From an uncultured Candidatus Rokubacteria bacterium (GTDB lineage Bacteria; Methylomirabilota; Methylomirabilia; Rokubacteriales; DASRDR01): a stretch of 64,000 nucleotides of DNA. The first letter of the stretch is position 1; each line of letters starts with the position of its first letter. The DNA lies in contig CAWGVS010000003.1 in assembly GCA_963826115.1 (NCBI GenBank), forward strand, positions 32,001-96,000, written 5' to 3'. The translations under genes and the position numbers were made by a program. Under the pieces are notes generated by a model, which did no database searches, was not told the DNA's origin, and was given only the letters and a program-made list of their open reading frames with translations. This document shows positions 1 to 64,000 of the stretch, one piece after another.

Positions 1-43
1 CTAGTACGGTAATACAGGCAGGTATTCGCGTCAATGCCCTTCT

Positions 44-559
44 GTGAAACGCTCCACATGCTCTCGGCGGCTACCCCCGTGCATTTCGTGGGCGACGTCC
101 TCGACAGTCACAAGACGACGATCTCGCACATTGTCCCTGGGGTTAGCGGCCGGCGCCCTTGTCTCCTGTGCAACCTCCCCCTCCTCGCAACAGCCGGTAC
201 AGTCGAGCAACCCGAGCGTGACCTACAACTACCGGACTGACCAGGAACTGCTTCAGGCCAACCAGAACGCGACGACGTTCTGCAGTCCGTATCAAACGAC
301 CCCGCGTACCTCCAGCATCACGAGCAATGCAGACGGGAGCAAGGCCGTGCACTTCGAATGCGTGCGGACAACGCTGCCCGCGCCCGCCCCGACCCCTCCC
401 AGCCAGACCTACAGCTATCGAACGGATCAGGAGTTGGTGCAAGCGTCTCAGACCGCGAGCGCCTCCTGCCCGAAGTCCAGCTCGCAGCCGATGACGTCGA
501 GCATGGCGACCAATTCGGATGGAACCAAGACCGTGACGTTCCAATGTGGCCCGCGGTGA
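44..559 (+). CDS. Putative lipoprotein with two tandem ~55-aa Cys-containing repeats
   Basis: Hydrophobic stretch ending LAAGALVSC (lipobox-like). Repeats TYNYRTDQELLQA..C..SNADGSKAVHFEC and TYSYRTDQELVQA..C..TNSDGTKTVTFQC. Start uncertain. Confidence 0.6.
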   Translation: MKRSTCSRRLPPCISWATSSTVTRRRSRTLSLGLAAGALVSCATSPSSQQPVQSSNPSVTYNYRTDQELLQANQNATTFCSPYQTTPRTSSITSNADGSKAVHFECVRTTLPAPAPTPPSQTYSYRTDQELVQASQTASASCPKSSSQPMTSSMATNSDGTKTVTFQCGPR

Positions 560-1032
560 ACAGGCTCTGCGTCGCATCGACGATGTAGGCGAGAACAGGG
601 ACTCACGGTTCACGTGCTTAACGACCACTCTGAGAGCCGCCGTGCAGTCCCTCTCTTGCTCGCGATCCCCCAAGAGGGATCGCCAAGCCCGCCTCGCATA
701 GTGTGACGTGTCGTTGAAGAGCGTCAGGCGCGCGTGGGCATCGTCCCTGAAGTCGGGCTCTGGTCGAGGTGCTCCTGATCGAATCGCTGATCGAAGCCCG
801 GGCGCGAACTCAGCAGTAAACGGGGCGTAACCCTGGCAGGAACACCCTGGGAGCGGCGGCGGACGCTGCAAACGCCTCCACCACGCCCGTCCCGAACGGT
901 ACCACACGCACGCGCCGAGGCGAGACCGCCAGACGGCTAGTACAATCGGGACCTTTTCCCCGATCTCGCACGTTCAACCTCGATTGGAGCTCGGAAGGTT
1001 CCGGCCAATCTGCGCCCACCCGGGGCGCCACC

Positions 1033-1509
1033 CTACGACTTGCGCCCGCTCTTCCTCCGGCCGTGCTTCAGCTCGTGCCGAGTGGTCGCCTCGTCAACCG
1101 AATGAGACTGCATCAGATCGATGTCCCGCTTGGCCATCGCCGCGAGCTTCGCGTAGTGACGGTGGAGCACATCGAGCTCCGCCTCGGAGAGATCTTCGAC
1201 GTTGACCATTCGGTTGCTCGCCCCGTCGACTGCGGCCACGATCTCGTTCAGTTTGAGCTGGATGGCAAGCGAATCCTTGTTCTGGGATCGCTGGATAAGG
1301 AACACCATCAAAAAGGTCACGACGGTCGTCCCTGTGTTGATCACGAGCTGCCACGTGTCGGAGAAGTGAAACACCGGGCCAGTCATGCCCCACACCACGA
1401 TGGTCGCCAGCGCGAGACTGAAGCCCCTCGCGCTTCCCGTGAATCGCGTGATGGTGCGCGCCATGGCTTCCAAACGTCGTCCGAGGCCGCTGACTCCCGT
1501 TCCCGTCAT
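1033..1509 (-). CDS. Low-affinity iron permease (Fet4-like) family small membrane protein
   Basis: Motif FSDTWQLVINTGTTVVTFLMVFLIQRSQNKD..AIQLKLNE. ATG at 1509 preceded by GGAGG. Confidence 0.85.
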   Translation of the reverse strand: MTGTGVSGLGRRLEAMARTITRFTGSARGFSLALATIVVWGMTGPVFHFSDTWQLVINTGTTVVTFLMVFLIQRSQNKDSLAIQLKLNEIVAAVDGASNRMVNVEDLSEAELDVLHRHYAKLAAMAKRDIDLMQSHSVDEATTRHELKHGRRKSGRKS

Positions 1510-1951
1510 CGTCCGTGCCTCCACCCGGCGAGGCTAGCATGGCGGCTGGACCGTCGCTCAGTGCTAGGCATGAGCCGGAAGCTTGTCGTCGCCGGAAACG
1601 CTTGCTTGATCGGCCACCCACGACTCGCTCGAGCTCGGCGAGCACCTCGCCCTCCGGCCGGCAATGAAAACGCACGACCCGGATCCCCGAGTCCTGGTGA
1701 GCGTGATGCGCAACGTCGGTGCTCACTGCTCCGACTACGGCCCGGACCGCGGCGTGACACCATGCGCTAGGATGCCCCTGGGCAGGGAACGAGCATGCAG
1801 CGCATCCACACGCCCCGGTCGACGCCGGCGGGTCGCCAGAGAGATCCCCTGAGGACACCGATACCGGACGTGTTGGACGTGTGCTCTAGGCGGCCGGGGA
1901 TGAGTGGCCCTTCCAGCTTCGCTGAATGCCCGGCGAGGCATCCGGCAGTCG

Positions 1952-1987
1952 CATCGGGGGCTACGGCGTGGGCCGTAACCCCCGATG
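1952..1987 (-). terminator. Hairpin immediately 3' of tRNA-Gly (terminator or processing stem)
   Basis: CATCGGGGGCTACGGC-GTGG-GCCGTAACCCCCGATG, a near-perfect 16-bp stem. No U-tract. Confidence 0.55.
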
Positions 1988-1991
1988 GCGT

Positions 1992-2066
1992 TGGAGCGGG
2001 CGACCGGAATCGAACCGGCGACGTCCAGCTTGGGAAGCTGGCATTCTGCCGCTGAATTACGCCCGC
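1992..2066 (-). tRNA. tRNA-Gly (anticodon CCC), CCA encoded
   Basis: Reverse complement GCGGGCGTAATTCAGCGGCAGAATGCCAGCTTCCCAAGCTGGACGTCGCCGGTTCGATTCCGGTCGCCCGCTCCA: acceptor stem, anticodon arm CCAGC-TTCCCAA-GCTGG, T-loop GTTCGATT. Confidence 0.97.
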
Positions 2067-2177
2067 GTTCCCAGTCGGAGTCTAGTCAGCCGCCCGTCGC
2101 CCTGTCAATGGTGGGGTACCCGGGTCGCGTCCCCGGGCGCACCCGCAGTTGGCCCCGTCCTGACGGACCTTCCGCGC

Positions 2178-3275
2178 TCAGTCGAAGAGGATCTTCCGCA
2201 GGCGGACGGCGGTCGCCTGGTCCAGCGCGAACTGCCCGGCGACCAGGCGCTCGACCTCTTCCCCGCCCACCGGGGTCACGTCGAGCCGAGCGCGGGCGGC
2301 CTCGGCCAGGAACTCGGAATCCCGGAGGGTCGCCTGGAGGGCCCGGCGGAGCGTCGCCACGCGCTCCGGCGGCGTCCCCGGCGGCAGGACGTACGGCCGA
2401 GCCAGCCCGCTCGCACGAAGGATCGTGGCGGCGACGAGCCGCCGCGCGTCGTCGGTCCGAACCAATGCCGTGACGAGGGGCACCGCCGGAAGGTCCGGCA
2501 GGGCCCGCGACGCCAGCTGCAGCACCGCGACGATCTCCCCCGTCTCGAGGGCGGACTGCCATGCCGTCCGCATCGACGTCCAGTTGAAGCAGGCGCCGTC
2601 CAGCTCACCCGCCTCGACCGCGAGGCGGATCGCCGCCGTGCCGCGGTAGCCGCTCACGAGCTGGATGGGAAGCCCGAGGACCACCTTCAGGACTCGCGTC
2701 GCGTTGTCGCCGTTCGAGCCCGGCGCCGTCCCGCCGAGCTTGACCGGCGCCGCGGCCGACATCCACCGGTCCAGGCTCCCGATCCCGCTCGCCCGCGAGA
2801 AGGCGCACACGACGTGCTCGCTGGAGCCGACGCCCAGGTACTCGAACCGCCGCGCGTCGAACTCGATCCCGGGCCGCCCGAGGACCTGCCCGAGGAGGAG
2901 GTCGCCGCTGAAGTGCCCGATCGTGAGGCCGTCTGGCTTCGACACCTTGTAGAGGTGGTTGGCCGCCACGAGACCCCCCGCCCCGGACAAGCTCTCCACC
3001 GCGACGGCGGGATCCCCGGGGATGTGCCGTCCGAGGTGTCGCGCCACGGCCCGCGCGTGCACGTCGAAGCCGCCGCCCGCGGCGTTGACGACGATCCGGA
3101 TCGTCTTGCCCCGGAAGAAGTCCGCGTCGTCGGCCGCGGCGCTCCGAGCCGCACCGGTCGCGAGACTCAGGAGGCACAGCCCCATCGCGACCGCGCGCGT
3201 CCTCCAGACGCCCGGCACCGGGTGGGTACCCGCCTCCGGACAGCTCGGAGCCGACGAAGCGTCGTGTGGAAACAT
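2178..3275 (-). CDS. Tripartite tricarboxylate transporter substrate-binding protein (TctC/Bug family)
   Basis: Signal peptide, then FFRGKTIRIVV..AAGGGFDVHAR..ARHL, GAGGLVAAN, PDGLT, GYRGTA, PPGTP. Start 3275 or 3185. Confidence 0.88.
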   Translation of the reverse strand: MFPHDASSAPSCPEAGTHPVPGVWRTRAVAMGLCLLSLATGAARSAAADDADFFRGKTIRIVVNAAGGGFDVHARAVARHLGRHIPGDPAVAVESLSGAGGLVAANHLYKVSKPDGLTIGHFSGDLLLGQVLGRPGIEFDARRFEYLGVGSSEHVVCAFSRASGIGSLDRWMSAAAPVKLGGTAPGSNGDNATRVLKVVLGLPIQLVSGYRGTAAIRLAVEAGELDGACFNWTSMRTAWQSALETGEIVAVLQLASRALPDLPAVPLVTALVRTDDARRLVAATILRASGLARPYVLPPGTPPERVATLRRALQATLRDSEFLAEAARARLDVTPVGGEEVERLVAGQFALDQATAVRLRKILFD

Positions 3276-3340
3276 GGCGCGCGACTCGAAGCCGATGATA
3301 GCGCAGGCTTCGAGCAGCAGTTTCGGGGCGAGACCGTGGT

Positions 3341-4858
3341 TCAGGGCGACGTCCCGTCTCCCGTGCCGTCGTCCATGCCCGAGGCGTCCGGCTCGGCAGC
3401 CTGTCGGCGCAGCCACGCCACGGCCTCGTCGTGGGTCCCCACGAGGCCGAGCGCCTGCGCCTCGCGAGCCCGGCGGAGCCAGCGTCCCACCGCCGGCCCG
3501 GGCGGGACGCCGAGGATCGCCATCACGTCGTCCCCGCGCACGAGCGGCGCCTCGGCCGCTTCGCGGGCGGCGGGGGCCTCGCCGGCGAGGAGCGACTCGA
3601 GCAGCCGGCGCGTCTTGCCCCGGTAGACGAGGCCGGGCGCGCGACCATCCGTGCCCGCCGCGTCGGCAATCGTCAGGCACACGAGAGCGGGCACGTCCTC
3701 GCCGACGTCGCGGTGAAACCGGTAGCGCGCGCGATGGGTGACGGCCTCGAGCATCCCGAGGTGCATCGGCCGGAGGTGGTGGCGGACCAGCCGAGTCAGA
3801 ACCTCGATGGCGCGGCCGGGCCACGCGAGCCGGCTCGCCACCGCGGCAACGCGCTCGGCGCCGATCCGGTCGTGGCCGATGAACCGCGTGCGGCCATCCG
3901 CCTCGACGCTCCGGGTCTCCGGCTTGGCCACGTCGTGGAGGAGCACGGCCAGCTTCCACACCTCTCGCCGCGTGAGGCCGCCGCGCAACGGCTCGGCAAA
4001 GGACTCGAGGGCCCGCGCGTCGTGGGGACCGAGGAGCCGGAGGTCCGCCAGGAGCGCGTCGGCGGCCTCGAGCGCGTGGAGCGAGTGCTCCCACACGGTG
4101 AAGTGGTGCGGGAGCGACTGGGTCGTCACGCGCATCGGCTCGATCTCGGGCAGCACGACCCGGAGGGCGCCCCAGGCGTCGGCCTGGCGGATGGCAGCCG
4201 CGGTCCGTGGCAGACGGAGGACGTGGGTGAGCTCGTCGCGAACGCGCTCGGCCGAGACCGAGGCGAGGCCGGGAACCGCCGCGCGCGCGAGGGCTTCCGT
4301 CTCCGGCTCGACGGCAAAGTCGAGCTCGTGGGCGAGCCGGACCACCCGGAGAACCCGGAGAGGATCGTCGGCGAGCGCGGTGGCCCGGCACGCGCGGAGC
4401 CGCCGCGCCTCGAGGTCGCCGAGGCCGCCCGTGGGATCGTGCACGGCGGCGGGGCCCCGCAGGAGCGCGCGGAGATCCGCGGCCAGGGCGTCGACGGTCA
4501 CGTCTCGCCCGAAGAGGTCCGCCTCGAGAGTCGGCCCGCGGAGGTTGGCCAGATCGACGTGGAGCGGGAGCGGGCTTGCCACCACCACGCGCGCCATGCC
4601 GTGGGCCTCGCCGAGGGGCACGAACGCGGCGCCCAGCCGGTCGGCCAGACGGCGGGCCGCCGCATCGCTGCCTGCCGGCACTGCGAGGTCGACGTCGCGA
4701 AGCCGCCGTCCGAGGAGGAGGTCCCGGACCGCGCCGCCGACCAGCCAGACCGGTCCCTCGATGGTCTCGACCACGGTCGCGAGCAACGGCCGAAGTGGCT
4801 CGGCCGGCCCGAGCGCCGCCGTGACCGCGGGCCGGGGATCAGCCGGGCGCGACGTCAT
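3341..4858 (-). CDS. Class II tRNA nucleotidyltransferase with HD domain (probable CC-adding type)
   Basis: VGGAVRDLLLG..DVDL, RDVTVDALA, DPTGGLGDL, DDPLRVLR, VSAERVRDEL, LLHDVAKP, FIGHD. Confidence 0.88.
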   Translation of the reverse strand: MTSRPADPRPAVTAALGPAEPLRPLLATVVETIEGPVWLVGGAVRDLLLGRRLRDVDLAVPAGSDAAARRLADRLGAAFVPLGEAHGMARVVVASPLPLHVDLANLRGPTLEADLFGRDVTVDALAADLRALLRGPAAVHDPTGGLGDLEARRLRACRATALADDPLRVLRVVRLAHELDFAVEPETEALARAAVPGLASVSAERVRDELTHVLRLPRTAAAIRQADAWGALRVVLPEIEPMRVTTQSLPHHFTVWEHSLHALEAADALLADLRLLGPHDARALESFAEPLRGGLTRREVWKLAVLLHDVAKPETRSVEADGRTRFIGHDRIGAERVAAVASRLAWPGRAIEVLTRLVRHHLRPMHLGMLEAVTHRARYRFHRDVGEDVPALVCLTIADAAGTDGRAPGLVYRGKTRRLLESLLAGEAPAAREAAEAPLVRGDDVMAILGVPPGPAVGRWLRRAREAQALGLVGTHDEAVAWLRRQAAEPDASGMDDGTGDGTSP

Positions 4859-5834
4859 CGAGAGCGGGGCGCGACGTCTCGCGGGCACCGCGCCCGCCGG
4901 CGCGCGACGCTACCCAGCCCGACAGCCGGGCGAGGGCCGCGACGCCGCCCACGATCGTGTAGAGGATCCCGAGCGCCTGGAGCTCATCCCACCAGCTCGA
5001 GTCCAGGCCGGCTGCTCGGAGCCGGGCGCGGTCGAGGCGCCACGCGGGGCGCAGCGCGTCCCGCCGGGTGAGCGCGACGCCCAGCACCGGCACCAGGGTC
5101 AGGACGTGCCAGGGCCCGACGCGAAACCCGGCTCGGCGGCGGTGGACGGCCGCCCAGCGGTTCGTCCGCCAGACCTTGCGGAGAAAGACCCGCCCGGCGT
5201 CGAGCGTCGGATGCCGCACGACGGCCTCCGGCGCGTACGCGAGGCGCGCCCCCTGCCCCACGGCGCGCAGCACGAACTCGAAGTCCCCGCCGGAGGGGAG
5301 CGCGGGATCGAAGCCGCCCCACGCCTCGAAGTCGCGCCGGCGCACGAGGAGGTTCGCGGTCGCCGCCCGCGACCGGGCCACGTTCCGGCGCTGGTCGAGG
5401 AACATGTCCGCGCTGAGGAGCGACCACAGGGTCGGCCGGGTCGGCGGGGCCGGGATCACCTCCCCGGCGACGATGTCGGCGTCCCCGAGGGCCGCCAGCC
5501 CCGCCGTCAGCCACTCCGGGTCCGGCAGACAGTCGCTGTCGCAGAAGGCGAGGACGTCCCCGTTCGCCGCCACCGCGCCCCGGTTCCGCGCCGCATACGA
5601 GGTCCGGCGCGGCCCACCAAGCACCCGTATGCGCCCGTGGTCCACCTCGGTGACCCCGAGCCTCTCCGCCGAGCCGTCGTCCGCGATGACCACCTCCAAG
5701 CGGTCCGCGCTCAGGGTCTGCCCCTCGAGCCGGCGGAGGAGCGCGGCGACGCCCGCCGGATTGTCGCGGACCGGCACGACGACCGACACCAACAGCTCGC
5801 GGCCGGCCTGCCCGGCCGGGGCGACCGGGCTCAT
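4839..5834 (-). CDS. Glycosyltransferase family 2
   Basis: VSVVVPV, VIADDGS, AARNRG, FCDSDC, GGFD..GGDFEF. ATGA overlap with the upstream gene. Confidence 0.88.
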   Translation of the reverse strand: MSPVAPAGQAGRELLVSVVVPVRDNPAGVAALLRRLEGQTLSADRLEVVIADDGSAERLGVTEVDHGRIRVLGGPRRTSYAARNRGAVAANGDVLAFCDSDCLPDPEWLTAGLAALGDADIVAGEVIPAPPTRPTLWSLLSADMFLDQRRNVARSRAATANLLVRRRDFEAWGGFDPALPSGGDFEFVLRAVGQGARLAYAPEAVVRHPTLDAGRVFLRKVWRTNRWAAVHRRRAGFRVGPWHVLTLVPVLGVALTRRDALRPAWRLDRARLRAAGLDSSWWDELQALGILYTIVGGVAALARLSGWVASRAGGRGARETSRPALDDVAPG

Positions 5835-6988
5835 CGCGTGCTCGCGCTCGCCGGCCACGTGGCGCGCTCCCGGCCGCGAACGAAATCGGCGATCCCCGTG
5901 AGCGCCGCGGCGTTGACGACGCAGAAGTAGACCCACAGGCGCACGGCGGCGGGCACCGGCACGCCGCGCCCGATGGCCACCGCCCCGGCGGAGAAGGCGG
6001 CCAGGCCGACGAGCGCGACGGCCAGGGTCACGTGCCGGACCCAGCCCTCGAGCTCGATCACGCCGATCAGGAGGGCCCCGAGGGCGAACACGGGGGCGAG
6101 CCAGCGCAGGAGCTTGTGGCTCGCCAGCCGAAAGGCCAGCACCGGACGCAGCGGCACCAGGAAGAAGCGGACGTGGGCGTGCGCGCCCAGCTGCCGCGTC
6201 ACCATGCGCGCCTTCCGGTGGAACTCCTCCCGGAGACTCGTGGCCGCCTTCTCGAAGACGCGCGCCCTGGGCTCGACGACCACCTCGTAGCCGGCGGCGA
6301 GCGCCAGGAGCGGGTTGAGGGCGTCGTCGGAGATCCCCGGCGGAAGGGTCCGGCAGAGCTCCCGCCGGAGAGCGTAGATGGCTCCGGTCGCCACCAGGGT
6401 CCCGCCGAACCGGCCCTCCATCTCCTTGATCGCGGTCTCGAGCCGCCAGTAGAGCCCCTCGCCCGCGCGGACCTCCGGATCGTGCCCGTTGACGTACACC
6501 AGCTCGCCGACCACGCAGCCGACGGCCGGCGAGGCGAACGGCCCGACGAGGTGCTGGAGCGCGTCCTCGTCGAACCGCGCGTTGGCGTCCGTGAAGACGA
6601 CCGCGTCGCCCGACGAGGCGCCGACCATCTCGTTGAGGATCGCCGTCTTCCCGCGACGCGAGGGGGCGTCGACCACGCGCACGCCGTGCCCGCCGAACGA
6701 GCGGGCGATCTCGGCCGTGTCGTCGGTGGACCCGTCGGAGCCCACCACGATCTCCAGGCGGTCCCGCGGGTACCGGAGGGCCAGGAGGTTCTCCAGGCGG
6801 CGGCGGAGCCAGGCGGCCTCGTTGTGCGCCGGCAGCACGACCGTCACCCGCGGCAAGCGCGAGGGCTCGCCCGGGAGGAACGCGCGCGGGCGCCGGCCGG
6901 TCACGCGGACCGCGAGCCAGAGGAGCGCGGGGTACCCGACGTAGGCGTACGCGACGAGCCCGGCGAGGATCCAGAACAGGGCCGTCAC
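5831..6988 (-). CDS. Membrane glycosyltransferase family 2 (CesA-like)
   Basis: N-terminal TM, VVLPAHNE, GSDGSTD, GKT, FTDAN, GAIYALRR, C-terminal TMs. Confidence 0.9.
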   Translation of the reverse strand: MTALFWILAGLVAYAYVGYPALLWLAVRVTGRRPRAFLPGEPSRLPRVTVVLPAHNEAAWLRRRLENLLALRYPRDRLEIVVGSDGSTDDTAEIARSFGGHGVRVVDAPSRRGKTAILNEMVGASSGDAVVFTDANARFDEDALQHLVGPFASPAVGCVVGELVYVNGHDPEVRAGEGLYWRLETAIKEMEGRFGGTLVATGAIYALRRELCRTLPPGISDDALNPLLALAAGYEVVVEPRARVFEKAATSLREEFHRKARMVTRQLGAHAHVRFFLVPLRPVLAFRLASHKLLRWLAPVFALGALLIGVIELEGWVRHVTLAVALVGLAAFSAGAVAIGRGVPVPAAVRLWVYFCVVNAAALTGIADFVRGRERATWPASASTR

Positions 6989-8967
6989 GCCGGGGGGCCG
7001 CTCGCGGGGAGGTCGTCCGGGAGCGGGCGCGCGAGGTCGAGGAGCTGCGCCTCGACGAGCGCGCGGTACGCCGCGCTCCGGCCGAGCAGCTCGGCGTGGC
7101 GCCCCCGGTCGACGATGCGGCCGCGCTCCAGGAGGACGATCAGGTCCGCGTGTGCCACCGTGCTCAGCCGGTGGGCAATCACGAACACGGTCCGCCCGCG
7201 CATCAGGGACGCGAGGCTCCGGTGGACGAGGCGCTCGCTCGCGGCGTCGAGCTCGCTCGTCGCCTCATCGAGGATGAGGATGCGGGGGTCCGGGAGGATC
7301 GCGCGCGCGATGGCGATCCGCTTCCGCTGTCCCCCGCTCAGGCGCACTCCGCGCTCTCCGACCAAGGTGTCGTAGCCCTGGTCGAGCTCCTCGATGAACT
7401 CCGCGGCCATCGCGGCCTCCGCCGCCCGCCTGACGGCCTCCGGCGAGGCGCCGCGCGCGCCGTACGCGATGTTCTCCGCGATCGTCCCCTCGAAGAGGAA
7501 CACGTCCTGCTCGACCACGCCGATCAGCCGCCGGTAGGATCGGAGGTCGATCTTCCGAATGTCGACCCCGTCGAGCTCGACCACGCCCTCGGTCGGGTCG
7601 TGGAAGCGCGCGATGACGTCGCAAAGCGTCGACTTGCCCGCCCCGCTCGGGCCGACCAGGGCGACGACGTGGCCGGCCGGCACCTCGAGCGTGACGTCCC
7701 GCACCGCGGGGAGGCGTCGGGTCGGATACTGGAAGCTCACGCGGCGCAGGCTGAACCGGCCGGCGACGTCCTCCGGACGCGGCGCCAGCGTGCCCGAGGC
7801 GCCGGGGAACTCGGGCTCCTCCTCCAGGACGTCCAGGACGCGGTCGAGCGCGGCCAGGCCGTTCTGGACGCCGGCCGCCGAACTGGCGAGCGCGCCGAGC
7901 GGCTCCAGCAGCATGGCGAGGTAGAACAGGAGGGTTACGAGGCTGCCGACCGTGAAGGCCTGGCCCGGATCGAGGGTCCCCGCCGAGACCCGCGCCGCAT
8001 CAGACAGGATCCGACCGCCTCCGTACCAGAGGAGGACCGCGACCACGGTCGGCGCCAGGAGCAGCCAGCAGACCTCGACCGCGGCGGTGATCCACCAGGC
8101 GAGCATCGCCTGCCGGAGGTTCGTGTGCTGGTCCCTCGCGTCCCGGACGGCCTCGGTGCGCTGGCGGCCGAAGCCCCGGATGACGCGGATCCCGGCGAAC
8201 GCCTCCGTGACGTGAGCGTCGATCCGCCGCCGGAGGATTCGGATGTCGCGCCACACGGGCCGCATCCGGCGGATCCACCGGCGGTGGACGGCGTACGCGA
8301 CGGGCAGCAGGGCCACGACGACGACCAGCGCGCGCCACTCGACGAAGCCCAGGGCCACCACCGTGCCGATGAGCTGGATCAGCGATCGCGACGGCTGGAA
8401 GACCATCGCAAGCAGGAGGTCGCCGGCGCTCCCCACGTCCTCGCGCAGGAGGCTCGTCATCCCTCCCGACTGGTAGGCGCGGATGCGATGGAGGGGCAGC
8501 GTGAACGCGTGCGCGAAGACGCGCCGGCGCAGGTTGGACTGGAGCCGCCGGGCCGCCACGGTCGACAGGTAGCGTCCCCACGTCCCCACCGCCGTCGAGA
8601 GCGCCACCGCGACGACCAGCGCGACCGCGACCGCGCCGAGCAGCGCGCGGGGATCGGCCAGGCCGGCGGCAGCGAGGGCGGCGGGCACCGGGCGGTGACC
8701 GAGGACGTGGTCGATGGCGAAGCCCGTGGCCGCCGGCGGGACCAGCCGGAGCGCGGCCGCGGCGGTGACCGCGACCAGCGACACGCCCACGGTCGTCCGC
8801 AGGCCGCCGATGAGGCGCCAGAACGCCGGGATCAGCTCCCGGGCGGCGCGGTGCCGGGGACGTCCGCGTCGCGAGCCGGCGCTCCGCGCGCCCTCGGTCG
8901 CGAGCGCGAAGAGCTCCCGGCGGTACTCGAGGTAACGGAGCCGGCTCCCCCGGCGCGCGGGCCTCAC
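6985..8967 (-). CDS. ABC exporter, fused permease and ATPase (MsbA-like)
   Basis: TM domain, Walker A GPSGAGKST, LSGGQ, Walker B ILILDEATS, IAHRLST. Confidence 0.92.
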   Translation of the reverse strand: MRPARRGSRLRYLEYRRELFALATEGARSAGSRRGRPRHRAARELIPAFWRLIGGLRTTVGVSLVAVTAAAALRLVPPAATGFAIDHVLGHRPVPAALAAAGLADPRALLGAVAVALVVAVALSTAVGTWGRYLSTVAARRLQSNLRRRVFAHAFTLPLHRIRAYQSGGMTSLLREDVGSAGDLLLAMVFQPSRSLIQLIGTVVALGFVEWRALVVVVALLPVAYAVHRRWIRRMRPVWRDIRILRRRIDAHVTEAFAGIRVIRGFGRQRTEAVRDARDQHTNLRQAMLAWWITAAVEVCWLLLAPTVVAVLLWYGGGRILSDAARVSAGTLDPGQAFTVGSLVTLLFYLAMLLEPLGALASSAAGVQNGLAALDRVLDVLEEEPEFPGASGTLAPRPEDVAGRFSLRRVSFQYPTRRLPAVRDVTLEVPAGHVVALVGPSGAGKSTLCDVIARFHDPTEGVVELDGVDIRKIDLRSYRRLIGVVEQDVFLFEGTIAENIAYGARGASPEAVRRAAEAAMAAEFIEELDQGYDTLVGERGVRLSGGQRKRIAIARAILPDPRILILDEATSELDAASERLVHRSLASLMRGRTVFVIAHRLSTVAHADLIVLLERGRIVDRGRHAELLGRSAAYRALVEAQLLDLARPLPDDLPASGPPA

Positions 8968-9201
8968 GGGCGGCGCCGGCTCACGCGAGCGCCCGGCCCC
9001 GCGCGCGAGCGTCGATCACGCACGAGGAGCAACGAGGGCCGTGTTCCGATCGCATGCCACGCGGTCACGATTGTACGACACGGGCCGCCGCCGCCGCCCG
9101 GCACGCGCCGGCCGATTCCCTCAGCGGAACGGGACCTTGCCGCGCGACCGGGGTCGCTCGATAATCGCGGCCATGACGCCATCGCGACCGGGGAACGTCT
9201 A

Positions 9202-9978
9202 GTGGCGCGCGGGTTCGCCCTCCACGCCGGCGCGCCGGCCGCCGTGATCCGCGCGGCGGCCCGGAGCGCCGAGGCGCTCGGCTATGGCTCGTTCTGGGTG
9301 AACTATCCGGGCGAGATCGACGGCCTGGCCGCCCTCGCGCTGGCCGCGCGGGAGACGGGGCGCATCGACCTCGGGGTCGGCGTCGTGCCGCTCCACACGT
9401 GCGGCCCGGACCGCATCGTCGCCGCCGTGCGCGCGAACGGGCTGCCGCTCGAGCGCCTGCGGCTCGGCGTCGGGAGCCCGAACCCCGAGTCCCTCCGTCG
9501 GGTGCGCGACGGCATCGCGGCGCTGCGGCGCACGCTGCCGGCCCAGCTGTACGTCGCGGCGCTCGGGCCGCGCATGTGTCACCTCGCGGGCGAGGTGGCC
9601 GACGGCGTCCTCCTCAACTGGCTGACGCCGGAGCACGCGGTCCGGTCGGCCGAATGGGTACGGGCCGGTGCGGCGGCGGCCGGGCGGCCCGTTCCCCGGC
9701 TGGCGACCTACGTGCGCGTCGCGCTGGGACCCGAGGCCGCCGCGCAGCTCGACGTGGAGTGCGGCCGGTACGCGGGGATCCCGGCCTACGCGGCCCACTT
9801 CGCGCGCATGGGCGTGCCCCCCCGCGCGACGGCGGTGGCGGCAGCGACCGCGGCCGCCGTGCCCGACGGGCTCCGTGGCTGGGAGCGCGCCCTCGACGAC
9901 GTGATCGTGCGGGCCATCACCGCGTCCGACAGCGTCGACGAGACGCTCGCCCTGGTCCACGCCGCGCGGCCCGCCTAG
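9202..9978 (+). CDS. LLM-class (luciferase-like) flavin-dependent oxidoreductase
   Basis: AEALGYGSFWV, IDLGVGVVP, LYVAALGPRM..LAGEVADGVLLNW. Real gene is the C-terminal part of the 960-aa ORF, GTG start. Confidence 0.85.
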   Translation: MARGFALHAGAPAAVIRAAARSAEALGYGSFWVNYPGEIDGLAALALAARETGRIDLGVGVVPLHTCGPDRIVAAVRANGLPLERLRLGVGSPNPESLRRVRDGIAALRRTLPAQLYVAALGPRMCHLAGEVADGVLLNWLTPEHAVRSAEWVRAGAAAAGRPVPRLATYVRVALGPEAAAQLDVECGRYAGIPAYAAHFARMGVPPRATAVAAATAAAVPDGLRGWERALDDVIVRAITASDSVDETLALVHAARPA

Positions 9979-10013
9979 CGCCGGCGCCCGGCGCACTCAC
10001 GACGCGGCGGCGC

Positions 10014-10859
10014 TCAGCCGCCGATCCCGAAGAACCGCCTCGCGTTCTCGTAGAAGATCCACCGGTAGACCTCCATCGGCAGGTCGCGGGCCCACAGTCC
10101 CGTCCGTTCCAGCTCGTAGGGGTACGGGAGGTTCGGGAAGTCGCTCCCGAAGAGGATGCGGTCCTGGTACCGCACCAGGTCGGCATCGCGGACCACGGCG
10201 GCGTCGATGCCGGTGAACGGCAGGGACGCCGCCGTCATCGCCATCGTCGTGTCGAGGTGGAGGCGCGGGTAGCGGTCGAGGAGCTGGAAGGCCAGGCGGG
10301 TCTCGAACGCGCCCATGTGGCAGATCGACGCTCTGAGGTCGGGAAAGCGCTCGAGCACCCGCTCGAAGCGCCCGAGGCCCGTGAACTCGTTCGTGTGGGG
10401 CCCCGTCCCCACGTGGATGACGAGGACGCGGTCGAGGGCGCGCAGGCGCTCGTAGACCGGCAGCATCCGCGGGTCGTCCGGGTGGAACCGCTGGACCTGC
10501 GTGTGGACCTTGAGCCCCGCGAACCCCCACTCGCCGCACGCCTCCTCGACGATCGCCGCCGGGTCGTCGTCGGCGGCGTGGACGGTGCCGAGCGGGATCG
10601 CGTCCGGGAAGCGGGCGGCGGTGTCCCGGATCCAGGCGTTCAGGTCGCGGGCCATTCCCGGCCGGTGCGCGTACGAGAAGAAGGCGAAACGCTCGACGCC
10701 AGCTCCGCGGAGGGCCGCCACCACGTCCTCCGGCTCGGTGGGCCCTCGGAGGTCCCAGCGGGAGTGCTCCTCGAACCACCGCCGGATGGCGGCGAAGAGC
10801 CGCGGCGGGTGGAGATGCGTGTGGGCGTCGATGTAGCGGAAGCCGGCGGGGGGCTCCAT
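10014..10859 (-). CDS. Amidohydrolase_2 family metallohydrolase
   Basis: IDAHTH, GLKVH, IHVG, CHMG, ILFGSDFP, ENARRFF. Confidence 0.88.
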   Translation of the reverse strand: MEPPAGFRYIDAHTHLHPPRLFAAIRRWFEEHSRWDLRGPTEPEDVVAALRGAGVERFAFFSYAHRPGMARDLNAWIRDTAARFPDAIPLGTVHAADDDPAAIVEEACGEWGFAGLKVHTQVQRFHPDDPRMLPVYERLRALDRVLVIHVGTGPHTNEFTGLGRFERVLERFPDLRASICHMGAFETRLAFQLLDRYPRLHLDTTMAMTAASLPFTGIDAAVVRDADLVRYQDRILFGSDFPNLPYPYELERTGLWARDLPMEVYRWIFYENARRFFGIGG

Positions 10860-10863
10860 GCCG

Positions 10864-11751
10864 CTACGCGGACCGGACCGGCGCGGCCCGGTGGACCACC
10901 CAGTCAGCCGGCAACCCCGGGACGGCCACGCGCACCTCGCCCGTCCGGGCGAGCGCCGCGACCGCACGGCGCACGTCCTCGACGGGAACGCCGAACAGGC
11001 GAGCCATCCCGCGGGGCGTCCCCCACGTGGCGCCGCCCAGGTAGCGCTCGACCAGGCGGCGGACCGCCGCCGGGCGGCCGAGGCGGCGGCCCTCGCGAAC
11101 CCCGTCGGGCAGCCACGCCTCGACCAGGTCCCACCGGTACGAGAACGAGGGGTCGTAGCGCTCCTCGGTCTTGACCACGAAGAGCCCCTGCTGGAGCTCC
11201 GCCACCGCCCGCTCGAAGCCGCGCGTCGAGCCCGGGTCCAGCATGAGCGTCTCCGCGCGCCACTCCCGGGTGTAGAGCGGGTGCCGGCGGATCAGCACGT
11301 CCATGAGGCGCTTGGCTCCGTGCGACAGGCGCCCCGCCTCGTACTCCGCGCGGTAGTCGCGGGCTCGCTGCCGGCCCCGGACGAGCGCGTAGAACGCCGG
11401 GAAGAGGTCGAGCGCCACCAGCACCGGCCGGCCCTTCAGCAGCTTGCCGTAGTAGACCGCCCGACGGGCGGGCAGGCGGTCCTTCAGCTCCCAGGTGAGG
11501 CCCACGCCGGCGTCGTGGTGCGACCGCCGCGGCCACCGGGGATCGCGCCGCCCGACGACGGCCTCCCAGAGGCAAGCCAGGCCGTCGGGAAAGCGGTAGA
11601 AGGTCGAGCAGACGCCGACCTCCTGGACGAAGGCGAGGGCGTCCCGCTCGCTCCGGACGCGGCGCGCGGCGACGCGACGGAAGGCGCGGTCGCGCGCCTG
11701 CTCGAGGCGCTGGCGGTCGGGGGTCTCGGTCACCGCGGTCGGCGCGGCCAC
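10864..11751 (-). CDS. AlkZ/YcaQ-related winged-helix protein (putative DNA cross-link repair)
   Basis: TWELKDRLPA..VYYGKLLKG, FERAVAELQQGLFV, YRWDL resemble AlkZ-related proteins. Recognised from memory only. Confidence 0.6.
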   Translation of the reverse strand: MAAPTAVTETPDRQRLEQARDRAFRRVAARRVRSERDALAFVQEVGVCSTFYRFPDGLACLWEAVVGRRDPRWPRRSHHDAGVGLTWELKDRLPARRAVYYGKLLKGRPVLVALDLFPAFYALVRGRQRARDYRAEYEAGRLSHGAKRLMDVLIRRHPLYTREWRAETLMLDPGSTRGFERAVAELQQGLFVVKTEERYDPSFSYRWDLVEAWLPDGVREGRRLGRPAAVRRLVERYLGGATWGTPRGMARLFGVPVEDVRRAVAALARTGEVRVAVPGLPADWVVHRAAPVRSA

Positions 11752-11764
11752 GCGCCCGCGGGGC

Positions 11765-12652
11765 TCAGTCGAAGACGAGCCCGTGCTCGCCGACCCGGTA
11801 CTCGACGATCTCGTCGCTCATGGCGCTGCCGCGGTGCTTGGCCACGGAGACGAAGCGGCCGACGCGAAGCCCGATCTTCTCGCGCCCGAGCAGGAGCACG
11901 GTGTTGGCCACGGCCCCGATGTCGCCCGCCGTCACCTTGCGCGAGATGAGGTCCTCGAGCCGGGTCTCCTCGGTCGTGACCAGCAGCAGCGTCGTGATCG
12001 ACGCGTGGTCGTAGCGATGGCCCTCGATGAAGGCCCGGTGCTGCCAGACGGGCAGGCAGATCTCCATGCCCAGCGTCTCGGCGTCGCGGTGGATGATCTT
12101 CCGGTAGAGATCGTCCACGATGTGCGCCTGGATCGAGTCGTCGCTGTCGCGCGGCTCGATGCCGTCCACGACGACGCGCCGCGAGCCGTTCGCGAAGTGG
12201 AAGTAGAAGAAGGGACGCGCGGTGTAGAGGGCGCGCGCGTACGTCGCCTTCCAGTTCCAGTCGAACTCCCGGCCGTCGGGCGTGGCGACCTGGTAGTCGG
12301 TCCGCCGACCGACCCAGGGGAAGACGTCGAGGTAGTGGGCGTCCAGCTCGCCGGTCGGGGGATACGGGTCGGCCATCGGCATGACGGTGTGGCTCCAGCG
12401 CCGGAGCGGCCAGTCGTAGAGGCGCTCGGCGTAAGGCCCGTGCTGCTGTGAGTCGCCGCGGGCGTTCATGTCGACGATGAGCCCCGGCGCCCTGTCCGCC
12501 ACGCGGCCGTGGTGAGCGAAGGTGAGCCCGAGATGCGTCTTCCCGATGCCGGTGGCGCCGTAGACGACGGTCATAGTGCCCGGCAGGAGGCCGCCGCCGA
12601 GCATCGCGTCGAGACGCGGCAGACCCGTGGAGACGCGCGCCGGCGAGGTCAC
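11765..12652 (-). CDS. RecA-superfamily ATPase (single-domain RAD55/KaiC-like)
   Basis: STGLPRLDAMLGGGLLPG, Walker A GATGIGKT, Walker B RVVVDG, KHRGS. Confidence 0.85.
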   Translation of the reverse strand: MTSPARVSTGLPRLDAMLGGGLLPGTMTVVYGATGIGKTHLGLTFAHHGRVADRAPGLIVDMNARGDSQQHGPYAERLYDWPLRRWSHTVMPMADPYPPTGELDAHYLDVFPWVGRRTDYQVATPDGREFDWNWKATYARALYTARPFFYFHFANGSRRVVVDGIEPRDSDDSIQAHIVDDLYRKIIHRDAETLGMEICLPVWQHRAFIEGHRYDHASITTLLLVTTEETRLEDLISRKVTAGDIGAVANTVLLLGREKIGLRVGRFVSVAKHRGSAMSDEIVEYRVGEHGLVFD

Positions 12653-13141
12653 GAGGTCGAAGGATACGGACCCGCTCCGGGCGCGTCAACCGCGGCCGCC
12701 GCACGGGCACCGCGCGCACCCCGGCGGCGCGCGCTGCGCCCGACGCGCTACACCGCGAGGAGCGACAGCGCGAGCGCCCACAGCGCGAAGGCGCCGGCGC
12801 CCGCCACCGCCGCGCTCACGTCGCGAAGCGGGAGCACGGTCGCAATCCTTGTCACGTGTTGAGTCACGGTGGACCAAAAAAAAGCGGCCGGCGCCAGGCT
12901 CGTAGTCGACGCCCGCGCGCTCTCGACGCGGCCTCGTCCGACCGCCGCGCGGCCTCGCGGCGCCCGCGGCCCGGCCGCCGCCACACCCGAGCGCAGCCGG
13001 GCGGCGTGACCGGACGGCCACGTCTTCGTCACGATCGCGCGAGCTCCCCCGCCCGCTCGAACTCGTCGGCTCGCCGTGCCCGGACCGCGGCGGCAGACCG
13101 CGTCGGCGCGCGCGGCGGGAGCGCTGGTGCTGCGGACCCGC

Positions 13142-13762
13142 TCAGAAGCCACGGACGAGCCCCACGACCTTGCCGAGGATCCGCAGGTCCTTCTCGCCTT
13201 CCCGGACGACGATCGGCGCCATGGTCGGATGCTCCGGCCGGAGGAAGACGGCGTGGGCGTCGCGCGCGAAGCGCTTGACCGTCGCCTCCCCGTCGACCAG
13301 CGCGACGACGATGTCGCCGGGCTGGGCATGGTCCTGCCGGCGCACGAGGACGAGGTCGCCCTCGACGATGTGCGCGTTGATCATGCTCTCCCCGTGCACG
13401 CGGAGGCTGAACACGTCCTCGCTGCGCCCGCCGAGCCAGGTCGGATCGAGCGGGAGGGCGCCGTCGCGGTTCTCCTCAGCCAGGAGAGGCGCGCCCGCGG
13501 CGATGCGGCCGAGGATCGGGATCTCACGGGTCGTCCGGGGCGGCACGGCCAGGGTGAGCGCCCGCGACGTCCGCCCCTCGCTCGTCCGCCGGCGGAGGAA
13601 CCCCTTCCGCTCGAGCGCCCGGAGGTGGTCGAAGGCCGCGCGCGGCGTCACGTGGAAGCGGCCGCCGATCTCGCGCACGGTCGGCGGGACGCCGTGCTCC
13701 TCGGTGAAGGCCTGGATGAAGTCGAGCACCTGTCGCTGGCGGTCGGTCAGTCGCGGGTCCAT
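13142..13762 (-). CDS. lexA: SOS repressor LexA
   Basis: LTDRQRQVLDFI, PPTVREIG, HLRALERKG, cleavage site IAAG, GESM (catalytic Ser), ATVKR (catalytic Lys). SD GGAGG. Confidence 0.97.
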   Translation of the reverse strand: MDPRLTDRQRQVLDFIQAFTEEHGVPPTVREIGGRFHVTPRAAFDHLRALERKGFLRRRTSEGRTSRALTLAVPPRTTREIPILGRIAAGAPLLAEENRDGALPLDPTWLGGRSEDVFSLRVHGESMINAHIVEGDLVLVRRQDHAQPGDIVVALVDGEATVKRFARDAHAVFLRPEHPTMAPIVVREGEKDLRILGKVVGLVRGF

Positions 13763-13781
13763 GGGTGTTCCTCCCGCCAGG

Positions 13782-13811
13782 AGTCTAGTCAACACCCGTT
13801 GAGGCAGTCAA
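13782..13811 (-). promoter_or_regulatory. sigma70 promoter of lexA overlapped by a TCAAC-N4-GTTGA palindrome (candidate SOS box)
   Basis: Minus strand TTGACT-N18-TAGACT. Palindrome at 13789-13802 lies within the spacer. Confidence 0.7.
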
Positions 13812-13828
13812 CCAAAAAAAGAGGGGGG

Positions 13829-14350
13829 TCAGGAGGCGACGGCGACCTCCTTGGGGTCGCAGGCCGGGCACGGCTGGAGCCCATGGTCCCACCCTTCCCC
13901 GACGGTCTTGACGGGGATCCGCTCGCTGGCGGGCACCCGGGCCCGCCAGGCGCACTCGCGCCGATGGAGGAGTCGCCCGCCCCGGCTGGTCCAGTAGGGC
14001 TCCAGGAGGTCGTCGGCGGCCGGCCCCTCGGTCGCGGTGCTCCCCGCCACGGCCGACTCCGTTGCGGCGGGCTGCCCGTCGGCCGTCGCGACATGGCCGT
14101 CCGCGGTGTCCGTGGCCGCGACGCTCGCCGACGCAGGCTCGAGGGGCGAGGTCGACGTGGGCGAGATGTCGTGGTCCGTGTTGAGCTGGAGGTTCTGCTC
14201 GACGGTCGAGCGGAACTCGTCGCTCGCCCGGCGGAACTCCCGCATGGCGCGGCCGAGCCGCCGCCCGAGGTCGGGCAGCTTGTCCGGCCCGAAGATGAGG
14301 AGGGCCAGGACCATGATGACGAGGAGCTCCTGGATGCCGATGTCCAGCAT
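13829..14350 (-). CDS. tatB: TatB/TatA-family translocase subunit with C-terminal Ada-like Zn-binding module
   Basis: [42 protein letters not shown]-terminus [15 protein letters not shown]. Confidence 0.82.
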
Positions 14351-14364
14351 GGACTGGGCGAATC

Positions 14365-15264
14365 CTACACGATGGGGCGGACCCGCGCATCCGCCTTTCG
14401 CCCCTCGGACTCCATCGCGCGGTGGAGGAGAATGAGCACCGCGAGCAAGAACATGTGACTTCCCGACCACATCACGCCGCCCCCGAACGACTGATCCTCG
14501 ACGGCGCTCAGGTCCGCGAGGAGCCGGGGCGCGGCGGCGTAGGACGGGTAGAACACCCGCTCCGCGAGCCCGAGGACCGCGCCCAGGAGGGTGTTCTGGG
14601 CGGTGGCGAGGATGAGGTACCCGATGCGGGCGCCGTACATCACCCCGGTCGTCAGGCGGTGGAACCGAGGCGCGGGGTTGATGATCGGCCACCAGAAGAG
14701 GACCGCGGTGCCGAAGAAGGTCAGGTGCTCGATGTCGTGTAGCCACGGGTGGCGGAGGGCGGCCTCGTAGGCCCGCGGGTAGTGCCATCCCCAGAGCGTC
14801 ACCGTGTAGAGCGCGCCCGCCACGGGCATCCAGGTGAGCGTGCCGAGGACGCGTCGGACCCGACCGGGACGGGAGACGAGCGCGCCCAGCCGTCGGCGGG
14901 CCCCGGGCGAGAGGCCCCAGAGCACGAAGGGGAACGGCGCGGCCAGGAGGATGAGGGGCGGCGCCACCATCATCAGCAGCTGGTGCTGGACCATGTGCGC
15001 GGTGAAGGACAGCTCGGCGAGGACCTCGACCGGTGAGCAGAGCGCGATCACCACGCTCAGGAGGCCGAGCAAGTAGGCCGCGAGCTTCCATCCCGGCGCC
15101 GCCCCGCGCGCCCGCGGCGCCTGGCGGAGGCGCCACCAGCCGCGCACGTAGAGCGTCGCGAGACCGCCCACCACCAGGAGGACGAGCGGGCGCCAGCTCC
15201 AGGCGCCGCCGACGCGCAGGAGGAGCTCGCCCAGCCCTCCGGTCGCCGCGACCGCCGGTGTCAT
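14365..15264 (-). CDS. ctaG: Cytochrome c oxidase caa3 assembly factor (CtaG family)
   Basis: [44 protein letters not shown]. Confidence 0.88.
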
Positions 15265-15271
15265 GAGGATT

Positions 15272-15835
15272 TCAGGCGCCTGGCGCCGACAGGAGCTCGC
15301 CCAGGTAGGCCCGGGCGTCCGGCCCTACCCAGTCGCGGATCCCGAGGATGGTCCCGACGACCATGCCGCGCCGGTCCACCAGGAACGTCACGGGCAGGCC
15401 GCGCACCTGGAGCTGTTCCGCCGCCTTGCCCCGGGCGTCCAGGAGCATCGGAAATCCGAGGCCGTGCTCCCGCACGAACTCCTGGATCTCGCCCTTCGAC
15501 TCCTTGAAGTTCACGCCCACGACGGCGAGCCCCTTGGGGCCAAGCTCGCGGGCGAGCGTCTCGAGCGCCGGCATCTCGTCGCGACACGGCACGCACCACG
15601 TCGCCCAGAAGTTGAGCAGCACCACGCGTCCCCGGAAGTCCTGGAGGCGGACCGGCCGGCCGGTCACGTCCGGCAGCTCGAGGTCCGACGCCGCGATCGG
15701 CGCGGCCGGGCGGCTCACCGGAAACTGGGTCGCGCGGCCGGCGGGCGCGGCGCGGCTCCAGTAGGCCGCGGCGCCGACCGCGGCGCCCAGGAGCGCGACG
15801 GCGGCCGACAGCTCGAGCCACTGAGCGCGCGTCAT
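15272..15835 (-). CDS. TlpA/ResA-family thiol-disulfide oxidoreductase
   Basis: N-terminal anchor, LLNFWATWCVPCRDEMP, GLPVTFLVD. Confidence 0.92.
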   Translation of the reverse strand: MTRAQWLELSAAVALLGAAVGAAAYWSRAAPAGRATQFPVSRPAAPIAASDLELPDVTGRPVRLQDFRGRVVLLNFWATWCVPCRDEMPALETLARELGPKGLAVVGVNFKESKGEIQEFVREHGLGFPMLLDARGKAAEQLQVRGLPVTFLVDRRGMVVGTILGIRDWVGPDARAYLGELLSAPGA

Positions 15836-15861
15836 CCGAGGGCCGTCCGTCGCATGCTCGG

Positions 15862-17547
15862 ATGATAGACCCGGCCCGGGAGCGGGACAACGACGCGGCC
15901 ATTCACGGGCCGGCGCGCGCTTCTGATACCCTTCGTCGGGTGGCGGACCTGCTCGACCGCCGGCCGGCCTGGATCGTCCCGGCCGCTCTCTGCGGTCTCG
16001 GCGCACTCCTCCGGCTCTGGCAGTACGCGGCGGGCGCGTCCCTGTGGGCCGACGAGGCCAACCTCGCCCTGAACATCGTCGAGCGGTCCGCCGGCCGGCT
16101 CCTCGGTCCCCTCGACTACCGCCAGATCGCGCCGCCGGGGTGGCTCCTCGTCCAGAAGGCGGTCGTCACGCTCTTGGGCGACGGCGAGCACGCGCTCCGG
16201 CTCGTGCCCTTCGTCGGGAGCCTGGTGGCGCTGCCGCTCAGCTGGCATGTCGCGCGGCGGGCGCTGCCGCCGGGCCTCGCGCCGCCCCTCGCGCTCGGGC
16301 TCGTCGCGACCGGGCTCCCCTTCATCGTCTACGCAGCCCAGGTGAAGCCCTACTCGACCGACGTGGCGGTGGCGCTCGGCCTCCTCGCGCTCGCGCTGGC
16401 GGTCAGCCTCCGCGGGGCCAGCCCGGGCCGCGTTCTCGCGCTGGGCGCCGCCGGCGCCCTCGCCCCGTGGGTGTCGTATCCCGCCGTGCTGGTGAACGGC
16501 GGCCTCCTGATCGCGCTGTCGGCCCCAGTGCTCCTCCGGCGCGATCGCGCGAGCCTCCGACGGCTCGGCCTCGTGGCGCTCGCGTGGGCGGCGAGCGGCG
16601 CGGCCGCCCTCGCCTGGGCGCGCGGCACCGTGACGCCGGAGGACACGCTCTACCTCCAGCGGTTCTGGGCCCGCGACTTCATGCCGCTGCCACCGCGGGA
16701 GCTCTGGGATCTGGGCTGGCCGATCGCCCGGCTGACCACGGTGTATGGGGGCGGTGGCCTCCGGTATCCGGCGCCGGGATTCTTCCTGGTCCTGGGCGCG
16801 CTCGGCGCGTGGGGACTCTGGCGGGGCGCGCCCGCTCGCGCGTGGCTCTTGCTCGGCCCCATCCTCGCGACGCTCGGCGCCGCGACGCTCGGCGCCTACC
16901 CGTTCGAGCCTCGCGTCGTGCTGTTCCTCTTCCCGTCCTTCCTCATGCTCACGGCGGCCGGCCCCGATGGCCTGGCCCGCCTCGTCGGACGCTCGCCGGG
17001 TCGCGTCGCCGCCCTGACGGCGACCGCGTGCGCCGCGCTCGCCCTCGTCGGCCTCGGGCGGAGCCACCTGCCCTACGCGCCGGAGCCGCTCGCGCCGGTG
17101 CTCCAGGCGATGCGCCGCGCGTGGCAGCCCGGCGACCGCGCGTACGTCTACTACGGGGGCGAGAAGGCCTTCGTCTACTACGCGCGGCGGCTCGGGATCG
17201 CGCCCGGGGACTACGTGCTCGGTCGCTGCGCGCGCGAGGATCCGCGCGCGTATCTCAGGGAGCTGGACCTGTTTCGCGGGGGGCGGCGGGTCTGGGTCGT
17301 GGTGACCCACGCGGTGCCGGAGGAGACGGCGGCCATCGGCGACTACCTGGACCGCATCGGAACGCGACGCGAGTCGTTCGAGGCGGGCCGCGTCCCCGGA
17401 GGGCGCCGGGCCGACCGCGCCCGCGCCGAGCTCTACGACCTATCCGACCCGACGCGGCTGGCGGCGGCCACGGCGGAGACGTTCCCGATGCCACCTCCCG
17501 CCGACGGCGGCCAGGGAGCGGCCTGGTCCTGCCACCCCGGCGCGTGA
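15862..17547 (+). CDS. Multi-TM GT-C fold glycosyltransferase (GT39/ArnT-like)
   Basis: SLWADEA, QIAPPGW, EHALRL, YAAQVKPY, many TMs. Start may be GTG near 15940. Confidence 0.7.
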   Translation: MIDPARERDNDAAIHGPARASDTLRRVADLLDRRPAWIVPAALCGLGALLRLWQYAAGASLWADEANLALNIVERSAGRLLGPLDYRQIAPPGWLLVQKAVVTLLGDGEHALRLVPFVGSLVALPLSWHVARRALPPGLAPPLALGLVATGLPFIVYAAQVKPYSTDVAVALGLLALALAVSLRGASPGRVLALGAAGALAPWVSYPAVLVNGGLLIALSAPVLLRRDRASLRRLGLVALAWAASGAAALAWARGTVTPEDTLYLQRFWARDFMPLPPRELWDLGWPIARLTTVYGGGGLRYPAPGFFLVLGALGAWGLWRGAPARAWLLLGPILATLGAATLGAYPFEPRVVLFLFPSFLMLTAAGPDGLARLVGRSPGRVAALTATACAALALVGLGRSHLPYAPEPLAPVLQAMRRAWQPGDRAYVYYGGEKAFVYYARRLGIAPGDYVLGRCAREDPRAYLRELDLFRGGRRVWVVVTHAVPEETAAIGDYLDRIGTRRESFEAGRVPGGRRADRARAELYDLSDPTRLAAATAETFPMPPPADGGQGAAWSCHPGA

Positions 17548-17554
17548 GCGCCGC

Positions 17555-18844
17555 TCACCAGACCCGCATCGAGCTCCGGACGATGGCGTCGAGGTCCCGG
17601 GGGCCCACGTCGCGCGGCGTGTTGGCGAGGAGCCGGGGCTGCTGGAGCGTCCCGTCGACCAGGGCCCCCGCGTCGCCCTCCGTGTAGCCCACTGCCGCCA
17701 GCCCGTTCGGGATGCCGATGTCGCGCATGAGCGCGACGAGCGCCCGGGGCAAGGCCTCTGGCCGCGCCGCCTCGTCGAGGTCTCGCACGGGCACGCCGAG
17801 GAGCTCCGCGGCCCGGAGGTGACGCTCCGGCGCCGTCGGATAGGTGAACCGGAACGCCGCGGGTGCCGTGAGGATCACCGACATGCCGTGCGGGACGAGC
17901 GGGTGCCCGCTCGGATACCCGGCCGGCCGGAAGTCCCGAACGAGCCCCGCGACCGGGTACGCGACCGCGTGCGGAATGTGGACTCCGGCGTTCCCGAACC
18001 CGATCCCCGCGTAGTTCGCCGCGAGCGCCAGATTGGTCCGGGCCTCGACGTCCATCCCGTTGAGGACGGCCCGCCGGAGATACCGGCCCACGAGCTCGAT
18101 CGCCTTCTCGCACCACACGTCGCTCGCCGGGTTGGCGCCGATGTAGGCGGGCCGGTCCGGCGGATGGTGCTTGGGGCGGGCGTCGTAGGGTCGCGTCGTG
18201 TAGGACTCGATCGCGTGGGTCAGGATGTCGGCCCCCGCCGCCGCCGTGACCCCGGGCGGCACCGTCAGCGTGTTGAGCGGATCCACCACGCCGAGCGTCG
18301 GACGGAGGAGCCGGTTCGACACGCCCGCCTTCACGTGCTGCGCGACGACGTGCGTCACCAAGACGGCCGTGGTCTCGCTCCCGGTCCCGGCGGTCGTCGG
18401 CATCGCGATGAGCGGCTTCAGCGGGCCCGGGATCGGCGCGCCCCGCCCTACCGGCTTGTTCACGTAGTCGAGGAGCGGCGCCGGGTAGCACGTGAGGAGG
18501 TTCACGGCCTTGCCCGTGTCGATGGCGCTGCCCCCGCCGACCGCGATGTAGCCGTCGACCTCCTTCGTGCGCGCGTATTCCGCGGCCTCCTCCATCGACC
18601 GGTCCGTCGGCTCGACGGCGACGCCGTCGAACACGTCGGCCTTGATGCCCTGCTCGTCCAGGAGCGCGCGCACGCGCTCGGGGAGCCCAAGGGCGGCGAG
18701 ACCCGGGTCGGTCACGATCAGGACCTTCCGGAGCCCGAGGCGCCGCGCGTCGAACCCGATCTCCTCGGTGGCGCCGAGACCGAACTTGATCGGCGACATC
18801 TCCATCACGAACACGGTCTCGGTCGGCAGCGTGACGCCCTTCAT
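17555..18844 (-). CDS. Hydroxyacid-oxoacid transhydrogenase (Fe-ADH family)
   Basis: EPTDRS, VGGGSAIDTGKA, PTTAGTGSETT, HAIESYT, GFGNAGVHIPH, VPHGMSV. TATAAT upstream at 18882-18887 (minus strand). Confidence 0.9.
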   Translation of the reverse strand: MKGVTLPTETVFVMEMSPIKFGLGATEEIGFDARRLGLRKVLIVTDPGLAALGLPERVRALLDEQGIKADVFDGVAVEPTDRSMEEAAEYARTKEVDGYIAVGGGSAIDTGKAVNLLTCYPAPLLDYVNKPVGRGAPIPGPLKPLIAMPTTAGTGSETTAVLVTHVVAQHVKAGVSNRLLRPTLGVVDPLNTLTVPPGVTAAAGADILTHAIESYTTRPYDARPKHHPPDRPAYIGANPASDVWCEKAIELVGRYLRRAVLNGMDVEARTNLALAANYAGIGFGNAGVHIPHAVAYPVAGLVRDFRPAGYPSGHPLVPHGMSVILTAPAAFRFTYPTAPERHLRAAELLGVPVRDLDEAARPEALPRALVALMRDIGIPNGLAAVGYTEGDAGALVDGTLQQPRLLANTPRDVGPRDLDAIVRSSMRVW

Positions 18845-18944
18845 GGCGATCCCCCCGGCGCGGTATGCTTCCGCACGCGGATTATAGCGCCGCCCTGACG
18901 CGCGGCGCGGGAGGAACGGATGGGCGTCCGGCCCGGTTCGCAGG

Positions 18945-20360
18945 ATGCTGCTGCTCGGGATCGCGCGCGGAGGGCTGCCGCAGCGGGACGGTCGCCGGAA
19001 GCGCGTGGTCGTCGTCGGCGCGGGGATGGCAGGGCTCGTCGCCGCGTGGGAGCTCGCGCGCGCCGGCCACGATCCGGTCGTGCTCGAGGCGCGGGCGCGG
19101 GTTGGGGGGCGCGTCCACACGCTCCGCGAGCCCTTCACCGACGGGCTCTACGCCGAGGTGGGCGCGATGCGCATCCCTCGCACCCACGACCTCACCCTCG
19201 CCTACTGCGAGCGGTTCAAGCTCCGCCTGACGCCCTTCACGGCGAGCAATCCGCAGGCCTACGTGTTCCTCGGCGGCCACCGCTGGCGCCTCGGGGAGGT
19301 GCAGACGAACCCGTCGTGCCTGCCGTTCGCGCTCGAAGACCGGGAGTGCGGCCGCACGGTGGACGCCCTGTGGACCGACGCGATCGCGGGCTTCACGGAC
19401 CGGATCGCCCGCGAGGGCGACGCCGCCTGGGACGCCATCGTCCGGCAATGGGACCACTGCTCCACCCGCGAGTTCCTCGAGGAATGCCGCTGGTCCGAGG
19501 GCGCCATCGAGGCCTTCGGCCTCCTCCAGTTCCAGGAAGCCCTCATGAACTCGTCCTTCCTGGAGCTCCTCCGCGAGGAGGTCACCCGGTGCTACGTCGA
19601 CCTGGTCGAGATCGAAGGCGGGATGGACCGGCTGCCCGGCGCCTTCGTTCCCGAGCTCCGGACCCGGATCCGGTTCGGCGCCAAGATGATCGCCCTCGAT
19701 CAGGACGAGCGCTCGGCGACGGTGCACTACCAGACGGCGGCCGGCCGGTTCCGCGAGACGGCCGACCACGTCCTCGTGACCGTGCCGTTCGCGGTGCTCC
19801 GCCACGTCGAGACTCTCAAGCCGTTCTCCCCGGCCAAGCAGCGGGCCATCCGGCAGCTCCACTACGACGCGGCGGCGAAGATCCTCTTGCAGTGTCGCCG
19901 GCGCTTCTGGGAGGAGGACGACGGCATCCACGGCGGGGGAACGGTGACGGACCTGCCCATCCGCGCCCTCTACTACCCGGACCACGGCCGCGAGACCGGC
20001 CGCGGGGTGCTGCTCGCGAGCTACACCTGGTCGGAGGACGCCCAGCGGTGGGGCTCGCTCTCGCCCGTCGACCGGGTCGCCCAGGCGCTCGAGAACGTCG
20101 CGCTCATCCACCCCCAGGTGACGCAGGAGTTCGAGGTGGGCGCGTCCCACATGTGGCACCAGGACGAGTTCGCCGGCGGGGCGTTCGCCCTCTTCGACCC
20201 CGGCCAGCAGACGCGCCTCTACGGCGCGATCGTCGCGCCCGAGGGGCGCATCCACTTCGCGGGCGAGCACGCCTCCCACGCCCACGCCTGGATCCAGGGC
20301 GCCGTCGAGTCAGGCCTCCGCGCCGCCCTCGCGATCCACCTGGACGGAGCGGGGTCCTGA
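18945..20360 (+). CDS. Flavin monoamine oxidase / L-amino-acid oxidase family
   Basis: GAGMAGL, LEARARVGGR, EVGAMRIP, GGMDRLP, HFAGEH..AWIQGAVESG. Confidence 0.92.
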   Translation: MLLLGIARGGLPQRDGRRKRVVVVGAGMAGLVAAWELARAGHDPVVLEARARVGGRVHTLREPFTDGLYAEVGAMRIPRTHDLTLAYCERFKLRLTPFTASNPQAYVFLGGHRWRLGEVQTNPSCLPFALEDRECGRTVDALWTDAIAGFTDRIAREGDAAWDAIVRQWDHCSTREFLEECRWSEGAIEAFGLLQFQEALMNSSFLELLREEVTRCYVDLVEIEGGMDRLPGAFVPELRTRIRFGAKMIALDQDERSATVHYQTAAGRFRETADHVLVTVPFAVLRHVETLKPFSPAKQRAIRQLHYDAAAKILLQCRRRFWEEDDGIHGGGTVTDLPIRALYYPDHGRETGRGVLLASYTWSEDAQRWGSLSPVDRVAQALENVALIHPQVTQEFEVGASHMWHQDEFAGGAFALFDPGQQTRLYGAIVAPEGRIHFAGEHASHAHAWIQGAVESGLRAALAIHLDGAGS

Positions 20361-21272
20361 CGGCCTGAGCGCGCGGCCCCCCGTCCCGGGCGTCGCCCGG
20401 CCAAGCCGGCGGCGGGCCCCGTGCGACACGAGCTCCCGCAGGGCCTCGACCGCGCGCGACCGATCCCCGCGCCGCCAGATCAGCGACGTCGTCAGCCGCC
20501 AGGGCCGCTTCTCCAGTCGGTGGGTCCTCACCGAGTCCCGCGCGCTCGACGTCGCGAGGACGGACCTCGGCGCCAGCGCGTAGCCGACGCCGGCCGCGAC
20601 GCAGGCGAGCATGGCGTGGTACGAGGCGACCTCGAAGGTTCGCGGGGGCCGGACGCTCTGCGCGCCGAGCCACGCCTCGATGCAGGCGCGATACGTGCAC
20701 CCGCCTCCGAAGGCGACCAGGGTCCTCCCCCGGAGGTCGCCCGCGCCCCGGCACCGGCGCATCGATGGATGCGTGACGAGCACGAGCTCCTCCACGAAGG
20801 CGGGATCGCCGGCGAGGGCCGGATCCGTCATGTCGCCGCTCACGAAGGCCGCGCTCAGGTCGCCCGCGCGCACCTGCCGGACGAGGGCGCCCGAGGTCCC
20901 GATCGTCAGGTGGACCTCGAGCGCGGGGTGCTCCGCGTGGAGCGCCGAGAGCAGGCGCGGCAGGTGCACCGCCGCGGTGCTCTCCATGGCCCCGACCCGG
21001 AGGCGGCCGCGGGGCGACGCCGCGGAGAGGTCCGCCTGCGCTTCCTCCGCGAGGGCGAGCAGCCGGTCCGCATAGTCCATGAGCCGTCGGCCTTCCGCCG
21101 TCAGGGACATGCCGCGCCGGCCGCGGACGAAGAGGGACACGCCGAGCTGGGCCTCGAGCCGCTTCACCCGGGCAGTCACGTTCGACTGGACCCGGTGGAG
21201 GCGCTCCCCGGCCCGCGTGACGCTGCCGGCCTCGGCCACGGTCTTGAAGAGGGCGAGGTCGGAAAGCTCCAT
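20310..21272 (-). CDS. LysR-family transcriptional regulator
   Basis: HTH GSVTRAGERLHRVQSNVTARVKRLE, GRLRVGAMESTAA. Divergent from the nitronate monooxygenase gene. Confidence 0.93.
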   Translation of the reverse strand: MELSDLALFKTVAEAGSVTRAGERLHRVQSNVTARVKRLEAQLGVSLFVRGRRGMSLTAEGRRLMDYADRLLALAEEAQADLSAASPRGRLRVGAMESTAAVHLPRLLSALHAEHPALEVHLTIGTSGALVRQVRAGDLSAAFVSGDMTDPALAGDPAFVEELVLVTHPSMRRCRGAGDLRGRTLVAFGGGCTYRACIEAWLGAQSVRPPRTFEVASYHAMLACVAAGVGYALAPRSVLATSSARDSVRTHRLEKRPWRLTTSLIWRRGDRSRAVEALRELVSHGARRRLGRATPGTGGRALRPSGPRSVQVDREGGAEA

Positions 21273-21278
21273 TCTGCG

Positions 21279-21293
21279 TTCTCCTGACGAGAT
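21279..21293. promoter_or_regulatory. Candidate LysR recognition site (T-N11-A)
   Basis: TTCTC-CTGAC-GAGAT imperfect dyad in the AT-rich divergent intergenic region. Confidence 0.4.
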
Positions 21294-21397
21294 GGCTAGC
21301 TTCACAAAGATTCATTTTACGAGAACGCTTTCCGGGGGCAAGGTGGAGCTCGGGGCGGCGCCACGGCGGCGTGGACGGCGCCCCGGAGGAGGAACGG

Positions 21398-22483
21398 ATG
21401 GCAGTCCGGACAGCGCTGACGGACCGGCTCGGCATGCGCCACCCCGTCATCCAGGCGCCCCTCGCCGGCGGCGGCGACACGCCCGACCTCGTGGCGGCGG
21501 TCGCGGAGGCGGGCGCCCTTGGCTTTATCGGCGGCGCGTACCTCACGCCCGCGCAGATCGTCGAGTCGTTCCGCGCGGTCAAGGCCCGGACTCACCGCCC
21601 GTTCGGGATCAACCTCTTCGCGCCGCTCCCGGCGCCGGCGCTGCCGAGGGGCAGCGCGAGGGCCCTCGAGCGCCTCCGGCCCTACTACGCCGAGCTCGAG
21701 CTGCCGGAGCCCGAGACCCCGGCGCCGGCACCCGGCGCCTTCGAGGCGCAGCTCGCCGCGGCTCTCGCGTCGGGCGCCGCGGCGTTCAGCTTCACGTTCG
21801 GCCTCCTGCCCGACGACGCGATCGGCGCCATCAAGGCCCGCGGCATGCTCCTCGTCGGCACCGCGACGACGGTCGAGGAGGCGATCACCCTCGAGCGCGC
21901 CGGCGTGGACGCCGTGGTCGCGCAGGGCGCCGAGGCGGGCGGACATCGTGGCACGTTCCAGGGCTCGTTCGAGTCGGCCATGGTCGGCACGATCGCGCTG
22001 GTCCCGCAGGTCGTCGACGCGGTGGGGGTCCCAGTCATCGCCTCCGGCGGGATCATGGACGGGCGCGGGATCGCCGCCGCGCTCGCCCTCGGGGCCTCCG
22101 CCGTCCAGATGGGGACGGCCTTCCTGGCCTCGGACGAGGCCGGCGTCCCGGAGGCCTACAAGCGGGCGATCGCGGAGGCGCGCGAGGATGCCACCCGGCT
22201 CACGCGGGCGTTCTCGGGCCGGCCCGCGCGCGGCATCGCGAACCGCTTCATGACCGAGATGGAGACGGCGGCGGGGGACGACATCCTTCCGTTCCCATAC
22301 CAGAACGCCCTGACGCGCCCGCTTCGGACCGCGGCCGCTCAGAAGGGTCGCGCCGAGTACCTGTCGCTCTGGGCCGGCCAGGGGCTACGGCTCGCCCGTC
22401 GTGGCCCGGCAGCGGCGCTCGTGGCGCGGCTGGCGGCGGAGACCGACGAGGCGCTGGAAGGGCTCGGCCGGCGGCGGGGCTGA
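21398..22483 (+). CDS. Nitronate monooxygenase family flavoprotein
   Basis: PVIQAPLAGG, PFGINLF, QGAEAGGHRGTF, GGIMDGRG, VQMGTAF, LWAGQG. SD GGAGGA. Confidence 0.93.
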   Translation: MAVRTALTDRLGMRHPVIQAPLAGGGDTPDLVAAVAEAGALGFIGGAYLTPAQIVESFRAVKARTHRPFGINLFAPLPAPALPRGSARALERLRPYYAELELPEPETPAPAPGAFEAQLAAALASGAAAFSFTFGLLPDDAIGAIKARGMLLVGTATTVEEAITLERAGVDAVVAQGAEAGGHRGTFQGSFESAMVGTIALVPQVVDAVGVPVIASGGIMDGRGIAAALALGASAVQMGTAFLASDEAGVPEAYKRAIAEAREDATRLTRAFSGRPARGIANRFMTEMETAAGDDILPFPYQNALTRPLRTAAAQKGRAEYLSLWAGQGLRLARRGPAAALVARLAAETDEALEGLGRRRG

Positions 22484-22532
22484 GGCCGGGACGGACGGTC
22501 GGCGGCGGCCCGCGCGCCGCCGCTGGCCGCGC

Positions 22533-23555
22533 TCAGAACCAGCGACGCTTGTCGACGACCGTGGCGAGAGACTCGCCCCGCGCGAAGCGGCGAACGTTGT
22601 CCAGGAGGACCGCCAGGTGGCGCTCGGCGATCCTCGGTGAGTTGCCGGCGACGTGCGGCGTCAGGATCACGTTCGGCATCCGCCAGAGCGGGTGGTCCGA
22701 CGGCAGGGGCTCAGTCTCGTACACGTCGAGCCCGGCGCCGCCGAGCTCGGCGGCCCGGAGGGCGGCGACCAGGTCGCCCAGGTCCACGATCGCCCCGCGC
22801 CCGATGTTGATCAGGTAGGCGCTCGGCTTCATCTGGCGGAACTGCGCCCGCCGGAACATCTTCGCCGTCTCGGGGGTGTGGGGCGCGGCGATCACGACGA
22901 AGTCGCTCTCCCCGAGGAGGTCCGGCAGCCGGTCCAGGCGCCAGAGCGCCGCGATCCCGGTCGGCGCCGTCGCCTGCACCGGGTCCACCGCGAGGACCCG
23001 CATCCCGAACGCCAGACCGCGCCGCGCGATCTCGGAGCCGATCTGACCCAGGCCCACCACGCCGAGGGTGGAGTCCGCGAGGTGGAGGTGCGAGCGGTCG
23101 ACGGCGCTGACATGCGCGGGGCCCGTGACGAACCCTGACCGCTCCAGCGTGTCGCCCGCGCTCTCCGGCTTGCCGCCGACCGGCGCCCACCGGGCGTCCA
23201 GCTGGTTGCGGATGTAGTGGTGGAAGTTGCGCGCGAAGCAGAGGACGTAACCGAACACGTGGTCCGCGATGACGTCCGAGTAGAGCCCCCGCATGTTGGT
23301 GAGGGCGCACGGGTGCTCCACGAGCGCGGGGAACATGTAGTGCTCGAGGCTGGCCGTCGGCGCCTGCACCCAGCGGAGCCGCCGGGCCGCGCCGAGGAGA
23401 TCGGGAGTGATCTTGCCGTAGAAGGCGTCGGCGTCGCCGAGCGCGGCGCGGGCCTCCGCCTCGTTCGCGGCGTTGACGACGGTCATGGGACGGGCGGCCT
23501 CGACGATCTTCGCGAGGCGCTCGGGCTCGACGGGCGGATAGAGGACGAGCTTCAC
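22533..23555 (-). CDS. D-2-hydroxyacid dehydrogenase family protein
   Basis: GVVGLGQIG, PHTPET, INIGRG, LDVYETEPLP, ILTPHVAG. GTGA overlap with the ATP-grasp gene. Confidence 0.92.
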   Translation of the reverse strand: MKLVLYPPVEPERLAKIVEAARPMTVVNAANEAEARAALGDADAFYGKITPDLLGAARRLRWVQAPTASLEHYMFPALVEHPCALTNMRGLYSDVIADHVFGYVLCFARNFHHYIRNQLDARWAPVGGKPESAGDTLERSGFVTGPAHVSAVDRSHLHLADSTLGVVGLGQIGSEIARRGLAFGMRVLAVDPVQATAPTGIAALWRLDRLPDLLGESDFVVIAAPHTPETAKMFRRAQFRQMKPSAYLINIGRGAIVDLGDLVAALRAAELGGAGLDVYETEPLPSDHPLWRMPNVILTPHVAGNSPRIAERHLAVLLDNVRRFARGESLATVVDKRRWF

Positions 23556-24844
23556 GCGCAGGGCTCCTTGGTGTCGGCGGTGTCCGGGGTCGTGGTCGTG
23601 CCCGCCGCGCCGGCCGGGCCGATGTCGAAGTCGAGGCGCTCGTGGGCGGCCCGCAGGGCGCCCTCCACCGCCTCGGGGGAGTCCGCCCGGGCGAGGATGA
23701 AGCCGAGGTAGCGCGAGCCTTCGGGGAGCGGGACCAGCTCCTGGCCGACGTGCGCGCTGATCGTGACGTCCTCGATCCCCGGCACGGCGAGGGCCGCGTC
23801 CCGGCCGCCAGCGGCCCGCAGCACGCCGCCGCGGGGGATCGGGATCATCATCACCCCGGCCGGCTGACGCTCGCGCTCGAGCGAGTCCAGCTCGATGCCG
23901 AGCGCGTGGCGGATGACCAGCTCCTCCAGCGACACGCCCGCGCCGAACCGGAGCGTGCGCGAGCAAAGCCCGCCGATCGTGCGAGCGGCGACCTCGACCA
24001 CCCACGGCCCGCGCTCGTTGACGCGGAGCTCCGCATGCACCGGCCCCTCGGTGAGTCCGAGCGCCCGGGCGGCCCAGCGCGTCTCGGCGGTGATCGCCAC
24101 CTGGACGTCGGCCGGGAGGCGCGAGGGCGTCACGTAGATCGTCTCCTCGAAGTACGGACCGTCGAGCGGATCCGGCTTGTCGAAGAGCGCGAGGACGTGG
24201 AGCTCCTCGCCGATCAGGAGGCCCTCGAGCGCGACTTCCTTCCCCGGCACGAACTCCTCGACCAGGATCTCCGTGGCGCCCTCGCCGAGACCCGGCGTGT
24301 CGAGCGAGGCGAGGATGGCCGCGATCCGTCGGAACGCGACCACGAAGGCCGCCGGATCGTCCGCCCGGATCACCCCGCGGCTCCCGGCGAGAATCGTGGG
24401 CTTCAGGACGACCGGGTAGGCCGCGCGGCCGGCGGCGTCCTCCGGGTCGTCCGACACCTCGAGAAGCGTGAAGCGGGGCGACCGCACACCGGACCTCGCG
24501 AAGGCCTCGCGCATCCGGTGCTTGTTCCGCGTGGTCGAGACGGCGCCCAGCGGGCTCGAGCGGAGGCCGAGGCGCTCGGCGATCGCGGCGCCGACGACGG
24601 TCGTCCGGTCGTCCACGGGCACCACCGCGTCGATGCGATGCCGCCGGCTGAACTCCGCCACCGTCCGCGCCGCCTTCTGGGGATCATCGAAGTCGAGCGT
24701 GACGAGGTTGTCCGGCAGCGCCGCCTCGAGGACGTTCGGGCGCTCGGACGCCACCACCATCTCGACGTCGAGCTTCGCGGCCGCGGCGACGAAGTCCTCG
24801 GTCCGGTAGGTCGTGGTCGGGATCAGGAGGAGGAGGCGGAGCAC
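23552..24844 (-). CDS. ATP-grasp domain protein (amino-acid ligase-like)
   Basis: NKHRMR, PVVLKP, GSRGVIR, VEEFVPGKE, FEETIYVTP, HAELR, EVAARTIGG. Confidence 0.9.
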   Translation of the reverse strand: MLRLLLLIPTTTYRTEDFVAAAAKLDVEMVVASERPNVLEAALPDNLVTLDFDDPQKAARTVAEFSRRHRIDAVVPVDDRTTVVGAAIAERLGLRSSPLGAVSTTRNKHRMREAFARSGVRSPRFTLLEVSDDPEDAAGRAAYPVVLKPTILAGSRGVIRADDPAAFVVAFRRIAAILASLDTPGLGEGATEILVEEFVPGKEVALEGLLIGEELHVLALFDKPDPLDGPYFEETIYVTPSRLPADVQVAITAETRWAARALGLTEGPVHAELRVNERGPWVVEVAARTIGGLCSRTLRFGAGVSLEELVIRHALGIELDSLERERQPAGVMMIPIPRGGVLRAAGGRDAALAVPGIEDVTISAHVGQELVPLPEGSRYLGFILARADSPEAVEGALRAAHERLDFDIGPAGAAGTTTTPDTADTKEPCA

Positions 24845-24914
24845 GGGGTCAGGCCCTTACGTCGACGACAGGACGACCGCCCGCGGGTGCGACGGCGTCG
24901 AGGCCCGACCGGAG

Positions 24915-25205
24915 TCAGGCCTTCGACGGGGCGTAGTAGGGGTTCGAGCCGGAGGCGTGGTCCGTGGTGTCCAGGACCTCGGTGACCTCCGGGATCTCCT
25001 CGAAGATCATCCGCTCGATGCCGGCCTTCAGCGTCACGTCCGCCGCCCCGCAGCCCTGACAGCCGCCCGACATCCGGATGTAGACGGTCGACTCCTTGAC
25101 GTCGATCAGCTCGATGTAGCCACCGTGGCCGGAGACCGCGGGGTTGATCGCGGTGTCGAGCAGCTCCTGCACCTTGTCCTTGAGCCCCACACCTTCGTCC
25201 GCCAT
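24915..25205 (-). CDS. NifU/NfuA C-terminal domain Fe-S carrier
   Basis: INPAVSGHGG, GGCQGC, LKAGIE, DTTDHASGSNPYY. SD GGAGGG. Confidence 0.9.
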   Translation of the reverse strand: MADEGVGLKDKVQELLDTAINPAVSGHGGYIELIDVKESTVYIRMSGGCQGCGAADVTLKAGIERMIFEEIPEVTEVLDTTDHASGSNPYYAPSKA

Positions 25206-25293
25206 CGCTTCCCTCCCTCGTGAGCGCGCCCCCTTCGGTGACGGGCGGGCCGCCTGACGTCATTCTACCCCAGGCCTCCGGCGCCCGTCTCCG

Positions 25294-26742
25294 TCAGAGC
25301 GCGCTTCCGACCGGCCGTCCGCGGAGGGCCAACTGGCCCTCGGTGGGCTCCGCTCAGCAGAACCAGGGCTCCGTGAGGTGCGGCGGGCGCGCCCGGTCCG
25401 GCCGGCGGAGCGCGTCGGCCAGCGGGCGGTGCGGCCGACCGGCGGTCGCGGCGGCAAGCGCCCGCACCCGGTCGAACGTCTCCGCCTCGTCGGCGTGCGT
25501 CTCGGCCGCCGCCTCCACCACCCGGGCCACGTCGGCCTGCAGGGCGTCCATCCGCGGGTCGGGATGGCGCCAGGCGTGGGAGAACGCGTCCTCCACGAGC
25601 GGCCCGAGGTGCGCTCGCATGCCCGGGTGGCGGGCGAGGAGGGATCCCGGAGGCACCAGGAGGCGCAGCGAGTACTGCACGGGATCCACCGCGTCCAGCA
25701 GGCTCTCCGCCTCCACGAAGTCGAGCATCGCCAGGTAGTCGTCGAGCGTCGTCCAGGGGGTGAACGCTACCCAGGTCGGGCGGAGCGGGAGCCCGGCCGT
25801 GCGCATGAGCCCGACCAGCTCGACCACGTCGGCGCCCGTGTGGCCCTTGTCGAGGTGGCCGAGCACGATATCGCTGAGCGACTCCACCGCCGAGACGACG
25901 AAGGCGCAGCCGAGGTCGCGGAGCTCCGGCAGCATGGCGCGGTGTCGCAGGAGGTGCTCGACCTTCGCGGTGACGTCGAAGGACAGGTGGGGGTGCGCCG
26001 CGTGGATCGCCCGGGCCACGGCCAGCGCGTGCCGGGGGCCGTTTAGGAAGTCGGGGTCCCCGATCGTCACGTGGGTGGCGCCCGCCTCGACGCACTGGCC
26101 GACGTCCGCCAGGACGACGTCCGGCGGCACGACGAAGAAGCGCCCGCCGTACACGGGCGGGATCGGGCAGTGGCGGCACAGGTGCTTGCACCCGCGGCTC
26201 GCCTCGACGTAGCCGACCAGCTCGTGGCGTCCGGCGCGCTCGAGCCGCGCGTACTGCTTGAGCGAGGGCAGCGCCGCGCGGCTCGGCCGCGGGAAGCGGA
26301 GGCGCGCGAGATTCGGGGCCGCCGGACGCGCGACCGTCCCGACGCCCTCCGGCGGGCTCCCGTCCGACTCGAGGGACTCGGCGAGCGCGACGAGCGGCGC
26401 CTCCGCCTCGCCCCCGATCACCGAATCGACGCCGTGGGCGTGGAGGTATTCGGCGTTCAGGTGGGCGTAGAGACCGTAGGCCGCCACGTGACACGTCGGA
26501 TTCACGGCCCGGACGCGGGCGATCAGCGCGCCGCCGACCCGCAGCGCGGTGTGCATCGGCACGGACACCGCCACCAGACGCGCGCGCGCCGCCTTGTCCG
26601 GATCGAACGGCTCGACGGACACGTCCATGACCGCCGGCGCGAAGCCGCGCGCCTCCAGGAACGCCGCGGCCCACGCGACGCCGAGGGGCTGGTGGCCGAG
26701 CTCGTAGCACGAGACCAGGAGGATCGCGCCGGGCTCCCGCAT
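25294..26742 (-). CDS. CUAEP-tail radical SAM selenoprotein (UGA=Sec at 25354-25356)
   Basis: CKHLCRHC radical SAM motif and N-terminal YELGHQPLG. Reading through the TGA gives EPWFC-U-AEPTEGQLALRGRPVGSAL*. Confidence 0.9.
25321..25353 (-). promoter_or_regulatory. Bacterial SECIS-like hairpin
   Basis: GAGGGCC-AGTT-GGCCCTC stem-loop starting 12 nt after the UGA. Confidence 0.7.
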
Positions 26743-26860
26743 CGCCTCCTACTCTACCCCCTCGCGGAGCCGGGCCCCGGCGCGTTGCCGGCCCGGGAGC
26801 CCTGGGCTACGCTGGCCCCCGGCGACCCCGACCCCGCGCGCGACCCCGAAGGAGGCCCTC

Positions 26861-27487
26861 ATGTCGAGCCCCGGCGATCCCGGCCCGATCCTGCGCGACG
26901 AGATGCTCCCCGCCCGTGGGCGGACGGCCTTCGCCGTCGAGCGCGGCCAGACGGTCCGCGTGATCGACGTGGACGGGCAGCAGGTCGCCGACTTCGTGTG
27001 CTTCCGGCGCCCGGACACGGCCGAGAAGCTCTCCGTCCACAACACGGCTCTCATCCAGGGGACGATCCACATCACGACCGGGCATCTCCTCCTGTCCGAC
27101 CGGTGCGGCACGCTCATGACGATCACCGCCGACACGTGCGGGCTGCACGACCTCCTGGCGGGCTCCTGCAGCGAGGGCACGAACCGCTGGCGCTACGGGG
27201 TGGCGAATACTCCCAACTGCCGGTCCAACTTCGAGGCGGCCCTCCGGCCCTTCGGGATCCCGCTCACGGAGGTGCCCTACAGCTTCAACATCTTCATGAA
27301 CGTGCCGATCGCCGATGGGAAGATCGGGATCCAGGCGCCCGTCTCCAAGGCGGGAGACTACGTGGACCTCCGGGCGGAGACGGACCTCCTCGTCGCGATC
27401 TCGAACTGCCCCCAGGAGCGCAACCCGTGCAACGCCTACACGCCGACGCGTCTCCGCGCAGTCGTATTTGGAGCGTCTCCGACGTGA
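26861..27487 (+). CDS. Urea carboxylase-associated family protein (DUF1989)
   Basis: GQTVRVIDVDGQQVADF, HDLLAGSC, NCRSNF, FNIFMNV, ISNCPQERNPCN. Confidence 0.88.
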   Translation: MSSPGDPGPILRDEMLPARGRTAFAVERGQTVRVIDVDGQQVADFVCFRRPDTAEKLSVHNTALIQGTIHITTGHLLLSDRCGTLMTITADTCGLHDLLAGSCSEGTNRWRYGVANTPNCRSNFEAALRPFGIPLTEVPYSFNIFMNVPIADGKIGIQAPVSKAGDYVDLRAETDLLVAISNCPQERNPCNAYTPTRLRAVVFGASPT

Positions 27488-27515
27488 GAGGCGAGCGGGC
27501 GGAGCGGACGGCACC

Positions 27516-28265
27516 GTGAGCGCCCCCGCGTCCCCGGTGCGCTTCGTCGACCGCGGCGCCGCGCGGCTCGCGTACGTCGCCCAGCCCGGCGCGGGTCCCA
27601 CCGTCGTGTTCCTGGGCGGGTACGCGTCGGACATGACGGGGACGAAGGCGACCTACCTCGAGGACTGGTGCCGCGCGCGCGGGCACGCCTTCGTGCGGTT
27701 CGACTACCAGGGACACGGGCGCTCTTCGGGCCGACTCGCCGACGGCACGATCGGCGAGTGGCGGGACGACGCGCTCGCGATCATTGAGAAGTGCACGCGG
27801 GGCCCGCTGCTCCTCGTCGGATCGAGCATGGGCGCCTGGGTCATGCTGCTCGCCGCGCTCGCGATGCCGGATCGCGTCCACGCGCTGGTGGGCGTCGCGG
27901 CGGCGCCCGACTTCACCGAGGACCTCCTCTGGGCGCGGCTCGGCGAGGACCAGCGCGCCCGCCTCCGGCTTGACGGCGTCGTCCATGTCCCGTCCGCCTA
28001 CGGCGAGCCCATGCCCTTCACCTGGCGCCTCGTCGAGGACGGCCGGCGGCACCTCCTGCTCCGCGCGCCTCTCAGCCTGCCCGGCCCCGTCCGGCTCCTT
28101 CACGGAACCCGGGACGCCGACGTGCCCTGGGAGACGTCGATGCGCCTCGCCGAGACGATCCGGGAGCGCGACGTCACGCTGACGCTGGTGAAGGACGGCG
28201 AGCATCGTCTGTCGGAGCCGCACGAGCTCGCGCTCCTCGGCGCCACCGTCGGGAGCCTCCTCTGA
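27516..28265 (+). CDS. Alpha/beta hydrolase (ABHD10-like)
   Basis: SDMTGTKA, RFDYQGHG, GSSMG nucleophile, APDFT, DGEHRLS. Confidence 0.9.
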   Translation: MSAPASPVRFVDRGAARLAYVAQPGAGPTVVFLGGYASDMTGTKATYLEDWCRARGHAFVRFDYQGHGRSSGRLADGTIGEWRDDALAIIEKCTRGPLLLVGSSMGAWVMLLAALAMPDRVHALVGVAAAPDFTEDLLWARLGEDQRARLRLDGVVHVPSAYGEPMPFTWRLVEDGRRHLLLRAPLSLPGPVRLLHGTRDADVPWETSMRLAETIRERDVTLTLVKDGEHRLSEPHELALLGATVGSLL

Positions 28266-28936
28266 GCGACGACGCCGGGCGGACGACGCGCCCGGAGGGC
28301 CCGCTCCGGAACCGGGCCACGCCGCGCGGCGAGCTCGTCGCCACGGCCGCGCGCGGCACGCTCATGGGGAACCGCGGCCGTCTCCACGCGCCCGACCGCC
28401 GGATCGTGCGGCGGGTGGCCCCGGGCTACCGGGCGTGGGTGACGTGCGTCCTCGAGTTCCGGGGCCGGCGCCGCCCGGTGATGGAGCCCGGTCGCTACAC
28501 CGAGCTGTTCTTTCTCGACGAGGCCACGGCACTGGCGGCCGGGCACCGTCCCTGCGGCGAGTGCCGGCGGACGGACTTCCGCCGCTTCAAGGCGCTCTGG
28601 CTCGCGGCCAACCGGGACCGACGGCTTGGGGCGGACGTGCTCATCGGCGCGATCGACCGGGAGCTTCACCGGGACCGGATCGGGGACGACGGAGGGGCCC
28701 GGACGTATGCCGCGGAGGTCGGCTCGCTGCCGGACGGCGTCTTCGTCGCGCTCCCGGGCGTCCCGACGCCGCTCCTGGTCTGGAAGGGCGGCTTGGCACC
28801 GTGGTCGCCCATCGGCTACGACGCGCCCCGGAAGCCGACCCCACGGCAGCGGGCGGAGGTCCTGACCCCGCGCTCCACGGTGCTGACGATCGCCGCGGGG
28901 TACGCGCCCGGCGTGCACCCGAGCGCGCGCGGCTGA
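28262..28936 (+). CDS. Conserved hypothetical protein with Ada-like Cys motif
   Basis: MGNRG.LH, YTELFFLDEATALAAGHRPCGECRR. Probable CTG start at 28262; first ATG at 28364. Confidence 0.75.
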   Translation: MSDDAGRTTRPEGPLRNRATPRGELVATAARGTLMGNRGRLHAPDRRIVRRVAPGYRAWVTCVLEFRGRRRPVMEPGRYTELFFLDEATALAAGHRPCGECRRTDFRRFKALWLAANRDRRLGADVLIGAIDRELHRDRIGDDGGARTYAAEVGSLPDGVFVALPGVPTPLLVWKGGLAPWSPIGYDAPRKPTPRQRAEVLTPRSTVLTIAAGYAPGVHPSARG

Positions 28937-28955
28937 CGGCGCGTCCGGCGCCGGC

Positions 28956-31900
28956 CTAGGGCGAGCGCGTCTCCAGCCCGCGGGGGGAGGCCGGCCCGCC
29001 CAGGCCGTCGCCCGCGGCCGCGCCGTTCGGTCCGACGGCCGTCGTGTGCGCGGCGGTCCCGTGGCCGACGATGGTCGCCGGGGACAGAGCCCCGTCGCCG
29101 CCGGCCGGCTCGGCCGCCGCGCCGGCAACGCGGGGCCGGCGCCGCCACCTGAGGAACCGCACCAGGTCGTGGAGCAGGAGGTACGCGACCGGGGTCACCA
29201 GGAGCGTCAGCAGGAGCGAGAGTGTCTGCCCCCCGATCACGACGACCGCGATCGCGCGGCGCTCCTCCGATCCGGGTCCCGTGCCGACCCAGAGCGGCAG
29301 CATGCCGCCCACCAGCGCGAGGGTCGTCATCAGGATCGGCCGCAAGCGGTCCCGGTTCCCCTGCAGGATGGCGGTGCGGAGGTCGTGCCCCTCCTGACGG
29401 AGGGCATTCATGTGGTCGATCTGCAGGATCGCGTTCTTCTTGACCACGCCGAACAGCACGAGGATGCCGAGCGCGGAGTAGAGGTTCAGCGTGTTCCCCG
29501 TGTACCAGAGCGAGAACAGGGCGAACGGCACCGCGAGGGGCAGGGACAGGAGGATGTTCAGCGGGTGGACCAGGCTCTCGAACTGTGACGCCAGGATCAT
29601 GTACATGAAGATCACGGCCAGGAGGAACACCCACAGGAACTCGACGACGGTCTTCTCGAACTCGCGGGCCCGCCCCGACACCGACGTCGTGTAGCCGGCA
29701 GGCAGGTTCATCGCGAGCGTCGCCTGCTTGAGCGCGTCCATCCGGTCGGCCTGGCCGTAGCCGGGCGCGATGACGCCGCGGAGCCGGTTCTCCCGCTGGC
29801 GCTCCGACCGGTCGATGCGCGAAGCTGTCTCGGTCCGCGTGATCTTGACCAGGTTGTCCAGCCGGACGAGCCCGCCGCCGGGCGCCATGCCGACCTGGGG
29901 CGCCGCGCCGAGCGCGGTCGCAGAGCCCGCGGAGCTGCGCGAGACGTAGAGCCGCGAGATCGTGGCCGGGTCGCCCCGGTCCTTCGCGCTCAGGCGGAGC
30001 TGGACGTCGTAGTCCTGGTCCAGCAAGGGGTCGTGAAAGCGCGAGACCTCCTGGTCCCCGCCGACCATCAGACGGAGGGCGGAGGCGATCTGCTCGACGT
30101 CGACCCGAAGGTCGGCCGCCCGCTCCCGATCCACCTGCACCCGGAGCTCGGGGCGGTCAAGGCGTAGCGTCGTCGTGAGATCGAGCATGCCGCCTATCTG
30201 GACCGCGCGCTGCCGGAGCTGCTCGCCGAGGGTGCTCAGCGTCGCGAGCTCCGGCCCGCGGAGAACGTAGTCGATATCGAAGTTGCCGCCGCCGATGTTG
30301 AAACCCGGGATGTTCCGGATGGTGATCCGGACGTCGCGGAACTTGCGGACGCGCTGCCGGACCTCCTGCATCACCTCGCGCTGCGTGTAGTTGTCGCGGA
30401 AGGCCGCCCCGGGATCGCCGCGCTTGAGCCCCTCCCAGAGCCGGCTCAGCGTGACGGTGCGCTCGGCATGCGGCGCGATCCGCACGTACCCGCCGCCCTG
30501 GTTGACCCGGCCGAGGAAGTTGCTCCCGGCGGTCAGCAGGACCAGCCGGATACCCCGGACGGCCCGGATCTCGCGGTCCATCGCCTGCACCACCTCGTCC
30601 ATGGCGGCGAGGCTCATGCCCTCGGGACCCTCGTAGAAGACCTCGAACTCGGCCTCGTCCACGTCCGTCGGCACGTACTCGCGCTTCACCCAGCCGAAGA
30701 GCGGGACGGACGAGGCGATCACCGCGAGCGCGAGGAGCACCACCACCACGCGCCCGGCCGGGTGGATCGCGAGGCGAAGGAGCCACCCGTAGGTCGCCTC
30801 GATGTGACGGTAGAAGCCGCGCCGCGACCGCGCCGCGTCGTGCTCGCCGCCGGCGTCCTCGGCGCGGAGCATCCGCGCGCTCATCATCGGCGTCAGGGTG
30901 AACGAGACCAGGAGGCTCACGAGCACCGAGACCGCCGCGGTGAGACCGAACTGGTAGAGGAAGCGGCCCGAGACCGACGACATGAAGGACACCGGGACGA
31001 AGATGACCACGAGCGAGAGCGTCGTGGCCATGACCGCGAGGCCGATGTCGGCGGTGGCCGCGCGGGCCGCCTCGAACGGCCCCATCCGCTTCTCCTCGAC
31101 GAAGCGGAAGATGTTCTCCAGCACCACGATCGCGTCGTCGATCACGATGCCGACCATCAGCACCAGCGCCAGCATGGTGACGCTGTTCAGCGTGAAGCCG
31201 AGCGCCGCCATCATGCCGAACGCCGAGATGACCGAGGCGGGGATCGCCACCGCGGCGATGATGGTGGAGCGCCAACTGCGCATGAACGCGAACACCACCA
31301 GCGAGGCCAGGATGCTCCCGAGCACCAGGTGGAGGTTGATCTCGTGGAGCCCGGCGTAGATGTACCGGGACTGGTCGCGGATGATGTCCAGCTTGATGTC
31401 GCTGGGGAGCGTCGGCGCGAGGCGCTGCAGGTTCCCCTTGACGGCCTCGATCACGGCCACGGTGTTGGTGCCCGACTGCCGCCGGACGTCGAGGATGACC
31501 GTCGGGACGCCGTTCACGCGCACGGCCGAGCGCTGCTCCTTCGTGCCGTCCTCGGCGCGGCCGATGTCCCGCACCCGCACCGGCGCCCCGTTGATCGTGG
31601 CCACCACGAGATCGTTGAACGACCGGGGATCGACGACCCGGCCCATGGTCCGGAGCGACTGCTCCCGGGACCCGGACGTCACGTTGCCGCCGGGAAGGTC
31701 GGCGTTCTGGCGGGTGATGGCGTCGCGGACGGCGGTGATCGGGATCTGGTAGGCGGCCAGCCGGTCCGCCTCGACCCAGATGTTCACCGCGCGCAGGAGG
31801 CCGCCGACCAGCCGCACCTCGCCGACGCCCAGCGCGCGCTCCAGGTCGACCTTCACCGTCTTGTCGGCGATCTCGGTCAGCTCCCGGAGGCTCCGGTTCC

Positions 31901-32336
31901 CCGAAACGGCCAGCGTCATGACCGGCGCCTGGTCGTTGTCGAGCTTGGAGACCGTGGGCGGCAGGATGTCGTCGGGGAGGTTCCGGACCGCGTTCGCCAC
32001 CTTGTCCCGAACGTCCTGGGCGGCGACGTCGACGGAGCGGCTGAGCGAGAACGTGATCGTCACGTTGCTCGTGCCGGGTCCGGTGAGAGACCGGAGCTCC
32101 GTGATGCCCTGGATGGTGTTGACCGCTTCCTCGATCTTCTGCGTGACCTGCGTCTCCATCTCCTCGACGGAGGCGCCGGGCAGCTCGGTGCGGACGCTCA
32201 CCGTGGGCAGCTCGACGGACGGGAAGCGGTCGACGCCCAGCCGGAAGTAGCTCGCGCTGCCCACCACCACGAGGGCGAGCACGATCATCGCGGCGAACAC
32301 CGGCCGGCGGATGCAGACCTCGGCGAGCTTCTGCAC
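28956..32336 (-). CDS. RND efflux permease (AcrB/AcrD/AcrF family)
   Basis: IRRPVFA, PGAS.EEME, GIVIDDAIVVLENI, GVVKKNAIL, RLRPILMTT. Confidence 0.95.
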   Translation of the reverse strand: MQKLAEVCIRRPVFAAMIVLALVVVGSASYFRLGVDRFPSVELPTVSVRTELPGASVEEMETQVTQKIEEAVNTIQGITELRSLTGPGTSNVTITFSLSRSVDVAAQDVRDKVANAVRNLPDDILPPTVSKLDNDQAPVMTLAVSGNRSLRELTEIADKTVKVDLERALGVGEVRLVGGLLRAVNIWVEADRLAAYQIPITAVRDAITRQNADLPGGNVTSGSREQSLRTMGRVVDPRSFNDLVVATINGAPVRVRDIGRAEDGTKEQRSAVRVNGVPTVILDVRRQSGTNTVAVIEAVKGNLQRLAPTLPSDIKLDIIRDQSRYIYAGLHEINLHLVLGSILASLVVFAFMRSWRSTIIAAVAIPASVISAFGMMAALGFTLNSVTMLALVLMVGIVIDDAIVVLENIFRFVEEKRMGPFEAARAATADIGLAVMATTLSLVVIFVPVSFMSSVSGRFLYQFGLTAAVSVLVSLLVSFTLTPMMSARMLRAEDAGGEHDAARSRRGFYRHIEATYGWLLRLAIHPAGRVVVVLLALAVIASSVPLFGWVKREYVPTDVDEAEFEVFYEGPEGMSLAAMDEVVQAMDREIRAVRGIRLVLLTAGSNFLGRVNQGGGYVRIAPHAERTVTLSRLWEGLKRGDPGAAFRDNYTQREVMQEVRQRVRKFRDVRITIRNIPGFNIGGGNFDIDYVLRGPELATLSTLGEQLRQRAVQIGGMLDLTTTLRLDRPELRVQVDRERAADLRVDVEQIASALRLMVGGDQEVSRFHDPLLDQDYDVQLRLSAKDRGDPATISRLYVSRSSAGSATALGAAPQVGMAPGGGLVRLDNLVKITRTETASRIDRSERQRENRLRGVIAPGYGQADRMDALKQATLAMNLPAGYTTSVSGRAREFEKTVVEFLWVFLLAVIFMYMILASQFESLVHPLNILLSLPLAVPFALFSLWYTGNTLNLYSALGILVLFGVVKKNAILQIDHMNALRQEGHDLRTAILQGNRDRLRPILMTTLALVGGMLPLWVGTGPGSEERRAIAVVVIGGQTLSLLLTLLVTPVAYLLLHDLVRFLRWRRRPRVAGAAAEPAGGDGALSPATIVGHGTAAHTTAVGPNGAAAGDGLGGPASPRGLETRSP

Positions 32337-32345
32337 CGGGGTCCC

Positions 32346-33680
32346 CTACTTCTCGACCGTCACGGCCTGGCCGCCCGTGAGGTTGCCGGCGGGATCGACG
32401 ACCGGCTGACCCACCTTGAGACCCGACACGATCTCGACCCGGTCGCCCAGGCGGCGGCCGGTGGTCACGCGCAGCTCCTCGCTCTTGCCGTCCTTGACCG
32501 TGAGCACCTTCTCCACCCCCGCGAACGAGACCAGGGCGGTCGCCGGCACCGTCACGATCCGGTCGTCCGCCTGCACGACAACCTCGGCCTTGGCGAAGGA
32601 GCCCGGACGGAGACGACTGGCCGCGTTCGGGACCTCGGCCTCGATGAGAAGCGTCCGGTTCTGCTCGGCGACCGCCGGCGACAGGCGCGCCACCATGCCC
32701 GGATACACCGCGGGGTCCCCGTCCACGGAGACGCGGACGGGCTGTCCGCGGCGGATGCTCGCGGCTTCGCGCTCCGGCACGGACAGTCGGAGCCGCAGCG
32801 GGTGGAGACGCACGATGGTCACCACCGGCGCGCCGGCCGACAGGAACTGCCCCACGGACGCCTGGCGCTCCACCACCGCGCCCTCGATCGGCGAGGCGAT
32901 CACGGTGTCGGTGATCTGCTGGCGCGCGAGATCCACCTCCGAGCGCCGCTGCAGCAGCATGCCCTGCCGGTTCTGGACCTCTTCCAGCGCGTCCTGGTAG
33001 CGCCCGTCGGCCACCTGGAACGCGGAGACGGCGGCGTCGAGCTCCGCCCGGGCGACGAGCTGTCGCTCCCAGAGCTGCGCCAGCCGGTCCCGGTTCAGCT
33101 GCGCCTGGTCGAGCTGGGCCTTCGCCTGGCGCACCACCGCGGTCTGGGCGAGGTCCACGCGGTCGTCGTCGCCGTCGGCCGGAAGCCCGAGGCGGACGCG
33201 GGCCTGCTTCAGCGCGGCGACCGCCTGGTCCAGGCGGTACTGGTAGTCCTTGGGGTCGATGCGCGCGACGGCCTGACCCTGCTTGACCAGGCTGCCGAGG
33301 TCCACGGTGATCTCGGCCAGACGTCCCACGATCTTCGTGCCGAGGACGACCTGCTCGTCGGCCGCCAGGGTCCCCGTGGCCGCCACCGTCCGGGCCACCG
33401 TGGCCTCGGCGGCCGGCACGACCTTCACGCTCCGGGCCGGACCGGACGGGCCGGCTTCCGACTTCTTGGGCGCGGCCGTCGCGGGGATCTCCTGCTGGCA
33501 GCCGCCGGCGGCGAGCGCGGCGAGACAGAGGGCCGCGACCACGTGCAGCGCACCCGACCGGGTCGGGGGGGTCCTGTTGGGCTCGGGGCCGTGTGCGGCC
33601 CGACGGCCGGACGGGCGGAGGATGACCACCTTGGCTCGCAGGATAGGGCATCCCGGGCCGCTCCGCCAGCGTTCTGGCAT
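32346..33680 (-). CDS. RND efflux membrane fusion (periplasmic adaptor) lipoprotein
   Basis: Lipobox LAAGGC, GTLAADEQV, IASPIEG, LRPGSFA. Start uncertain. Confidence 0.9.
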   Translation of the reverse strand: MPERWRSGPGCPILRAKVVILRPSGRRAAHGPEPNRTPPTRSGALHVVAALCLAALAAGGCQQEIPATAAPKKSEAGPSGPARSVKVVPAAEATVARTVAATGTLAADEQVVLGTKIVGRLAEITVDLGSLVKQGQAVARIDPKDYQYRLDQAVAALKQARVRLGLPADGDDDRVDLAQTAVVRQAKAQLDQAQLNRDRLAQLWERQLVARAELDAAVSAFQVADGRYQDALEEVQNRQGMLLQRRSEVDLARQQITDTVIASPIEGAVVERQASVGQFLSAGAPVVTIVRLHPLRLRLSVPEREAASIRRGQPVRVSVDGDPAVYPGMVARLSPAVAEQNRTLLIEAEVPNAASRLRPGSFAKAEVVVQADDRIVTVPATALVSFAGVEKVLTVKDGKSEELRVTTGRRLGDRVEIVSGLKVGQPVVDPAGNLTGGQAVTVEK

Positions 33681-33742
33681 GACGAATCCCGCACGGACGG
33701 ACAGGGTCGGCGTCCTCGGAGGTGACGCGGCGGGCCGCCGGG

Positions 33743-35314
33743 TCAGAGGCGGCCGGCCCGGGCCCGGGCGATGACTTCCTGCGCCGCGTTGTGCCCGGGG
33801 GCGCCCATGACGCAGCCGCCGGGCCAGGCGCCGGACCCGCAGAGGTAGAGGCCCCGGATCGGCCCCTCGTACGAGGTCGACCCCGGCACCGGGCGAAGGT
33901 CGAACGCCTGCTCGGGCACGAGCTCGCCGTGGAAGATGTGTCCGCCGGTCAGCCCGAAGCGCGCCTCGAGGTCGGGCGGCGCGAGCACCTGCCGCGCCAG
34001 CACCGAGCCCGGCACGTTGGGCGCGTAGCTGCCGAGCTCCGCCAGCACCTTGTCGGCGATGGCGTCGCGCCGCTCCGCCCACGTCCCCTCCGCCAGGCGG
34101 TACGGGAAGTACTGCGTGAAGATCGACATCGTGTGACGGCCCGCCGGCGCCACCGAGTCGTCCACGACCGACTGGAGGTGGACGTTCAGGAAGGGATGGG
34201 TCGCGGGCCGGCCGGCCCGCGCCTCGTCGCACGCGCGCTGCATGTAGTCGATCGTGGGCGCGACGAACAGGCCGCCGGAGTAGCCTTCGCGAATCCGCTC
34301 GGCCGGCAGCATGCTGAAGCGAGGCGGCTCGCTGATCGCCATGTTGATCTTCATCACGGGGCTCTCGATCTTGATCGCCTCGACGGCGCGCCGGTAGTCG
34401 TTCGGCAGATCCCGGCCCGGAACGAGCTTGAGGTAGGTCCGCACCGGGTCCGCGTTCGACAGCACGACGCGCCCGCGGACCTCCTCGCCGTCCGCCAGGA
34501 CCGCGCCGGTGGCGCGTCCGCCCTGGATCAGGATCTCGCTCACCTCGGCGCCCGTGCGGATCACCACGCCCCGGGCCGTCGCCACCCGCGCCAGCGCCTG
34601 GGTCACCGCGCCCATGGCTCCTTTGACGTACGTCCATGCCCCGCGGTTCCCGGTGGCCATCCCCATGGAGTGGTAGAGCTTCACGTATCCGGTGCCCGGG
34701 TCGCGCGGGCCGCGGAACGTCCCGATGATCCCCGTCGCCGCCACCACGGCCTGGAGCTTCTCGCTCTCGAAGAAGTGCTCGGCGATGTCGGCGGCGGAGC
34801 CGAGGTAGCACTTCTGGAAGACCGTCAGGTCGGCCGGAGTCCGAAACTCCGCGGCCACCTCGCTCCACGAGGGCGGGTTGCGGAGGATGAACCGGTCCAT
34901 CACCGAGGCCGCCCGCTCGATGAACGCCTCGTAGTCGGCGAACCGATCGGCGTCCCGCTTCGAGATCTTCGCCAGCTCCGCGTGGAGCCGCGCCGGATCG
35001 CCCCACCACGTGAGCGAGGTGCCGTCCGGGAACGGCACGAAGATGCGCGGGTCGCGCGGGAGATACTGGAGGCCGGCCGACCACAGGTCGAGCTCGTCCA
35101 TGAGCCGCCGCGGCATGAGCGACAGCACGTAGGAGCCGGTCGAGACGCAGAACCCCGGGCTGAGCTCCTCGGTGACGGCAGCCCCGCCGACGACGGATCC
35201 TCGCTCGAGAATCACGACGGACAGGCCCGCTCCGGCCAGGTAGCAGGCCGCCATGAGGCCGTTGTGGCCGCCACCGACCACGACCGCGTCGTACTGCCGG
35301 ACCGCCTGCGTCAT
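33743..35314 (-). CDS. Phytoene dehydrogenase-like FAD oxidoreductase (PYROXD2/COG1233)
   Basis: GGGHNGL..A.YLA, GGAAVTEE, GLTGGHIFHG, LYLCGSGAWPGGCVMGAPGHNAA. Confidence 0.9.
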   Translation of the reverse strand: MTQAVRQYDAVVVGGGHNGLMAACYLAGAGLSVVILERGSVVGGAAVTEELSPGFCVSTGSYVLSLMPRRLMDELDLWSAGLQYLPRDPRIFVPFPDGTSLTWWGDPARLHAELAKISKRDADRFADYEAFIERAASVMDRFILRNPPSWSEVAAEFRTPADLTVFQKCYLGSAADIAEHFFESEKLQAVVAATGIIGTFRGPRDPGTGYVKLYHSMGMATGNRGAWTYVKGAMGAVTQALARVATARGVVIRTGAEVSEILIQGGRATGAVLADGEEVRGRVVLSNADPVRTYLKLVPGRDLPNDYRRAVEAIKIESPVMKINMAISEPPRFSMLPAERIREGYSGGLFVAPTIDYMQRACDEARAGRPATHPFLNVHLQSVVDDSVAPAGRHTMSIFTQYFPYRLAEGTWAERRDAIADKVLAELGSYAPNVPGSVLARQVLAPPDLEARFGLTGGHIFHGELVPEQAFDLRPVPGSTSYEGPIRGLYLCGSGAWPGGCVMGAPGHNAAQEVIARARAGRL

Positions 35315-35339
35315 GTCACGTCTCCCGGTGCGTCGAGGG

Positions 35340-36134
35340 TCAGAGGATCTTCAGGAACTCGACCAGGTCCCTCAGGTCGTCGTCCGTGAGCTTCTCGGTC
35401 GTCCCCGCCTTCTGCACGTACTCCCACATGGCCTGGGCGGCCTGCTCCAGGGTCGTGTAGCGGCCGTCGTGGAAGTACGGCCCCGTCCGCGCGACGCTCC
35501 GGAGCGACGGCACCTTGAACTTGCCGCCCGATCCGATGTCCTCGACGTCCTTCTTCTCGTAGTGCGGCGGCTCGTGGCACGTCTTGCAGCCGGCCCTCAC
35601 GGTGAACAGCTCGTACCCGCGCTTGGCCGCCGCCGAGGCCGCGTCCGAGGGCGAGCCGTCGTCCTTGAGATTCGGATTGGGCGGGTACGCGAGCGACCGC
35701 ACGTAGGCGGCGAGGGCCGCGAACGTCTCCGGCGACGGCTCGGCCCCCTTCATCCGGTTGACGATGATGCCCCGGATGTTGGCCTCGAGGCTGGGCGCGG
35801 TGCCCGCCCACGAGTAGGCGCGCCGGAAGCCGGCGCCCCACAAGGTCGGCGTGCTCCGGCCGTTCGGGTCCCCGTCGGCCACGACGGTCACCCCCACGTA
35901 GGTCTTGTTGTCCGTGTGGCCCTCGCTCGGATGGCACGAGGCGCACGACCATCGGCGGTCCGCCGACAGCCCCGCGTCACTGAAGAGCTCCCGGCCGCGC
36001 GCCACGAGCTCGGCGGGCGCGGAGCCGCTCGCCTGCGCGACGCGGAGCTCCTCGGCCCGGGACGGCGCGCGGACGAGAAGACCGGCGAGAAGGACCAATG
36101 GGCCGACGAGGAGCAGGGCCGTCCGAACGCGCAT
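35340..36134 (-). CDS. Compact diheme cytochrome c peroxidase/MauG-family protein
   Basis: Signal peptide, CASCH and CKTCH heme motifs, FKVPSLR..TGPYFHDG. SD AGGAGG. Confidence 0.82.
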   Translation of the reverse strand: MRVRTALLLVGPLVLLAGLLVRAPSRAEELRVAQASGSAPAELVARGRELFSDAGLSADRRWSCASCHPSEGHTDNKTYVGVTVVADGDPNGRSTPTLWGAGFRRAYSWAGTAPSLEANIRGIIVNRMKGAEPSPETFAALAAYVRSLAYPPNPNLKDDGSPSDAASAAAKRGYELFTVRAGCKTCHEPPHYEKKDVEDIGSGGKFKVPSLRSVARTGPYFHDGRYTTLEQAAQAMWEYVQKAGTTEKLTDDDLRDLVEFLKIL

Positions 36135-36502
36135 CGTCCACCCCTCCTGGCTCGAAGTGGCGGCTATCCTAGCATGGGCGTCGGAGCGGCCCGGGACCGG
36201 AAGGCGGGGATCAGCACTGAGCCGGATGCCGCCCCCGATCGCCCACGCGGAGACGTTCGGGCCGCCCGGCGTGCCGAGCACCGCCCGCGTCTTGGCCCGG
36301 CTGCCGATCAGCGTGTCGAGCTGCGTGAACACTCCCGGCGGCACGGTCTGCGTTTCGGCCAGCGCGCCGTGTGCGAGGATCGCGCGCCCCGTCCCGAGCC
36401 GGCCGACGTGCCGGCGCGTGAAAGCGCCCTGCGCGCCGGGAGCGCGCCCAAGTCCAGCTTGGCGCGCTCGGACTTCCGACAGCGGCGGGTCGACTCCGGC
36501 GG

Positions 36503-36934
36503 TCAGCGCTTCGTCAGCTCGAACGCGCTCCGACCGTTGACTCCCACCCACGTGCCCTCGCCCCTCAGGACCTTGCGGCCGTCGCCCTCGTGGTACGTCG
36601 CCACGCCGCGCGTAAACGATCCCTCGAAGACGACCTTCCCGTCCTCGATGCGGCTATTGCCGACGCCCAGCTGGCCGTTGACGTTCGAAGTGAACGACCC
36701 GTCCGGCGCGACGACGACGCGCGCTAACTGGGCCCGACGGCCCCCGAGCGGGCCGGTCCCCCCGACATCCTCGAGCGTCCCCTGCCACTCCCCGGCCAGG
36801 ATCGCGAAGTCCCCGGCCTGGAGCGCCTTCACCGGCGGCAAGGGGGCGGCCGGCGGCGTCCCCGCGCATCCACCGGTGAACCCGAGCACCGCCAGAACGC
36901 TCCCGGCAAGGGCCAGATACCTTCTCATCCTCAT
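36503..36934 (-). CDS. Hypothetical lipoprotein
   Basis: SD GGAGG, signal peptide ending FTGGC. Confidence 0.7.
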   Translation of the reverse strand: MRMRRYLALAGSVLAVLGFTGGCAGTPPAAPLPPVKALQAGDFAILAGEWQGTLEDVGGTGPLGGRRAQLARVVVAPDGSFTSNVNGQLGVGNSRIEDGKVVFEGSFTRGVATYHEGDGRKVLRGEGTWVGVNGRSAFELTKR

Positions 36935-36989
36935 CGCAGTTCCTCCCTCCACGTGAATGGGACGAAGCTCTCGTGATCGGCCGCGCCCC

Positions 36990-37436
36990 TCACGGCGCGG
37001 CCCCGACCGGAGCCGCGAGCGTGAGCTCGTTCCGGCAGCCGCCACACTGGACGACGCGCGGGAGCCGGAACCGGCCACCCGGGGCCAGGTCTAGCGCCGC
37101 GTGACACCGCGGACAGACCCCCCGGACCCGCGCCAGGGTCCGCGCCTCGGCGAGCCGGAAGCCGGCCAGGACGACTCCGCCCACGACCAGGCCCGGCACG
37201 AGGACGAAGTGGACCACCGGGAGGAAGATCGCCGGGAACGCGAGGACCCAGGCGACCCCGAGGGCGAGCGCCGCCCGGCCCACTCGCGCGCCCAGGCTCC
37301 GGTGCTGCACGCTCACGACTGCCTCCGTCGGCGGCGCGCCGAAGGCCGAGAGCGTGGCGGGAGCCTCCACCACCGTGTCGCCGGCGGCACCCCGCGCGCG
37401 CGGCGCCTCACCGACCCGCCGCTCGGTCTCGTTCAT
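36990..37436 (-). CDS. Hypothetical two-TM protein with C-terminal Zn ribbon
   Basis: Two hydrophobic helices (FLPVVHFVLVP), CPRC...CGGC. Confidence 0.65.
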   Translation of the reverse strand: MNETERRVGEAPRARGAAGDTVVEAPATLSAFGAPPTEAVVSVQHRSLGARVGRAALALGVAWVLAFPAIFLPVVHFVLVPGLVVGGVVLAGFRLAEARTLARVRGVCPRCHAALDLAPGGRFRLPRVVQCGGCRNELTLAAPVGAAP

Positions 37437-37525
37437 CGCCTCGGTCTCGCTCCCAGTGTGCGCCCGCGCCGCGCGGATGCCAACGCGGAGGGCGCGGCCC
37501 CCCTGACGGCCGGGACGCGCGACCT

Positions 37526-38827
37526 CTACAGGAGCGGGAGCGGCCAGTTCAGGATCAGGCGCACATCGGGGAGGAGGCCCGGCGTCCCCTGGAGGTCGAT
37601 GAGCGCCGCGCGGGCCTTGATCTGGAGCCCCTTCAGCCAGCCGCCGCCGAAGGTGTAGGTCACGTCGAAGTCGTACTCGCGCTGGTCGGCGACGCCGGCG
37701 CCGGTCGCCGCATTGATCGCGCCGGTGCCCTGGGCGTACCAGAAGAACGCGGTCAGGCCGGGCAGGCCGACGCCCTTGAAGTCGTAGGTGAGCTTGACGC
37801 CCCAGGCGGTCTCGCTGGCGCGGTCGAAATCCTTGTTGATCAGCGAGAGATAGCCGGGCCAGGTCCCGTACCGGGCGCGGATGTCCGCGCCGTCCCCGGT
37901 CTGGTGGAACATGAAGTCGACCGACGCGTCCCAGAAGCTGAGCCGCGCGTGCCCGCCCACGTTCCAGGTGTCGAAGCCGCCGATGAGCTCGCTGCCGACG
38001 CTCCGCTGGTCGTGGTACTGGGCGCCGACCGTCAGCGCGACCCGGTCCGCGAGCGGCACCGTGTACTCCGCCTGCACGAAGGCGGTGTTGTACGTGTCGA
38101 TCCCGTAGGCCGTGCTCGCGTCGATGCTGAGGGGCTTCCACGGGACGACGCGCAGACCCGCGAGGACCAAGCCGGCGTCGGAATCGGTGGCCCCGGCGCG
38201 CTCGGCCATGCTGAGGAAGCTGTCCTCCTCGCGGGGCTTGATCCCGAACAGGTAGCCGGCGTGATAGTCGAGCCAGCCGACCTTGCCGTCCAGCATGACG
38301 GCCTCGAACGTGTTCGGGATCATGCGGTTGTCCTGCGGGTTCACGTACCCGACGTTGATCCCCTGGCGGTATCCGGTCAGCACGTGGTCGCCGTACCGGA
38401 GCTTCGCCCACGCCTCCCCGAGAACGGCGATGGGGTCCTGGCCCGGCTTGAGGAGAAGCGTCCCGTCGCGGTCCTCGGGCGCGTAGACTGGCAGCGAGAA
38501 GTAGCCGGTGGCGCCGATCGCGAACGTGTCCGCGAGCCAGCCCGACCGGTAGCCGAGCCAGCCGCCCGCGGCCCACGCCTCCTGGAAGACGTCGGGGCTG
38601 GCCTCGTTGTTCCGGTAGTAGCTGCGGATGTGGAGGAGGAGGCGCGTGTCCCGGAAGAACGGCGGCGCGTCTTTCAGCCCCGCCGCGAGCCCGGGGAGCG
38701 CCTGTCTGAGGAGCGGCTCGTCCTTGTCCGCGTCCGCCGCGCCCACCACGGGTGGCCGAGCGAGCGCGGCCACGATCCCGAGCGCGAGGACCGCGAGCCG
38801 GAGCCGTGCGCGAGCCGTCCGCATCAC
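37526..38827 (-). CDS. OprD-family outer-membrane porin
   Basis: Signal peptide, LHIRSYY, GYRSGW, DNRMIPNTFE, alternating beta strands, terminal RLILNW. Confidence 0.8.
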   Translation of the reverse strand: MMRTARARLRLAVLALGIVAALARPPVVGAADADKDEPLLRQALPGLAAGLKDAPPFFRDTRLLLHIRSYYRNNEASPDVFQEAWAAGGWLGYRSGWLADTFAIGATGYFSLPVYAPEDRDGTLLLKPGQDPIAVLGEAWAKLRYGDHVLTGYRQGINVGYVNPQDNRMIPNTFEAVMLDGKVGWLDYHAGYLFGIKPREEDSFLSMAERAGATDSDAGLVLAGLRVVPWKPLSIDASTAYGIDTYNTAFVQAEYTVPLADRVALTVGAQYHDQRSVGSELIGGFDTWNVGGHARLSFWDASVDFMFHQTGDGADIRARYGTWPGYLSLINKDFDRASETAWGVKLTYDFKGVGLPGLTAFFWYAQGTGAINAATGAGVADQREYDFDVTYTFGGGWLKGLQIKARAALIDLQGTPGLLPDVRLILNWPLPLL

Positions 38828-38849
38828 CGGATCTGCCCTGCCCCGCGCG

Positions 38850-39110
38850 TCAACGGTCCGATGGTCCGACCCGGTCGAACTGGCGCTGCTGCTCCATCAG
38901 CTGCTGCTCCTGCTGGTACCGCTGGTTGCGCTCGCGATTGGTGTCCTCGGTCGTGCCGACCGAAGGGTCCCCCGATCCGGGCCCGAACGGGATGGAGCAC
39001 GCGCCGACGCCGATTCCCGTGAGGAGGAGCCCGCCGATCAGCCGAACGGCCCTGCGGCTCCGTGCACGGGCGCGGAGGCAGGCGTCGGCGCACGATCCAC
39101 ATCTCGAGAC
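38850..39110 (-). CDS. Possible small lipoprotein (start uncertain)
   Basis: RRAVRLIGGLLLTGIGVGAC lipobox followed by a Gln-rich tail. Confidence 0.4.
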   Translation of the reverse strand, partial: VSRCGSCADACLRARARSRRAVRLIGGLLLTGIGVGACSIPFGPGSGDPSVGTTEDTNRERNQRYQQEQQLMEQQRQFDRVGPSDR

Positions 39111-39281
39111 GTCTGCCGGCTGCGCCACGACTGGCTCCCTTCCGGTGCGGCGCGCTTCGCCGCCCGCGACGGCATGATGACACGGGAGCCCGCGTCGCGG
39201 GTAGCGGTTCGAGCGCCCTCCGCGTCGAAGCCTCTTGTGAGGGCGCGCACGCGGAGTGTACTTTCGGGTGGAGGCCTGGGG

Positions 39282-42200
39282 GTGGATCGAGTGCGGGACC
39301 CGACGTTCTGGCGTCGTCGGCGCGGGCTTCTCGCCGGGGGACTCGCCCTCCTCGCGGCGACCACGCTCGCACCGGCGCTCGCGACGGCGTCCGGGGACGT
39401 CGAGCGGGACCGCCGCGGTCCGCCCCGGAACATCCTCCTGCTTCATGCGTATCCGCGGCTCTCGCCGCCGGTGATCACCCTCGACGAGGCGTTCCGCGCG
39501 ACGCTCGGAGCCGAGTCGCCGTTCCCCGTCTACTTCTACACCGAGTACCTCGACCTCACCCTGTTCGACGGCGATGCGCCGCCGGGCGAGCTGGCGACGC
39601 TGCTCCGCCGGAAGTACGCGTCGCGAGCCATCGATCTCATCGTGGCCGCCGGGAGCCGCGCGCTCCGTGTGGCGCTGCACAACCGCGCCGACCTGTTCTC
39701 GGGCGCGCCGGTCGTCTTCGTCGGCGTGGACCGGGCCATGGTCGCCGACCTCCGGCTGGGCGTGGACGTCACGGGCACCTGGCTCCGGCAGGACTGGCTC
39801 GACACGCTCGAGCTCGCGCAGCAGCTCCAGCCCGACATCCGGCGCGCGGTCGTCGTGGCCGGGTCGGCGCCCTCCGACCTGACCTGGGTGACAGCCGCGC
39901 AACAGCAGCTCGCCGCAGGCCGCACCGACGTGGCGGTCTCCTACCTCACCGGCCGCACGCTCCAGGAGGTCGTGTCGCAGGTCGCCACCCTGCCCCGCGA
40001 CACGGTGGTCCTGGCCGGAGCGTTCCTCCGCGACGCCACCGGCCAGGACTTCAACACGCGGGACGCGATCGCGCGCATCGCCGCCGGCGCCAGCGTGCCC
40101 GTCTACGTGGTCCAGGACCACGCGGTGGGCACCGGCAGCGTCGGCGGCAGCGTGGTGAGCTACGAGGCCCACGGGCGGAGGGCGGCCCAGCTCGCGCTCC
40201 GCGTCCTCTCCGGCGAGCGCCCGGAGCCGGAGGACGCCGACACCACCGTGCCGATGTTCGACACCCGCGCGCTCCAGCGGTGGGGGCTCGACGAGCACCG
40301 GCTCCCGTCCGACCGTATCCTCCTCTTCCAGGAGCCATCCGCGTGGGAGCGTCACCGGTGGGTCATCGTCGGCGCGGTGGTCCTGCTCCTGCTGCAGAGC
40401 GCGCTGATCGTCGCCCTCCTCGTCCACCGGGCCCTGCGCCGACGCGTGCGGCACGCGCTCGCCGAGCGCCTGCGCTTCGAGACGCTCCTGTCCGACCTGT
40501 CGGCCATGTTCGCCACCGGGCCCGTGTCCGACGTCGACCGCCAGATCGAGACAGGGCTCCGGCGCCTCGTCGAGGACCTGGGCGTGGACCGCGCGACCGT
40601 GGGCGCGCTGGCGCCCGCCTCCGACCAGGTCCGGGTGACGCACTCCTGGACGCGCGCGAGCGTGGCGCCGCTCCGGGAGATGATCCGGGGTCGCACCGCG
40701 CCCTGGATCGTGTCGCGGCTCCGCCAGGGCCACGTCGTCCGGTTCGCGCGGCTCGACGACCTGCCGGACGAAGCCGCGGTCGATCGCCAGAGCCTCGCGC
40801 AGTTCGGCACGGGGTCGGCGATCGTGGTGCCGCTCCTCGCGGGCGATTCAGCCGTCAGCAGCCTGGCCGTGGCCACCCTGCGCGAGGGGCGCCGTTGGCC
40901 CGACGAGCTCGTCCCGCGCCTCCGGCTGCTGGGGGCCGTGTTCGCGGGCGCGCTCGCGCGGCAACGGGCCGACCAGGCCGTGCGCGAGAGCGAGGAGCGC
41001 TTCCGCCGGATGGCGGACAGCGCGCCGGTGATGGTGTGGCTGTCGGGCCCCGACGGCCGCCGGACGTACGTGAACCAGCGATGGCTCGACTTCACCGGAG
41101 GACCGCTCGACCGCGAGCTCGGCGAGAGCTGGATGACGAGGGTCCACGCCGACGACCGGCCGGACCTCGCTCGGGTCCTGCGAACGGCGCTCTCGGAGGA
41201 GCGGGCGTTCACGGTGGAGTACCGACTGCGCCGCCGCGACGGGGCGCACCGCTGGGTCCTGGACCACGGGGTGCCCCGGCACGGCGACGACGGCGCCCCG
41301 GTCGGCTTCGTGGGCTCGGCCGTCGACGTCACGCAGCTCCGGGCTGCCCAGCAGGCGCTGCTGGAGACCGACCTCCTGCGGAGCGCGATCTTCGGCGCGC
41401 TCCACGGTCACGTGGCCGCCCTCGACAAGCACGGTCGCATCATTGCCGTGAACCAGGCCTGGGGGCGGTTCGCCCTCGAGAACGGCGGCAACCCGGTCCG
41501 GGTGTCGATCGGGGTCAGCTATCTGGACGTGTGCCGGGACGCCGCCGCCCGCGGGGACCGCCACTCCGGCCAGATCCTGGACGCCCTCCGCATGGTGCTC
41601 GCCGGAGGCACGCCGCTCCAGGTGGAGTACGCGTGCCAGACGCCCGACGGTGAGCGGTGGTTCGAGATGACGGCGGAGCCGCTCCGTCGTCCGGAAGGCG
41701 GCGCGCTCGTCACGCACATCGACATCACGCGCCGCCGCCAGGCGGAGGAGCAGTCGGAGCGGCAGCGCGAGGAGCTGGCCCACGTGCTCCGGACCACCAC
41801 GCTGGGCGAGCTCGCCGCGTCGCTGGCCCACGAGATCAACCAGCCGCTCGCGGCCATCGTGGCCAACGCGCAGGCCACGCGTCGGCTCCTCGACACGGGC
41901 CGGGCGTCGCGGCCGGGGGTGGTCGACGCGCTGACGGACATCGTGGACGACGCCAAGCGCGCCTCGCAGGTGATTCGCCGCCTCCGCGCGCTGTTCCGGA
42001 AGGAACAGGGCGCGCGGCAGGCGGTGGACGTCAACGAGCTCGTCCAGGACGTGGTGGGGCTGCTCCGCCACGACATGGAGCGCCAGCGCATCGTCGTGCA
42101 GTGCGCGCTCGACCGGGAGCTCCCCCGGGTCCCCGGCGACCCGGTCCAGCTCCAGCAAGTCCTCCTGAACCTCCTCGTCAACGCGCGCGAGGCGATGGCG

Positions 42201-42485
42201 ACGACCGAGACGGGGCCGCGAGAGATCGCGATCGAGACCGCCCGCTGGGAGTCCGTGGGCGTCACCGCCTCGATCCGGGACACGGGAATCGGCGCCAAGG
42301 AGGGGGACCTCGAGCGGATCTTCGAGCACTTCGTCACCAGCAAGCCGGACGGGCTCGGAATGGGCCTGGCGATCAGCCGCTCGATCGTCGAGGCGCACGG
42401 CGGCCGCGTCTGGGCGACCATCAACGAGGAGCGGGGCCTCACCCTCCACCTCACGCTCCCGGGCGAGCCGGAGCCCGCGGCATGA
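39282..42485 (+). CDS. Membrane sensor histidine kinase (periplasmic binding-like, GAF, two PAS, HisKA, HATPase)
   Basis: ESEERFRRMADSAPVMVW (PAS), LAHEINQPL, QVLLNLLVNA, DTGIG, GLGMGLAISRSIVEAHGG. Confidence 0.93.
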   Translation: MDRVRDPTFWRRRRGLLAGGLALLAATTLAPALATASGDVERDRRGPPRNILLLHAYPRLSPPVITLDEAFRATLGAESPFPVYFYTEYLDLTLFDGDAPPGELATLLRRKYASRAIDLIVAAGSRALRVALHNRADLFSGAPVVFVGVDRAMVADLRLGVDVTGTWLRQDWLDTLELAQQLQPDIRRAVVVAGSAPSDLTWVTAAQQQLAAGRTDVAVSYLTGRTLQEVVSQVATLPRDTVVLAGAFLRDATGQDFNTRDAIARIAAGASVPVYVVQDHAVGTGSVGGSVVSYEAHGRRAAQLALRVLSGERPEPEDADTTVPMFDTRALQRWGLDEHRLPSDRILLFQEPSAWERHRWVIVGAVVLLLLQSALIVALLVHRALRRRVRHALAERLRFETLLSDLSAMFATGPVSDVDRQIETGLRRLVEDLGVDRATVGALAPASDQVRVTHSWTRASVAPLREMIRGRTAPWIVSRLRQGHVVRFARLDDLPDEAAVDRQSLAQFGTGSAIVVPLLAGDSAVSSLAVATLREGRRWPDELVPRLRLLGAVFAGALARQRADQAVRESEERFRRMADSAPVMVWLSGPDGRRTYVNQRWLDFTGGPLDRELGESWMTRVHADDRPDLARVLRTALSEERAFTVEYRLRRRDGAHRWVLDHGVPRHGDDGAPVGFVGSAVDVTQLRAAQQALLETDLLRSAIFGALHGHVAALDKHGRIIAVNQAWGRFALENGGNPVRVSIGVSYLDVCRDAAARGDRHSGQILDALRMVLAGGTPLQVEYACQTPDGERWFEMTAEPLRRPEGGALVTHIDITRRRQAEEQSERQREELAHVLRTTTLGELAASLAHEINQPLAAIVANAQATRRLLDTGRASRPGVVDALTDIVDDAKRASQVIRRLRALFRKEQGARQAVDVNELVQDVVGLLRHDMERQRIVVQCALDRELPRVPGDPVQLQQVLLNLLVNAREAMATTETGPREIAIETARWESVGVTASIRDTGIGAKEGDLERIFEHFVTSKPDGLGMGLAISRSIVEAHGGRVWATINEERGLTLHLTLPGEPEPAA

Positions 42486-43135
42486 CGACCGACGGCGTGG
42501 TCTACGTGGTCGACGACGACGCGTCGGTGCGCCGCGCGCTGGCGCGCCTGATCGCGGCGGCCGGCTTCGAGGTCGAGACGTTCCCGTCGGCGCGGGCGTT
42601 CCTGCACCACCCGCGCGGGGACCGCCCGGCGTGCCTCGTCCTCGACGTCCGCCTGCCGGGCGAGGACGGGCTCGAGCTCCAAGCCGCGCTGGGCGACGGC
42701 CAGCGGTTCCTCCCCGTCATCTTCGTCACGGGTCACGGCACGGTGCCGCTGGGCGTCCGCGCGATGAAGGAAGGCGCCGTCGACTTCCTCCAGAAGCCGG
42801 TCGACGAGGCGGAGCTGATGGGAGGCATCCAGAGGGCGCTCGAGGGCAGCCGCCGGGCGCGGGCCGACCTGGTCGAGAAGGTGGACCTCGAGAGCCGGCT
42901 GGACGCTCTGACCGTCCGCGAGCGCGAGGTGCTTGACCTGGTGGCCATCGGGCTCCTCAACAGGCAGATCGGCGACCGCCTGGGGATGGCCGAGAAGACG
43001 GTCAAGGTTCACCGGGGGCGCGTCATGCAGAAGATGGCGGCCGCATCGGTGGCCGAGCTGGTCCGGATGCTGCACAAGCTCGGCCGCGAGGCGGCCCCTC
43101 CGGAGGACCTCGGGCGTAGGACCAAAGGCCTATAG
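42482..43135 (+). CDS. FixJ/LuxR-family response regulator
   Basis: VVDDD, LDVRLP, TGHG, DFLQKP, LTVREREV, TVKVHRGRVMQKM. Confidence 0.94.
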   Translation: MTTDGVVYVVDDDASVRRALARLIAAAGFEVETFPSARAFLHHPRGDRPACLVLDVRLPGEDGLELQAALGDGQRFLPVIFVTGHGTVPLGVRAMKEGAVDFLQKPVDEAELMGGIQRALEGSRRARADLVEKVDLESRLDALTVREREVLDLVAIGLLNRQIGDRLGMAEKTVKVHRGRVMQKMAAASVAELVRMLHKLGREAAPPEDLGRRTKGL

Positions 43136-43160
43136 CGGAGGACGGTCGGAGGCGCGCAGA

Positions 43161-43574
43161 GTGAGCGACGTGATGGTGAGCGGGGACGCGACCCTCCGCC
43201 CCCTCCTGCGGGCGCCGATGGTCTGCGTGGTCGACGACGACGCCTCCCTCCTGCGCGCGCTCCGGCGCCTCCTGAGCGCCACGGGCTTCCGTGTGGAGAC
43301 CTTCGGCTCGGCAGAGGCGTTCCTGGAATCGGACCACCGTGGCCGGGCGGACTGTCTCGTCCTGGACGTCCACCTCCGCGGCCAGAGCGGCCTCGATCTG
43401 CAGGAGCGCCTCGCCGCCGCCGGCGTCCGCACGCCGGTCGTCATCATCACCGCTCACGACGACCCGCCGACGCGCCAGCGCGCCCGGCGGCTCGGCGCGG
43501 TCGAGTACCTTCGCAAGCCGTTCGACGACGACTTTCTGATCGACGCCATCCACAAGGCGATCGGCCATTCCTGA
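43161..43574 (+). CDS. Single-domain response regulator
   Basis: VVDDD, LDVHL, ITAH, YLRKPF. SD GGAGG. Confidence 0.9.
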   Translation: MSDVMVSGDATLRPLLRAPMVCVVDDDASLLRALRRLLSATGFRVETFGSAEAFLESDHRGRADCLVLDVHLRGQSGLDLQERLAAAGVRTPVVIITAHDDPPTRQRARRLGAVEYLRKPFDDDFLIDAIHKAIGHS

Positions 43575-43581
43575 GGCGCGC

Positions 43582-44004
43582 GTGGCGACGCGGATTCCGG
43601 GCGCTCGCCGGCGCGCTCGCGGCGGCCGGCGATGGGCGGCGGTCGCGGCCCTCCTCCTCGCCGGGTGCAGCTTCGTGTCGACGCGCGCCCAGCCGTACAT
43701 CGGCGGCCCGGCGTACCCGCCGAGCGATCCGGCGAAGGTCGTCATCCTCCGCGGCGAGCCGGGGCGTCCGCACGAGCGTCTGGGGGAGGTGTTCGCCGAG
43801 CCCTCGGGCGACCCGACGGTCCAGCAGTACGAGCAGGCCCTCCGCGAGGGAGGCGCCAAGATGGGCGCCGACGCCGTCGTGGTGGTCTACGACCGCATGC
43901 AGGTCGTCGGGACGATGGTGACCGGGCCGTGGTGGGCCCCGGCGGCGTCGCCCATCGTCGGCCGCGTCGTGGTCGGTCTCGCGATCCGCTACGCGGGCCC
44001 CTGA
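43582..44004 (+). CDS. Hypothetical lipoprotein
   Basis: Lipobox LLAGC, AKMGADAVVV motif. Confidence 0.7.
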   Translation: MATRIPGARRRARGGRRWAAVAALLLAGCSFVSTRAQPYIGGPAYPPSDPAKVVILRGEPGRPHERLGEVFAEPSGDPTVQQYEQALREGGAKMGADAVVVVYDRMQVVGTMVTGPWWAPAASPIVGRVVVGLAIRYAGP

Positions 44005-44100
44005 GCTCCGGGCGTCGGCGCGCTCGCAGGGGGGGCCCCTGTCGTCGTGAGATGATCGGAGCGGCCCAGCGCGATCCGCCACTTCCCCGGGCCCGATGCG

Positions 44101-46599
44101 ATGACCAGTCTGCCGGACCAGTCCAGCCTGGAGGACGCGCTCACCCGCATCCCCCTCTTCGCCGAGGTCGACCGGGTGACGTTGGCCCAGCTCGCCGCCC
44201 ATCTCGACCCGCTCGACCTGTCGGAGGGCGACGTCGTGTGCCGCCAGGGCGAGCCGGGCGACTGCCTGTTCATCCTGACCGCGGGGCGGCTCGGCGTCCA
44301 CGTCCACGACCCGGATGACGGCGCGTCCCGGCGGATCGACGGCCTCGGTCCCGGGGACTTCTTCGGCGAGATGGCCCTCCTGACCGGCGAGCCGCGCTCG
44401 GCCACCGTCCGCGCCGACGTCCCGAGCCGCGTCCTCCGGCTCGACCGGGAGCGCTTCGAGTCGCTGGTGCGCGCCGAGCCGTCGAGCTTCCTCGCGATCG
44501 CGCGCGTCCTGAGCCGTCGCCTGGCCACCGCGAACCGGATGCGGCTCGCCGAGGAGCGCGCGCTGGCGGCCGGTGTCGAGGCCGCCCTCGAGCGCCTGCC
44601 GCCCGAGCGCTGCCAAGCGGTGCTGGAGGCGAGCCTTCTCGAAGAGCCCGTCGGTCTGGAGGCGCTCTTCGGCGACCGCGCCCCGGCGATCGCCGCCGAT
44701 CTCGAGGTCCTGGGCGTCCGGCGCGGCGGCAGCACCGTCGTGCGCGACGTCCTGCGGGAGCGGCTCCGCCGTGACGAGCGGCCGGCGCGCGTGCGCGAGC
44801 GCGCGGACTCGCTCGCCGAGCGGCTCGCCGCCGCGGCCGAATGGGACGCCGCGCTCGGGGTCCTGGCCGCCCACGCGGACGCCGGGGCGGTCGTCGGCAT
44901 GCTGGGGCGCGCGCTCCGCGCGGTGCCGCCCCTTCCGCCCGATCGCGTCCGGCGCTGGATCGAGCGCCTCGAGGACGACGCGGTCGTGAGCGATCCGGAC
45001 GCCGCGCTCGCGCGCGCGGCGTTCCACCGCGACCGGGCGGATCCCGTCCGCGCCCTCGTCGTGCTGCGCCGCGCGCTGGGCGGGGCGCTCCAGGCGACGG
45101 CCAGGGACGACGGCTCGCGGGTCGCGGCCGAGATCTCCCGGCTCGCGCTCGCGGCGGGGGAGCATCCGGTCTCCCGCGCGGAGCTTCGCCCTCGCGTGAC
45201 CGGCGAGGCGGCGATCCCGCACCGCGCGGGATGGCCGAGCCGGGTCTGCCTGGCCGCGGGCGTCGCGTGTGCGGGCGCCGCCGCGTGGCCGGGAGCGACG
45301 CCGCAGTGGGCGTTCGTCGCGCTGCTTCTCGCCGCGATCGCGACGATGCTGAGCCGGAGCCTGCCCGACTTCGTGGTGGGCCTGGGCCTCGTCGCGGGCT
45401 GGATCCTGCTCGGTGTCGCCCGGCCCGCCGAGGCGCTGGCGGGATTCGCCTCGAAGGAGTGGCTGTTCGTCGTCGCGGTCTACGGCCTGGCCGCGGCCAC
45501 CGCCCGCTCCGGCCTCCTCTACCGCATCGGGCTCCTGCTCGTCCGGCGCGTGCCGCAGGGCACCCGGCAGCAGGCGCTGACCCTGCTCCTCAGCGGGCTC
45601 GCCCTCACGCCGCTCATCCCCTCGGCCACGGGGCGCGCGTCGCTCGTCCTGCCCCTGGCCCGGGCGCTGGCCGAGGCGCTCCGGATCCCGGAGCGGTCGG
45701 GCGCCGCGGCCGTGCTGGGACTGGCGGCCTGGACCGGCGCCGGCCCGCTCATGTTCGTCGCGCTGAGCGGATCGGGGACGTGCCTCCTCGCGTGGGGGCT
45801 TCTGCCGGAGGCGAGCCGGGTCCGGATGGGCTGGATCCAGTGGCTCGTCGCGGCCCTGCCGCTCGGGGCGTTCCTCGCCGCCGGCGCGCTCGGCCTGCTG
45901 TTCGTCCTGCTCCGCCCCGGCCCCGTTGCCGCGCCGCCCCGGGAGCGCATCGGGCTCCAGGTCGCGCTCCTCGGTCCACCCTCCCGCCGCGAGGTCGCCA
46001 TGGCGCTGATCCTCGCGCTCACGGTGGCCGGCTGGATCCTGGCCCCGTGGCTCCACCTCGACCTCGCCTCGGTGGCGCTGCTCGGCCTCCTCGGCGCCGC
46101 GGCGGTCGGCAGCTTCGACACGCCGGCCCTCCAGGCGCTCGACTGGGGCATGCTCCTGTTCTTCGGCGCCGTGCTCGGGCTTGGCCGGCTCGCCGCCGCC
46201 CTCGGCCTCGACGCGGAGGCCGGGGCGATCATCCAGCGCGCGCTGGGCGACAGCCGGCCCGGCCCCCTCGGCCTGGTGCTTGCCGTCGCGCTGGTGAGCT
46301 TCGTCGTCCGCCTCGCGCTCGAGCAGGACCTCACGGTCCTCCTGGTGAGCCTGACCCTGATCCCCGTCGCCACCGCCGCCGGCGTCGAGCCCTGGGCCGT
46401 GACGATCGCGCTCCTGGCGACCTCGGTGGTCTGGTTCCTGCCCTTCCAGACGTCGAGCTACATGGTCGCGCGGTCCGCCTCCGAGGACCGCCTCTTCTCC
46501 CACGAGCAGGCCCGGCGCTTCGCGCTCGCCTACGCGGCGCTCACCCTCGTGGGCCTCTCGCTCGCCGTGCCATACTGGAAGCTGCTCGGAATCCTGTAG
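44101..46599 (+). CDS. cNMP-binding domain fused to DASS/SLC13-like anion transporter
   Basis: QGEPGD..F, GDFFGEMALLTGEPRSATV. C-terminal TM domain with IPSATGR, LDWGMLLFFG, LPFQ. Confidence 0.82.
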   Translation: MTSLPDQSSLEDALTRIPLFAEVDRVTLAQLAAHLDPLDLSEGDVVCRQGEPGDCLFILTAGRLGVHVHDPDDGASRRIDGLGPGDFFGEMALLTGEPRSATVRADVPSRVLRLDRERFESLVRAEPSSFLAIARVLSRRLATANRMRLAEERALAAGVEAALERLPPERCQAVLEASLLEEPVGLEALFGDRAPAIAADLEVLGVRRGGSTVVRDVLRERLRRDERPARVRERADSLAERLAAAAEWDAALGVLAAHADAGAVVGMLGRALRAVPPLPPDRVRRWIERLEDDAVVSDPDAALARAAFHRDRADPVRALVVLRRALGGALQATARDDGSRVAAEISRLALAAGEHPVSRAELRPRVTGEAAIPHRAGWPSRVCLAAGVACAGAAAWPGATPQWAFVALLLAAIATMLSRSLPDFVVGLGLVAGWILLGVARPAEALAGFASKEWLFVVAVYGLAAATARSGLLYRIGLLLVRRVPQGTRQQALTLLLSGLALTPLIPSATGRASLVLPLARALAEALRIPERSGAAAVLGLAAWTGAGPLMFVALSGSGTCLLAWGLLPEASRVRMGWIQWLVAALPLGAFLAAGALGLLFVLLRPGPVAAPPRERIGLQVALLGPPSRREVAMALILALTVAGWILAPWLHLDLASVALLGLLGAAAVGSFDTPALQALDWGMLLFFGAVLGLGRLAAALGLDAEAGAIIQRALGDSRPGPLGLVLAVALVSFVVRLALEQDLTVLLVSLTLIPVATAAGVEPWAVTIALLATSVVWFLPFQTSSYMVARSASEDRLFSHEQARRFALAYAALTLVGLSLAVPYWKLLGIL

Positions 46600-46628
46600 C
46601 TCGCCTTCCGGCGGAGTCGGAGATCACA

Positions 46629-47939
46629 ATGCTCGAGGAGCGTGGCCGGCACCGGCGCCTCTGCGGCTCGGCTCGGCGCTGGCTGCCGGTCGTCATCGCG
46701 GCCGCCCTGACGACTGTCGGCGCGGGCGTCGCGCCGGCGGCCGCGGAGAAGGCACGGCCGGCCGACGACGCGGCGGAGATGGTCGGCGTCAACACCCACC
46801 TCGTCTACGCAGGAACGGTCTACGACACCGGGTTCGAGAGCATCGTCAAGCCCCGCCTGATCGAGCTAGGCGTCCGTTACATCCGCGACTGGGTGACGAC
46901 CGAGCCGCGATACGTCGAGCGGTACCAGGACCTCGCGGGCTACGGGATCCGCGCGCTCCTCATCAACTGGGATCCCGGCGCCTCCGCCCGGGACGCGGTC
47001 AAGGCGCTGAACGACCACCCCGTGCGTCCGGTCGCGATGGTCGAGCCCGCCAACGAGCGCGACTGCGAGCGTCTCAACGACTGGGCCGCCTGGCTGCGCG
47101 ACTTCCAGAAGTCGATGTGGCAGAGCTACAAGAGCGACCCCGCCACCGCCGACATCCCCGTCCTCGGCCCCTCCCTGTGCAACACCCGGGACAGTCCCGC
47201 CGTGCTGGCCCGGGCGTTTCCCGACGCGTCCCAGTACATGGACCGGGGCAACCTCCACGACTACTCCGGCCGCGCGACCGAGGGACCGCGGGGCGGCGGT
47301 TGGGGAATCGACCTCGACCGGGCGATCGACGAGTACCGGAAGCTCGCCGGGGCCAAGCCGCTCGTCTCGACGGAGACCGGGTACAAGATGTCCGGCCCGG
47401 TTCGGAACCACCCCGTCGTGTCCGAGCGCGCGGCGGCGAAGTACATGCCCCGCCTGTTCCTCGCGCATCTGCTGAAGGGGTTCACCCACGTCTTTCTCTA
47501 CCAGCTCATCAACGACACGGAGGACTTCGGGCTCCTGAACCCCGACGGGTCCCCGCGGCTCCAGTTCCACGCCGTCCGCAACTTCATCGCTCTCTTCCGG
47601 GATCCGGGTCCCCCCTTCGAGACGGGCACGCTCGACTACACGCTGGAGGGCAACACCTCGGACGTCTGGAAGATCCTTCTGCAAAGGAGGGACGGCACCT
47701 TCTACCTCGTCCTTTGGCAGGGTGTGAGCAGCCACAACGCGTGGCTCGACTCGGACATCGAGCCCCGGCCGCGGTCCCTGACGCTCCGGCTACAGACGCC
47801 GATCGCATCGGCCCGGACGTACCTGCCGAGCTTCAACGGGACGGCACCGACGTCGCGGCACGATCACCCCGTCTCTATCAAGCTGAGCGTTCCCGACCAC
47901 GTGCTGGTGGTCGAGCTCGTGCCAGCCCGGGATCGGTGA
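46629..47939 (+). CDS. Secreted clan GH-A-like glycoside hydrolase
   Basis: Signal peptide, GVNTHL, LGVRYIRD, acid/base EPANE, nucleophile STETGY, DFGLL. Confidence 0.65.
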   Translation: MLEERGRHRRLCGSARRWLPVVIAAALTTVGAGVAPAAAEKARPADDAAEMVGVNTHLVYAGTVYDTGFESIVKPRLIELGVRYIRDWVTTEPRYVERYQDLAGYGIRALLINWDPGASARDAVKALNDHPVRPVAMVEPANERDCERLNDWAAWLRDFQKSMWQSYKSDPATADIPVLGPSLCNTRDSPAVLARAFPDASQYMDRGNLHDYSGRATEGPRGGGWGIDLDRAIDEYRKLAGAKPLVSTETGYKMSGPVRNHPVVSERAAAKYMPRLFLAHLLKGFTHVFLYQLINDTEDFGLLNPDGSPRLQFHAVRNFIALFRDPGPPFETGTLDYTLEGNTSDVWKILLQRRDGTFYLVLWQGVSSHNAWLDSDIEPRPRSLTLRLQTPIASARTYLPSFNGTAPTSRHDHPVSIKLSVPDHVLVVELVPARDR

Positions 47940-47955
47940 TTGTCAGGCCGTCGCC

Positions 47956-47984
47956 TTGACAGCGGGAACCCCCTTCCCTAGTAT
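47956..47984 (+). promoter_or_regulatory. Near-consensus sigma70 promoter of the C1 operon
   Basis: TTGACA-N17-TAGTAT. Confidence 0.8.
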
Positions 47985-48015
47985 TGGCGCCACTCGACCG
48001 TACTGGTGCCACTCG
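47981..48015. repeat. Direct repeat GTAYTGGYGCCACTCG x2 (operator-like)
   Basis: 47981-47996 GTATTGGCGCCACTCG and 48000-48015 GTACTGGTGCCACTCG. Confidence 0.7.
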
Positions 48016-48222
48016 GCTTGGCTTCATGCCTCGAGGATCGCGTATCCCGTGATTCACTCGTTCGCTCGCTGGTTCCCCCTCGGTCCATCGCGTCCGCCCG
48101 GCGCGGGCGCGCGGCGCTTCGGAGTCGATCTCGAGGGAAGGGGGTGTAAGGGCAGTCGGCAAGCCGGACGGTCGTAGTCGGCATCGCACACACTGAGCAC
48201 GCTCCACTGACGGAGGGATCGT

Positions 48223-48723
48223 ATGGCTACGGACAACTTCATGGTGGGTGAGTCGCTGGTCGGCGACGGCAACGAGATCGCGCACATCGACCTGATCATC
48301 GGTTCGAAGAGCGGGCCCGCCGGGATCGCCTTCGTGCATCGGGTCGCCGACCAGACGGCGGGTCACAACGGGCTCCTCGCCGTGCTCGCGCCCAACGTGC
48401 CGGCCAAGCCGGACACGGTCATGTTCAACAAGGTCACGATCAAGGGCGCCGGCCAGGCCGTCCAGATGTTCGGGCCCGCCCAGGCCGCGGTGGCCAAGGC
48501 GGTCGTCGACAGCGTCGCCGACGGCACCATCCCGAAGGCGAGCGCCAACGACCTCTGCGTGATCGTCGGCGTGTTCATCCACTGGCAGGCGAAGGACAAC
48601 AAGAAGATCTACGACTTCAACTACCGGGCGACCAAGGAAGCGATCACGCGGGCGATGAAGCACCACCCGACCGTGGACGAAGTCCTCGCCCAGAAGGACA
48701 CCGCCAAGCACCCATTCGCGTAG
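48223..48723 (+). CDS. fae: Formaldehyde-activating enzyme
   Basis: VGESLVGDGNEIAHIDL, NKVTIK, QMFGPAQAAVAKAV, VFIHW, NYRATKEAI. Confidence 0.96.
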   Translation: MATDNFMVGESLVGDGNEIAHIDLIIGSKSGPAGIAFVHRVADQTAGHNGLLAVLAPNVPAKPDTVMFNKVTIKGAGQAVQMFGPAQAAVAKAVVDSVADGTIPKASANDLCVIVGVFIHWQAKDNKKIYDFNYRATKEAITRAMKHHPTVDEVLAQKDTAKHPFA

Positions 48724-48745
48724 GCGCGGCGAGTCGCCGCCGCGC

Positions 48746-48785
48746 GGTCGGAGCCCGCGGTCTCGCGCGGCCGCGGGCTCCGGCC
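48746..48785 (+). terminator. Strong intergenic hairpin after fae
   Basis: GGTCGGAGCCCGCGGTC pairs with GGCCGCGGGCTCCGGCC. No U-tract. Confidence 0.55.
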
Positions 48786-48815
48786 CCGCCCTCGCCACGG
48801 CACGCCTGACACGCC

Positions 48816-49715
48816 ATGCTGCGCATCAACGGGGTCGAGATCGAGGACACCTTCGCCGAGGCCTTCAAGATGCGCGCGGCCCGCGCGATCGTGACAGCCG
48901 AAACCGCCGCCTGGGCGCACACCGCAGCGGCGCTCGCGACCGGGTACGCCACCTCCGTCATCGGCTGCGACGCCGAGGCCGGCCTCGAGTCCGAGGTGCC
49001 CCCGCACGAGACGCCGGACGGCCGGCCCGGCGTGAGCCTCCTGGTCTTCGGGTTCAACACCGCCGCGCTCGGGAAGGCGCTGGTGAACCGCGTCGGGCAG
49101 TGCGTGATGACATGTCCCACGACCGCCTGCTTCAACGGGCTCCACCCCGGCGAGGAGACCGTGAAGGTCGGCGCGCTCCTCCGCTTCTTCGGTGACGGGC
49201 ACCAGGCGAGCAAGAAGCTCGACGGCCGCCGCTACTGGCGGGTGCCGGTGATGGACGGCGAGTTCCTCTGCGAGGACACGTTCGGCGTCCAGCGCGCCGT
49301 CGCGGGCGGCAACTTCCTGATCCTCGCCACCGATCAGGCCGCCGGGCTCGCCGCGGCCGAGGCCGCCGTTCGGACCATCCGCGCCGTGCCGGGCGTGATC
49401 CTCCCCTTCCCCGGCGGGATCGTCCGGAGCGGGAGCAAGGTTGGCTCGCGTTACAAGGCGCTGAAGGCGTCGACGAACGACGAGTACTGCCCCACCCTCC
49501 GCGGACTGGGCGCGAGCCGTCTCCCCGCCGAGGTCCACGCCGTCTACGAGATCGTCATCGACGGTCTCGACGTCGGGGCGGTCGAGGCCGCCATGCGCGC
49601 CGGCGTCCGGGCCGCATGCCAACCCGGGGTCGTGCAGATCACCGCCGGCAACTACGGGGGCAAGCTCGGCCAGTACCCGCTCCACCTCCACCGGATCCTC
49701 GAATCCGGGTCATGA
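48816..49715 (+). CDS. fhcD: Formylmethanofuran:H4MPT formyltransferase (Ftr/FhcD)
   Basis: IEDTFAEAF, TSVIGCDAEAG, TPDGRPG, RVGQCVMTCPT, SGSKVGS, AGNYGGKLG. Confidence 0.96.
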   Translation: MLRINGVEIEDTFAEAFKMRAARAIVTAETAAWAHTAAALATGYATSVIGCDAEAGLESEVPPHETPDGRPGVSLLVFGFNTAALGKALVNRVGQCVMTCPTTACFNGLHPGEETVKVGALLRFFGDGHQASKKLDGRRYWRVPVMDGEFLCEDTFGVQRAVAGGNFLILATDQAAGLAAAEAAVRTIRAVPGVILPFPGGIVRSGSKVGSRYKALKASTNDEYCPTLRGLGASRLPAEVHAVYEIVIDGLDVGAVEAAMRAGVRAACQPGVVQITAGNYGGKLGQYPLHLHRILESGS

Positions 49716-50284
49716 TCGTCGAGACGGTGGTGACGACGCTGGACGAGGACGGCCAGGTGAACTTCGCCGCGATGGGCGTCGTGTGGGGCGAGGAGCGTCT
49801 CGTGATCCGGCCCTACGTCGCGACCCGCACGTTCCGGAACCTCGTTCGCACGCGCGAGGCCGTCGTCAACGTCACCGACGACGTGCTGGTCTTCGCGAAG
49901 AGCGCTCTCGCGCGGGAGCGCTTCCCGAGCCGCCCCGCGACGCGGGTCCGCGGCGCGATCCTGGCGGACGCCTGCCACTGGCGCGAGGTCGCCGTCGAGC
50001 GCGTGTCGGCGCCCGATCCCCCGCCGCCGGCGGGCGGCCGGGCCGACGTGGAGACCCGCGTCGTGGCCGGCGCGGTCGGCCGGCCGTTCGCCGGCCTCTG
50101 TCGCGCCAAGCACGCGGTGGTGGAGGCGAGCATTCTCGCCTCGCGGGCGCGGCGCCTCCCGCGGGACGAGGTGCTCAGGGGCCTCGCCCGGCTCGATCCC
50201 CTGGTCGACAAGACCGGCGGGCCGGCGGAGCGCGAGGCCATGGCATACATCCGCGACCACGTCCGCCGCCTCGTGAGCGGCTGA
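49712..50284 (+). CDS. DUF447 family protein
   Basis: MIVETVVTT, NFAAMG, TFRNL, NVTDDV, RAKHAVVEASILASR, KTGG. Confidence 0.85.
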   Translation: MIVETVVTTLDEDGQVNFAAMGVVWGEERLVIRPYVATRTFRNLVRTREAVVNVTDDVLVFAKSALARERFPSRPATRVRGAILADACHWREVAVERVSAPDPPPPAGGRADVETRVVAGAVGRPFAGLCRAKHAVVEASILASRARRLPRDEVLRGLARLDPLVDKTGGPAEREAMAYIRDHVRRLVSG

Positions 50285-50299
50285 CGGCGCCGACCCGGC

Positions 50300-51270
50300 A
50301 TGCGCACGATCGTCGAGGCGGGGGCGCGGCTCCACCTGGGGTTCCTGGACCTCCACGGCGGGTGCGGGCGGCGCTACGGGTCGATCGGCGTCACCCTCGA
50401 GCGCCCGCGCTGCACCGTGGCCGCCGGTCGCGCGCGCCCGGGCGATGCGCCGACGGCGAGCCCCGCGCTCGAGATCCTCGAAGGTCTCGCGCCCGGGCTC
50501 GACCCGAGGGCGATCACGGTCGAGCTCCTCGAGGCGATCCCCGCGCACGCGGGATTCGGCGCGGGCACCCAGCTCGCCCTCGCCGTCGCGCTGGCCGGCG
50601 CGCGCGCCGCCGGCCGCTCGATCGGCATCCGGGAGCTGGCCGCCCGGCTCGGTCGGGGGCAGCGCTCGGGCATCGGCGTCGCAGCCTTCGAGCGGGGTGG
50701 GCTCGTGATCGACGCGGGCCACGCGACGGGCGAGGATGACGGCGCGACCGCGTCACGCGCGCCGGAGCCCCCGCCGGTCGTCTTCCAGCACCCCCTGCCC
50801 GATGCCTGGCAGTTCGTGCTGGCCACGCCGCGCGCCGCTCCCGGTCTCTCCGGCGCGACGGAGCAGCGCGCGTTCGGGGATCTGCCGCCGATGGACGCCG
50901 GACGCGTCGGGCGGATCTGCCGACTCACGCTGATGCAGGTCATGCCGGCGGCGCTGACCAGCGACATCCGAACGTTCGGCGCCGCGATCACCGAGATCCA
51001 GACAGACGGTCGGCGACTACTTCGCGCCGTGGCAGGGCGGTCGGTTCGCGACCGAGACCGGCTGCCGGTGACCGAGCTCGCCCTCGCGCAAGGCGCTCAC
51101 GGCGTGGGCCAGAGCTCCTGGGGTCCGACGGTGTTCGCGCTGGTCCAGGGCGAGGCCGACGCCGAGGCGATGGCCGGCGCGATCGTGGGAGACGCTTCGG
51201 CGAGCGCCTCGCGTGGGTCGGCGTCAGTCCGGCGCGGAACCGGGGCGCGTCGTGCCGAGAGGCACCGTGA
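50300..51270 (+). CDS. mptG: Beta-ribofuranosylaminobenzene 5'-phosphate synthase (MptG), with apparent frameshifts
   Basis: ARLHLGFLDL, HAGFGAGTQL, RSGIG, GQSSWGPT. Motifs VGDYFAPWQGG and ARNRGA lie in shifted frames. Confidence 0.88.
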
Positions 51271-52262
51271 GCGCGAGCGATCGACCTGAACCGCCGCGCC
51301 ATCCGCTCGCCGACGCCCTCGCGGACGACGCCGCGCTCGTCGGCGTCCGGGTCACCGAGGTCGGTGGTGCCCGGCTGATCGACTGCGGCGTGGGCGTGGC
51401 GGGCGGGCTCGAGGCCGGGCGGCGCCTCGCGGAGATCTGTCTCGCCGGCCTCGGCACGGTGTCGCTCACCAGCGTGGACGTCGGAGGCCTCTGGCTCGCC
51501 GCGGTGGCGGTGACCACCGATCACCCGGTGACCGCGTGCCTCGCGAGCCAGTACGCCGGGTGGGCCATCGACCCCCCGGGGTACTTCGCCATGGGCTCGG
51601 GTCCCGCCCGCAGCGTGGCCCGGGTGGAGCGGGAGCTCTACCAGCGGATCGGCTATGCGGAGTCGGGAGACTCGGCCGTGCTCGTGCTGGAGGGTCGCGC
51701 CCTGCCGGACGAGGCGGTCGTGCGGTTCGTGGCCGACAAGTGTCGCGTCCGGCCGGAGGGTCTGAGCCTCCTGATCGCCCCCACCGCCAGCATCGCCGGC
51801 TGCGTCCAGGTGGCCGCGCGCTCCGTGGAGACGGGGCTCCACAAGATGCTCGAGCTCGGGTTCGACGTGCGCGCCGTGCGGAGCGGCGCCGGCGTGTGCC
51901 CGCTCGCCCCGGTGGCGAAGAACGACCTCCGCGGCATCGGCTGGACGAACGACTGCATCCTCTACGGCACGCGCGCCTACTTCGCCGTCCACGCCGACGA
52001 TGCCGAGGTCGCGGCGATGGTCGAGCGGCTCCCCGCCTCCTCGTCGGCGGACTACGGCACGCCCTTCTACGACATCTTCAAGCGGGCCGGGAACGACTTC
52101 TACAAGATCGACAAGATGCTGTTCAGCCCCGCCGAGGTCGTCGTGAACAACCTCGCCTCGGGGCGCGTCCTCCGGGCCGGACGGCTCGCCCCCGAGATCC
52201 TCCGCAGGTCGCTCGGGCTGGACGAGTCCGCGCCGGGCGCCGGTCCCGGGAGCCGGTCGTGA
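51267..52262 (+). CDS. mch: Methenyl-H4MPT cyclohydrolase
   Basis: GGLEAG, ACLASQYAGW, MGSGPAR, QVAARSVE, TNDCILYG, DFYKID..LFSPA. Confidence 0.96.
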   Translation: MSASDRPEPPRHPLADALADDAALVGVRVTEVGGARLIDCGVGVAGGLEAGRRLAEICLAGLGTVSLTSVDVGGLWLAAVAVTTDHPVTACLASQYAGWAIDPPGYFAMGSGPARSVARVERELYQRIGYAESGDSAVLVLEGRALPDEAVVRFVADKCRVRPEGLSLLIAPTASIAGCVQVAARSVETGLHKMLELGFDVRAVRSGAGVCPLAPVAKNDLRGIGWTNDCILYGTRAYFAVHADDAEVAAMVERLPASSSADYGTPFYDIFKRAGNDFYKIDKMLFSPAEVVVNNLASGRVLRAGRLAPEILRRSLGLDESAPGAGPGSRS

Positions 52263-53167
52263 AGGTCGTCATCCTGGGCTCCCGGTCCGGCTGGCACGAG
52301 GCCCGTCTCGGGCACGCGCTCCGGGAACGCGGCGCGGAGCCCATGGTGGCGCCGGTCACCGCGCTCGCGACCGCCGTGGCGGCCCCGGGCGAGGGACCGC
52401 GGCTCGCCGCCGGCGGCGTGCCGCTCGACGACTGCGGCGCGGTGATCGTGCGCGCGATCCCCGCCGGCTCGCTCGAGCAGGTGATCTTCCGGGTGGACGC
52501 CCTCCACCGCATGGCCCGACTCGGCGTCGCAGTCATCAACTCCCCGCGGTGTGTGGAGCGCACGGTGGACAAGTACTTCACCTCGACGATCCTCGAGGAC
52601 GCGGGCCTCCCGACGCCCCGGACCCGCGTGTGCGAGCGGGTCGACGACGCGCTCGCCGCCTACGAGGCCCTGGGCCGGGACGTCGTGATCAAGCCCCTCT
52701 TCGGCTCGGAGGGTCGCGGGATCGTGCGGGTGTCCGATCCCGACCTCGCGTACCGCACCTGCCGGGCCCTCGAGCTCACGCGGTCGGTATTCTATCTGCA
52801 GGAGTTCGTGCCCCACGGGGAGCGCGACATCCGAGCGTTCGTCGTCGGCGGCCGTCTGGTGGCGGCCATGACTCGCCGGGGCGCGGGGTGGAAGACGAAC
52901 GTCTCGCAGGGCGCGCGCGCGGAGCGGGTCGCCCTGTCCCCGGCGCTCGAGCGCCTGAGTCTCGAGGCCGCGGGGCGGCTCGAGGCCGACTACGCGGGGG
53001 TGGACCTTCTGTGCGCGGACGACGGGCGGACCTTCGTGATCGAGGTCAACGGGATACCGGGATGGCGCGGGCTCCAGCAGACGACCGACGTCGACGTCGC
53101 CGGCGCGATCGCCGACCACGCCATCGCGGTCGCCGGGCGCGGGCTCCCCGTCCCGGCCGCGCCATGA
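52259..53167 (+). CDS. RimK-family ATP-grasp glutamate ligase (Orf5/MptN-like)
   Basis: GSLEQVIFRVDAL, DKYFTS, KPLFGSEGRG, WKTNVSQG, EVNGIPGW. Confidence 0.9.
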   Translation: MKVVILGSRSGWHEARLGHALRERGAEPMVAPVTALATAVAAPGEGPRLAAGGVPLDDCGAVIVRAIPAGSLEQVIFRVDALHRMARLGVAVINSPRCVERTVDKYFTSTILEDAGLPTPRTRVCERVDDALAAYEALGRDVVIKPLFGSEGRGIVRVSDPDLAYRTCRALELTRSVFYLQEFVPHGERDIRAFVVGGRLVAAMTRRGAGWKTNVSQGARAERVALSPALERLSLEAAGRLEADYAGVDLLCADDGRTFVIEVNGIPGWRGLQQTTDVDVAGAIADHAIAVAGRGLPVPAAP

Positions 53168-54048
53168 GCGCGGCGGCGGTCCTCGCGGACCGGCCCTCGC
53201 CGGCGCGCATCGCGGCGGCCGCGACCCTGGCCTGCACGCTCGAGGCCTGCGCGGAGAAGGTGGGCAACGTCACGCCCACCCGCGCCTTCGCCGACGCGCG
53301 CTTCGACGACTTCGCGCTGAGCGCGCAGGCGCTCGGGTCCGCGGTCGCCGGCGCCGCGCCGGGCCGGGTGGGCCGCGCGATCTACGACGCGGTCGCCGCG
53401 ACCGGCCGCGTCGCGCCGTCCAACACCAACCTCGGCATGGCCCTCCTGTTCGCGCCGCTCGCGGCCGCCGCCCGCGGGCGCTCGAGGACGGCGCTCCGGC
53501 GTCGCCTGGTGCCGGTGCTGCGAGGGCTGAGCGTCGACGACGCGCGCTGGGCCTACCGGGCGATCCGCCTCGCGCGCCCGGGCGGGCTCGGGGAGAGCCC
53601 GGACGCGCCGGTCGCCCGCCCGCCCCGCATCACACTCGGCGAGGCCATGCGGCTGGCCGCGCGGCGGGACACCGTGGCGGCGGAGTACGGTCGGGGCTTC
53701 GCGGTGACGTTCGACCTCGCCCTCGCGCGGCTCCGCCGGGCGCTCCGCCGCGGCCTCCCGCTGCTCGACGCGATCGCGCAGGCCCACCTCGAGCTGATGG
53801 CCCGCGTGCCGGACACCCTGATCGCGCGCAAGGCCGGCGCCGCCGCCGCCGCGCGAGTGGCCGCGCGCGCCGACGCGGTGGTGCGGGCCGGGGGGATCGC
53901 GACGCGGCGCGGGCTCGCCGCCGCGCGGCGGCTCGACCGAGACCTCCGGCGGCACGGGAACCGCCTGAACCCCGGCACGTCGGCGGACCTCGTCGCTGCC
54001 GCCCTGTTCGTGTGGCTCCTGGAAGCGCCGGGACGAGGGCGCGCATGA
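53164..54048 (+). CDS. CitG-like protein of H4MPT clusters (Orf7)
   Basis: LEACAEKVGNV, NTNLGMALL, DTLIARKAG, NPGTSADLVAA. Confidence 0.88.
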   Translation: MSAAAVLADRPSPARIAAAATLACTLEACAEKVGNVTPTRAFADARFDDFALSAQALGSAVAGAAPGRVGRAIYDAVAATGRVAPSNTNLGMALLFAPLAAAARGRSRTALRRRLVPVLRGLSVDDARWAYRAIRLARPGGLGESPDAPVARPPRITLGEAMRLAARRDTVAAEYGRGFAVTFDLALARLRRALRRGLPLLDAIAQAHLELMARVPDTLIARKAGAAAAARVAARADAVVRAGGIATRRGLAAARRLDRDLRRHGNRLNPGTSADLVAAALFVWLLEAPGRGRA

Positions 54049-54569
54049 GCCGGCCGCCGAGCCCCTTCCGCGTCCGCATCGAGAAGGACTACACCGTCTT
54101 CTGCGCCGGCCACTTCATCACGTACGACGGGCACGAGTGCGAGCCGCTCCACGGCCACAACTACCGGGCGGCGGCCGCGCTGGAGGGCCCGCTGGACGAG
54201 AACGCCTACGTCTTCGACTTCAGCAAGCTCAAGCGCGCGCTCCGCGCCATCGTCGACCGCCTCGACCACCGGATGCTCCTGCCGACCAAGAGCGCGCTCA
54301 TCCGGGTTACGCAGTCGGGCGCCGAGGTGGAGGCGGCCTACCGGGAGAAGCGGTACGTCTTCCCGGCGAGCGACGTGGTGCTCCTCCCGATCCCCAACAC
54401 CACCGCCGAGATGCTGGCCTGGTGGATCGCGCAGGAGCTTCGCCGAAGTCTGGGCGCGCTCTCGCCCGGGATGACGGCCCTCGAGGTCGAGGTCGACGAG
54501 TCGTCCGGCCAGCGGGCCTTCTACCGGGAGCCGCTCGATTCCCCGGGCGGCGGAGCCGGGCCGGCGTGA
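54045..54569 (+). CDS. 6-pyruvoyl-tetrahydropterin synthase/QueD family, hybrid CExxHGH (PTPS-I/III) type
   Basis: FCAGH, CEPLHGHNY, DFSKLK, LDHRML, TTAEMLA, VDES. Confidence 0.88.
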   Translation: MSRPPSPFRVRIEKDYTVFCAGHFITYDGHECEPLHGHNYRAAAALEGPLDENAYVFDFSKLKRALRAIVDRLDHRMLLPTKSALIRVTQSGAEVEAAYREKRYVFPASDVVLLPIPNTTAEMLAWWIAQELRRSLGALSPGMTALEVEVDESSGQRAFYREPLDSPGGGAGPA

Positions 54570-56026
54570 CGGCGCCGTCGGTCGTCTACCTCGGCCTCGG
54601 CTCGAACCTGGGCGACCGCCAGGCGAACCTCGCGGAGGCGATCCAGGCCCTCCGCACCCACGTCCGGATCGAGCGCGTGTCCCCCGTGTACGAGACCGAG
54701 CCGGTGCACGTGACCGACCAGCCGCGGTTCCTGAACCTCGCCGTGAAGGGCGTCACCGCCCTCGAGCCGGCGGAGCTCCTCGCCGCGGTCAAGCGCATCG
54801 AGGCGCGGATGGGCCGGCAGCCGGGCGAGCGGTACGGCCCGCGGCCGATCGACGTCGACATCCTCTTCTACGGCGACCGCGTGATCCGCACCGACGCGCT
54901 CGAGGTGCCGCACCCGCGGGCCGCCGAGCGCGGCTTCGTCCTGGTGCCGCTCCACGACATCGCCCCCGACCTCCGGCATCCGGAGCGCGGGCGCAGCGTC
55001 GCCGAGCTCCTCCGGGATCTCGGGGAGACGCGCGGTATCGTCCGCGTGGCGCGCGGCCTCACGGCGCGGCTCGAGCGCGATGTCCAGGAGGAGTCGCCGC
55101 TCGCGCGGATCCGGCTCGACCAGACGGGCGTCACGGGACTCCACCGCATCATCCGCCTCTCCGACGGCCGGGGCCTCTTCTACGCGACGCTCGACCTCTT
55201 CGTCGAGCTGCCGGCCGACCAGAAGGGCGCCCACATGTCGCGCTTCAGCGACACGGTGGAGGAGGTGCTCGAGGACCTGGGCGCCTTCGAGGCCCCGATG
55301 ATCGAGACGCTCGCCGAGCGCATCGCGCGCGCCCTGACCGTCGGCCATCGCGCCGAGCGCGCGGACGTGGAGATCCGCGCCCAGTTTCCGCTCGAGCGCC
55401 GCGCGCCGATCTCCGGCAAGCCCTCGCAGGAGCTCTACACGCTGATCGGCCTCGCCGCCGCCAGCCCGCGCCGCACGGTCCAGCTCATCGGCGTGGAGGC
55501 GGAGGGGATGATGGCGTGCCCGTGCGCCCAGGAGATGGTCCGCGCGCAGGCCGAGGCGCGCCTCCGGGAGCACGGGCTCGCGCCGGACCTCACCGCGGAG
55601 GTCTTGTCGCTGGTCCCGATCGCCACGCACAACCAGCGGGGGCGCGGGCGCCTGCTGGTCGGCGCGGACCGCGCGCTCCGCGCCGAGGACCTGGTCGAGA
55701 TCGTCGAGGGCGCGATGAGCTCCGAGAACTACGACCTCCTGAAGCGCCCGGACGAGCTGTTCGTGGTGGAGAAGGCGCACCGCCACCCCCGTTTCGTCGA
55801 GGACGCGGTGCGGGAGATGCTGCGGACCTTCGTGAGCACCTACCCCGAGCTGGCGGACGACGCCTACGTCCACGCCCGGCAGGTGAACATGGAGACGATC
55901 CACAAGCACGACGTCTTCGCCCAGCGCGGCGGGCAGCTGGGCGAGATCCGGGGCGAGCTCCTCGACGGGAAGCCCCGCGGGAGCACCGCGCTCTCCGCCT
56001 GGCTCGCCGCCCGGCTCGCGGGCTAG
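54566..56026 (+). CDS. Fusion of FolK (HPPK) and MptA/FolE2-family GTP cyclohydrolase
   Basis: N-half YLGLGSNLGDR, YETEP, FLN, GPRPIDVDIL, PHP. C-half KGAHMSRF, GMMACPCAQ, THNQRG, LKRPDE, PRFVED, ETIHKHD. Confidence 0.92.
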   Translation: MTAPSVVYLGLGSNLGDRQANLAEAIQALRTHVRIERVSPVYETEPVHVTDQPRFLNLAVKGVTALEPAELLAAVKRIEARMGRQPGERYGPRPIDVDILFYGDRVIRTDALEVPHPRAAERGFVLVPLHDIAPDLRHPERGRSVAELLRDLGETRGIVRVARGLTARLERDVQEESPLARIRLDQTGVTGLHRIIRLSDGRGLFYATLDLFVELPADQKGAHMSRFSDTVEEVLEDLGAFEAPMIETLAERIARALTVGHRAERADVEIRAQFPLERRAPISGKPSQELYTLIGLAAASPRRTVQLIGVEAEGMMACPCAQEMVRAQAEARLREHGLAPDLTAEVLSLVPIATHNQRGRGRLLVGADRALRAEDLVEIVEGAMSSENYDLLKRPDELFVVEKAHRHPRFVEDAVREMLRTFVSTYPELADDAYVHARQVNMETIHKHDVFAQRGGQLGEIRGELLDGKPRGSTALSAWLAARLAG

Positions 56027-56763
56027 CCGGGCGCGATCAGGTCGGCGGCGCCCAGGACGCCGGTATGGAGCGCGGTCCCGACCAGCGCGGCCTGGTAGCC
56101 CGCGGCCGCGAGCGCGCGAAGGTCGTCCCGGCCCCGCACCCCGCCGCCGAGCACGATCTCGGCCTCCGGCAGCCGCGCCCGGAGCCGCCGCGCGGGCTCC
56201 GTCTCGGGACCGGCGCGCGCTCCCACGCGCGCGAGGTCGAGGACGATGAACGTCCGGAGGCCCGCCGCCCAGGCCTCGGCGGCCAGCTCCGTGGCCTCGG
56301 CCCCGGCGACGGCCGGCGATCCGCCGAGGAGCCGCCCCTCGCGATGGTCGAGGCTCAGGATGCAGTCCGCGCCGCGGCTCGTCTCCCGCACGGCCGTGGC
56401 GATCGCGCGGAGGTCGCGCACGTCGCGCAGCGTCTCCGTGCCGACGATCACCCGCGCGGCGCCGTGCGAGACGGCGCGCCGGGCGCCGTCGGCCGTGGAC
56501 ACGCCGGCGTCGAGCCACACCGACAGCCCGAGCTCGGCGATCGCCCGGACGACCGGGCCGTGGTCGCCCGTGCCCGCGATGGCGTCGAGGTCGGCGACGT
56601 AGCAGGCGTCCGAGCCCAGGCGCTCGCGGAAGCCGCGCGCGAGGGCGACCGGGTCCGCGGAGTCCGAGAGCACGCTCCGTACCGGCGCGTAGGCGTGACG
56701 CTCGCCGCGCACCGCATGGACGGCCACGCCGCCCTTCAGGTCCATCACGGGCACGATGCGCAT
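56023..56763 (-). CDS. HisA-like TIM barrel of H4MPT/methanofuran clusters (Orf17)
   Basis: IVPVMDLKGGVAVHAVRGER, YVADLDAI, VGTETL, LDLARVG, GGGVR. Confidence 0.88.
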   Translation of the reverse strand: MRIVPVMDLKGGVAVHAVRGERHAYAPVRSVLSDSADPVALARGFRERLGSDACYVADLDAIAGTGDHGPVVRAIAELGLSVWLDAGVSTADGARRAVSHGAARVIVGTETLRDVRDLRAIATAVRETSRGADCILSLDHREGRLLGGSPAVAGAEATELAAEAWAAGLRTFIVLDLARVGARAGPETEPARRLRARLPEAEIVLGGGVRGRDDLRALAAAGYQAALVGTALHTGVLGAADLIAPG

Positions 56764-56843
56764 CGCGGAGCGGAGGATAGCACGCGTGCAACGCATCTTG
56801 GCGACGACGCCGGTCTGACCGGACGGCCTTCGGCCTGTGGGCG

Positions 56844-57866
56844 ATGACCCGCGCAAGCCGGGTCCTCGGCTGGGACGTGGGCGGCGCCTACGTCAAGGCG
56901 GCGGTCGTGGAGCAGGACGGAGCCGGACGCCGTGTCCGCACGGCGAGCCGGCCCTTCGAGATCTGGCGCGACAAGAACGCCTTGCCCGACGTCCTCCGCG
57001 CGCTCGCCGCCGAGCTGCCCGCACCGGAGTCCGTGGCGGTGACGATGACCGCGGAGCTCTCGGACGTGTTCCGGACGAAGCGCGAGGGCGTCCACTTCGT
57101 CCTCGACGCCGTCGAGGCCGTGTCGCGGGCGCCGGTGCGCGTCTTCACGACGGCGGGCGAGTTCGTGGACCCCGCCGTCGCGCGGGCGCGGCCCCTCGAC
57201 GCGGCGGCCTCCAACTGGGTCGCCACCGCCCTGCTGGTCGGGCGGTTCGTCCCCGAGACGCTCCTCGTGGACATCGGCTCGACGACGACCGACGTGATCC
57301 CGGTGACGAAGGGGCAGGTCGCGGCCCTCGGCCGGACCGACCCCGAGCGGCTCTCGAGCGGGGAGCTCGTCTACACCGGTGCCCTCCGCACGAACGTGGC
57401 GGCCATCGTCCGTCGGGTCCCCTTGCGGGGCGCCCAGTGCCCGGTGGCCTCCGAGCTGTTCTCGGTGAGCGGCGACGTCCACGTGCTCCTCGGATCTCTC
57501 GCGCCGGATGAGTACACGTGCCCGACTCCCGACGGCCGGCCGCCCACGCCGGAGTTCGCGGCGGAGCGCCTCGCGCGGGTCGTGTGCGCGGACGGCGACA
57601 TGCTCGACCCCGAGGAGATCCGGGCCATCGCGCGGGCGGTCGACGAGGCGCAGGTCGAGGAGATCGCGGGGGCCATCGCCCGGGTGGCGGGCCGGCGGGC
57701 CGAGGGAACGCCCGTGATCGTCACCGGGCTCGGCGCCTTCCTCGCGCGCCGCGCCGCGGAACGGCTCGGGCTGCCGGTCCGGGATCTCGCGGACGTCCTC
57801 GCCGTCGACGTCGGCACCGTCGCGCCCGCGGTCGCCGTCGCCTGGCTCCTCCTCGACGCCGACTGA
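56844..57866 (+). CDS. mfnF: H4MPT-linked hydantoinase/oxoprolinase-like protein (Orf9/MfnF)
   Basis: GWDVGGAYVK, TMTAELSD, AASNW, DIGSTTTD, ELVYTGALRT, RLARVVCAD. Confidence 0.88.
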   Translation: MTRASRVLGWDVGGAYVKAAVVEQDGAGRRVRTASRPFEIWRDKNALPDVLRALAAELPAPESVAVTMTAELSDVFRTKREGVHFVLDAVEAVSRAPVRVFTTAGEFVDPAVARARPLDAAASNWVATALLVGRFVPETLLVDIGSTTTDVIPVTKGQVAALGRTDPERLSSGELVYTGALRTNVAAIVRRVPLRGAQCPVASELFSVSGDVHVLLGSLAPDEYTCPTPDGRPPTPEFAAERLARVVCADGDMLDPEEIRAIARAVDEAQVEEIAGAIARVAGRRAEGTPVIVTGLGAFLARRAAERLGLPVRDLADVLAVDVGTVAPAVAVAWLLLDAD

Positions 57867-57869
57867 CGC

Positions 57870-58523
57870 ATGCGCCGGGCTCGCGCGACGCCCGACTGGG
57901 TGATCAAGGTCGGCGGGAGTCTGGGCGCGCGACCCGCCCCGCTCCGTCGCCTGATGGCCACCCTGGCGCGCGCCGGGCGGCACCGCTGGCTCGTCGTCGT
58001 CCCCGGCGGCGGTAGCTTCGCCGACGAGGTGCGCCGGGCCGACCGCCGCTACGACCTCGGCGACTCGGCCGCCCACTGGATGGCCATCCTGGCGATGGAC
58101 CAGTACGGCCATCTTCTCGCGCGGCTCGCGCCCGGGGCACGCGTCGCGGCGAGCCGGCGCGAGCTCGCCCCGGGCCGGCTCAACGTGCTGCTCCCGTCAG
58201 CCTGGCTCCGGCGCGCCGACCCCCTGCCCCATTCCTGGGACGTCACGTCGGACTCGATCGCCGCGTGGGTGGCCCGCGAGCTCGGCGTCCGGCGCCTCAT
58301 GCTGGTGAAGCACCGTGACGGTTTCGTCGCGCCCGCCCGCGGGCCGCGGAGGGTGCCGCCGCGCGAGCGGCGATCCTCCCTCGCCGCGCTCGCGGGCGCG
58401 GTCGACCCCTATTTCGCGCGCGCCGTCGATCCGGCCACTGGCTGCTGGCTCGTCCAGGGACACCGGCCCGGCGCGATCGCGCGTCTCATCGACGCGGACG
58501 GGCCGCGCGGATCGCGCGCCTAG
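57870..58523 (+). CDS. mfnE: Amino-acid-kinase family protein (Orf21/MfnE-like)
   Basis: VIKVGGSL, VPGGGSFADEVR, AHWMAILAMDQ, PHSWDVTSDSIA, VDPYF. Confidence 0.85.
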   Translation: MRRARATPDWVIKVGGSLGARPAPLRRLMATLARAGRHRWLVVVPGGGSFADEVRRADRRYDLGDSAAHWMAILAMDQYGHLLARLAPGARVAASRRELAPGRLNVLLPSAWLRRADPLPHSWDVTSDSIAAWVARELGVRRLMLVKHRDGFVAPARGPRRVPPRERRSSLAALAGAVDPYFARAVDPATGCWLVQGHRPGAIARLIDADGPRGSRA

Positions 58524-58555
58524 GAGCGCCCTCTCACCGCTCGGCGGTCGGGCGG

Positions 58556-59275
58556 TCAGGCCGACTGCCCGACGGTCGGCCGGGGGCCGCGTGCGCGGAC
58601 GAGGGCGCGCACCCGCTCGGCGTCGACCCGGCCCCCGACACGGTCGCCGATGCAGGCGGCGCCGCGCACGCCCACGAGGTCGGGGCCGATCGGCGCGAGC
58701 CGCGCGAGGTCCTCGACCCGAAGGGAGCCGGCGAGCGCCGAGAAGAGGCCGCGCGCGCGGCAGTCCTCGACGAAGGCCGCGAGCTCGTCCTCGCCGAGCC
58801 AGTGGAAGAGCCCGCGGCCGTCCTTCACGGCGGTGTCGACCAGGCAGCCGTGGGCGCCCGCGGCGGCGGCGAGGGCCGGCAGGTCGCGGGGCCGGGGCGC
58901 TCCCGCGCGCGCGAAGTCGGCGAAGCCCGCCACCACGAGGTAGGCCTCGGGAGGCAGGCTCGCGCGCGCCGCGCGAAGAGCGGCCGCGGCCGCCGCCGGC
59001 GACGTCTCGCGGAGCCCGAGCTTCACGTAGATCGCGCCGCTCCGCGCCGCCGCCCCGGCCAGGGCCGCCGCCACCGCCGGCGTGAACGGCCCATCGCCGA
59101 GCGCGGCGCTCACCGGCAGGCTCGCGGGCGTGGCGTCCCGCACCGCGCGGACCGTGGCCGGCGCGGCCTCGCCGAGGGCTCCGAGCGCGGGATCCTTGAC
59201 GTCGATGATGTCGGCGCCGGCGTCCGCCGCGATCCGGGCTTCCGCGGCGTCCACGACGCTCACCAGGAGGCGCAT
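58556..59275 (-). CDS. mfnB: (5-formylfuran-3-yl)methyl phosphate synthase (Orf22/DUF556)
   Basis: MRLLVSV...EA, GADIIDVKDP..GALG, PVSAALGD, DTAVKDG, LAGSL, GVRGAAC. Confidence 0.92.
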   Translation of the reverse strand: MRLLVSVVDAAEARIAADAGADIIDVKDPALGALGEAAPATVRAVRDATPASLPVSAALGDGPFTPAVAAALAGAAARSGAIYVKLGLRETSPAAAAAALRAARASLPPEAYLVVAGFADFARAGAPRPRDLPALAAAAGAHGCLVDTAVKDGRGLFHWLGEDELAAFVEDCRARGLFSALAGSLRVEDLARLAPIGPDLVGVRGAACIGDRVGGRVDAERVRALVRARGPRPTVGQSA

Positions 59276-59342
59276 CGGCCGGCATTATAGTAGTCGGGTA
59301 TCGGCGCGGCAACGGACCCACCCCCAGGAGGGCGCGAAACCG

Positions 59343-60101
59343 GTGAGGCGTCTCGACGGTCAGGTGGCGGTGGTCACCGGGGCGAGCCGGGGCATCGGCC
59401 GCGCGATCGCGCTCGCGCTCGCGCGGGAAGGCGCGCGCGTCGTCGTCAACTACTCCCGGTCGCGTGAGCTCGCCGAGGCCGTGGTCGCCGAGATGGTTGC
59501 CGCCGGGGGCGAGGCCCTCGCCATCCGCGCGGACGTTTCGCGGTCGGACGACGTCGCCAATCTCCTGGGCTCGACGCTCGGCACGTGGGACCGGATCGAC
59601 ACGTGGGTCAACAACGCGGGCGCCGACATCCTGACGGGCGACGCGCGGACCTGGCCCCCCGAGCGCCGCTGGGACGCGGTGATGACCGTCGACCTCAAGG
59701 GCACCTGGCTGTGCTCGCGGGCGGCGGCGGACGCGATGCGCCGGGCCGGCGGCGGCGTCATCGTGAACCTCTCCTGGGACCACGTCACCCACGGGATGGG
59801 CAACCAGACGGCGGCCATCTACGCCGCCGCGAAGGGCGGCGTGGCGGCCATGAGCCGTTCCCTCGCGCGGGAGTACGCGCCCCTCGTGCGGGTCAACGTG
59901 GTCGCGCCCGGCTGGGTCCGGACCGAGTGGCTCGACGGCGCCGGCGCCGAGGTCCAGCAACACGTGAGGGACGCGACCCCGCTCGGCCGTCCCGGCACGC
60001 CCGACGACGTCGCCGGCGCGGTCGCGTTCCTCGCCTCCGCCGACGCGGCCTTCATCACCGGACAGACCCTGCTGGTGAACGGAGGCGTCGTGGCCAGCTG
60101 A
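59343..60101 (+). CDS. Short-chain dehydrogenase/reductase
   Basis: TGASRGIG, NNAG, YAAAK, VNVVAPG, ITGQ. SD AGGAGG. Confidence 0.92.
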   Translation: MRRLDGQVAVVTGASRGIGRAIALALAREGARVVVNYSRSRELAEAVVAEMVAAGGEALAIRADVSRSDDVANLLGSTLGTWDRIDTWVNNAGADILTGDARTWPPERRWDAVMTVDLKGTWLCSRAAADAMRRAGGGVIVNLSWDHVTHGMGNQTAAIYAAAKGGVAAMSRSLAREYAPLVRVNVVAPGWVRTEWLDGAGAEVQQHVRDATPLGRPGTPDDVAGAVAFLASADAAFITGQTLLVNGGVVAS

Positions 60102-60189
60102 TGCGCCACACGGCGCGGGCCGCGTGGACGCTCCGGCGCCCCGCGGTCCGGCGACCATTTGCGAAGCGCGAGATCCGCAGGAGGGCATC

Positions 60190-60570
60190 ATGGCTGAAGA
60201 GAAGAAGCTCCCGGTCCTTCCGGACGACGAGATCGAGCGGCGGCTCGCCCAGGAGCTGCCGGGCTGGTGGTACGAGGGCCGCTGGATCCGCCGGAAGTAC
60301 AACACGGACGGCTGGCTCACGACGCTCGCGATGGTCAACACGATCGGCTACGTCGCCGAGGCCGCCTGGCACCATCCGGACCTCGAGGTGACGTGGGGCA
60401 AGGTGTGGGTGAAGCTGCGCACCCACTCGAGCAACGGTGTCACGGAGCGGGACTTCGCGCTGGCCAAGCGCCTCGAGGACGCGGTCCTGTGGCGCCCGGG
60501 CTCGGGCTCCCACATGGAGGGCACGCCCAACAAGTGGGTGAAGGGCGGGAGCCCCGATAAGCCCGCCTGA
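60190..60570 (+). CDS. Pterin-4a-carbinolamine dehydratase family (PcbD of C1 clusters)
   Basis: IRRKY, EAAWHHPDL, THS..GVTERDF.LA. Confidence 0.88.
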   Translation: MAEEKKLPVLPDDEIERRLAQELPGWWYEGRWIRRKYNTDGWLTTLAMVNTIGYVAEAAWHHPDLEVTWGKVWVKLRTHSSNGVTERDFALAKRLEDAVLWRPGSGSHMEGTPNKWVKGGSPDKPA

Positions 60571-60592
60571 GCGGAGGGCCACCGACCCGCCC

Positions 60593-61975
60593 GTGCCCAA
60601 GACGCTCTTCGTCACCGGCAAGCTCGCCGAGCCGGCGCTCCGGGCGACGCTCGCCCGGATGGCGCCGGACTTCCCCTACGAGGTGGTGGTCCTGCGGATC
60701 ACCGTCGCCGCGCTCATGACGACCTCCTGGATCGCGAAGCACCTCACGGACGTCTCCGGCTCGGAGCGCATCGTCATCCCGGGTCTCTGCGAGGGCGACG
60801 TGCGGGCGATCGAGGACCGGTGGGGCGTGAGGGCCGAGAAGGGGCCCACCGACCTCCGGGACCTGCCGGAGCACTTCGGTCAGGCGGCGCTCCGGGAAGA
60901 ATACGGCGCCCACGACATCCGGATCTTCGCGGAGATCAACAACGTCCCGTACCTCCCCCGCGAGGAGGTGGTGCGGGCAGCGGAGTACTACCGGGCGAGC
61001 GGCGCCGACGTCGTCGACCTCGGCTGCTCCCTCGACCGGAAGTTCGACGACGTCGCCGAGGTCGTGGGCCTCCTGAAGGCCCGCGGGTTCACCCTCAGCA
61101 TCGACACCCTCGACCCCGGGGAGATCGCCGCCGCCGACCGGGCCGGCGTCGACTACGTGCTGAGCCTGAACGGCCGGAACCTCGACCTGGCCGACACGCT
61201 CCGGGCCACGCCGGTCCTCATCCCGGACTCGCCCGCCGAGCTCGACACCCTGGACCGGAGCATCGCCCGTCTCGAGGCGCTCGGGCATCCCTACATCGTG
61301 GATCCGGTGATCGAGCCGATCGGGTTCGGCTTCGCGGCGGCGCTCGACCGCTACGTGCAGGTCCGGGCGCGCCACCCCGCGGTCGAGATCCTGATGGGCA
61401 TCGGCAACATCACGGAGCTGACCGACGCCGACACCACCGGGATGAACGCGCTCCTGATCGGCTTCTGCCAGGAGCTCGGCGTCCGTCACGTGCTCACGAC
61501 CGAGGTCATCCCGTGGGCGCGCGGCTCGGTGCGGGAGATCGACGTGGCCCGCCGTCTGATGTACGCGGCCCGCCAGCGCGGCGTCCTCCCGAAGCACGTC
61601 GACGACCGGCTGCTCACGGTCAAGGACGCGCGACCGAAGTACTACGCGGAGGCGGAGCTCCGGGAGCTCCACCGCGCGATCACCGATCCGAACTTCCGCA
61701 TCGCGACGACGCGCGATGCGATCTGCGTGTTCAACAACCGCCTGTTCGTGACCGGCACGGACATCCAGGCGATCTTCGAGCAGCTCGACGTCCAGGACCC
61801 CGCCCACGCGTTCTACCTCGGCAAGGAGCTGATGAAGGCCCGCCTCGCGCTCCTCCTCGGCAAGACCTACGTGCAGGAGCAGCCGCTCCGCTGGGGCTAC
61901 CTGACGCCCCCGCGCGAGGACACGGCCCACCGCCGCGTGCGGATCGAGGGACGCCGGAAGCCGCGGGACCAGTAG
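60593..61975 (+). CDS. Dihydropteroate synthase-like protein (Orf20-type)
   Basis: LFVTGKLAE, VAALMT, GADVVDLG, DPVIEPIGFG, GIGNITELTDAD, HAFYLGKEL. Confidence 0.88.
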   Translation: MPKTLFVTGKLAEPALRATLARMAPDFPYEVVVLRITVAALMTTSWIAKHLTDVSGSERIVIPGLCEGDVRAIEDRWGVRAEKGPTDLRDLPEHFGQAALREEYGAHDIRIFAEINNVPYLPREEVVRAAEYYRASGADVVDLGCSLDRKFDDVAEVVGLLKARGFTLSIDTLDPGEIAAADRAGVDYVLSLNGRNLDLADTLRATPVLIPDSPAELDTLDRSIARLEALGHPYIVDPVIEPIGFGFAAALDRYVQVRARHPAVEILMGIGNITELTDADTTGMNALLIGFCQELGVRHVLTTEVIPWARGSVREIDVARRLMYAARQRGVLPKHVDDRLLTVKDARPKYYAEAELRELHRAITDPNFRIATTRDAICVFNNRLFVTGTDIQAIFEQLDVQDPAHAFYLGKELMKARLALLLGKTYVQEQPLRWGYLTPPREDTAHRRVRIEGRRKPRDQ

Positions 61976-62048
61976 GGCTCCCTCCCCGGCCGGATCGGCA
62001 GGGAATGCCGGTCCGGGGCACGCCGTCCAACGTGGCAGGAGGGACGTC

Positions 62049-62300
62049 ATGGAGCGCACAGGTTCGTCGATCCCGAAGACCTCGGTCCGTCCCCCGCGCA
62101 GGGCGCTCGGCCTCGGCCTCGGCGCCGGGCTGCTGGCCCTCGCGGGCACCCTCGCGCTCGGCGGCTGCTACGTCGTGCCGGCCCACACGGCCTATGTCGC
62201 GCCGGCGCCCGTCTACGTGACGCCCGCCCCCGTGTACGTGGTGCCCGCGCCCAGGTACTACTACGGCGGGTACGGGTGGCGGGGCTACCGACGCTGGTGA
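62049..62300 (+). CDS. Small Pro/Tyr-rich lipoprotein
   Basis: SD GGAGG, lipobox LGGC, APAPVYV repeats. Confidence 0.7.
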   Translation: MERTGSSIPKTSVRPPRRALGLGLGAGLLALAGTLALGGCYVVPAHTAYVAPAPVYVTPAPVYVVPAPRYYYGGYGWRGYRRW

Positions 62301-62405
62301 GGAGCGTCCGACCGCGCCGATCGGTCCGCTGATCGCCGCCGCGCCTCCCGCGGCGCGTGGGGTAGGATTGTGGGACGCCGCAAGTCACCCCACCGGGAGG
62401 TGCGC

Positions 62406-63260
62406 GTGAAGAAGTTGCTCCTGCAGCTCGATCCCGACAAGCATCCCAGCGCGTTCGACCGCATCGTCGCCCACGACGCGGGCGCGGATGAGGTCCTGAG
62501 CTACGGCGGCGTGGCGCCGGCCGACGTCACGCCGCTCGTGCACGGCGCGATCTTCACGCGCGGACCCGGCGAGCTCCGCAACACCGCGATATGGGTCGGC
62601 GGCACGGACGTCGGCCAGGCCGAGGCGCTGTTCGCCGCGGTCCAGAAGGCGTTCTTCGGCCCGTTCCGGGTCAGCGTGATGATGGACGCCAACGGGTGCA
62701 ACACGACCGCCGCCGCCGCGGTGGCGCGGCTCGCCGGCGTGGTCACGCTCTCCGGCGCCCGGGCCGTCGTCCTGGGCGGAACCGGGCCGGTCGGGCTCCG
62801 GGCGGCGACGCTCCTGGCGCGCGAGGGCGCCGGCGTGACCCTCTGCTCGCGGTCCCACGAGCGGGCACGCGCCGCGTGCGAGCAGCTGAAGGCGCGCTTC
62901 GCGGTGGACGTGAGCCCGTGCGAGGCGTGGGACGAGGAGGGGGTGGCGCGCGCGCTCGAGGGCGCCGACGTCTGCCTGACCGCCGGCGCCGCCGGCATTC
63001 AATTCCTCCCGCGCTCCCTGTGGGCTCCGCACCCCGCGCTGAAGGCGCTCGCCGATGTGAACGCGGTCCCCCCGCTGGGCATCGGCGGCATCGAGGCGAC
63101 CGACAAGGGGGCCGAGCGAGACGGCAAGCGCGTGTTCGGCGCGCTCGGCATCGGCGGCCTCAAGATGAAGGTCCACCGCGCGTGCGTGGCGAAGCTCTTC
63201 GAGCGAAACGACACCGAGCTGGACCTCGAGGCCATCTACGCTGCCGCGCGCGCCAGCTGA
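62406..63260 (+). CDS. mtd: NAD(P)-dependent methylene-H4MPT dehydrogenase (MtdC/MtdA-like)
   Basis: KKLLLQLD..HPSAFD, HGAIFTRG, FFGPFRVSVM.DANGCNTTAAA, GGTGPVG, DVNAVPP, IGGLKMK. Confidence 0.92.
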   Translation: MKKLLLQLDPDKHPSAFDRIVAHDAGADEVLSYGGVAPADVTPLVHGAIFTRGPGELRNTAIWVGGTDVGQAEALFAAVQKAFFGPFRVSVMMDANGCNTTAAAAVARLAGVVTLSGARAVVLGGTGPVGLRAATLLAREGAGVTLCSRSHERARAACEQLKARFAVDVSPCEAWDEEGVARALEGADVCLTAGAAGIQFLPRSLWAPHPALKALADVNAVPPLGIGGIEATDKGAERDGKRVFGALGIGGLKMKVHRACVAKLFERNDTELDLEAIYAAARAS

Positions 63261-63296
63261 GGCACCCGCGGCGCGCTCGGGCCCCGCTCCCGACTG

Positions 63297-64000
63297 ATGC
63301 CGCGCGTCGTCGGCGTCGATCCCGGCACGCAGAGCGTGGACCTCTGCGGACTCGCGGACGGCCAGGTGTTCCTCGAAGCGTCGGTCCCGGCCGATGAGGG
63401 GGGCCGCGCCCCGGCGGCGCTGGTGGACCGGCTGGCCGCGGCGCTTCCCCTCGACCTGATCGTCGCGCCCTCCGGCTACGGGCTGCCGCTCGTCCCCGTC
63501 GCCCAGCTCGACCCGTCGCGCCTCGACCTCGCGCTCCTCGTGCGACCCGAGGACCGCGCGCAGCCGGAGCGTGTCGGCGGCCTCCGCGCCATGCTCGAGG
63601 GGATGCAGGCGCGCGGGCTGCCGGCGGTTCTCCTGCCCGGCGTGGTGCACCTCGACACCGTGCCGGCGCACCGCAAGGTGAACCGCGTCGACATGGGCAC
63701 CGCGGACAAGCTGTGCGTGGCCGCCCTCGGCATCTGGGACCAGAGCCGCCGCCTCGCGTGTTCGCCCGCCGAGACCGGATTCGTGCTGCTCGAGCTCGGT
63801 GGCTTCTTCACCGCCGCGCTCGCCGTCGAGGCGGGGTGCGTCGTCGACGGGATCGGCGGGAGCGCGGGAGGCCTCGGGTACCGCGCCCTCGGGACGCTCG
63901 ACGGCGAGGTCGCCTACGTCCTCGGACGGGTGCGGAAGTCGGCGCTCTTCACCGGCGGGGCCGCGTTCGTCGCCGGCGCGCCGGACCTCTCCCCCGAGGA
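63297..64000 (+). CDS. DUF1464 family protein (ASKHA-like), truncated by the window end
   Basis: Own translation: MPRVVGVDPGT, APSGYGLP, PGVVHL.TVP.HRKVNRVDMGTADK, DGIGGS. Confidence 0.85.
   Translation, partial: MPRVVGVDPGTQSVDLCGLADGQVFLEASVPADEGGRAPAALVDRLAAALPLDLIVAPSGYGLPLVPVAQLDPSRLDLALLVRPEDRAQPERVGGLRAMLEGMQARGLPAVLLPGVVHLDTVPAHRKVNRVDMGTADKLCVAALGIWDQSRRLACSPAETGFVLLELGGFFTAALAVEAGCVVDGIGGSAGGLGYRALGTLDGEVAYVLGRVRKSALFTGGAAFVAGAPDLSPE

Follow-up and report, generated by a model that had tools for sequence, protein, structure and literature searches.

What does an H4MPT/methanofuran gene island do in a bacterium of the Rokubacteria lineage (Methylomirabilota), and how far does it depart from the islands of known methylotrophs? 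The locus lies at positions 48223–64000 of the window, which is the whole 64,000-nucleotide stretch of DNA analysed, and all 18 genes listed there by the first-pass annotation were recovered by Pfam and NCBIfam profile matches. The island reaches 2.5 kb beyond the window, where the rest of the DUF1464 gene is followed by a MyfA-like ATP-grasp_3 gene and then by unrelated genes. In this soil-type genome of the Rokubacteria, a complete and compact island encodes methanopterin/methanofuran-dependent formaldehyde oxidation and the synthesis of both cofactors. We consider it probable (roughly 80%) that this C1 island, with its formyl-methanofuran oxidized by an unlinked Fwd complex, serves to dissimilate or detoxify formaldehyde.

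Layout of the island and its C1-transfer genes

The features are as follows, with profile scores in bits.

47956–47984, plus strand: sigma-70-like promoter candidate (TTGACA-17-TAGTAT, 10/12 consensus matches), about 240 nt upstream of fae
48223–48723, plus: fae, formaldehyde-activating enzyme (PF08714, 238.9; TIGR03126, 248.8, cut-off 118)
48816–49715, plus: ftr/fhcD, formylmethanofuran:H4MPT formyltransferase (FTR, FTR_C; TIGR03119, 446.1, cut-off 292.6)
49712–50284, plus: DUF447 protein (DUF447_N of the PF04289/PF20766 family pair, 80.3; DUF447_C, 41.9; hint of a split-barrel, PNPOx-like fold); ATGA overlap with ftr
50300–51289, plus: mptG, beta-ribofuranosylaminobenzene 5'-phosphate synthase family (GHMP kinase domains; TIGR00144, 166.3, cut-off 113.5)
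51267–52262, plus: mch, methenyl-H4MPT cyclohydrolase (PF02289, 387.7; TIGR03120, 387.3, cut-off 228.8); start uncertain, 51213–51267
52259–53167, plus: orf5, RimK-type ATP-grasp glutamate ligase, MyfB/MptN-like (rimK_fam, 197.6, cut-off 143.4; MptN_Meth, 258.8, below cut-off 350); GTGA overlap with mch
53164–54048, plus: orf7, CitG-like protein (PF01874, 226.3); ATGA overlap with orf5
54045–54569, plus: PTPS-family protein, candidate PTPS-III (PF01242, 86.9); ATGA overlap with orf7
54566–56026, plus: fusion of FolK (HPPK) and an MptA-type GTP cyclohydrolase (HPPK, 135.6; GCHY-1, 214.1; TIGR01498, 144.7, cut-off 54.1; TIGR00294, 280.1, cut-off 220)
56023–56856, minus: orf17, HisA/HisF-like TIM barrel (PF00977, His_biosynth, 122; TIGR00734, 133.1, below cut-off 179.85); likely start 56796
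56844–57866, plus: mfnF-like gene, orf9 (Hydantoinase_A, 119.8; TIGR03123, 353.1, cut-off 244.1)
57870–58523, plus: mfnE-like kinase, orf21 (AA_kinase, 50.8; NF040622, 92.9, below cut-off 300)
58556–59275, minus: mfnB, orf22, 4-HFC-P synthase (PF04476, 4HFCP_synth, 224.2; NF002575, 199.7, below cut-off 304)
59343–60101, plus: classical SDR oxidoreductase (adh_short_C2, 197.2; best solved relatives, FabG)
60190–60570, plus: pterin-4a-carbinolamine dehydratase, PCD (PF01329, 87.3; NF002017, 87.8, cut-off 80); ORF opens at 60124
60593–61975, plus: dihydropteroate-synthase-like (DHPS-like) protein, orf20/MptH-like (DUF6513, 85.4; PterinBD, 35.2; TIGR00284, 194.3, below cut-off 256.65)
62370–63260, plus: mtd, NAD(P)-dependent methylene-H4MPT dehydrogenase, MtdA/C type (Mpt_N, 109.4); likely start about 62400
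63297–64000, plus, cut by the window end: DUF1464, putative kinase of the ASKHA fold (PF07318, 285.2 for the full protein of 364 aa, 215.8 for the part in the window)

Neighbouring genes overlap by four bases (ATGA or GTGA) at five junctions (49712–49715, 52259–52262, 53164–53167, 54045–54048 and 54566–54569), which bears out the translational coupling described earlier. However, orf17 and mfnB lie on the minus strand, so that the genes form about five transcription units and not one operon read in a single direction. A promoter-consensus search of the region returned two sites against 0.2 expected from shuffles. The candidate upstream of fae is a consensus match only, and a promoter-like site for mfnB lies at 59312–59284. 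The island genes are single-copy in the genome except for a Fae paralog (35% identical), a housekeeping FolK and a QueD-like PTPS.

Four of the gene products would provide the catalytic steps, and the other 15 would serve in making the two cofactors. Fae captures formaldehyde and typifies the oxidative route. In the proposed sequence, Fae would condense formaldehyde with H4MPT, the MtdA/C-type dehydrogenase would form methenyl-H4MPT, Mch would form formyl-H4MPT, and Ftr would transfer the formyl moiety onto methanofuran or methylofuran. The assignment of Mtd as MtdA/C-like holds, since it scores 306 bits against M. extorquens MtdA structures but is only 35–41% identical to the cluster-linked, MtdB-type Mtd of Proteobacteria and NC10-like genomes.

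Cofactor synthesis and accessory genes

For the pterin branch, the MptA-type cyclohydrolase-FolK fusion, a PTPS replacing the aldolase, MptG and the DHPS-like enzyme would form the core. Both domains of the fusion are present in 118 of its best 120 database relatives. The closest solved relatives of the PTPS are Plasmodium PTPS (72 bits), with which the motif E-x-L-H-G-H-N-Y aligns, making it a candidate PTPS-III that may bypass dihydroneopterin aldolase. In contrast to Proteobacteria, this dedicated branch (PTPS plus FolK-MptA) exists beside a housekeeping folB-folK. The DHPS-like protein is 41% identical to a Paraburkholderia DUF6513 protein.

The DUF447, CitG-like, PCD, SDR and DUF1464 genes may act as accessories of the pterin branch, roles that we infer. 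In loci from Rokubacteria, NC10-like genomes, Chloroflexota and Caldisericota, the DUF447 gene always adjoins mptG, and the CitG-like protein scores below the cut-off of every NCBIfam CitG/MdcB equivalog. Orthologs of the SDR were found in only 8 of the 151 genomes of the phylum, all 8 of which carry H4MPT-pathway genes. No DmrA or DmrB reductase was found, which sets the genome apart from Proteobacteria, and the conserved, cluster-specific SDR is a candidate stand-in for it as a dihydromethanopterin reductase, or else a candidate side-chain ketoreductase. The predicted structure of the DUF1464 protein (pLDDT 77.3, pTM 0.85) finds its best fold matches in butyrate, propionate and acetate kinases (TM 0.57–0.59).

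The furan branch would comprise MfnB, MfnE, MfnF and Orf17, together with a pair of ATP-grasp glutamate ligases, one of MyfB type and one of MyfA type. The first of these ligases, orf5, is 39–43% identical to the RimK gene product encoded 3' of mch in proteobacterial clusters, and M. extorquens cannot make methylofuran without Orf17 (PMC8141765). A profile search for MfnA returned nothing over the cut-off, and an MfnD-type query had zero matches. Because MfnE, MfnB, MptN, TIGR00284 and hisAF_rel fall below their equivalog cut-offs, their precise activities are assigned from context.

The formyl-methanofuran step and the direction of flux

Among the parts that the first-pass annotation proposed to look for elsewhere in the genome, fhcABC/fwd genes were located, as a fwdD-fwdB-fwdA-fwdC operon on contig C10, unlinked to the island. 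FwdA (677–679 bits), FwdC (261 bits) and FwdB (372 bits) all score above cut-off, and the FwdD-like Molydop_binding gene lies upstream. A gene for a W-type aldehyde:ferredoxin oxidoreductase adjoins the operon. The fwdB gene contains a single in-frame TGA (HTSL-U-HGPT) at a position occupied by Cys in 12 of 12 homologous stretches of relatives, matching the UHxP selenocysteine motif of the family (PMC13188914). This TGA is retained in three further genomes of the same genus (91% aa identity) with intact reading frames on either side, and the genome encodes tRNA-Sec, SelA, SelB and SelD. Folding of the 62 nt 3' of the TGA was no better than that of shuffles (z = 0.34), so that no SECIS hairpin was detected there, and 58–59 of the 60 nt 3' of the TGA are identical in relatives, versus 87–88% gene-wide.

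These features bear on whether formyl-methanofuran is oxidized or hydrolysed. The proteobacterial Fhc hydrolyses it to formate, and FhcB is marked by the loss of Cys118, His119, Arg288, the Fe-S domain and FwdD (PMC6926001). In contrast, FwdB here keeps U116, H117, R289 and the N-terminal cysteines 11, 14, 16 and 18, and it matches archaeal FwdB structures at 320–378 bits versus only 56.5 bits for M. extorquens FhcB. Since FwdB retains both its Fe-S motif and its catalytic residue, a predicted selenocysteine, the last step is most likely a true Mo/W dehydrogenase reaction yielding CO2. An Fhc-like hydrolysis, with the TGA read as a genuine stop codon or as a site in decay, could draw on the FdhD and Fdh-N alpha subunit (TIGR01553, 1185 bits) encoded 0.1–8 kb downstream of fwdC, the latter oxidizing the formate released, and on the insignificant SECIS fold. 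It is nevertheless highly doubtful given the exact placement and conservation of the TGA, the full selenocysteine machinery and the retained FwdD and Fe-S motif.

FwdB bears every feature of the CO2-reducing archaeal enzyme, which would suit the reverse direction of flux. As in methanogens, the complex could fix CO2 on methanofuran, and the carbon, once reduced to methylene-H4MPT, would then pass into tetrahydrofolate or serine metabolism by way of an Mtd whose nearest relative is the bifunctional H4MPT/H4F enzyme MtdA; the neighbouring aldehyde:ferredoxin oxidoreductase hints at low-potential electron carriers. We regard this reductive direction as unlikely, since the island is headed by Fae, no Mer scores above cut-off in the genome, and no ferredoxin-reducing partner, FwdF/G-type polyferredoxin or other electron-acceptor gene was found adjoining fwd. 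Oxidation is also in keeping with the XoxF methanol dehydrogenase gene directly upstream of fae in two relatives (L018 and L068). From these observations of gene content, order, homology and conservation we infer flux direction, electron acceptor and substrate source alike. A PQQ methanol dehydrogenase, also proposed as a part to look for, was not found in this genome (0 matches for TIGR03075 and for tblastn with Paraburkholderia XoxF), and the module therefore most likely dissimilates or detoxifies formaldehyde from sources other than methanol dehydrogenase.

Host lineage and distribution of the island

The host genome comprises 6.24 Mb at 72% GC. The contig carrying the island is 209 kb long, with the island at mid-contig; its GC content of 71.5% resembles that of the other 11 contigs (70.5–72.8%), and GC3 is 0.88–0.96. 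The nearest loci, with identical gene order and 86–89% aa identity over the FolK-MptA fusion, come from MAGs named Candidatus Rokubacteria, Rokuibacteriota or Methylomirabilota, and Mch in three same-genus genomes is sequence-identical to that of Candidatus Rokubacteria/Methylomirabilota MAGs, which supports the Rokubacteria-like host suggested earlier. At least 8 MAG loci from Rokubacteria share this gene order (L015, L016, L018, L019, L020, L023, L052 and L070). In the Mch tree, the 14 Rokubacteriales rows form one clade (100/99 support), and the sequences of Proteobacteria, Chloroflexota and NC10-like genomes fall in other clades.

That the island is foreign to this organism, through mis-binning of the contig or through recent transfer out of a known methylotroph among the Proteobacteria or Planctomycetes, is extremely improbable and largely refuted already. 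Across the phylum mch is patchy, being found in 27 of the 151 genomes. Its rarity within Rokubacteriales, where 2 of 94 genomes of the main family (f2) and 4 of 10 in family f1 have it, would fit a foreign origin, as would a published study whose Rokubacteria genomes were reported to have no formaldehyde pathway (PMC5103831). However, it conflicts with the contig composition, the transporter gene flanking the island that is syntenic in relatives, the order shared by independent MAG loci, and an Mch only 39–47% identical to proteobacterial proteins.

Contrary to the earlier suggestion of a lineage-specific variant, the island is not unique to the Rokubacteria lineage, since its core order, mch-mptN-citG-PTPS-folK_mptA-orf17(-)-mfnF-mfnE-mfnB(-)-PCD-DHPSl, also occurs in Chloroflexota loci (e.g. 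L037 and L050), and NC10-like genomes of the same class carry the gene set arranged differently. A premise that confines the known pathway to Proteobacteria, Planctomycetes and archaea is likewise outdated, with NC10, Chloroflexi, Firmicutes and others already listed by Chistoserdova 2016 (PMC5020050). As for a cofactor route of its own, the separate pterin branch is real, but the variant is common to several phyla and the furan branch is the known MfnB/E/F, Orf17 and MyfA/B set. Of the supposed archaeal-type markers, MptA-type cyclohydrolase and DUF1464 are indeed absent from the proteobacterial replicons examined, yet DUF1464 is no methanogen marker, occurring in only 1 of 14 control genomes (Sulfolobus). 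PCD does not distinguish the island, as it also belongs to proteobacterial clusters (46–54% identity). Collectively, the island is a real and largely expected relative of methylotroph islands, with a few unusual parts.

Host genome and gene content of the island

The host assembly (6.24 Mb in 12 contigs, 70.5-72.8% GC, 99% complete) agrees in size and GC with published traits of Rokubacteria, which have large genomes of 64-71% GC according to the accessible text of PMC5712423. The FolK-MptA fusion encoded in the H4MPT/methanofuran island was aligned with 13 database relatives, and a scan of species-representative genomes yielded 40 loci. The nearest of these (86-89% identity) belong to MAGs titled Candidatus Rokubacteria, Rokuibacteriota or Methylomirabilota, the next (70-71%) to two MAGs titled Acidobacteriota or Vicinamibacteria, and further ones to Chloroflexota (48-61%) and Caldisericota (53-54%). 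In addition, the Mch sequences of three same-genus genomes are identical to those of three MAGs titled Rokubacteria or Methylomirabilota. The closest fusion loci, the identical same-genus Mch, and the genome size and GC bear out the Rokubacteria-like host proposed in the first-pass annotation. A proteobacterial host, suggested by an OprD porin at 37526-38896, was dropped after the species-representative scan of the fusion.

Reading frames were chosen by third-position GC, and genes were named by Pfam and NCBIfam profile searches. The GC content around the island is 74%, and raw ORF lists are consequently crowded with spurious frames.

Genes of the island (window coordinates, strand, assignment and profile evidence)
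48223-48723, +, fae (TIGR03126, 248.8 bits, cut-off 118)
48816-49715, +, ftr/fhcD (TIGR03119, 446.1 bits, cut-off 292.6)
49712-50284, +, DUF447 protein (Pfam)
50300-51289, +, mptG (TIGR00144, over cut-off)
about 51267-52262, +, mch (TIGR03120, 387.3 bits, cut-off 228.8)
52259-53167, +, RimK-type ATP-grasp ligase, orf5 (RimK family over cut-off, MptN equivalog under cut-off)
53164-54048, +, CitG-like protein, orf7 (Pfam)
54045-54569, +, PTPS-family protein (86.9 bits)
54566-56026, +, FolK (HPPK) fused to an MptA-type GTP cyclohydrolase (TIGR01498, 144.7 bits, and TIGR00294, 280.1 bits, both over cut-off)
56023-56856, -, orf17, HisA/HisF-like (PF00977, 122 bits)
56844-57866, +, mfnF, orf9 (TIGR03123, 353.1 bits, over cut-off)
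57870-58523, +, mfnE-like kinase, orf21 (equivalog model under cut-off)
58556-59275, -, mfnB, orf22 (PF04476, 224.2 bits; equivalog under cut-off)
59343-60101, +, SDR (profile match)
60190-60570, +, pterin-4a-carbinolamine dehydratase, PCD (profile match)
60593-61975, +, DHPS-like protein with DUF6513 and pterin-binding domains (Pfam domains found; TIGR00284, 194.3 bits, under cut-off)
about 62400-63260, +, Mpt_N-type methylene-H4MPT dehydrogenase, mtd (Mpt_N, 109.4 bits)
63297 to window end, +, DUF1464 (364 aa in full, reaching beyond the window)
after DUF1464, beyond the window, ATP-grasp_3 gene (product 33-36% identical to proteobacterial OrfY/MyfA)

The Pfam and NCBIfam matches confirm that the 18-gene C1 cluster in the window is real and was well read, and reading past the window end shows unrelated genes beginning after the ATP-grasp_3 gene. 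The window occupies C3:32001-96000, on a contig of 209 kb. Of the genes assigned to the run, orf17 and mfnB lie on the minus strand. Coupling is tight from ftr to folK-mptA, with five four-base start/stop overlaps; one promoter-like site lies 240 nt before fae and another immediately ahead of mfnB. Rfam gave no match in window positions 46000-64000 at E <= 0.1.

The orf gene names reportedly go back to Kalyuzhnaya et al. 2005, J Bacteriol 187:4607. The island encodes the whole bacterial H4MPT formaldehyde-oxidation module, consisting of Fae, an NAD(P)-dependent methylene-H4MPT dehydrogenase, Mch and Ftr. The mtd product scores 306 bits against M. extorquens MtdA structures, a value that does not separate MtdA from MtdC, as the comparison included no MtdC reference. 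The methanofuran/methylofuran set is likewise present, with MfnB, MfnE, MfnF, Orf17 and the MyfA and MyfB ATP-grasp ligases; the available portion of PMC8141765 equates Orf5 with MyfB, OrfY with MyfA, Orf9 with MfnF, Orf21 with MfnE and Orf22 with MfnB, and also assigns a function to Orf17. The best score for MfnA, the tyrosine decarboxylase, was 82.9 bits (TIGR03812, cut-off 299.4), and a tblastn search for an MfnD-type candidate, with the second ATP-grasp protein of Thiodictyon as query, gave no match.

A structural model of the DUF1464 protein built from 7 sequences (pLDDT 77.3, pTM 0.85) matches butyrate, propionate and acetate kinases at TM 0.57-0.59, and a language-model search concurs, returning ASKHA kinases as well as proteins akin to methanogenesis marker 12. 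In Rokubacteria, one NC10-like family and Caldisericota, DUF1464 shares its loci with the DHPS-like gene. The protein is probably a kinase in cofactor synthesis.

Between a cNMP-binding anion transporter gene (44101-46599) and fae lies a gene (46629-47939, +) for a 436-aa protein with a signal-peptide-like N-terminus and no Pfam family, whose language-model neighbours are glycoside-hydrolase-like TIM-barrel proteins. The distance from the transporter end to fae is only about 0.3 kb in four Rokubacteria loci (L015, L016, L019, L052), marking this gene as an insertion of ~1.3 kb specific to the host genome.

A predicted selenocysteine-containing Fwd complex

The first-pass annotation had left the fhcABC/fwd genes to be sought elsewhere in the genome, and they were found on contig C10, unlinked to the island, where fwdA/fhcA and fwdC homologs belong to an operon of the order fwdD-fwdB-fwdA-fwdC-fdhD. 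FwdA (TIGR03121, 677-679 bits), FwdC (TIGR03122, 261 bits) and FwdB (TIGR03129, 372 bits) all exceed their cut-offs, and FwdD matches PF01568 (47 bits), with 82 bits to NF042908, under its cut-off of 175. These proteins make up a Fwd/Fmd unit of FwdA, FwdC, FwdB and FwdD with the predicted catalytic motif U-H-G-P.

The U of this motif corresponds to a single in-frame TGA in fwdB (context HTSL-TGA-HGPT), at which position 12 of 12 homologous stretches of relatives have Cys; the Sec motif of the FwdB family is given as UHxP (PMC13188914, Table 1). The TGA is kept in three other same-genus genomes at 91% protein identity, and two genomes hold a Cys-type fwdB copy that is 63-64% identical. Genes for tRNA-Sec, SelA, SelB and a Sec-containing SelD are all present in the host, the first three clustered at C8:81424-86039 and selD, with one in-frame TGA, at C5:561687-562604 (+). 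The 60 nt after the fwdB TGA are identical at 58-59 of 60 positions in relatives, against 87-88% across the gene; as for a SECIS hairpin, the 62 nt after the TGA fold no better than shuffles (z = 0.34). A Methylomirabilota MAG has been cited as having the richest bacterial selenoproteome (PMC13188914).

In Proteobacteria, according to the accessible part of PMC6926001, FhcB no longer has Cys118, His119, Arg288 or the Fe-S domain, and FwdD is lost too. The host FwdB keeps U116, H117, R289 and the N-terminal Cys 11/14/16/18, and a fwdD gene lies upstream, so that the complex does not have the degenerate FhcB and missing FwdD of the proteobacterial type. FwdB scores 320-378 bits against archaeal FwdB structures, compared with 56.5 bits for M. 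extorquens FhcB. Features shared with the archaeal FwdABCD complex (Methanothermobacter wolfeii, PDB 5T5I and related structures) are the N-terminal cluster of cysteines, a U/C-H pair in the catalytic site, the conserved arginine of PMRGH and FwdD as a protein of its own; FwdA and FwdC likewise score over cut-off. The setting differs from the archaeal one in that the host is a bacterium possessing Fae and an NAD(P)-type Mtd as well, and in that within 8 kb of the fwd genes no FwdF/G polyferredoxin or other dedicated electron-transfer subunit was seen, the neighbours being FdhD, an AOR-family enzyme and MobA. The complex is probably a true bacterial formyl-methanofuran dehydrogenase, predicted to depend on selenium and Mo/W, operating beside Fae.

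The genes just downstream of fwdDBAC-fdhD include an aldehyde:ferredoxin oxidoreductase (L014, the C10 locus, 12654-15433, -; AFOR_N and AFOR_C, tungsten-enzyme family) and a MobA-ThiS/MoaD-like gene, which, with an Fdh-N alpha subunit at L014 16667-19747, form a small Mo/W-enzyme island.

Pterin synthesis and a candidate dihydromethanopterin reductase

The pterin branch of H4MPT synthesis is represented by a GTP cyclohydrolase, a putative aldolase bypass, HPPK, RFA-P synthase and a DHPS-like enzyme. With the MptA model the cyclohydrolase half of the fusion scores 280.1 bits, over the cut-off of 220; with the FolE2 model it reaches 139.8 bits, below the cut-off of 215. The FolK-MptA fusion is common in metagenomes, with both domains in 118 of the best 120 relatives, and no paper describing it was found in the literature searched. 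The nearest solved relatives of the island PTPS are Plasmodium enzymes, with which the motif E-x-L-H-G-H-N-Y aligns. The glutamate of this motif reportedly marks PTPS-III, an enzyme type that forms 6-hydroxymethyl-dihydropterin with no need of the aldolase (Dittrich 2008; Pribat 2009). A standard folB gene (C2:123064-123396), detected by Pfam FolB and missed as a false negative by tblastn with Paraburkholderia FolB, adjoins a second folK on contig C2 that is 43% identical to that of the island. This gene rules out that PTPS replaces a missing FolB in folate synthesis, and the housekeeping folB-folK pair marks the island PTPS and FolK-MptA as a separate route.

For dihydromethanopterin reduction, two bacterial lineages (DmrA and DmrB/AfpA) and the archaeal DmrX are described in the available text of PMC6193120. 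The 99% complete host genome has no match to PF00186 (DHFR family), so that, with no FolA-type DHFR_1, dihydrofolate reduction must also use another enzyme. Neither TIGR02699 (AfpA) nor tblastn queries with Paraburkholderia DmrB and Azospirillum DmrA matched the genome, whose two PF02441 matches are not AfpA-like, and none of five Methylomirabilota genomes tested had an AfpA match over cut-off. Planctomycetes, too, are reported to be without Afp. The AfpA model does detect a DmrB-like gene of Caldisericota (120.7 bits), where such flavoproteins, 43-45% identical to Paraburkholderia DmrB, are encoded directly after FolK-MptA (L039 11486-12031; L040 11570-12073).

The SDR gene of the island is a tentative candidate for the missing function. 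It is conserved in 11 Rokubacteria loci (63-81% identity) and in both NC10-like genomes (40% identity), where the gene adjoins the DHPS-like gene, and in locus L037 it directly follows FolK-MptA; adjacency to DHPS-like or FolK-MptA genes recurs in Rokubacteria, NC10-like genomes and one Ardenticatenia locus. Across the phylum, orthologs are confined to 8 of 151 genomes, all of which have H4MPT-pathway genes: seven have an mch match, and the eighth (the same-genus genome G149) lacks one but has fwdB copies. We propose, at roughly one chance in three, that the SDR is a third, non-homologous dihydromethanopterin reductase in Rokubacteria and NC10 methanotrophs, and possibly in other H4MPT bacteria without DmrA and DmrB. 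Counting against a reductase role are its FabG-like sequence and the lack of any pteridine reductase among the 60 best solved relatives. The same observations would be explained equally well if the SDR were a ketoreductase in ribityl side-chain synthesis, or if the DUF447 protein were the real dihydromethanopterin reductase. If the SDR is the reductase, PTPS, FolK-MptA and the SDR would together make up a full pterin route distinct from folate synthesis.

Across the host genome, tblastn with the cluster SDR gave 87 matches. Genome G149 encodes both Sec-type and Cys-type fwdB along with the SDR ortholog and had no mch match in the phylum scan; its mch may have been missed or disrupted.

Distribution, relatives and physiological role

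Gene orders were compared by tblastn of the island proteins across fetched loci. As far as the loci reach, the order is identical in seven Rokubacteria loci (L015, L016, L018, L019, L020, L023 and L052) and also in L070; the front of two further Rokubacteria loci (L017, L021) reads fwdD-B-A-ftr-DUF447-mptG-fwdC-mch in place of fae-ftr. Of 151 sampled phylum genomes, 27 have mch, including 4/6 in the genus of the host, 4/10 in its family, 2/94 in the other large family of its order, and 16/18 and 4/12 in two same-class families with small genomes of 2-3 Mb, which we infer to be the NC10 methanotroph lineage. The Mch tree comprised 31 rows with one long archaeal outgroup; ten rows were left out, nine as hits covering <80% of the query (L052, L037, L068, L069, L065, L053, L029, L066, L034) and L063 as a partial copy of a gene in L075. 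It recovered Rokubacteriales (100/99), Chloroflexota (95/93), Proteobacteria (100/99) and NC10-like sequences (99/99) as clades, in addition to one Acidobacteriota-titled row. These 31 rows gave no branching order among the five clades, the deep forks being open, and the tree neither favours nor rejects vertical descent in the phylum or exchange with Chloroflexota in either direction. The shared order in Rokubacteria loci, the phylum counts and the Mch tree show that the island is stably maintained in one Rokubacteria genus and in a few of its relatives, being neither a contaminant nor unique to them.

The NC10-like genomes ('Candidatus Methylomirabilis'-like), of the same phylum and class as the host, share fwdD-fwdB-fwdA-ftr-fwdC-mch-mptN-citG, DUF447-mptG, the DHPS-like gene with adjoining SDR, PTPS, mfnB/E/F and orf17, and like the host lack AfpA/DmrB. 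They differ in that mtd comes straight after fae, fwd forms part of the cluster, and the cofactor genes are encoded on the opposite strand; identities to the island are 30-75% (Mtd only 40-41%), a search of 40 kb revealed no FolK-MptA fusion, and their Mch forms a separate clade. The accessible part of PMC5020050 records that fwdD has been kept in NC10, Firmicutes and Synergistetes. Chloroflexota clusters, from MAGs titled Anaerolineae, Caldilineaceae, Ardenticatenia and Promineifilaceae, encode a FolK-MptA fusion 49-61% identical to that of the island and have the same block mch-mptN-citG-PTPS-folK_mptA-orf17(-)-mfnF-mfnE-mfnB(-)-PCD-DHPSl (e.g., L037, L050), and as in the host no full-length AfpA/DmrB was found in the four genomes tested. 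Their fwdDBA-ftr-fwdC genes lie inside the cluster with a Cys-type FwdB, and DUF447-mptG stands at the far end; fae, mtd and DUF1464 were not seen in the flanks, and the SDR occurs only in some loci (L037, L050).

Proteobacterial clusters were taken from a plasmid collection with 36 Mch-bearing replicons, of which six annotated loci were read (examples from Paraburkholderia, Azospirillum, Thiodictyon, Aquabacterium and Phyllobacterium), and represent the 'archaeal-like' H4MPT/methylofuran cluster of methylotrophic Proteobacteria, including Methylorubrum extorquens. Common to both are fae, mtd, mch, ftr/fhcD, mptG, orf5 (myfB), orf7 (CitG-like), orf17, orf9 (mfnF), orf21 (mfnE), orfY (myfA-like), PCD and the DUF6513/DHPS-like gene, as well as the micro-synteny mch-RimK-CitG and the divergence of orf17 from mfnF, at protein identities of 33-62%. 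PTPS, the FolK-MptA fusion, DUF447, DUF1464 and the SDR are additions of the island and were not seen in the proteobacterial flanks or replicons examined; the whole plasmid collection gave no match to DUF1464 and no full-length match to the fusion. Conversely, the folB and DmrB-type flavoprotein genes of the Paraburkholderia and Aquabacterium clusters and the DHFR-type dmrA gene of the Azospirillum cluster are absent from the island. The island Mtd is MtdA/C-like, whereas that of proteobacterial clusters is MtdB-like, and the terminal complex of the host is of the Fwd type, with FwdD and a predicted Sec, versus FhcABCD in Proteobacteria, with no FwdD seen in the six loci.

The methanol dehydrogenase that was also to be sought outside the window was not found: profile and tblastn searches gave no PQQ methanol/ethanol dehydrogenase in the host genome. 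In two Rokubacteria relatives (L018 78-1850; L068 9160-10884), fae is immediately preceded by a gene for XoxF, 53-54% identical to a Paraburkholderia XoxF. No Mer scored over cut-off in the host (36 luciferase-like or Mer-like matches, no true Mer), and the route therefore ends with the methylene level. The lack of a CuMMO match (PF02461) says little, since the control genomes had none either. With neither a PQQ dehydrogenase nor Mer, the module would serve formaldehyde dissimilation or detoxification to CO2. In the proteogenomic study of Butterfield et al. 2016, as far as its available text goes, Rokubacteria had XoxF without a formaldehyde pathway (PMC5103831); the host genome has the opposite combination, with the pathway present and XoxF absent. 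No paper describing the pathway in Rokubacteria was found in the literature searched, supplements being outside its scope.

A Fae-like paralog, 35% identical, lies unlinked to the island at C10:22637-23140. The region 12-30 kb upstream of the island encodes an Fe-type alcohol dehydrogenase (17555-19147, -), two flavin amine oxidases (18888-20360, +; 33743-35350, -) and a MauG-like di-haem peroxidase (35340-36653, -), which are conceivable aldehyde sources with no link to the island shown.

Collectively, a complete H4MPT/methanofuran formaldehyde-oxidation pathway with cofactor synthesis genes is placed in Rokubacteria, an abundant uncultured soil lineage, where it is confined to a few genera and, in this genome, uncoupled from methanol dehydrogenase. 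The idea of a lineage-specific archaeal/bacterial mosaic overstated the novelty, as the variant features of the island are shared with neighbouring phyla, and current views are not overturned, because non-proteobacterial H4MPT clusters and retained fwdD were noted in 2016, as the accessible part of PMC5020050 records. Three testable leads for C1 biochemistry emerge: the predicted Sec-Fwd complex; the fused FolK-MptA and PTPS module, which would supply the H4MPT pterin independently of folate; and the SDR, which may be the dihydromethanopterin reductase missing from bacteria without DmrA and DmrB.

Follow-up and report, generated by a model that had tools for sequence, protein, structure and literature searches.

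The locus raises the question of whether two overlapping genes, a PTPS and a FolK-MptA fusion, could carry GTP to 6-hydroxymethyl-7,8-dihydropterin diphosphate, and through which intermediates. The genes lie in a 64,000-nucleotide stretch of DNA from an uncultured Candidatus Rokubacteria bacterium, the whole of which is called the window here. Pfam and NCBIfam searches delimited an H4MPT/methanofuran C1 island at 48223..64000, continuing to about 65500, with fae, fhcD, DUF447, mptG, mch, mptN-like, citG-like, PTPS, folK-mptA, hisA-like, mfnF-, mfnE- and mfnB-like, SDR, pterin-4a-carbinolamine dehydratase, orf20, mtd and DUF1464 genes. The source of the island is a soil bacterium.

A PTPS gene coupled to a FolK-MptA fusion

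The long-form PTPS gene (COG0720; 54045..54569, + strand) overlaps the upstream citG-like gene by ATGA and the downstream fusion gene (54566..56026, + strand) by GTGA. The fusion is a single ORF of 486 aa with a GTG start and no internal stops, in which Pfam recognised HPPK (136 bits, residues 8-134) followed by GCHY-1 (215 bits, residues 171-452). ORFs, Pfam domains and gene overlap thus bear out the initial annotation, which had described a CEPLHGH PTPS coupled to one ORF of FolK and an MptA/FolE2 domain. The AlphaFold2 model of the fusion had a mean pLDDT of 92.9, and its best Foldseek matches were GCYH-IB and HPPK. An architecture search for HPPK plus GCHY-1, as the initial annotation had proposed, found both domains in 118 of the 120 listed homologues (117/119 without the window's own protein); the fusion occurs across several phyla and is a single ORF in 32/33 full-length genome loci. 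These two-domain homologues and single-ORF loci exclude chance or a sequencing or assembly artefact. The HPPK (FolK) domain (54587..54967, + strand) scored 144.7 bits with TIGR01498 (cut-off 54.1) and matched HPPK folds with a TM-score of about 0.9 by target; its catalytic motifs are intact, and the catalytic and binding residues N14, Q52, E79, R84, R93, D96, D98, H116 and F124 correspond, by motif, to E. coli residues that the titles of PDB entries mention.

Two further island genes bear on the role of the pair. MptG, of the RFA-P synthase family (50300..51289, + strand; TIGR00144, 166 bits against 113.5), makes the other, non-pterin substrate of Orf20, whose pterin substrate is pterin diphosphate. 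The Orf20-like dihydropteroate-synthase-like protein (60593..61975, + strand; Pfam DUF6513 and DUF4346; TIGR00284, 194 bits, below the cut-off of 256.65) is the likely consumer of that diphosphate. The earlier suggestion that the pair supplies Orf20 and MptG therefore agrees with its location in a methanopterin island as regards Orf20, but not as regards MptG. The association is not universal: 6/34 fusion genomes lacked an mch match over cut-off, and the pair is therefore not methanopterin-specific.

On other contigs, the source genome carries folE (C6), folB-folK (C2), this folK being its second, and folP (C5). MptD (PF04038) and MptE (PF01973), members of the methanococcal route MptA-MptB-MptD-MptE, gave no match in the source genome, archaeal controls being positive for both. 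None of its 14 HD-domain matches resembled MptB, as judged by eye rather than with an MptB profile or reference sequence; nine were scanned against NCBIfam and none was so named. The initial annotation had seen no folB, mptD or mptE and had warned that folB might lie just beyond the window; its statement holds for the annotated island, but folB, folE and the second folK are present elsewhere in the genome, folB on another contig and not adjacent.

The cyclohydrolase domain is of the MptA type

Residues 171-465 of the fusion (55076..55960, + strand) were assigned to the MptA-type GTP cyclohydrolases IB by profile, alignment and tree. The domain scored 280 bits with TIGR00294 (MptA; cut-off 220) and 140 bits with the FolE2 model NF010200 (cut-off 215), and N. 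gonorrhoeae FolE2, the control, scored the opposite way (124 and 290 bits). Similarity to a haloarchaeal MptA reached 167 bits against at most 99 bits for 14 FolE2-type plasmid matches. With bacterial GCYH-IB/FolE2 (N. gonorrhoeae, PDB 3D2O and 5K95) it has the fold in common, at a TM-score near 0.8 when normalised by target length, as well as the catalytic residues: C318, C320, H355, E397, E443 and H446 align with C147, C149, H159, E201, E243 and H246, which we take to be the GCYH-IB active-site residues. It differs from FolE2 in identity (about 25-30%) and in an insert of ~30 residues after CPC, absent from FolE2, which together with the MptA-type G309, G314, M384 and H405 is conserved at 89-98% across the bacterial clade. 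The insert, the NF010200 score under cut-off and the greater similarity to haloarchaeal MptA led us to reject a plain FolE2 identity. In the tree, a quick search in which long branches meet near FolE2, the bacterial MptA-like proteins formed a separate clade of 93 rows (SH-aLRT 99); outside it stood 39 rows, only 8 of them named as archaeal. F227 of the bacterial clade is common to two of the three FolE2 rows and differs from most archaeal-type rows. Of the MptA/FolE2 label in the initial annotation, the MptA part is thus upheld by profile, haloarchaeal similarity, clade, insert and residues alike. We know of no residue that decides the product between MptA and FolE2, so that sequence does not separate cyclic phosphate from triphosphate.

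The PTPS resembles FolB-bypassing enzymes

The PTPS ORF (174 aa; Pfam PTPS, 87 bits) carries the motif C32-E33-P-L-H36-G-H38. The best 4 of its 11 PDB matches were Plasmodium PTPS-III (E 4e-19 to 4e-18), QueD-type matches among the 11 being 1e-9 or weaker. E33 aligned with the Plasmodium residue Glu-38, which has an active-site role (available text of PMC2229834), giving the ExxHGH of PTPS-III; the full CExxHGH is the definition of the PTPS-I/III hybrid enzymes (available text of PMC5041015). Service to the queuosine pathway of the same genome, a further mark of the hybrids, is lacking here as judged by QueC, none of which was found in the source genome (99% complete).

Distribution points the same way. 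Among 24 non-Rokubacteria fusion genomes, 14 had PTPS only, 9 FolB only, one both and none neither, FolB being absent in 14/15 of those with a long PTPS. A class-wide sampling of 161 genomes, with two genomes common to both counts, showed FolB in 1/18 long-PTPS genomes (absent in 17/18) and in 5/5 genomes with GCHY-1 but without long PTPS; these FolB and PTPS counts come from incomplete MAGs and ignore kinship. Long PTPS and GCHY-1 occurred together in 10 genomes of the class-wide sample, against a chance expectation of about 1.7. This complementary distribution is that of a stand-in for FolB, and in sequence and distribution the PTPS looks more like FolB-bypassing PTPS-III than QueD, in line with the initial annotation, which had called it a FolB-bypassing PTPS-III; PDB matches, FolB complementarity and absent QueC agree. 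FolB is kept in the source genome and in 10/10 other Rokubacteria-type genomes tested, so that the bypass is not needed there.

Proposed pathway

We propose that the two genes form a mobile pterin-supply module that would convert GTP to 6-hydroxymethyl-7,8-dihydropterin diphosphate; in the source genome it would serve the island as a second source of its own, feeding Orf20 and methanopterin synthesis alongside the housekeeping folE, folB, folK and folP. This role, with the FolB bypass, is very probable. The full reading, in which the intermediates run from cyclic phosphate to monophosphate, is more tentative, and we put it at roughly 45%. In the first step, the MptA domain, placed by family, would make dihydroneopterin 2',3'-cyclic phosphate, reportedly the product of the single characterised MptA. 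An unlinked phosphodiesterase, for which no candidate gene was found, would then open the ring to the monophosphate. The PTPS, with Glu33 as base, would cleave the side chain of this presumed substrate in place of FolB, as motif, fold and co-distribution suggest, and in the source cell it could probably also use triphosphate from FolE, given that folE, folB-folK and folP in the genome make dihydroneopterin triphosphate available to it. The HPPK domain, with its residues in place, would add the diphosphate.

Precedent for the monophosphate comes from archaea, where PTPS-III in methanopterin synthesis might use it and Pyrococcus furiosus PF1278 is annotated as dihydroneopterin monophosphate aldolase (available text of PMC5041015). 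For haloarchaea with MptA, the phosphodiesterase step has yet to be filled (available text of PMC8305020), so that a missing MptB is usual. The initial annotation had held that the pair requires new chemistry; this is not supported, since folE supplies triphosphate, and an unlinked phosphodiesterase with a PTPS-III acting on monophosphate is possible (available text of PMC5041015). Several findings count against the monophosphate route. No phosphodiesterase gene was conserved among the recurring neighbours of the fusion at 33 genome loci and 40/80 metagenome loci (34 cluster representatives, drawn from the full set of 79 loci, were scanned; metagenome clusters, singletons excepted, were judged by eye), and no MptB-like HD protein was seen. 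A sister clade of the PTPS belongs to genomes that have FolE alone, an indication that the subfamily accepts triphosphate as a substrate. F227, shared with FolE2 rows, and the FolB kept by Rokubacteria-type genomes likewise count against the proposal.

Alternative intermediates

In the first alternative, unlikely though the best placed, the product of the bacterial MptA-like clade would be dihydroneopterin triphosphate, as it is for FolE2, leaving ordinary PTPS-III chemistry and a complete three-step route free of helpers. The clade fits FolB-type and PTPS-type pathways without a linked helper: stand-alone MptA of Thermoleophilia/Actinomycetota is accompanied by FolB and by no FolE match in 10/11 genomes, and 14 other genomes (10 in the fusion set and 4 more in the class-wide sample) have PTPS and fusion with neither a FolE nor a FolB match. 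PTPS relatives accompany FolE in 8/8 genomes without GCHY-1, and the product of a separate clade could differ from the archaeal one. Retention of the MptA-type insert and residues, and a profile score like that of MptA and not FolE2, argue against a triphosphate product.

The second alternative, also the second option of the initial annotation, is one that we consider doubtful and would make the two genes sufficient alone from GTP to pterin diphosphate: the CExxHGH PTPS would accept the 2',3'-cyclic phosphate itself as substrate, first open its ring and then cleave it, with the Cys kept for this job, and would fill the MptB gap. Cys32 is indeed kept in 21/21 readable PTPS neighbours of the fusion, 119/120 top PTPS homologues and 9/9 fusion-adjacent copies of the class-wide sample, though QueC was found in only 6/25 genomes with long PTPS; Ser takes its place in 7 copies adjoining other folK genes, and no linked phosphodiesterase competes for the step among recurring neighbours. 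The correlation of Cys versus Ser with MptA initially appeared strong (9/9 against 7). It is a lead only, because the Ser copies form one clade, and therefore reflect a single event, and because CE also occurs in two genomes without MptA (G185 and G198), as it does in a short PTPS beside folK in Dehalococcoidia. By chemical inference, moreover, the cyclic phosphate blocks the free 2'-hydroxyl required by retro-aldol cleavage, and the 9/24 genomes that run the fusion without long PTPS would need another ring opener if the product is cyclic. If true, no pterin branch yet described would be shorter, and the gap in organisms that have MptA and lack MptB would gain a possible solution.

Still less probable is an uncoupled pair of island neighbours, in which housekeeping FolE would be the main source of substrate for the PTPS, and the MptA domain a back-up (e.g. 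zinc-independent) or a feeder of FolB. The source genome does hold folE, folB and folK, two Acidobacteriota genomes have the PTPS inside the island and the fusion elsewhere, and an adjacent PTPS is absent at 10/33 genome and 34/40 metagenome fusion loci; the two genes nevertheless lie side by side in three phyla, in one order or the other, and also in genomes without a FolE match. That the PTPS is wholly or mainly a QueD for queuosine is highly improbable and was rejected: its motif contains CxxxHGH and PTPS-I/III hybrids are on record (available text of PMC5041015), but QueC is absent, the QueD HMM gave 68 bits against a cut-off of 89, and 5/6 genomes having both QueC and long PTPS carry a further PTPS gene.

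Relation to known systems

The cyclohydrolase domain shares with Methanocaldococcus jannaschii MptA (MJ0775, TIGR00294) an HMM score over cut-off, active-site residues, insert and a first step in a methanopterin context, and differs in its bacterial host, its own bacterial clade, the FolK fusion, the absence of MptD and MptE and an MptB that was not found. With Plasmodium PTPS-III (PDB 1Y13, 2A0S) and bacterial PTPS-III and PTPS-I/III hybrids, the PTPS has in common the active-site Glu, zinc-binding His, long insert and FolB-complementary distribution; here, however, Cys precedes Glu without a queuosine pathway, the partner is of MptA type instead of FolE, and folB is kept. PF1278-type PTPS-III is presumably paired with MptA in Thermococcales, and we know of no FolK fusion for Pyrococcus furiosus PF1278. 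By description only, our PTPS can be likened to PF1278, a PTPS-III for which monophosphate has been proposed as the substrate within a pterin pathway of archaea (available text of PMC5041015). FolK-FolP and FolB-FolK-FolP likewise have an N-terminal HPPK in a fused folate-pathway protein, but they join consecutive steps, whereas FolK-MptA joins the first and last of the pterin branch. FolK-MptA plus PTPS is a pathway variant and not a new type of system: the parts are of known kinds, and the packaging of FolK, MptA and PTPS appears undescribed. Our literature search, outside which several primary pterin papers and supplements lay, found no description of the fusion; such papers or supplements may already list it, or report that a PTPS acts on the cyclic phosphate.

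The literature searched gives a product for a single MptA, and the next step is an acknowledged gap outside methanogens (available text of PMC8305020). A bacterial MptA clade, apparently the sole GTP cyclohydrolase I in some genomes and here combined with FolK and an enzyme that bypasses FolB, offers in fusion plus PTPS a simple test system for the actual product of bacterial MptA enzymes. Any outcome would improve folate and methanopterin annotation in Chloroflexota, Rokubacteria and others, where current database labels call the PTPS a generic or QueD-type synthase and the fusion a cyclohydrolase only.

A FolK-MptA fusion is encoded beside a PTPS

The PTPS gene (54045-54569; 174 aa, CEPLHGH motif) and the FolK-MptA fusion gene (54566-56026; 486 aa) overlap as GTGA. 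The fusion is a single ORF lacking an internal stop, in which residues 8-134 match HPPK and residues 171-452 match GCHY-1, the Pfam domain covering MptA and FolE2. It scored 144.7 against the NCBIfam FolK model (cut-off 54.1), 280 against the MptA model (cut-off 220) and 140 against the FolE2 model (cut-off 215), and its AlphaFold2 model (mean pLDDT 92.9, pTM 0.73) matched GCYH-IB and HPPK structures. The fusion proposed in the initial annotation is a real and widespread architecture, as both domains were present in 118 of 120 listed homologues (one being the window's own protein) out of 4505 matches in all. Both domain calls are already in public databases; we found no description of the fusion in the open-access literature searched, which leaves out key primary papers, and the available passages of PMC1971073 on fusions do not name it.

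Among 79 genome loci, 33 had full-length matches (Rokubacteria/Methylomirabilota, Chloroflexota, Acidobacteriota and one Lentisphaerota), 23 had a stand-alone MptA (Actinomycetota, mostly Thermoleophilia) and the others had partial matches. At the full-length loci the fusion was a single ORF in 32/33 cases, with a PTPS upstream in 23/33 and methanopterin-island genes within 6 kb in 24/33. Related fusions are also present in Eremiobacterota, as well as in Synergistota, where the HPPK is decayed. Within the window's phylum, 8 of 151 sampled genomes carried the full fusion, all 8 from the window's own genus, and a quick tree nested Rokubacteria rows among Chloroflexota rows. The pair lies inside an H4MPT/methanofuran island extending from fae (48223) past the window end, with which the fusion was likely gained jointly; another contig carries fhcA-, fhcB-, fhcC- and fwdD-like genes. 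Methanopterin-linked genes were previously reported in Chloroflexi, Synergistetes and NC10 (PMC5020050, in the part available). The island also holds an SDR with a weak pteridine-reductase match and a pterin-4a-carbinolamine dehydratase (59364-60570). Rokubacterial islands conserve both genes, and Chloroflexota islands the dehydratase; their putative roles are in methanopterin reduction or repair.

In several lineages the HPPK of the fusion has lost its catalytic motifs and retained near-full length (loci L015, L016 and L035, about 6001-6500; proteins P0128, P0126 and P0136). The three Anaerolineae genomes with such a motif-less HPPK carry a separate, intact FolK-FolP fusion. The HPPK may have decayed once it had been replaced, or it may serve without catalysis, e.g. 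as a feedback sensor on the cyclohydrolase. Locus L103 (genome G198) has the same gene order as L104 (G020), with the fusion reduced to FolK alone; G198 has apparently lost the MptA domain, and its folE and folB lie elsewhere in the genome.

The cyclohydrolase domain is of the MptA type

Judged by sequence comparison, the cyclohydrolase domain is MptA-type. Among 16 plasmid-collection records, a haloarchaeal MptA matched it with 167 bits, FolE2-type genes with no more than 99 and another, unnamed gene with 109; N. gonorrhoeae FolE2, used as a control, gave the reverse HMM pattern. All active-site residues common to the family are present; an insert of ~30 residues and G309, G314, M384 and H405 match archaeal-type rows and not FolE2, while F227 shows the opposite pattern. 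The quick tree of 136 rows placed the window in a 93-row clade of bacterial and unnamed rows (SH-aLRT 99) and three FolE2 rows on a branch 1.53 long, with long branches meeting near FolE2 and 8 of the 39 rows outside the bacterial clade named archaeal. The product cannot be fixed from sequence alone; in the parts available, PMC13397572 treats MptA as a pyrophosphate-releasing family of unsolved structure and PMC3087415 gives the MptA-MptB route.

The stand-alone MptA-type gene of Thermoleophilia and relatives usually adjoins rpoD (L037-L059; G035-G045). The 11 such genomes tested had FolB and FolK in 11/11, FolE in 1/11 and the methanopterin marker mch in 0/11, so that this gene is probably their folate cyclohydrolase. 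Since mch was above cut-off in 28/34 fusion genomes versus none of these 11, the PTPS-fusion module is not tied to methanopterin. On an Arthrobacter conjugative plasmid (L086:1832-6519), a TauD-like dioxygenase gene and unnamed genes share an operon with a divergent homologue of GCYH-IB; the product of this cluster is perhaps a pterin or a deazapurine.

A PTPS that probably stands in for FolB

The top PDB matches of the PTPS, nearly full length, were Plasmodium PTPS-III, and E33 aligned with a Plasmodium Glu that is critical (PMC2229834); PTPS-III is described in PMC4674097 and CExxHGH hybrids are already known (PMC5041015), each source being available in part. All 10 Rokubacteria-type genomes among the 34 fusion genomes had both PTPS and FolB; the other 24 had PTPS only (14), FolB only (9), both (1) or neither (0), counts that omit sub-cut-off FolB matches falling inside the MptA domain. 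A single Chloroflexota class, taken to be Anaerolineae from one member with a name, was sampled with 161 genomes at a requested completeness of 90%; 18 had the long PTPS, 15 had GCHY-1 and 10 had both (hypergeometric 4e-8, or 1.5e-6 minus two genomes already seen, not kinship-corrected). FolB was found in 1/18 long-PTPS versus 5/5 GCHY-1-only genomes, the search covering these 23 of the 161. Together, these matches and counts point to a PTPS that stands in for FolB.

Cys32 is retained without a queuosine pathway, and is replaced by Ser in seven copies, all of one clade (L099-L102, L105-L107), which adjoin other folK-type genes of ~460-560 codons, FolK-FolP-like; the genomes of this SExxHGH clade had FolE, and FolB was not found in them.

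A proposed route with precedent would need no new chemistry

We estimate at about 85% the probability that the pair forms a module leading from GTP to the pterin diphosphate, in which the PTPS bypasses FolB; this and all other odds are judgements, none computed. The initial annotation held that such a route demands new chemistry, either a triphosphate-forming MptA-like domain or a PTPS accepting the cyclic phosphate. That reading is weakened: a route with precedent avoids both, and the genome has its own folE (C6), folB-folK (C2) and folP (C5), each above the NCBIfam cut-off. According to the available parts of two sources, archaeal PTPS-III in methanopterin synthesis might act on the monophosphate (PMC5041015) and the phosphodiesterase step remains a gap in haloarchaea (PMC8305020), hence the precedent. 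We tentatively favour, at nearly even odds, a route in which the MptA domain would form the cyclic phosphate from GTP, an unlinked hydrolase would open it and the PTPS would act on the resulting monophosphate, bypassing FolB. MptD and MptE were not found in the genome, none of its 14 HD matches was MptB-like, and no phosphodiesterase recurred beside the fusion at 33 genome and 40 metagenome loci. YmdB-type enzymes act on cyclic nucleotides. A YmdB-type metallophosphoesterase (C7:10787-11584; TIGR00282 above cut-off) is at most a generic candidate for the opener.

Formation of the triphosphate by the MptA domain itself is a possible but doubtful alternative. PTPS relatives accompany FolE in 8/8 genomes without GCHY-1, which shows that FolE can serve as the enzyme upstream of this subfamily, and the folE of the window's organism means that its PTPS can be fed triphosphate. 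This folE is not contamination (the genome is 99% complete with 5% contamination), since FolE is also present in 8/10 related Rokubacteria-type genomes. Fourteen genomes have PTPS and fusion with no FolE or FolB match (10 of the 14 PTPS-only fusion genomes plus G052, G084, G087 and G155); provided that neither gene is missing merely through MAG incompleteness, their PTPS is expected to rely on what MptA makes. Direct action of the PTPS on the cyclic phosphate is improbable, as this phosphate would block the 2'-hydroxyl required for cleavage. We consider it slightly less probable still that PTPS and fusion are uncoupled neighbours, and hardly credible that the PTPS is QueD; QueC was not found in the 99% complete genome and occurred in 7/34 fusion genomes.

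Directly before folE and an SDR gene on C6 (L001:6422-7837) lie tandem PTPS paralogues with ATIHGH (without Cys or Glu) and CARDHGH motifs, possibly a biopterin-type pathway; the tandem pair was found again in 8/10 Rokubacteria-type genomes.
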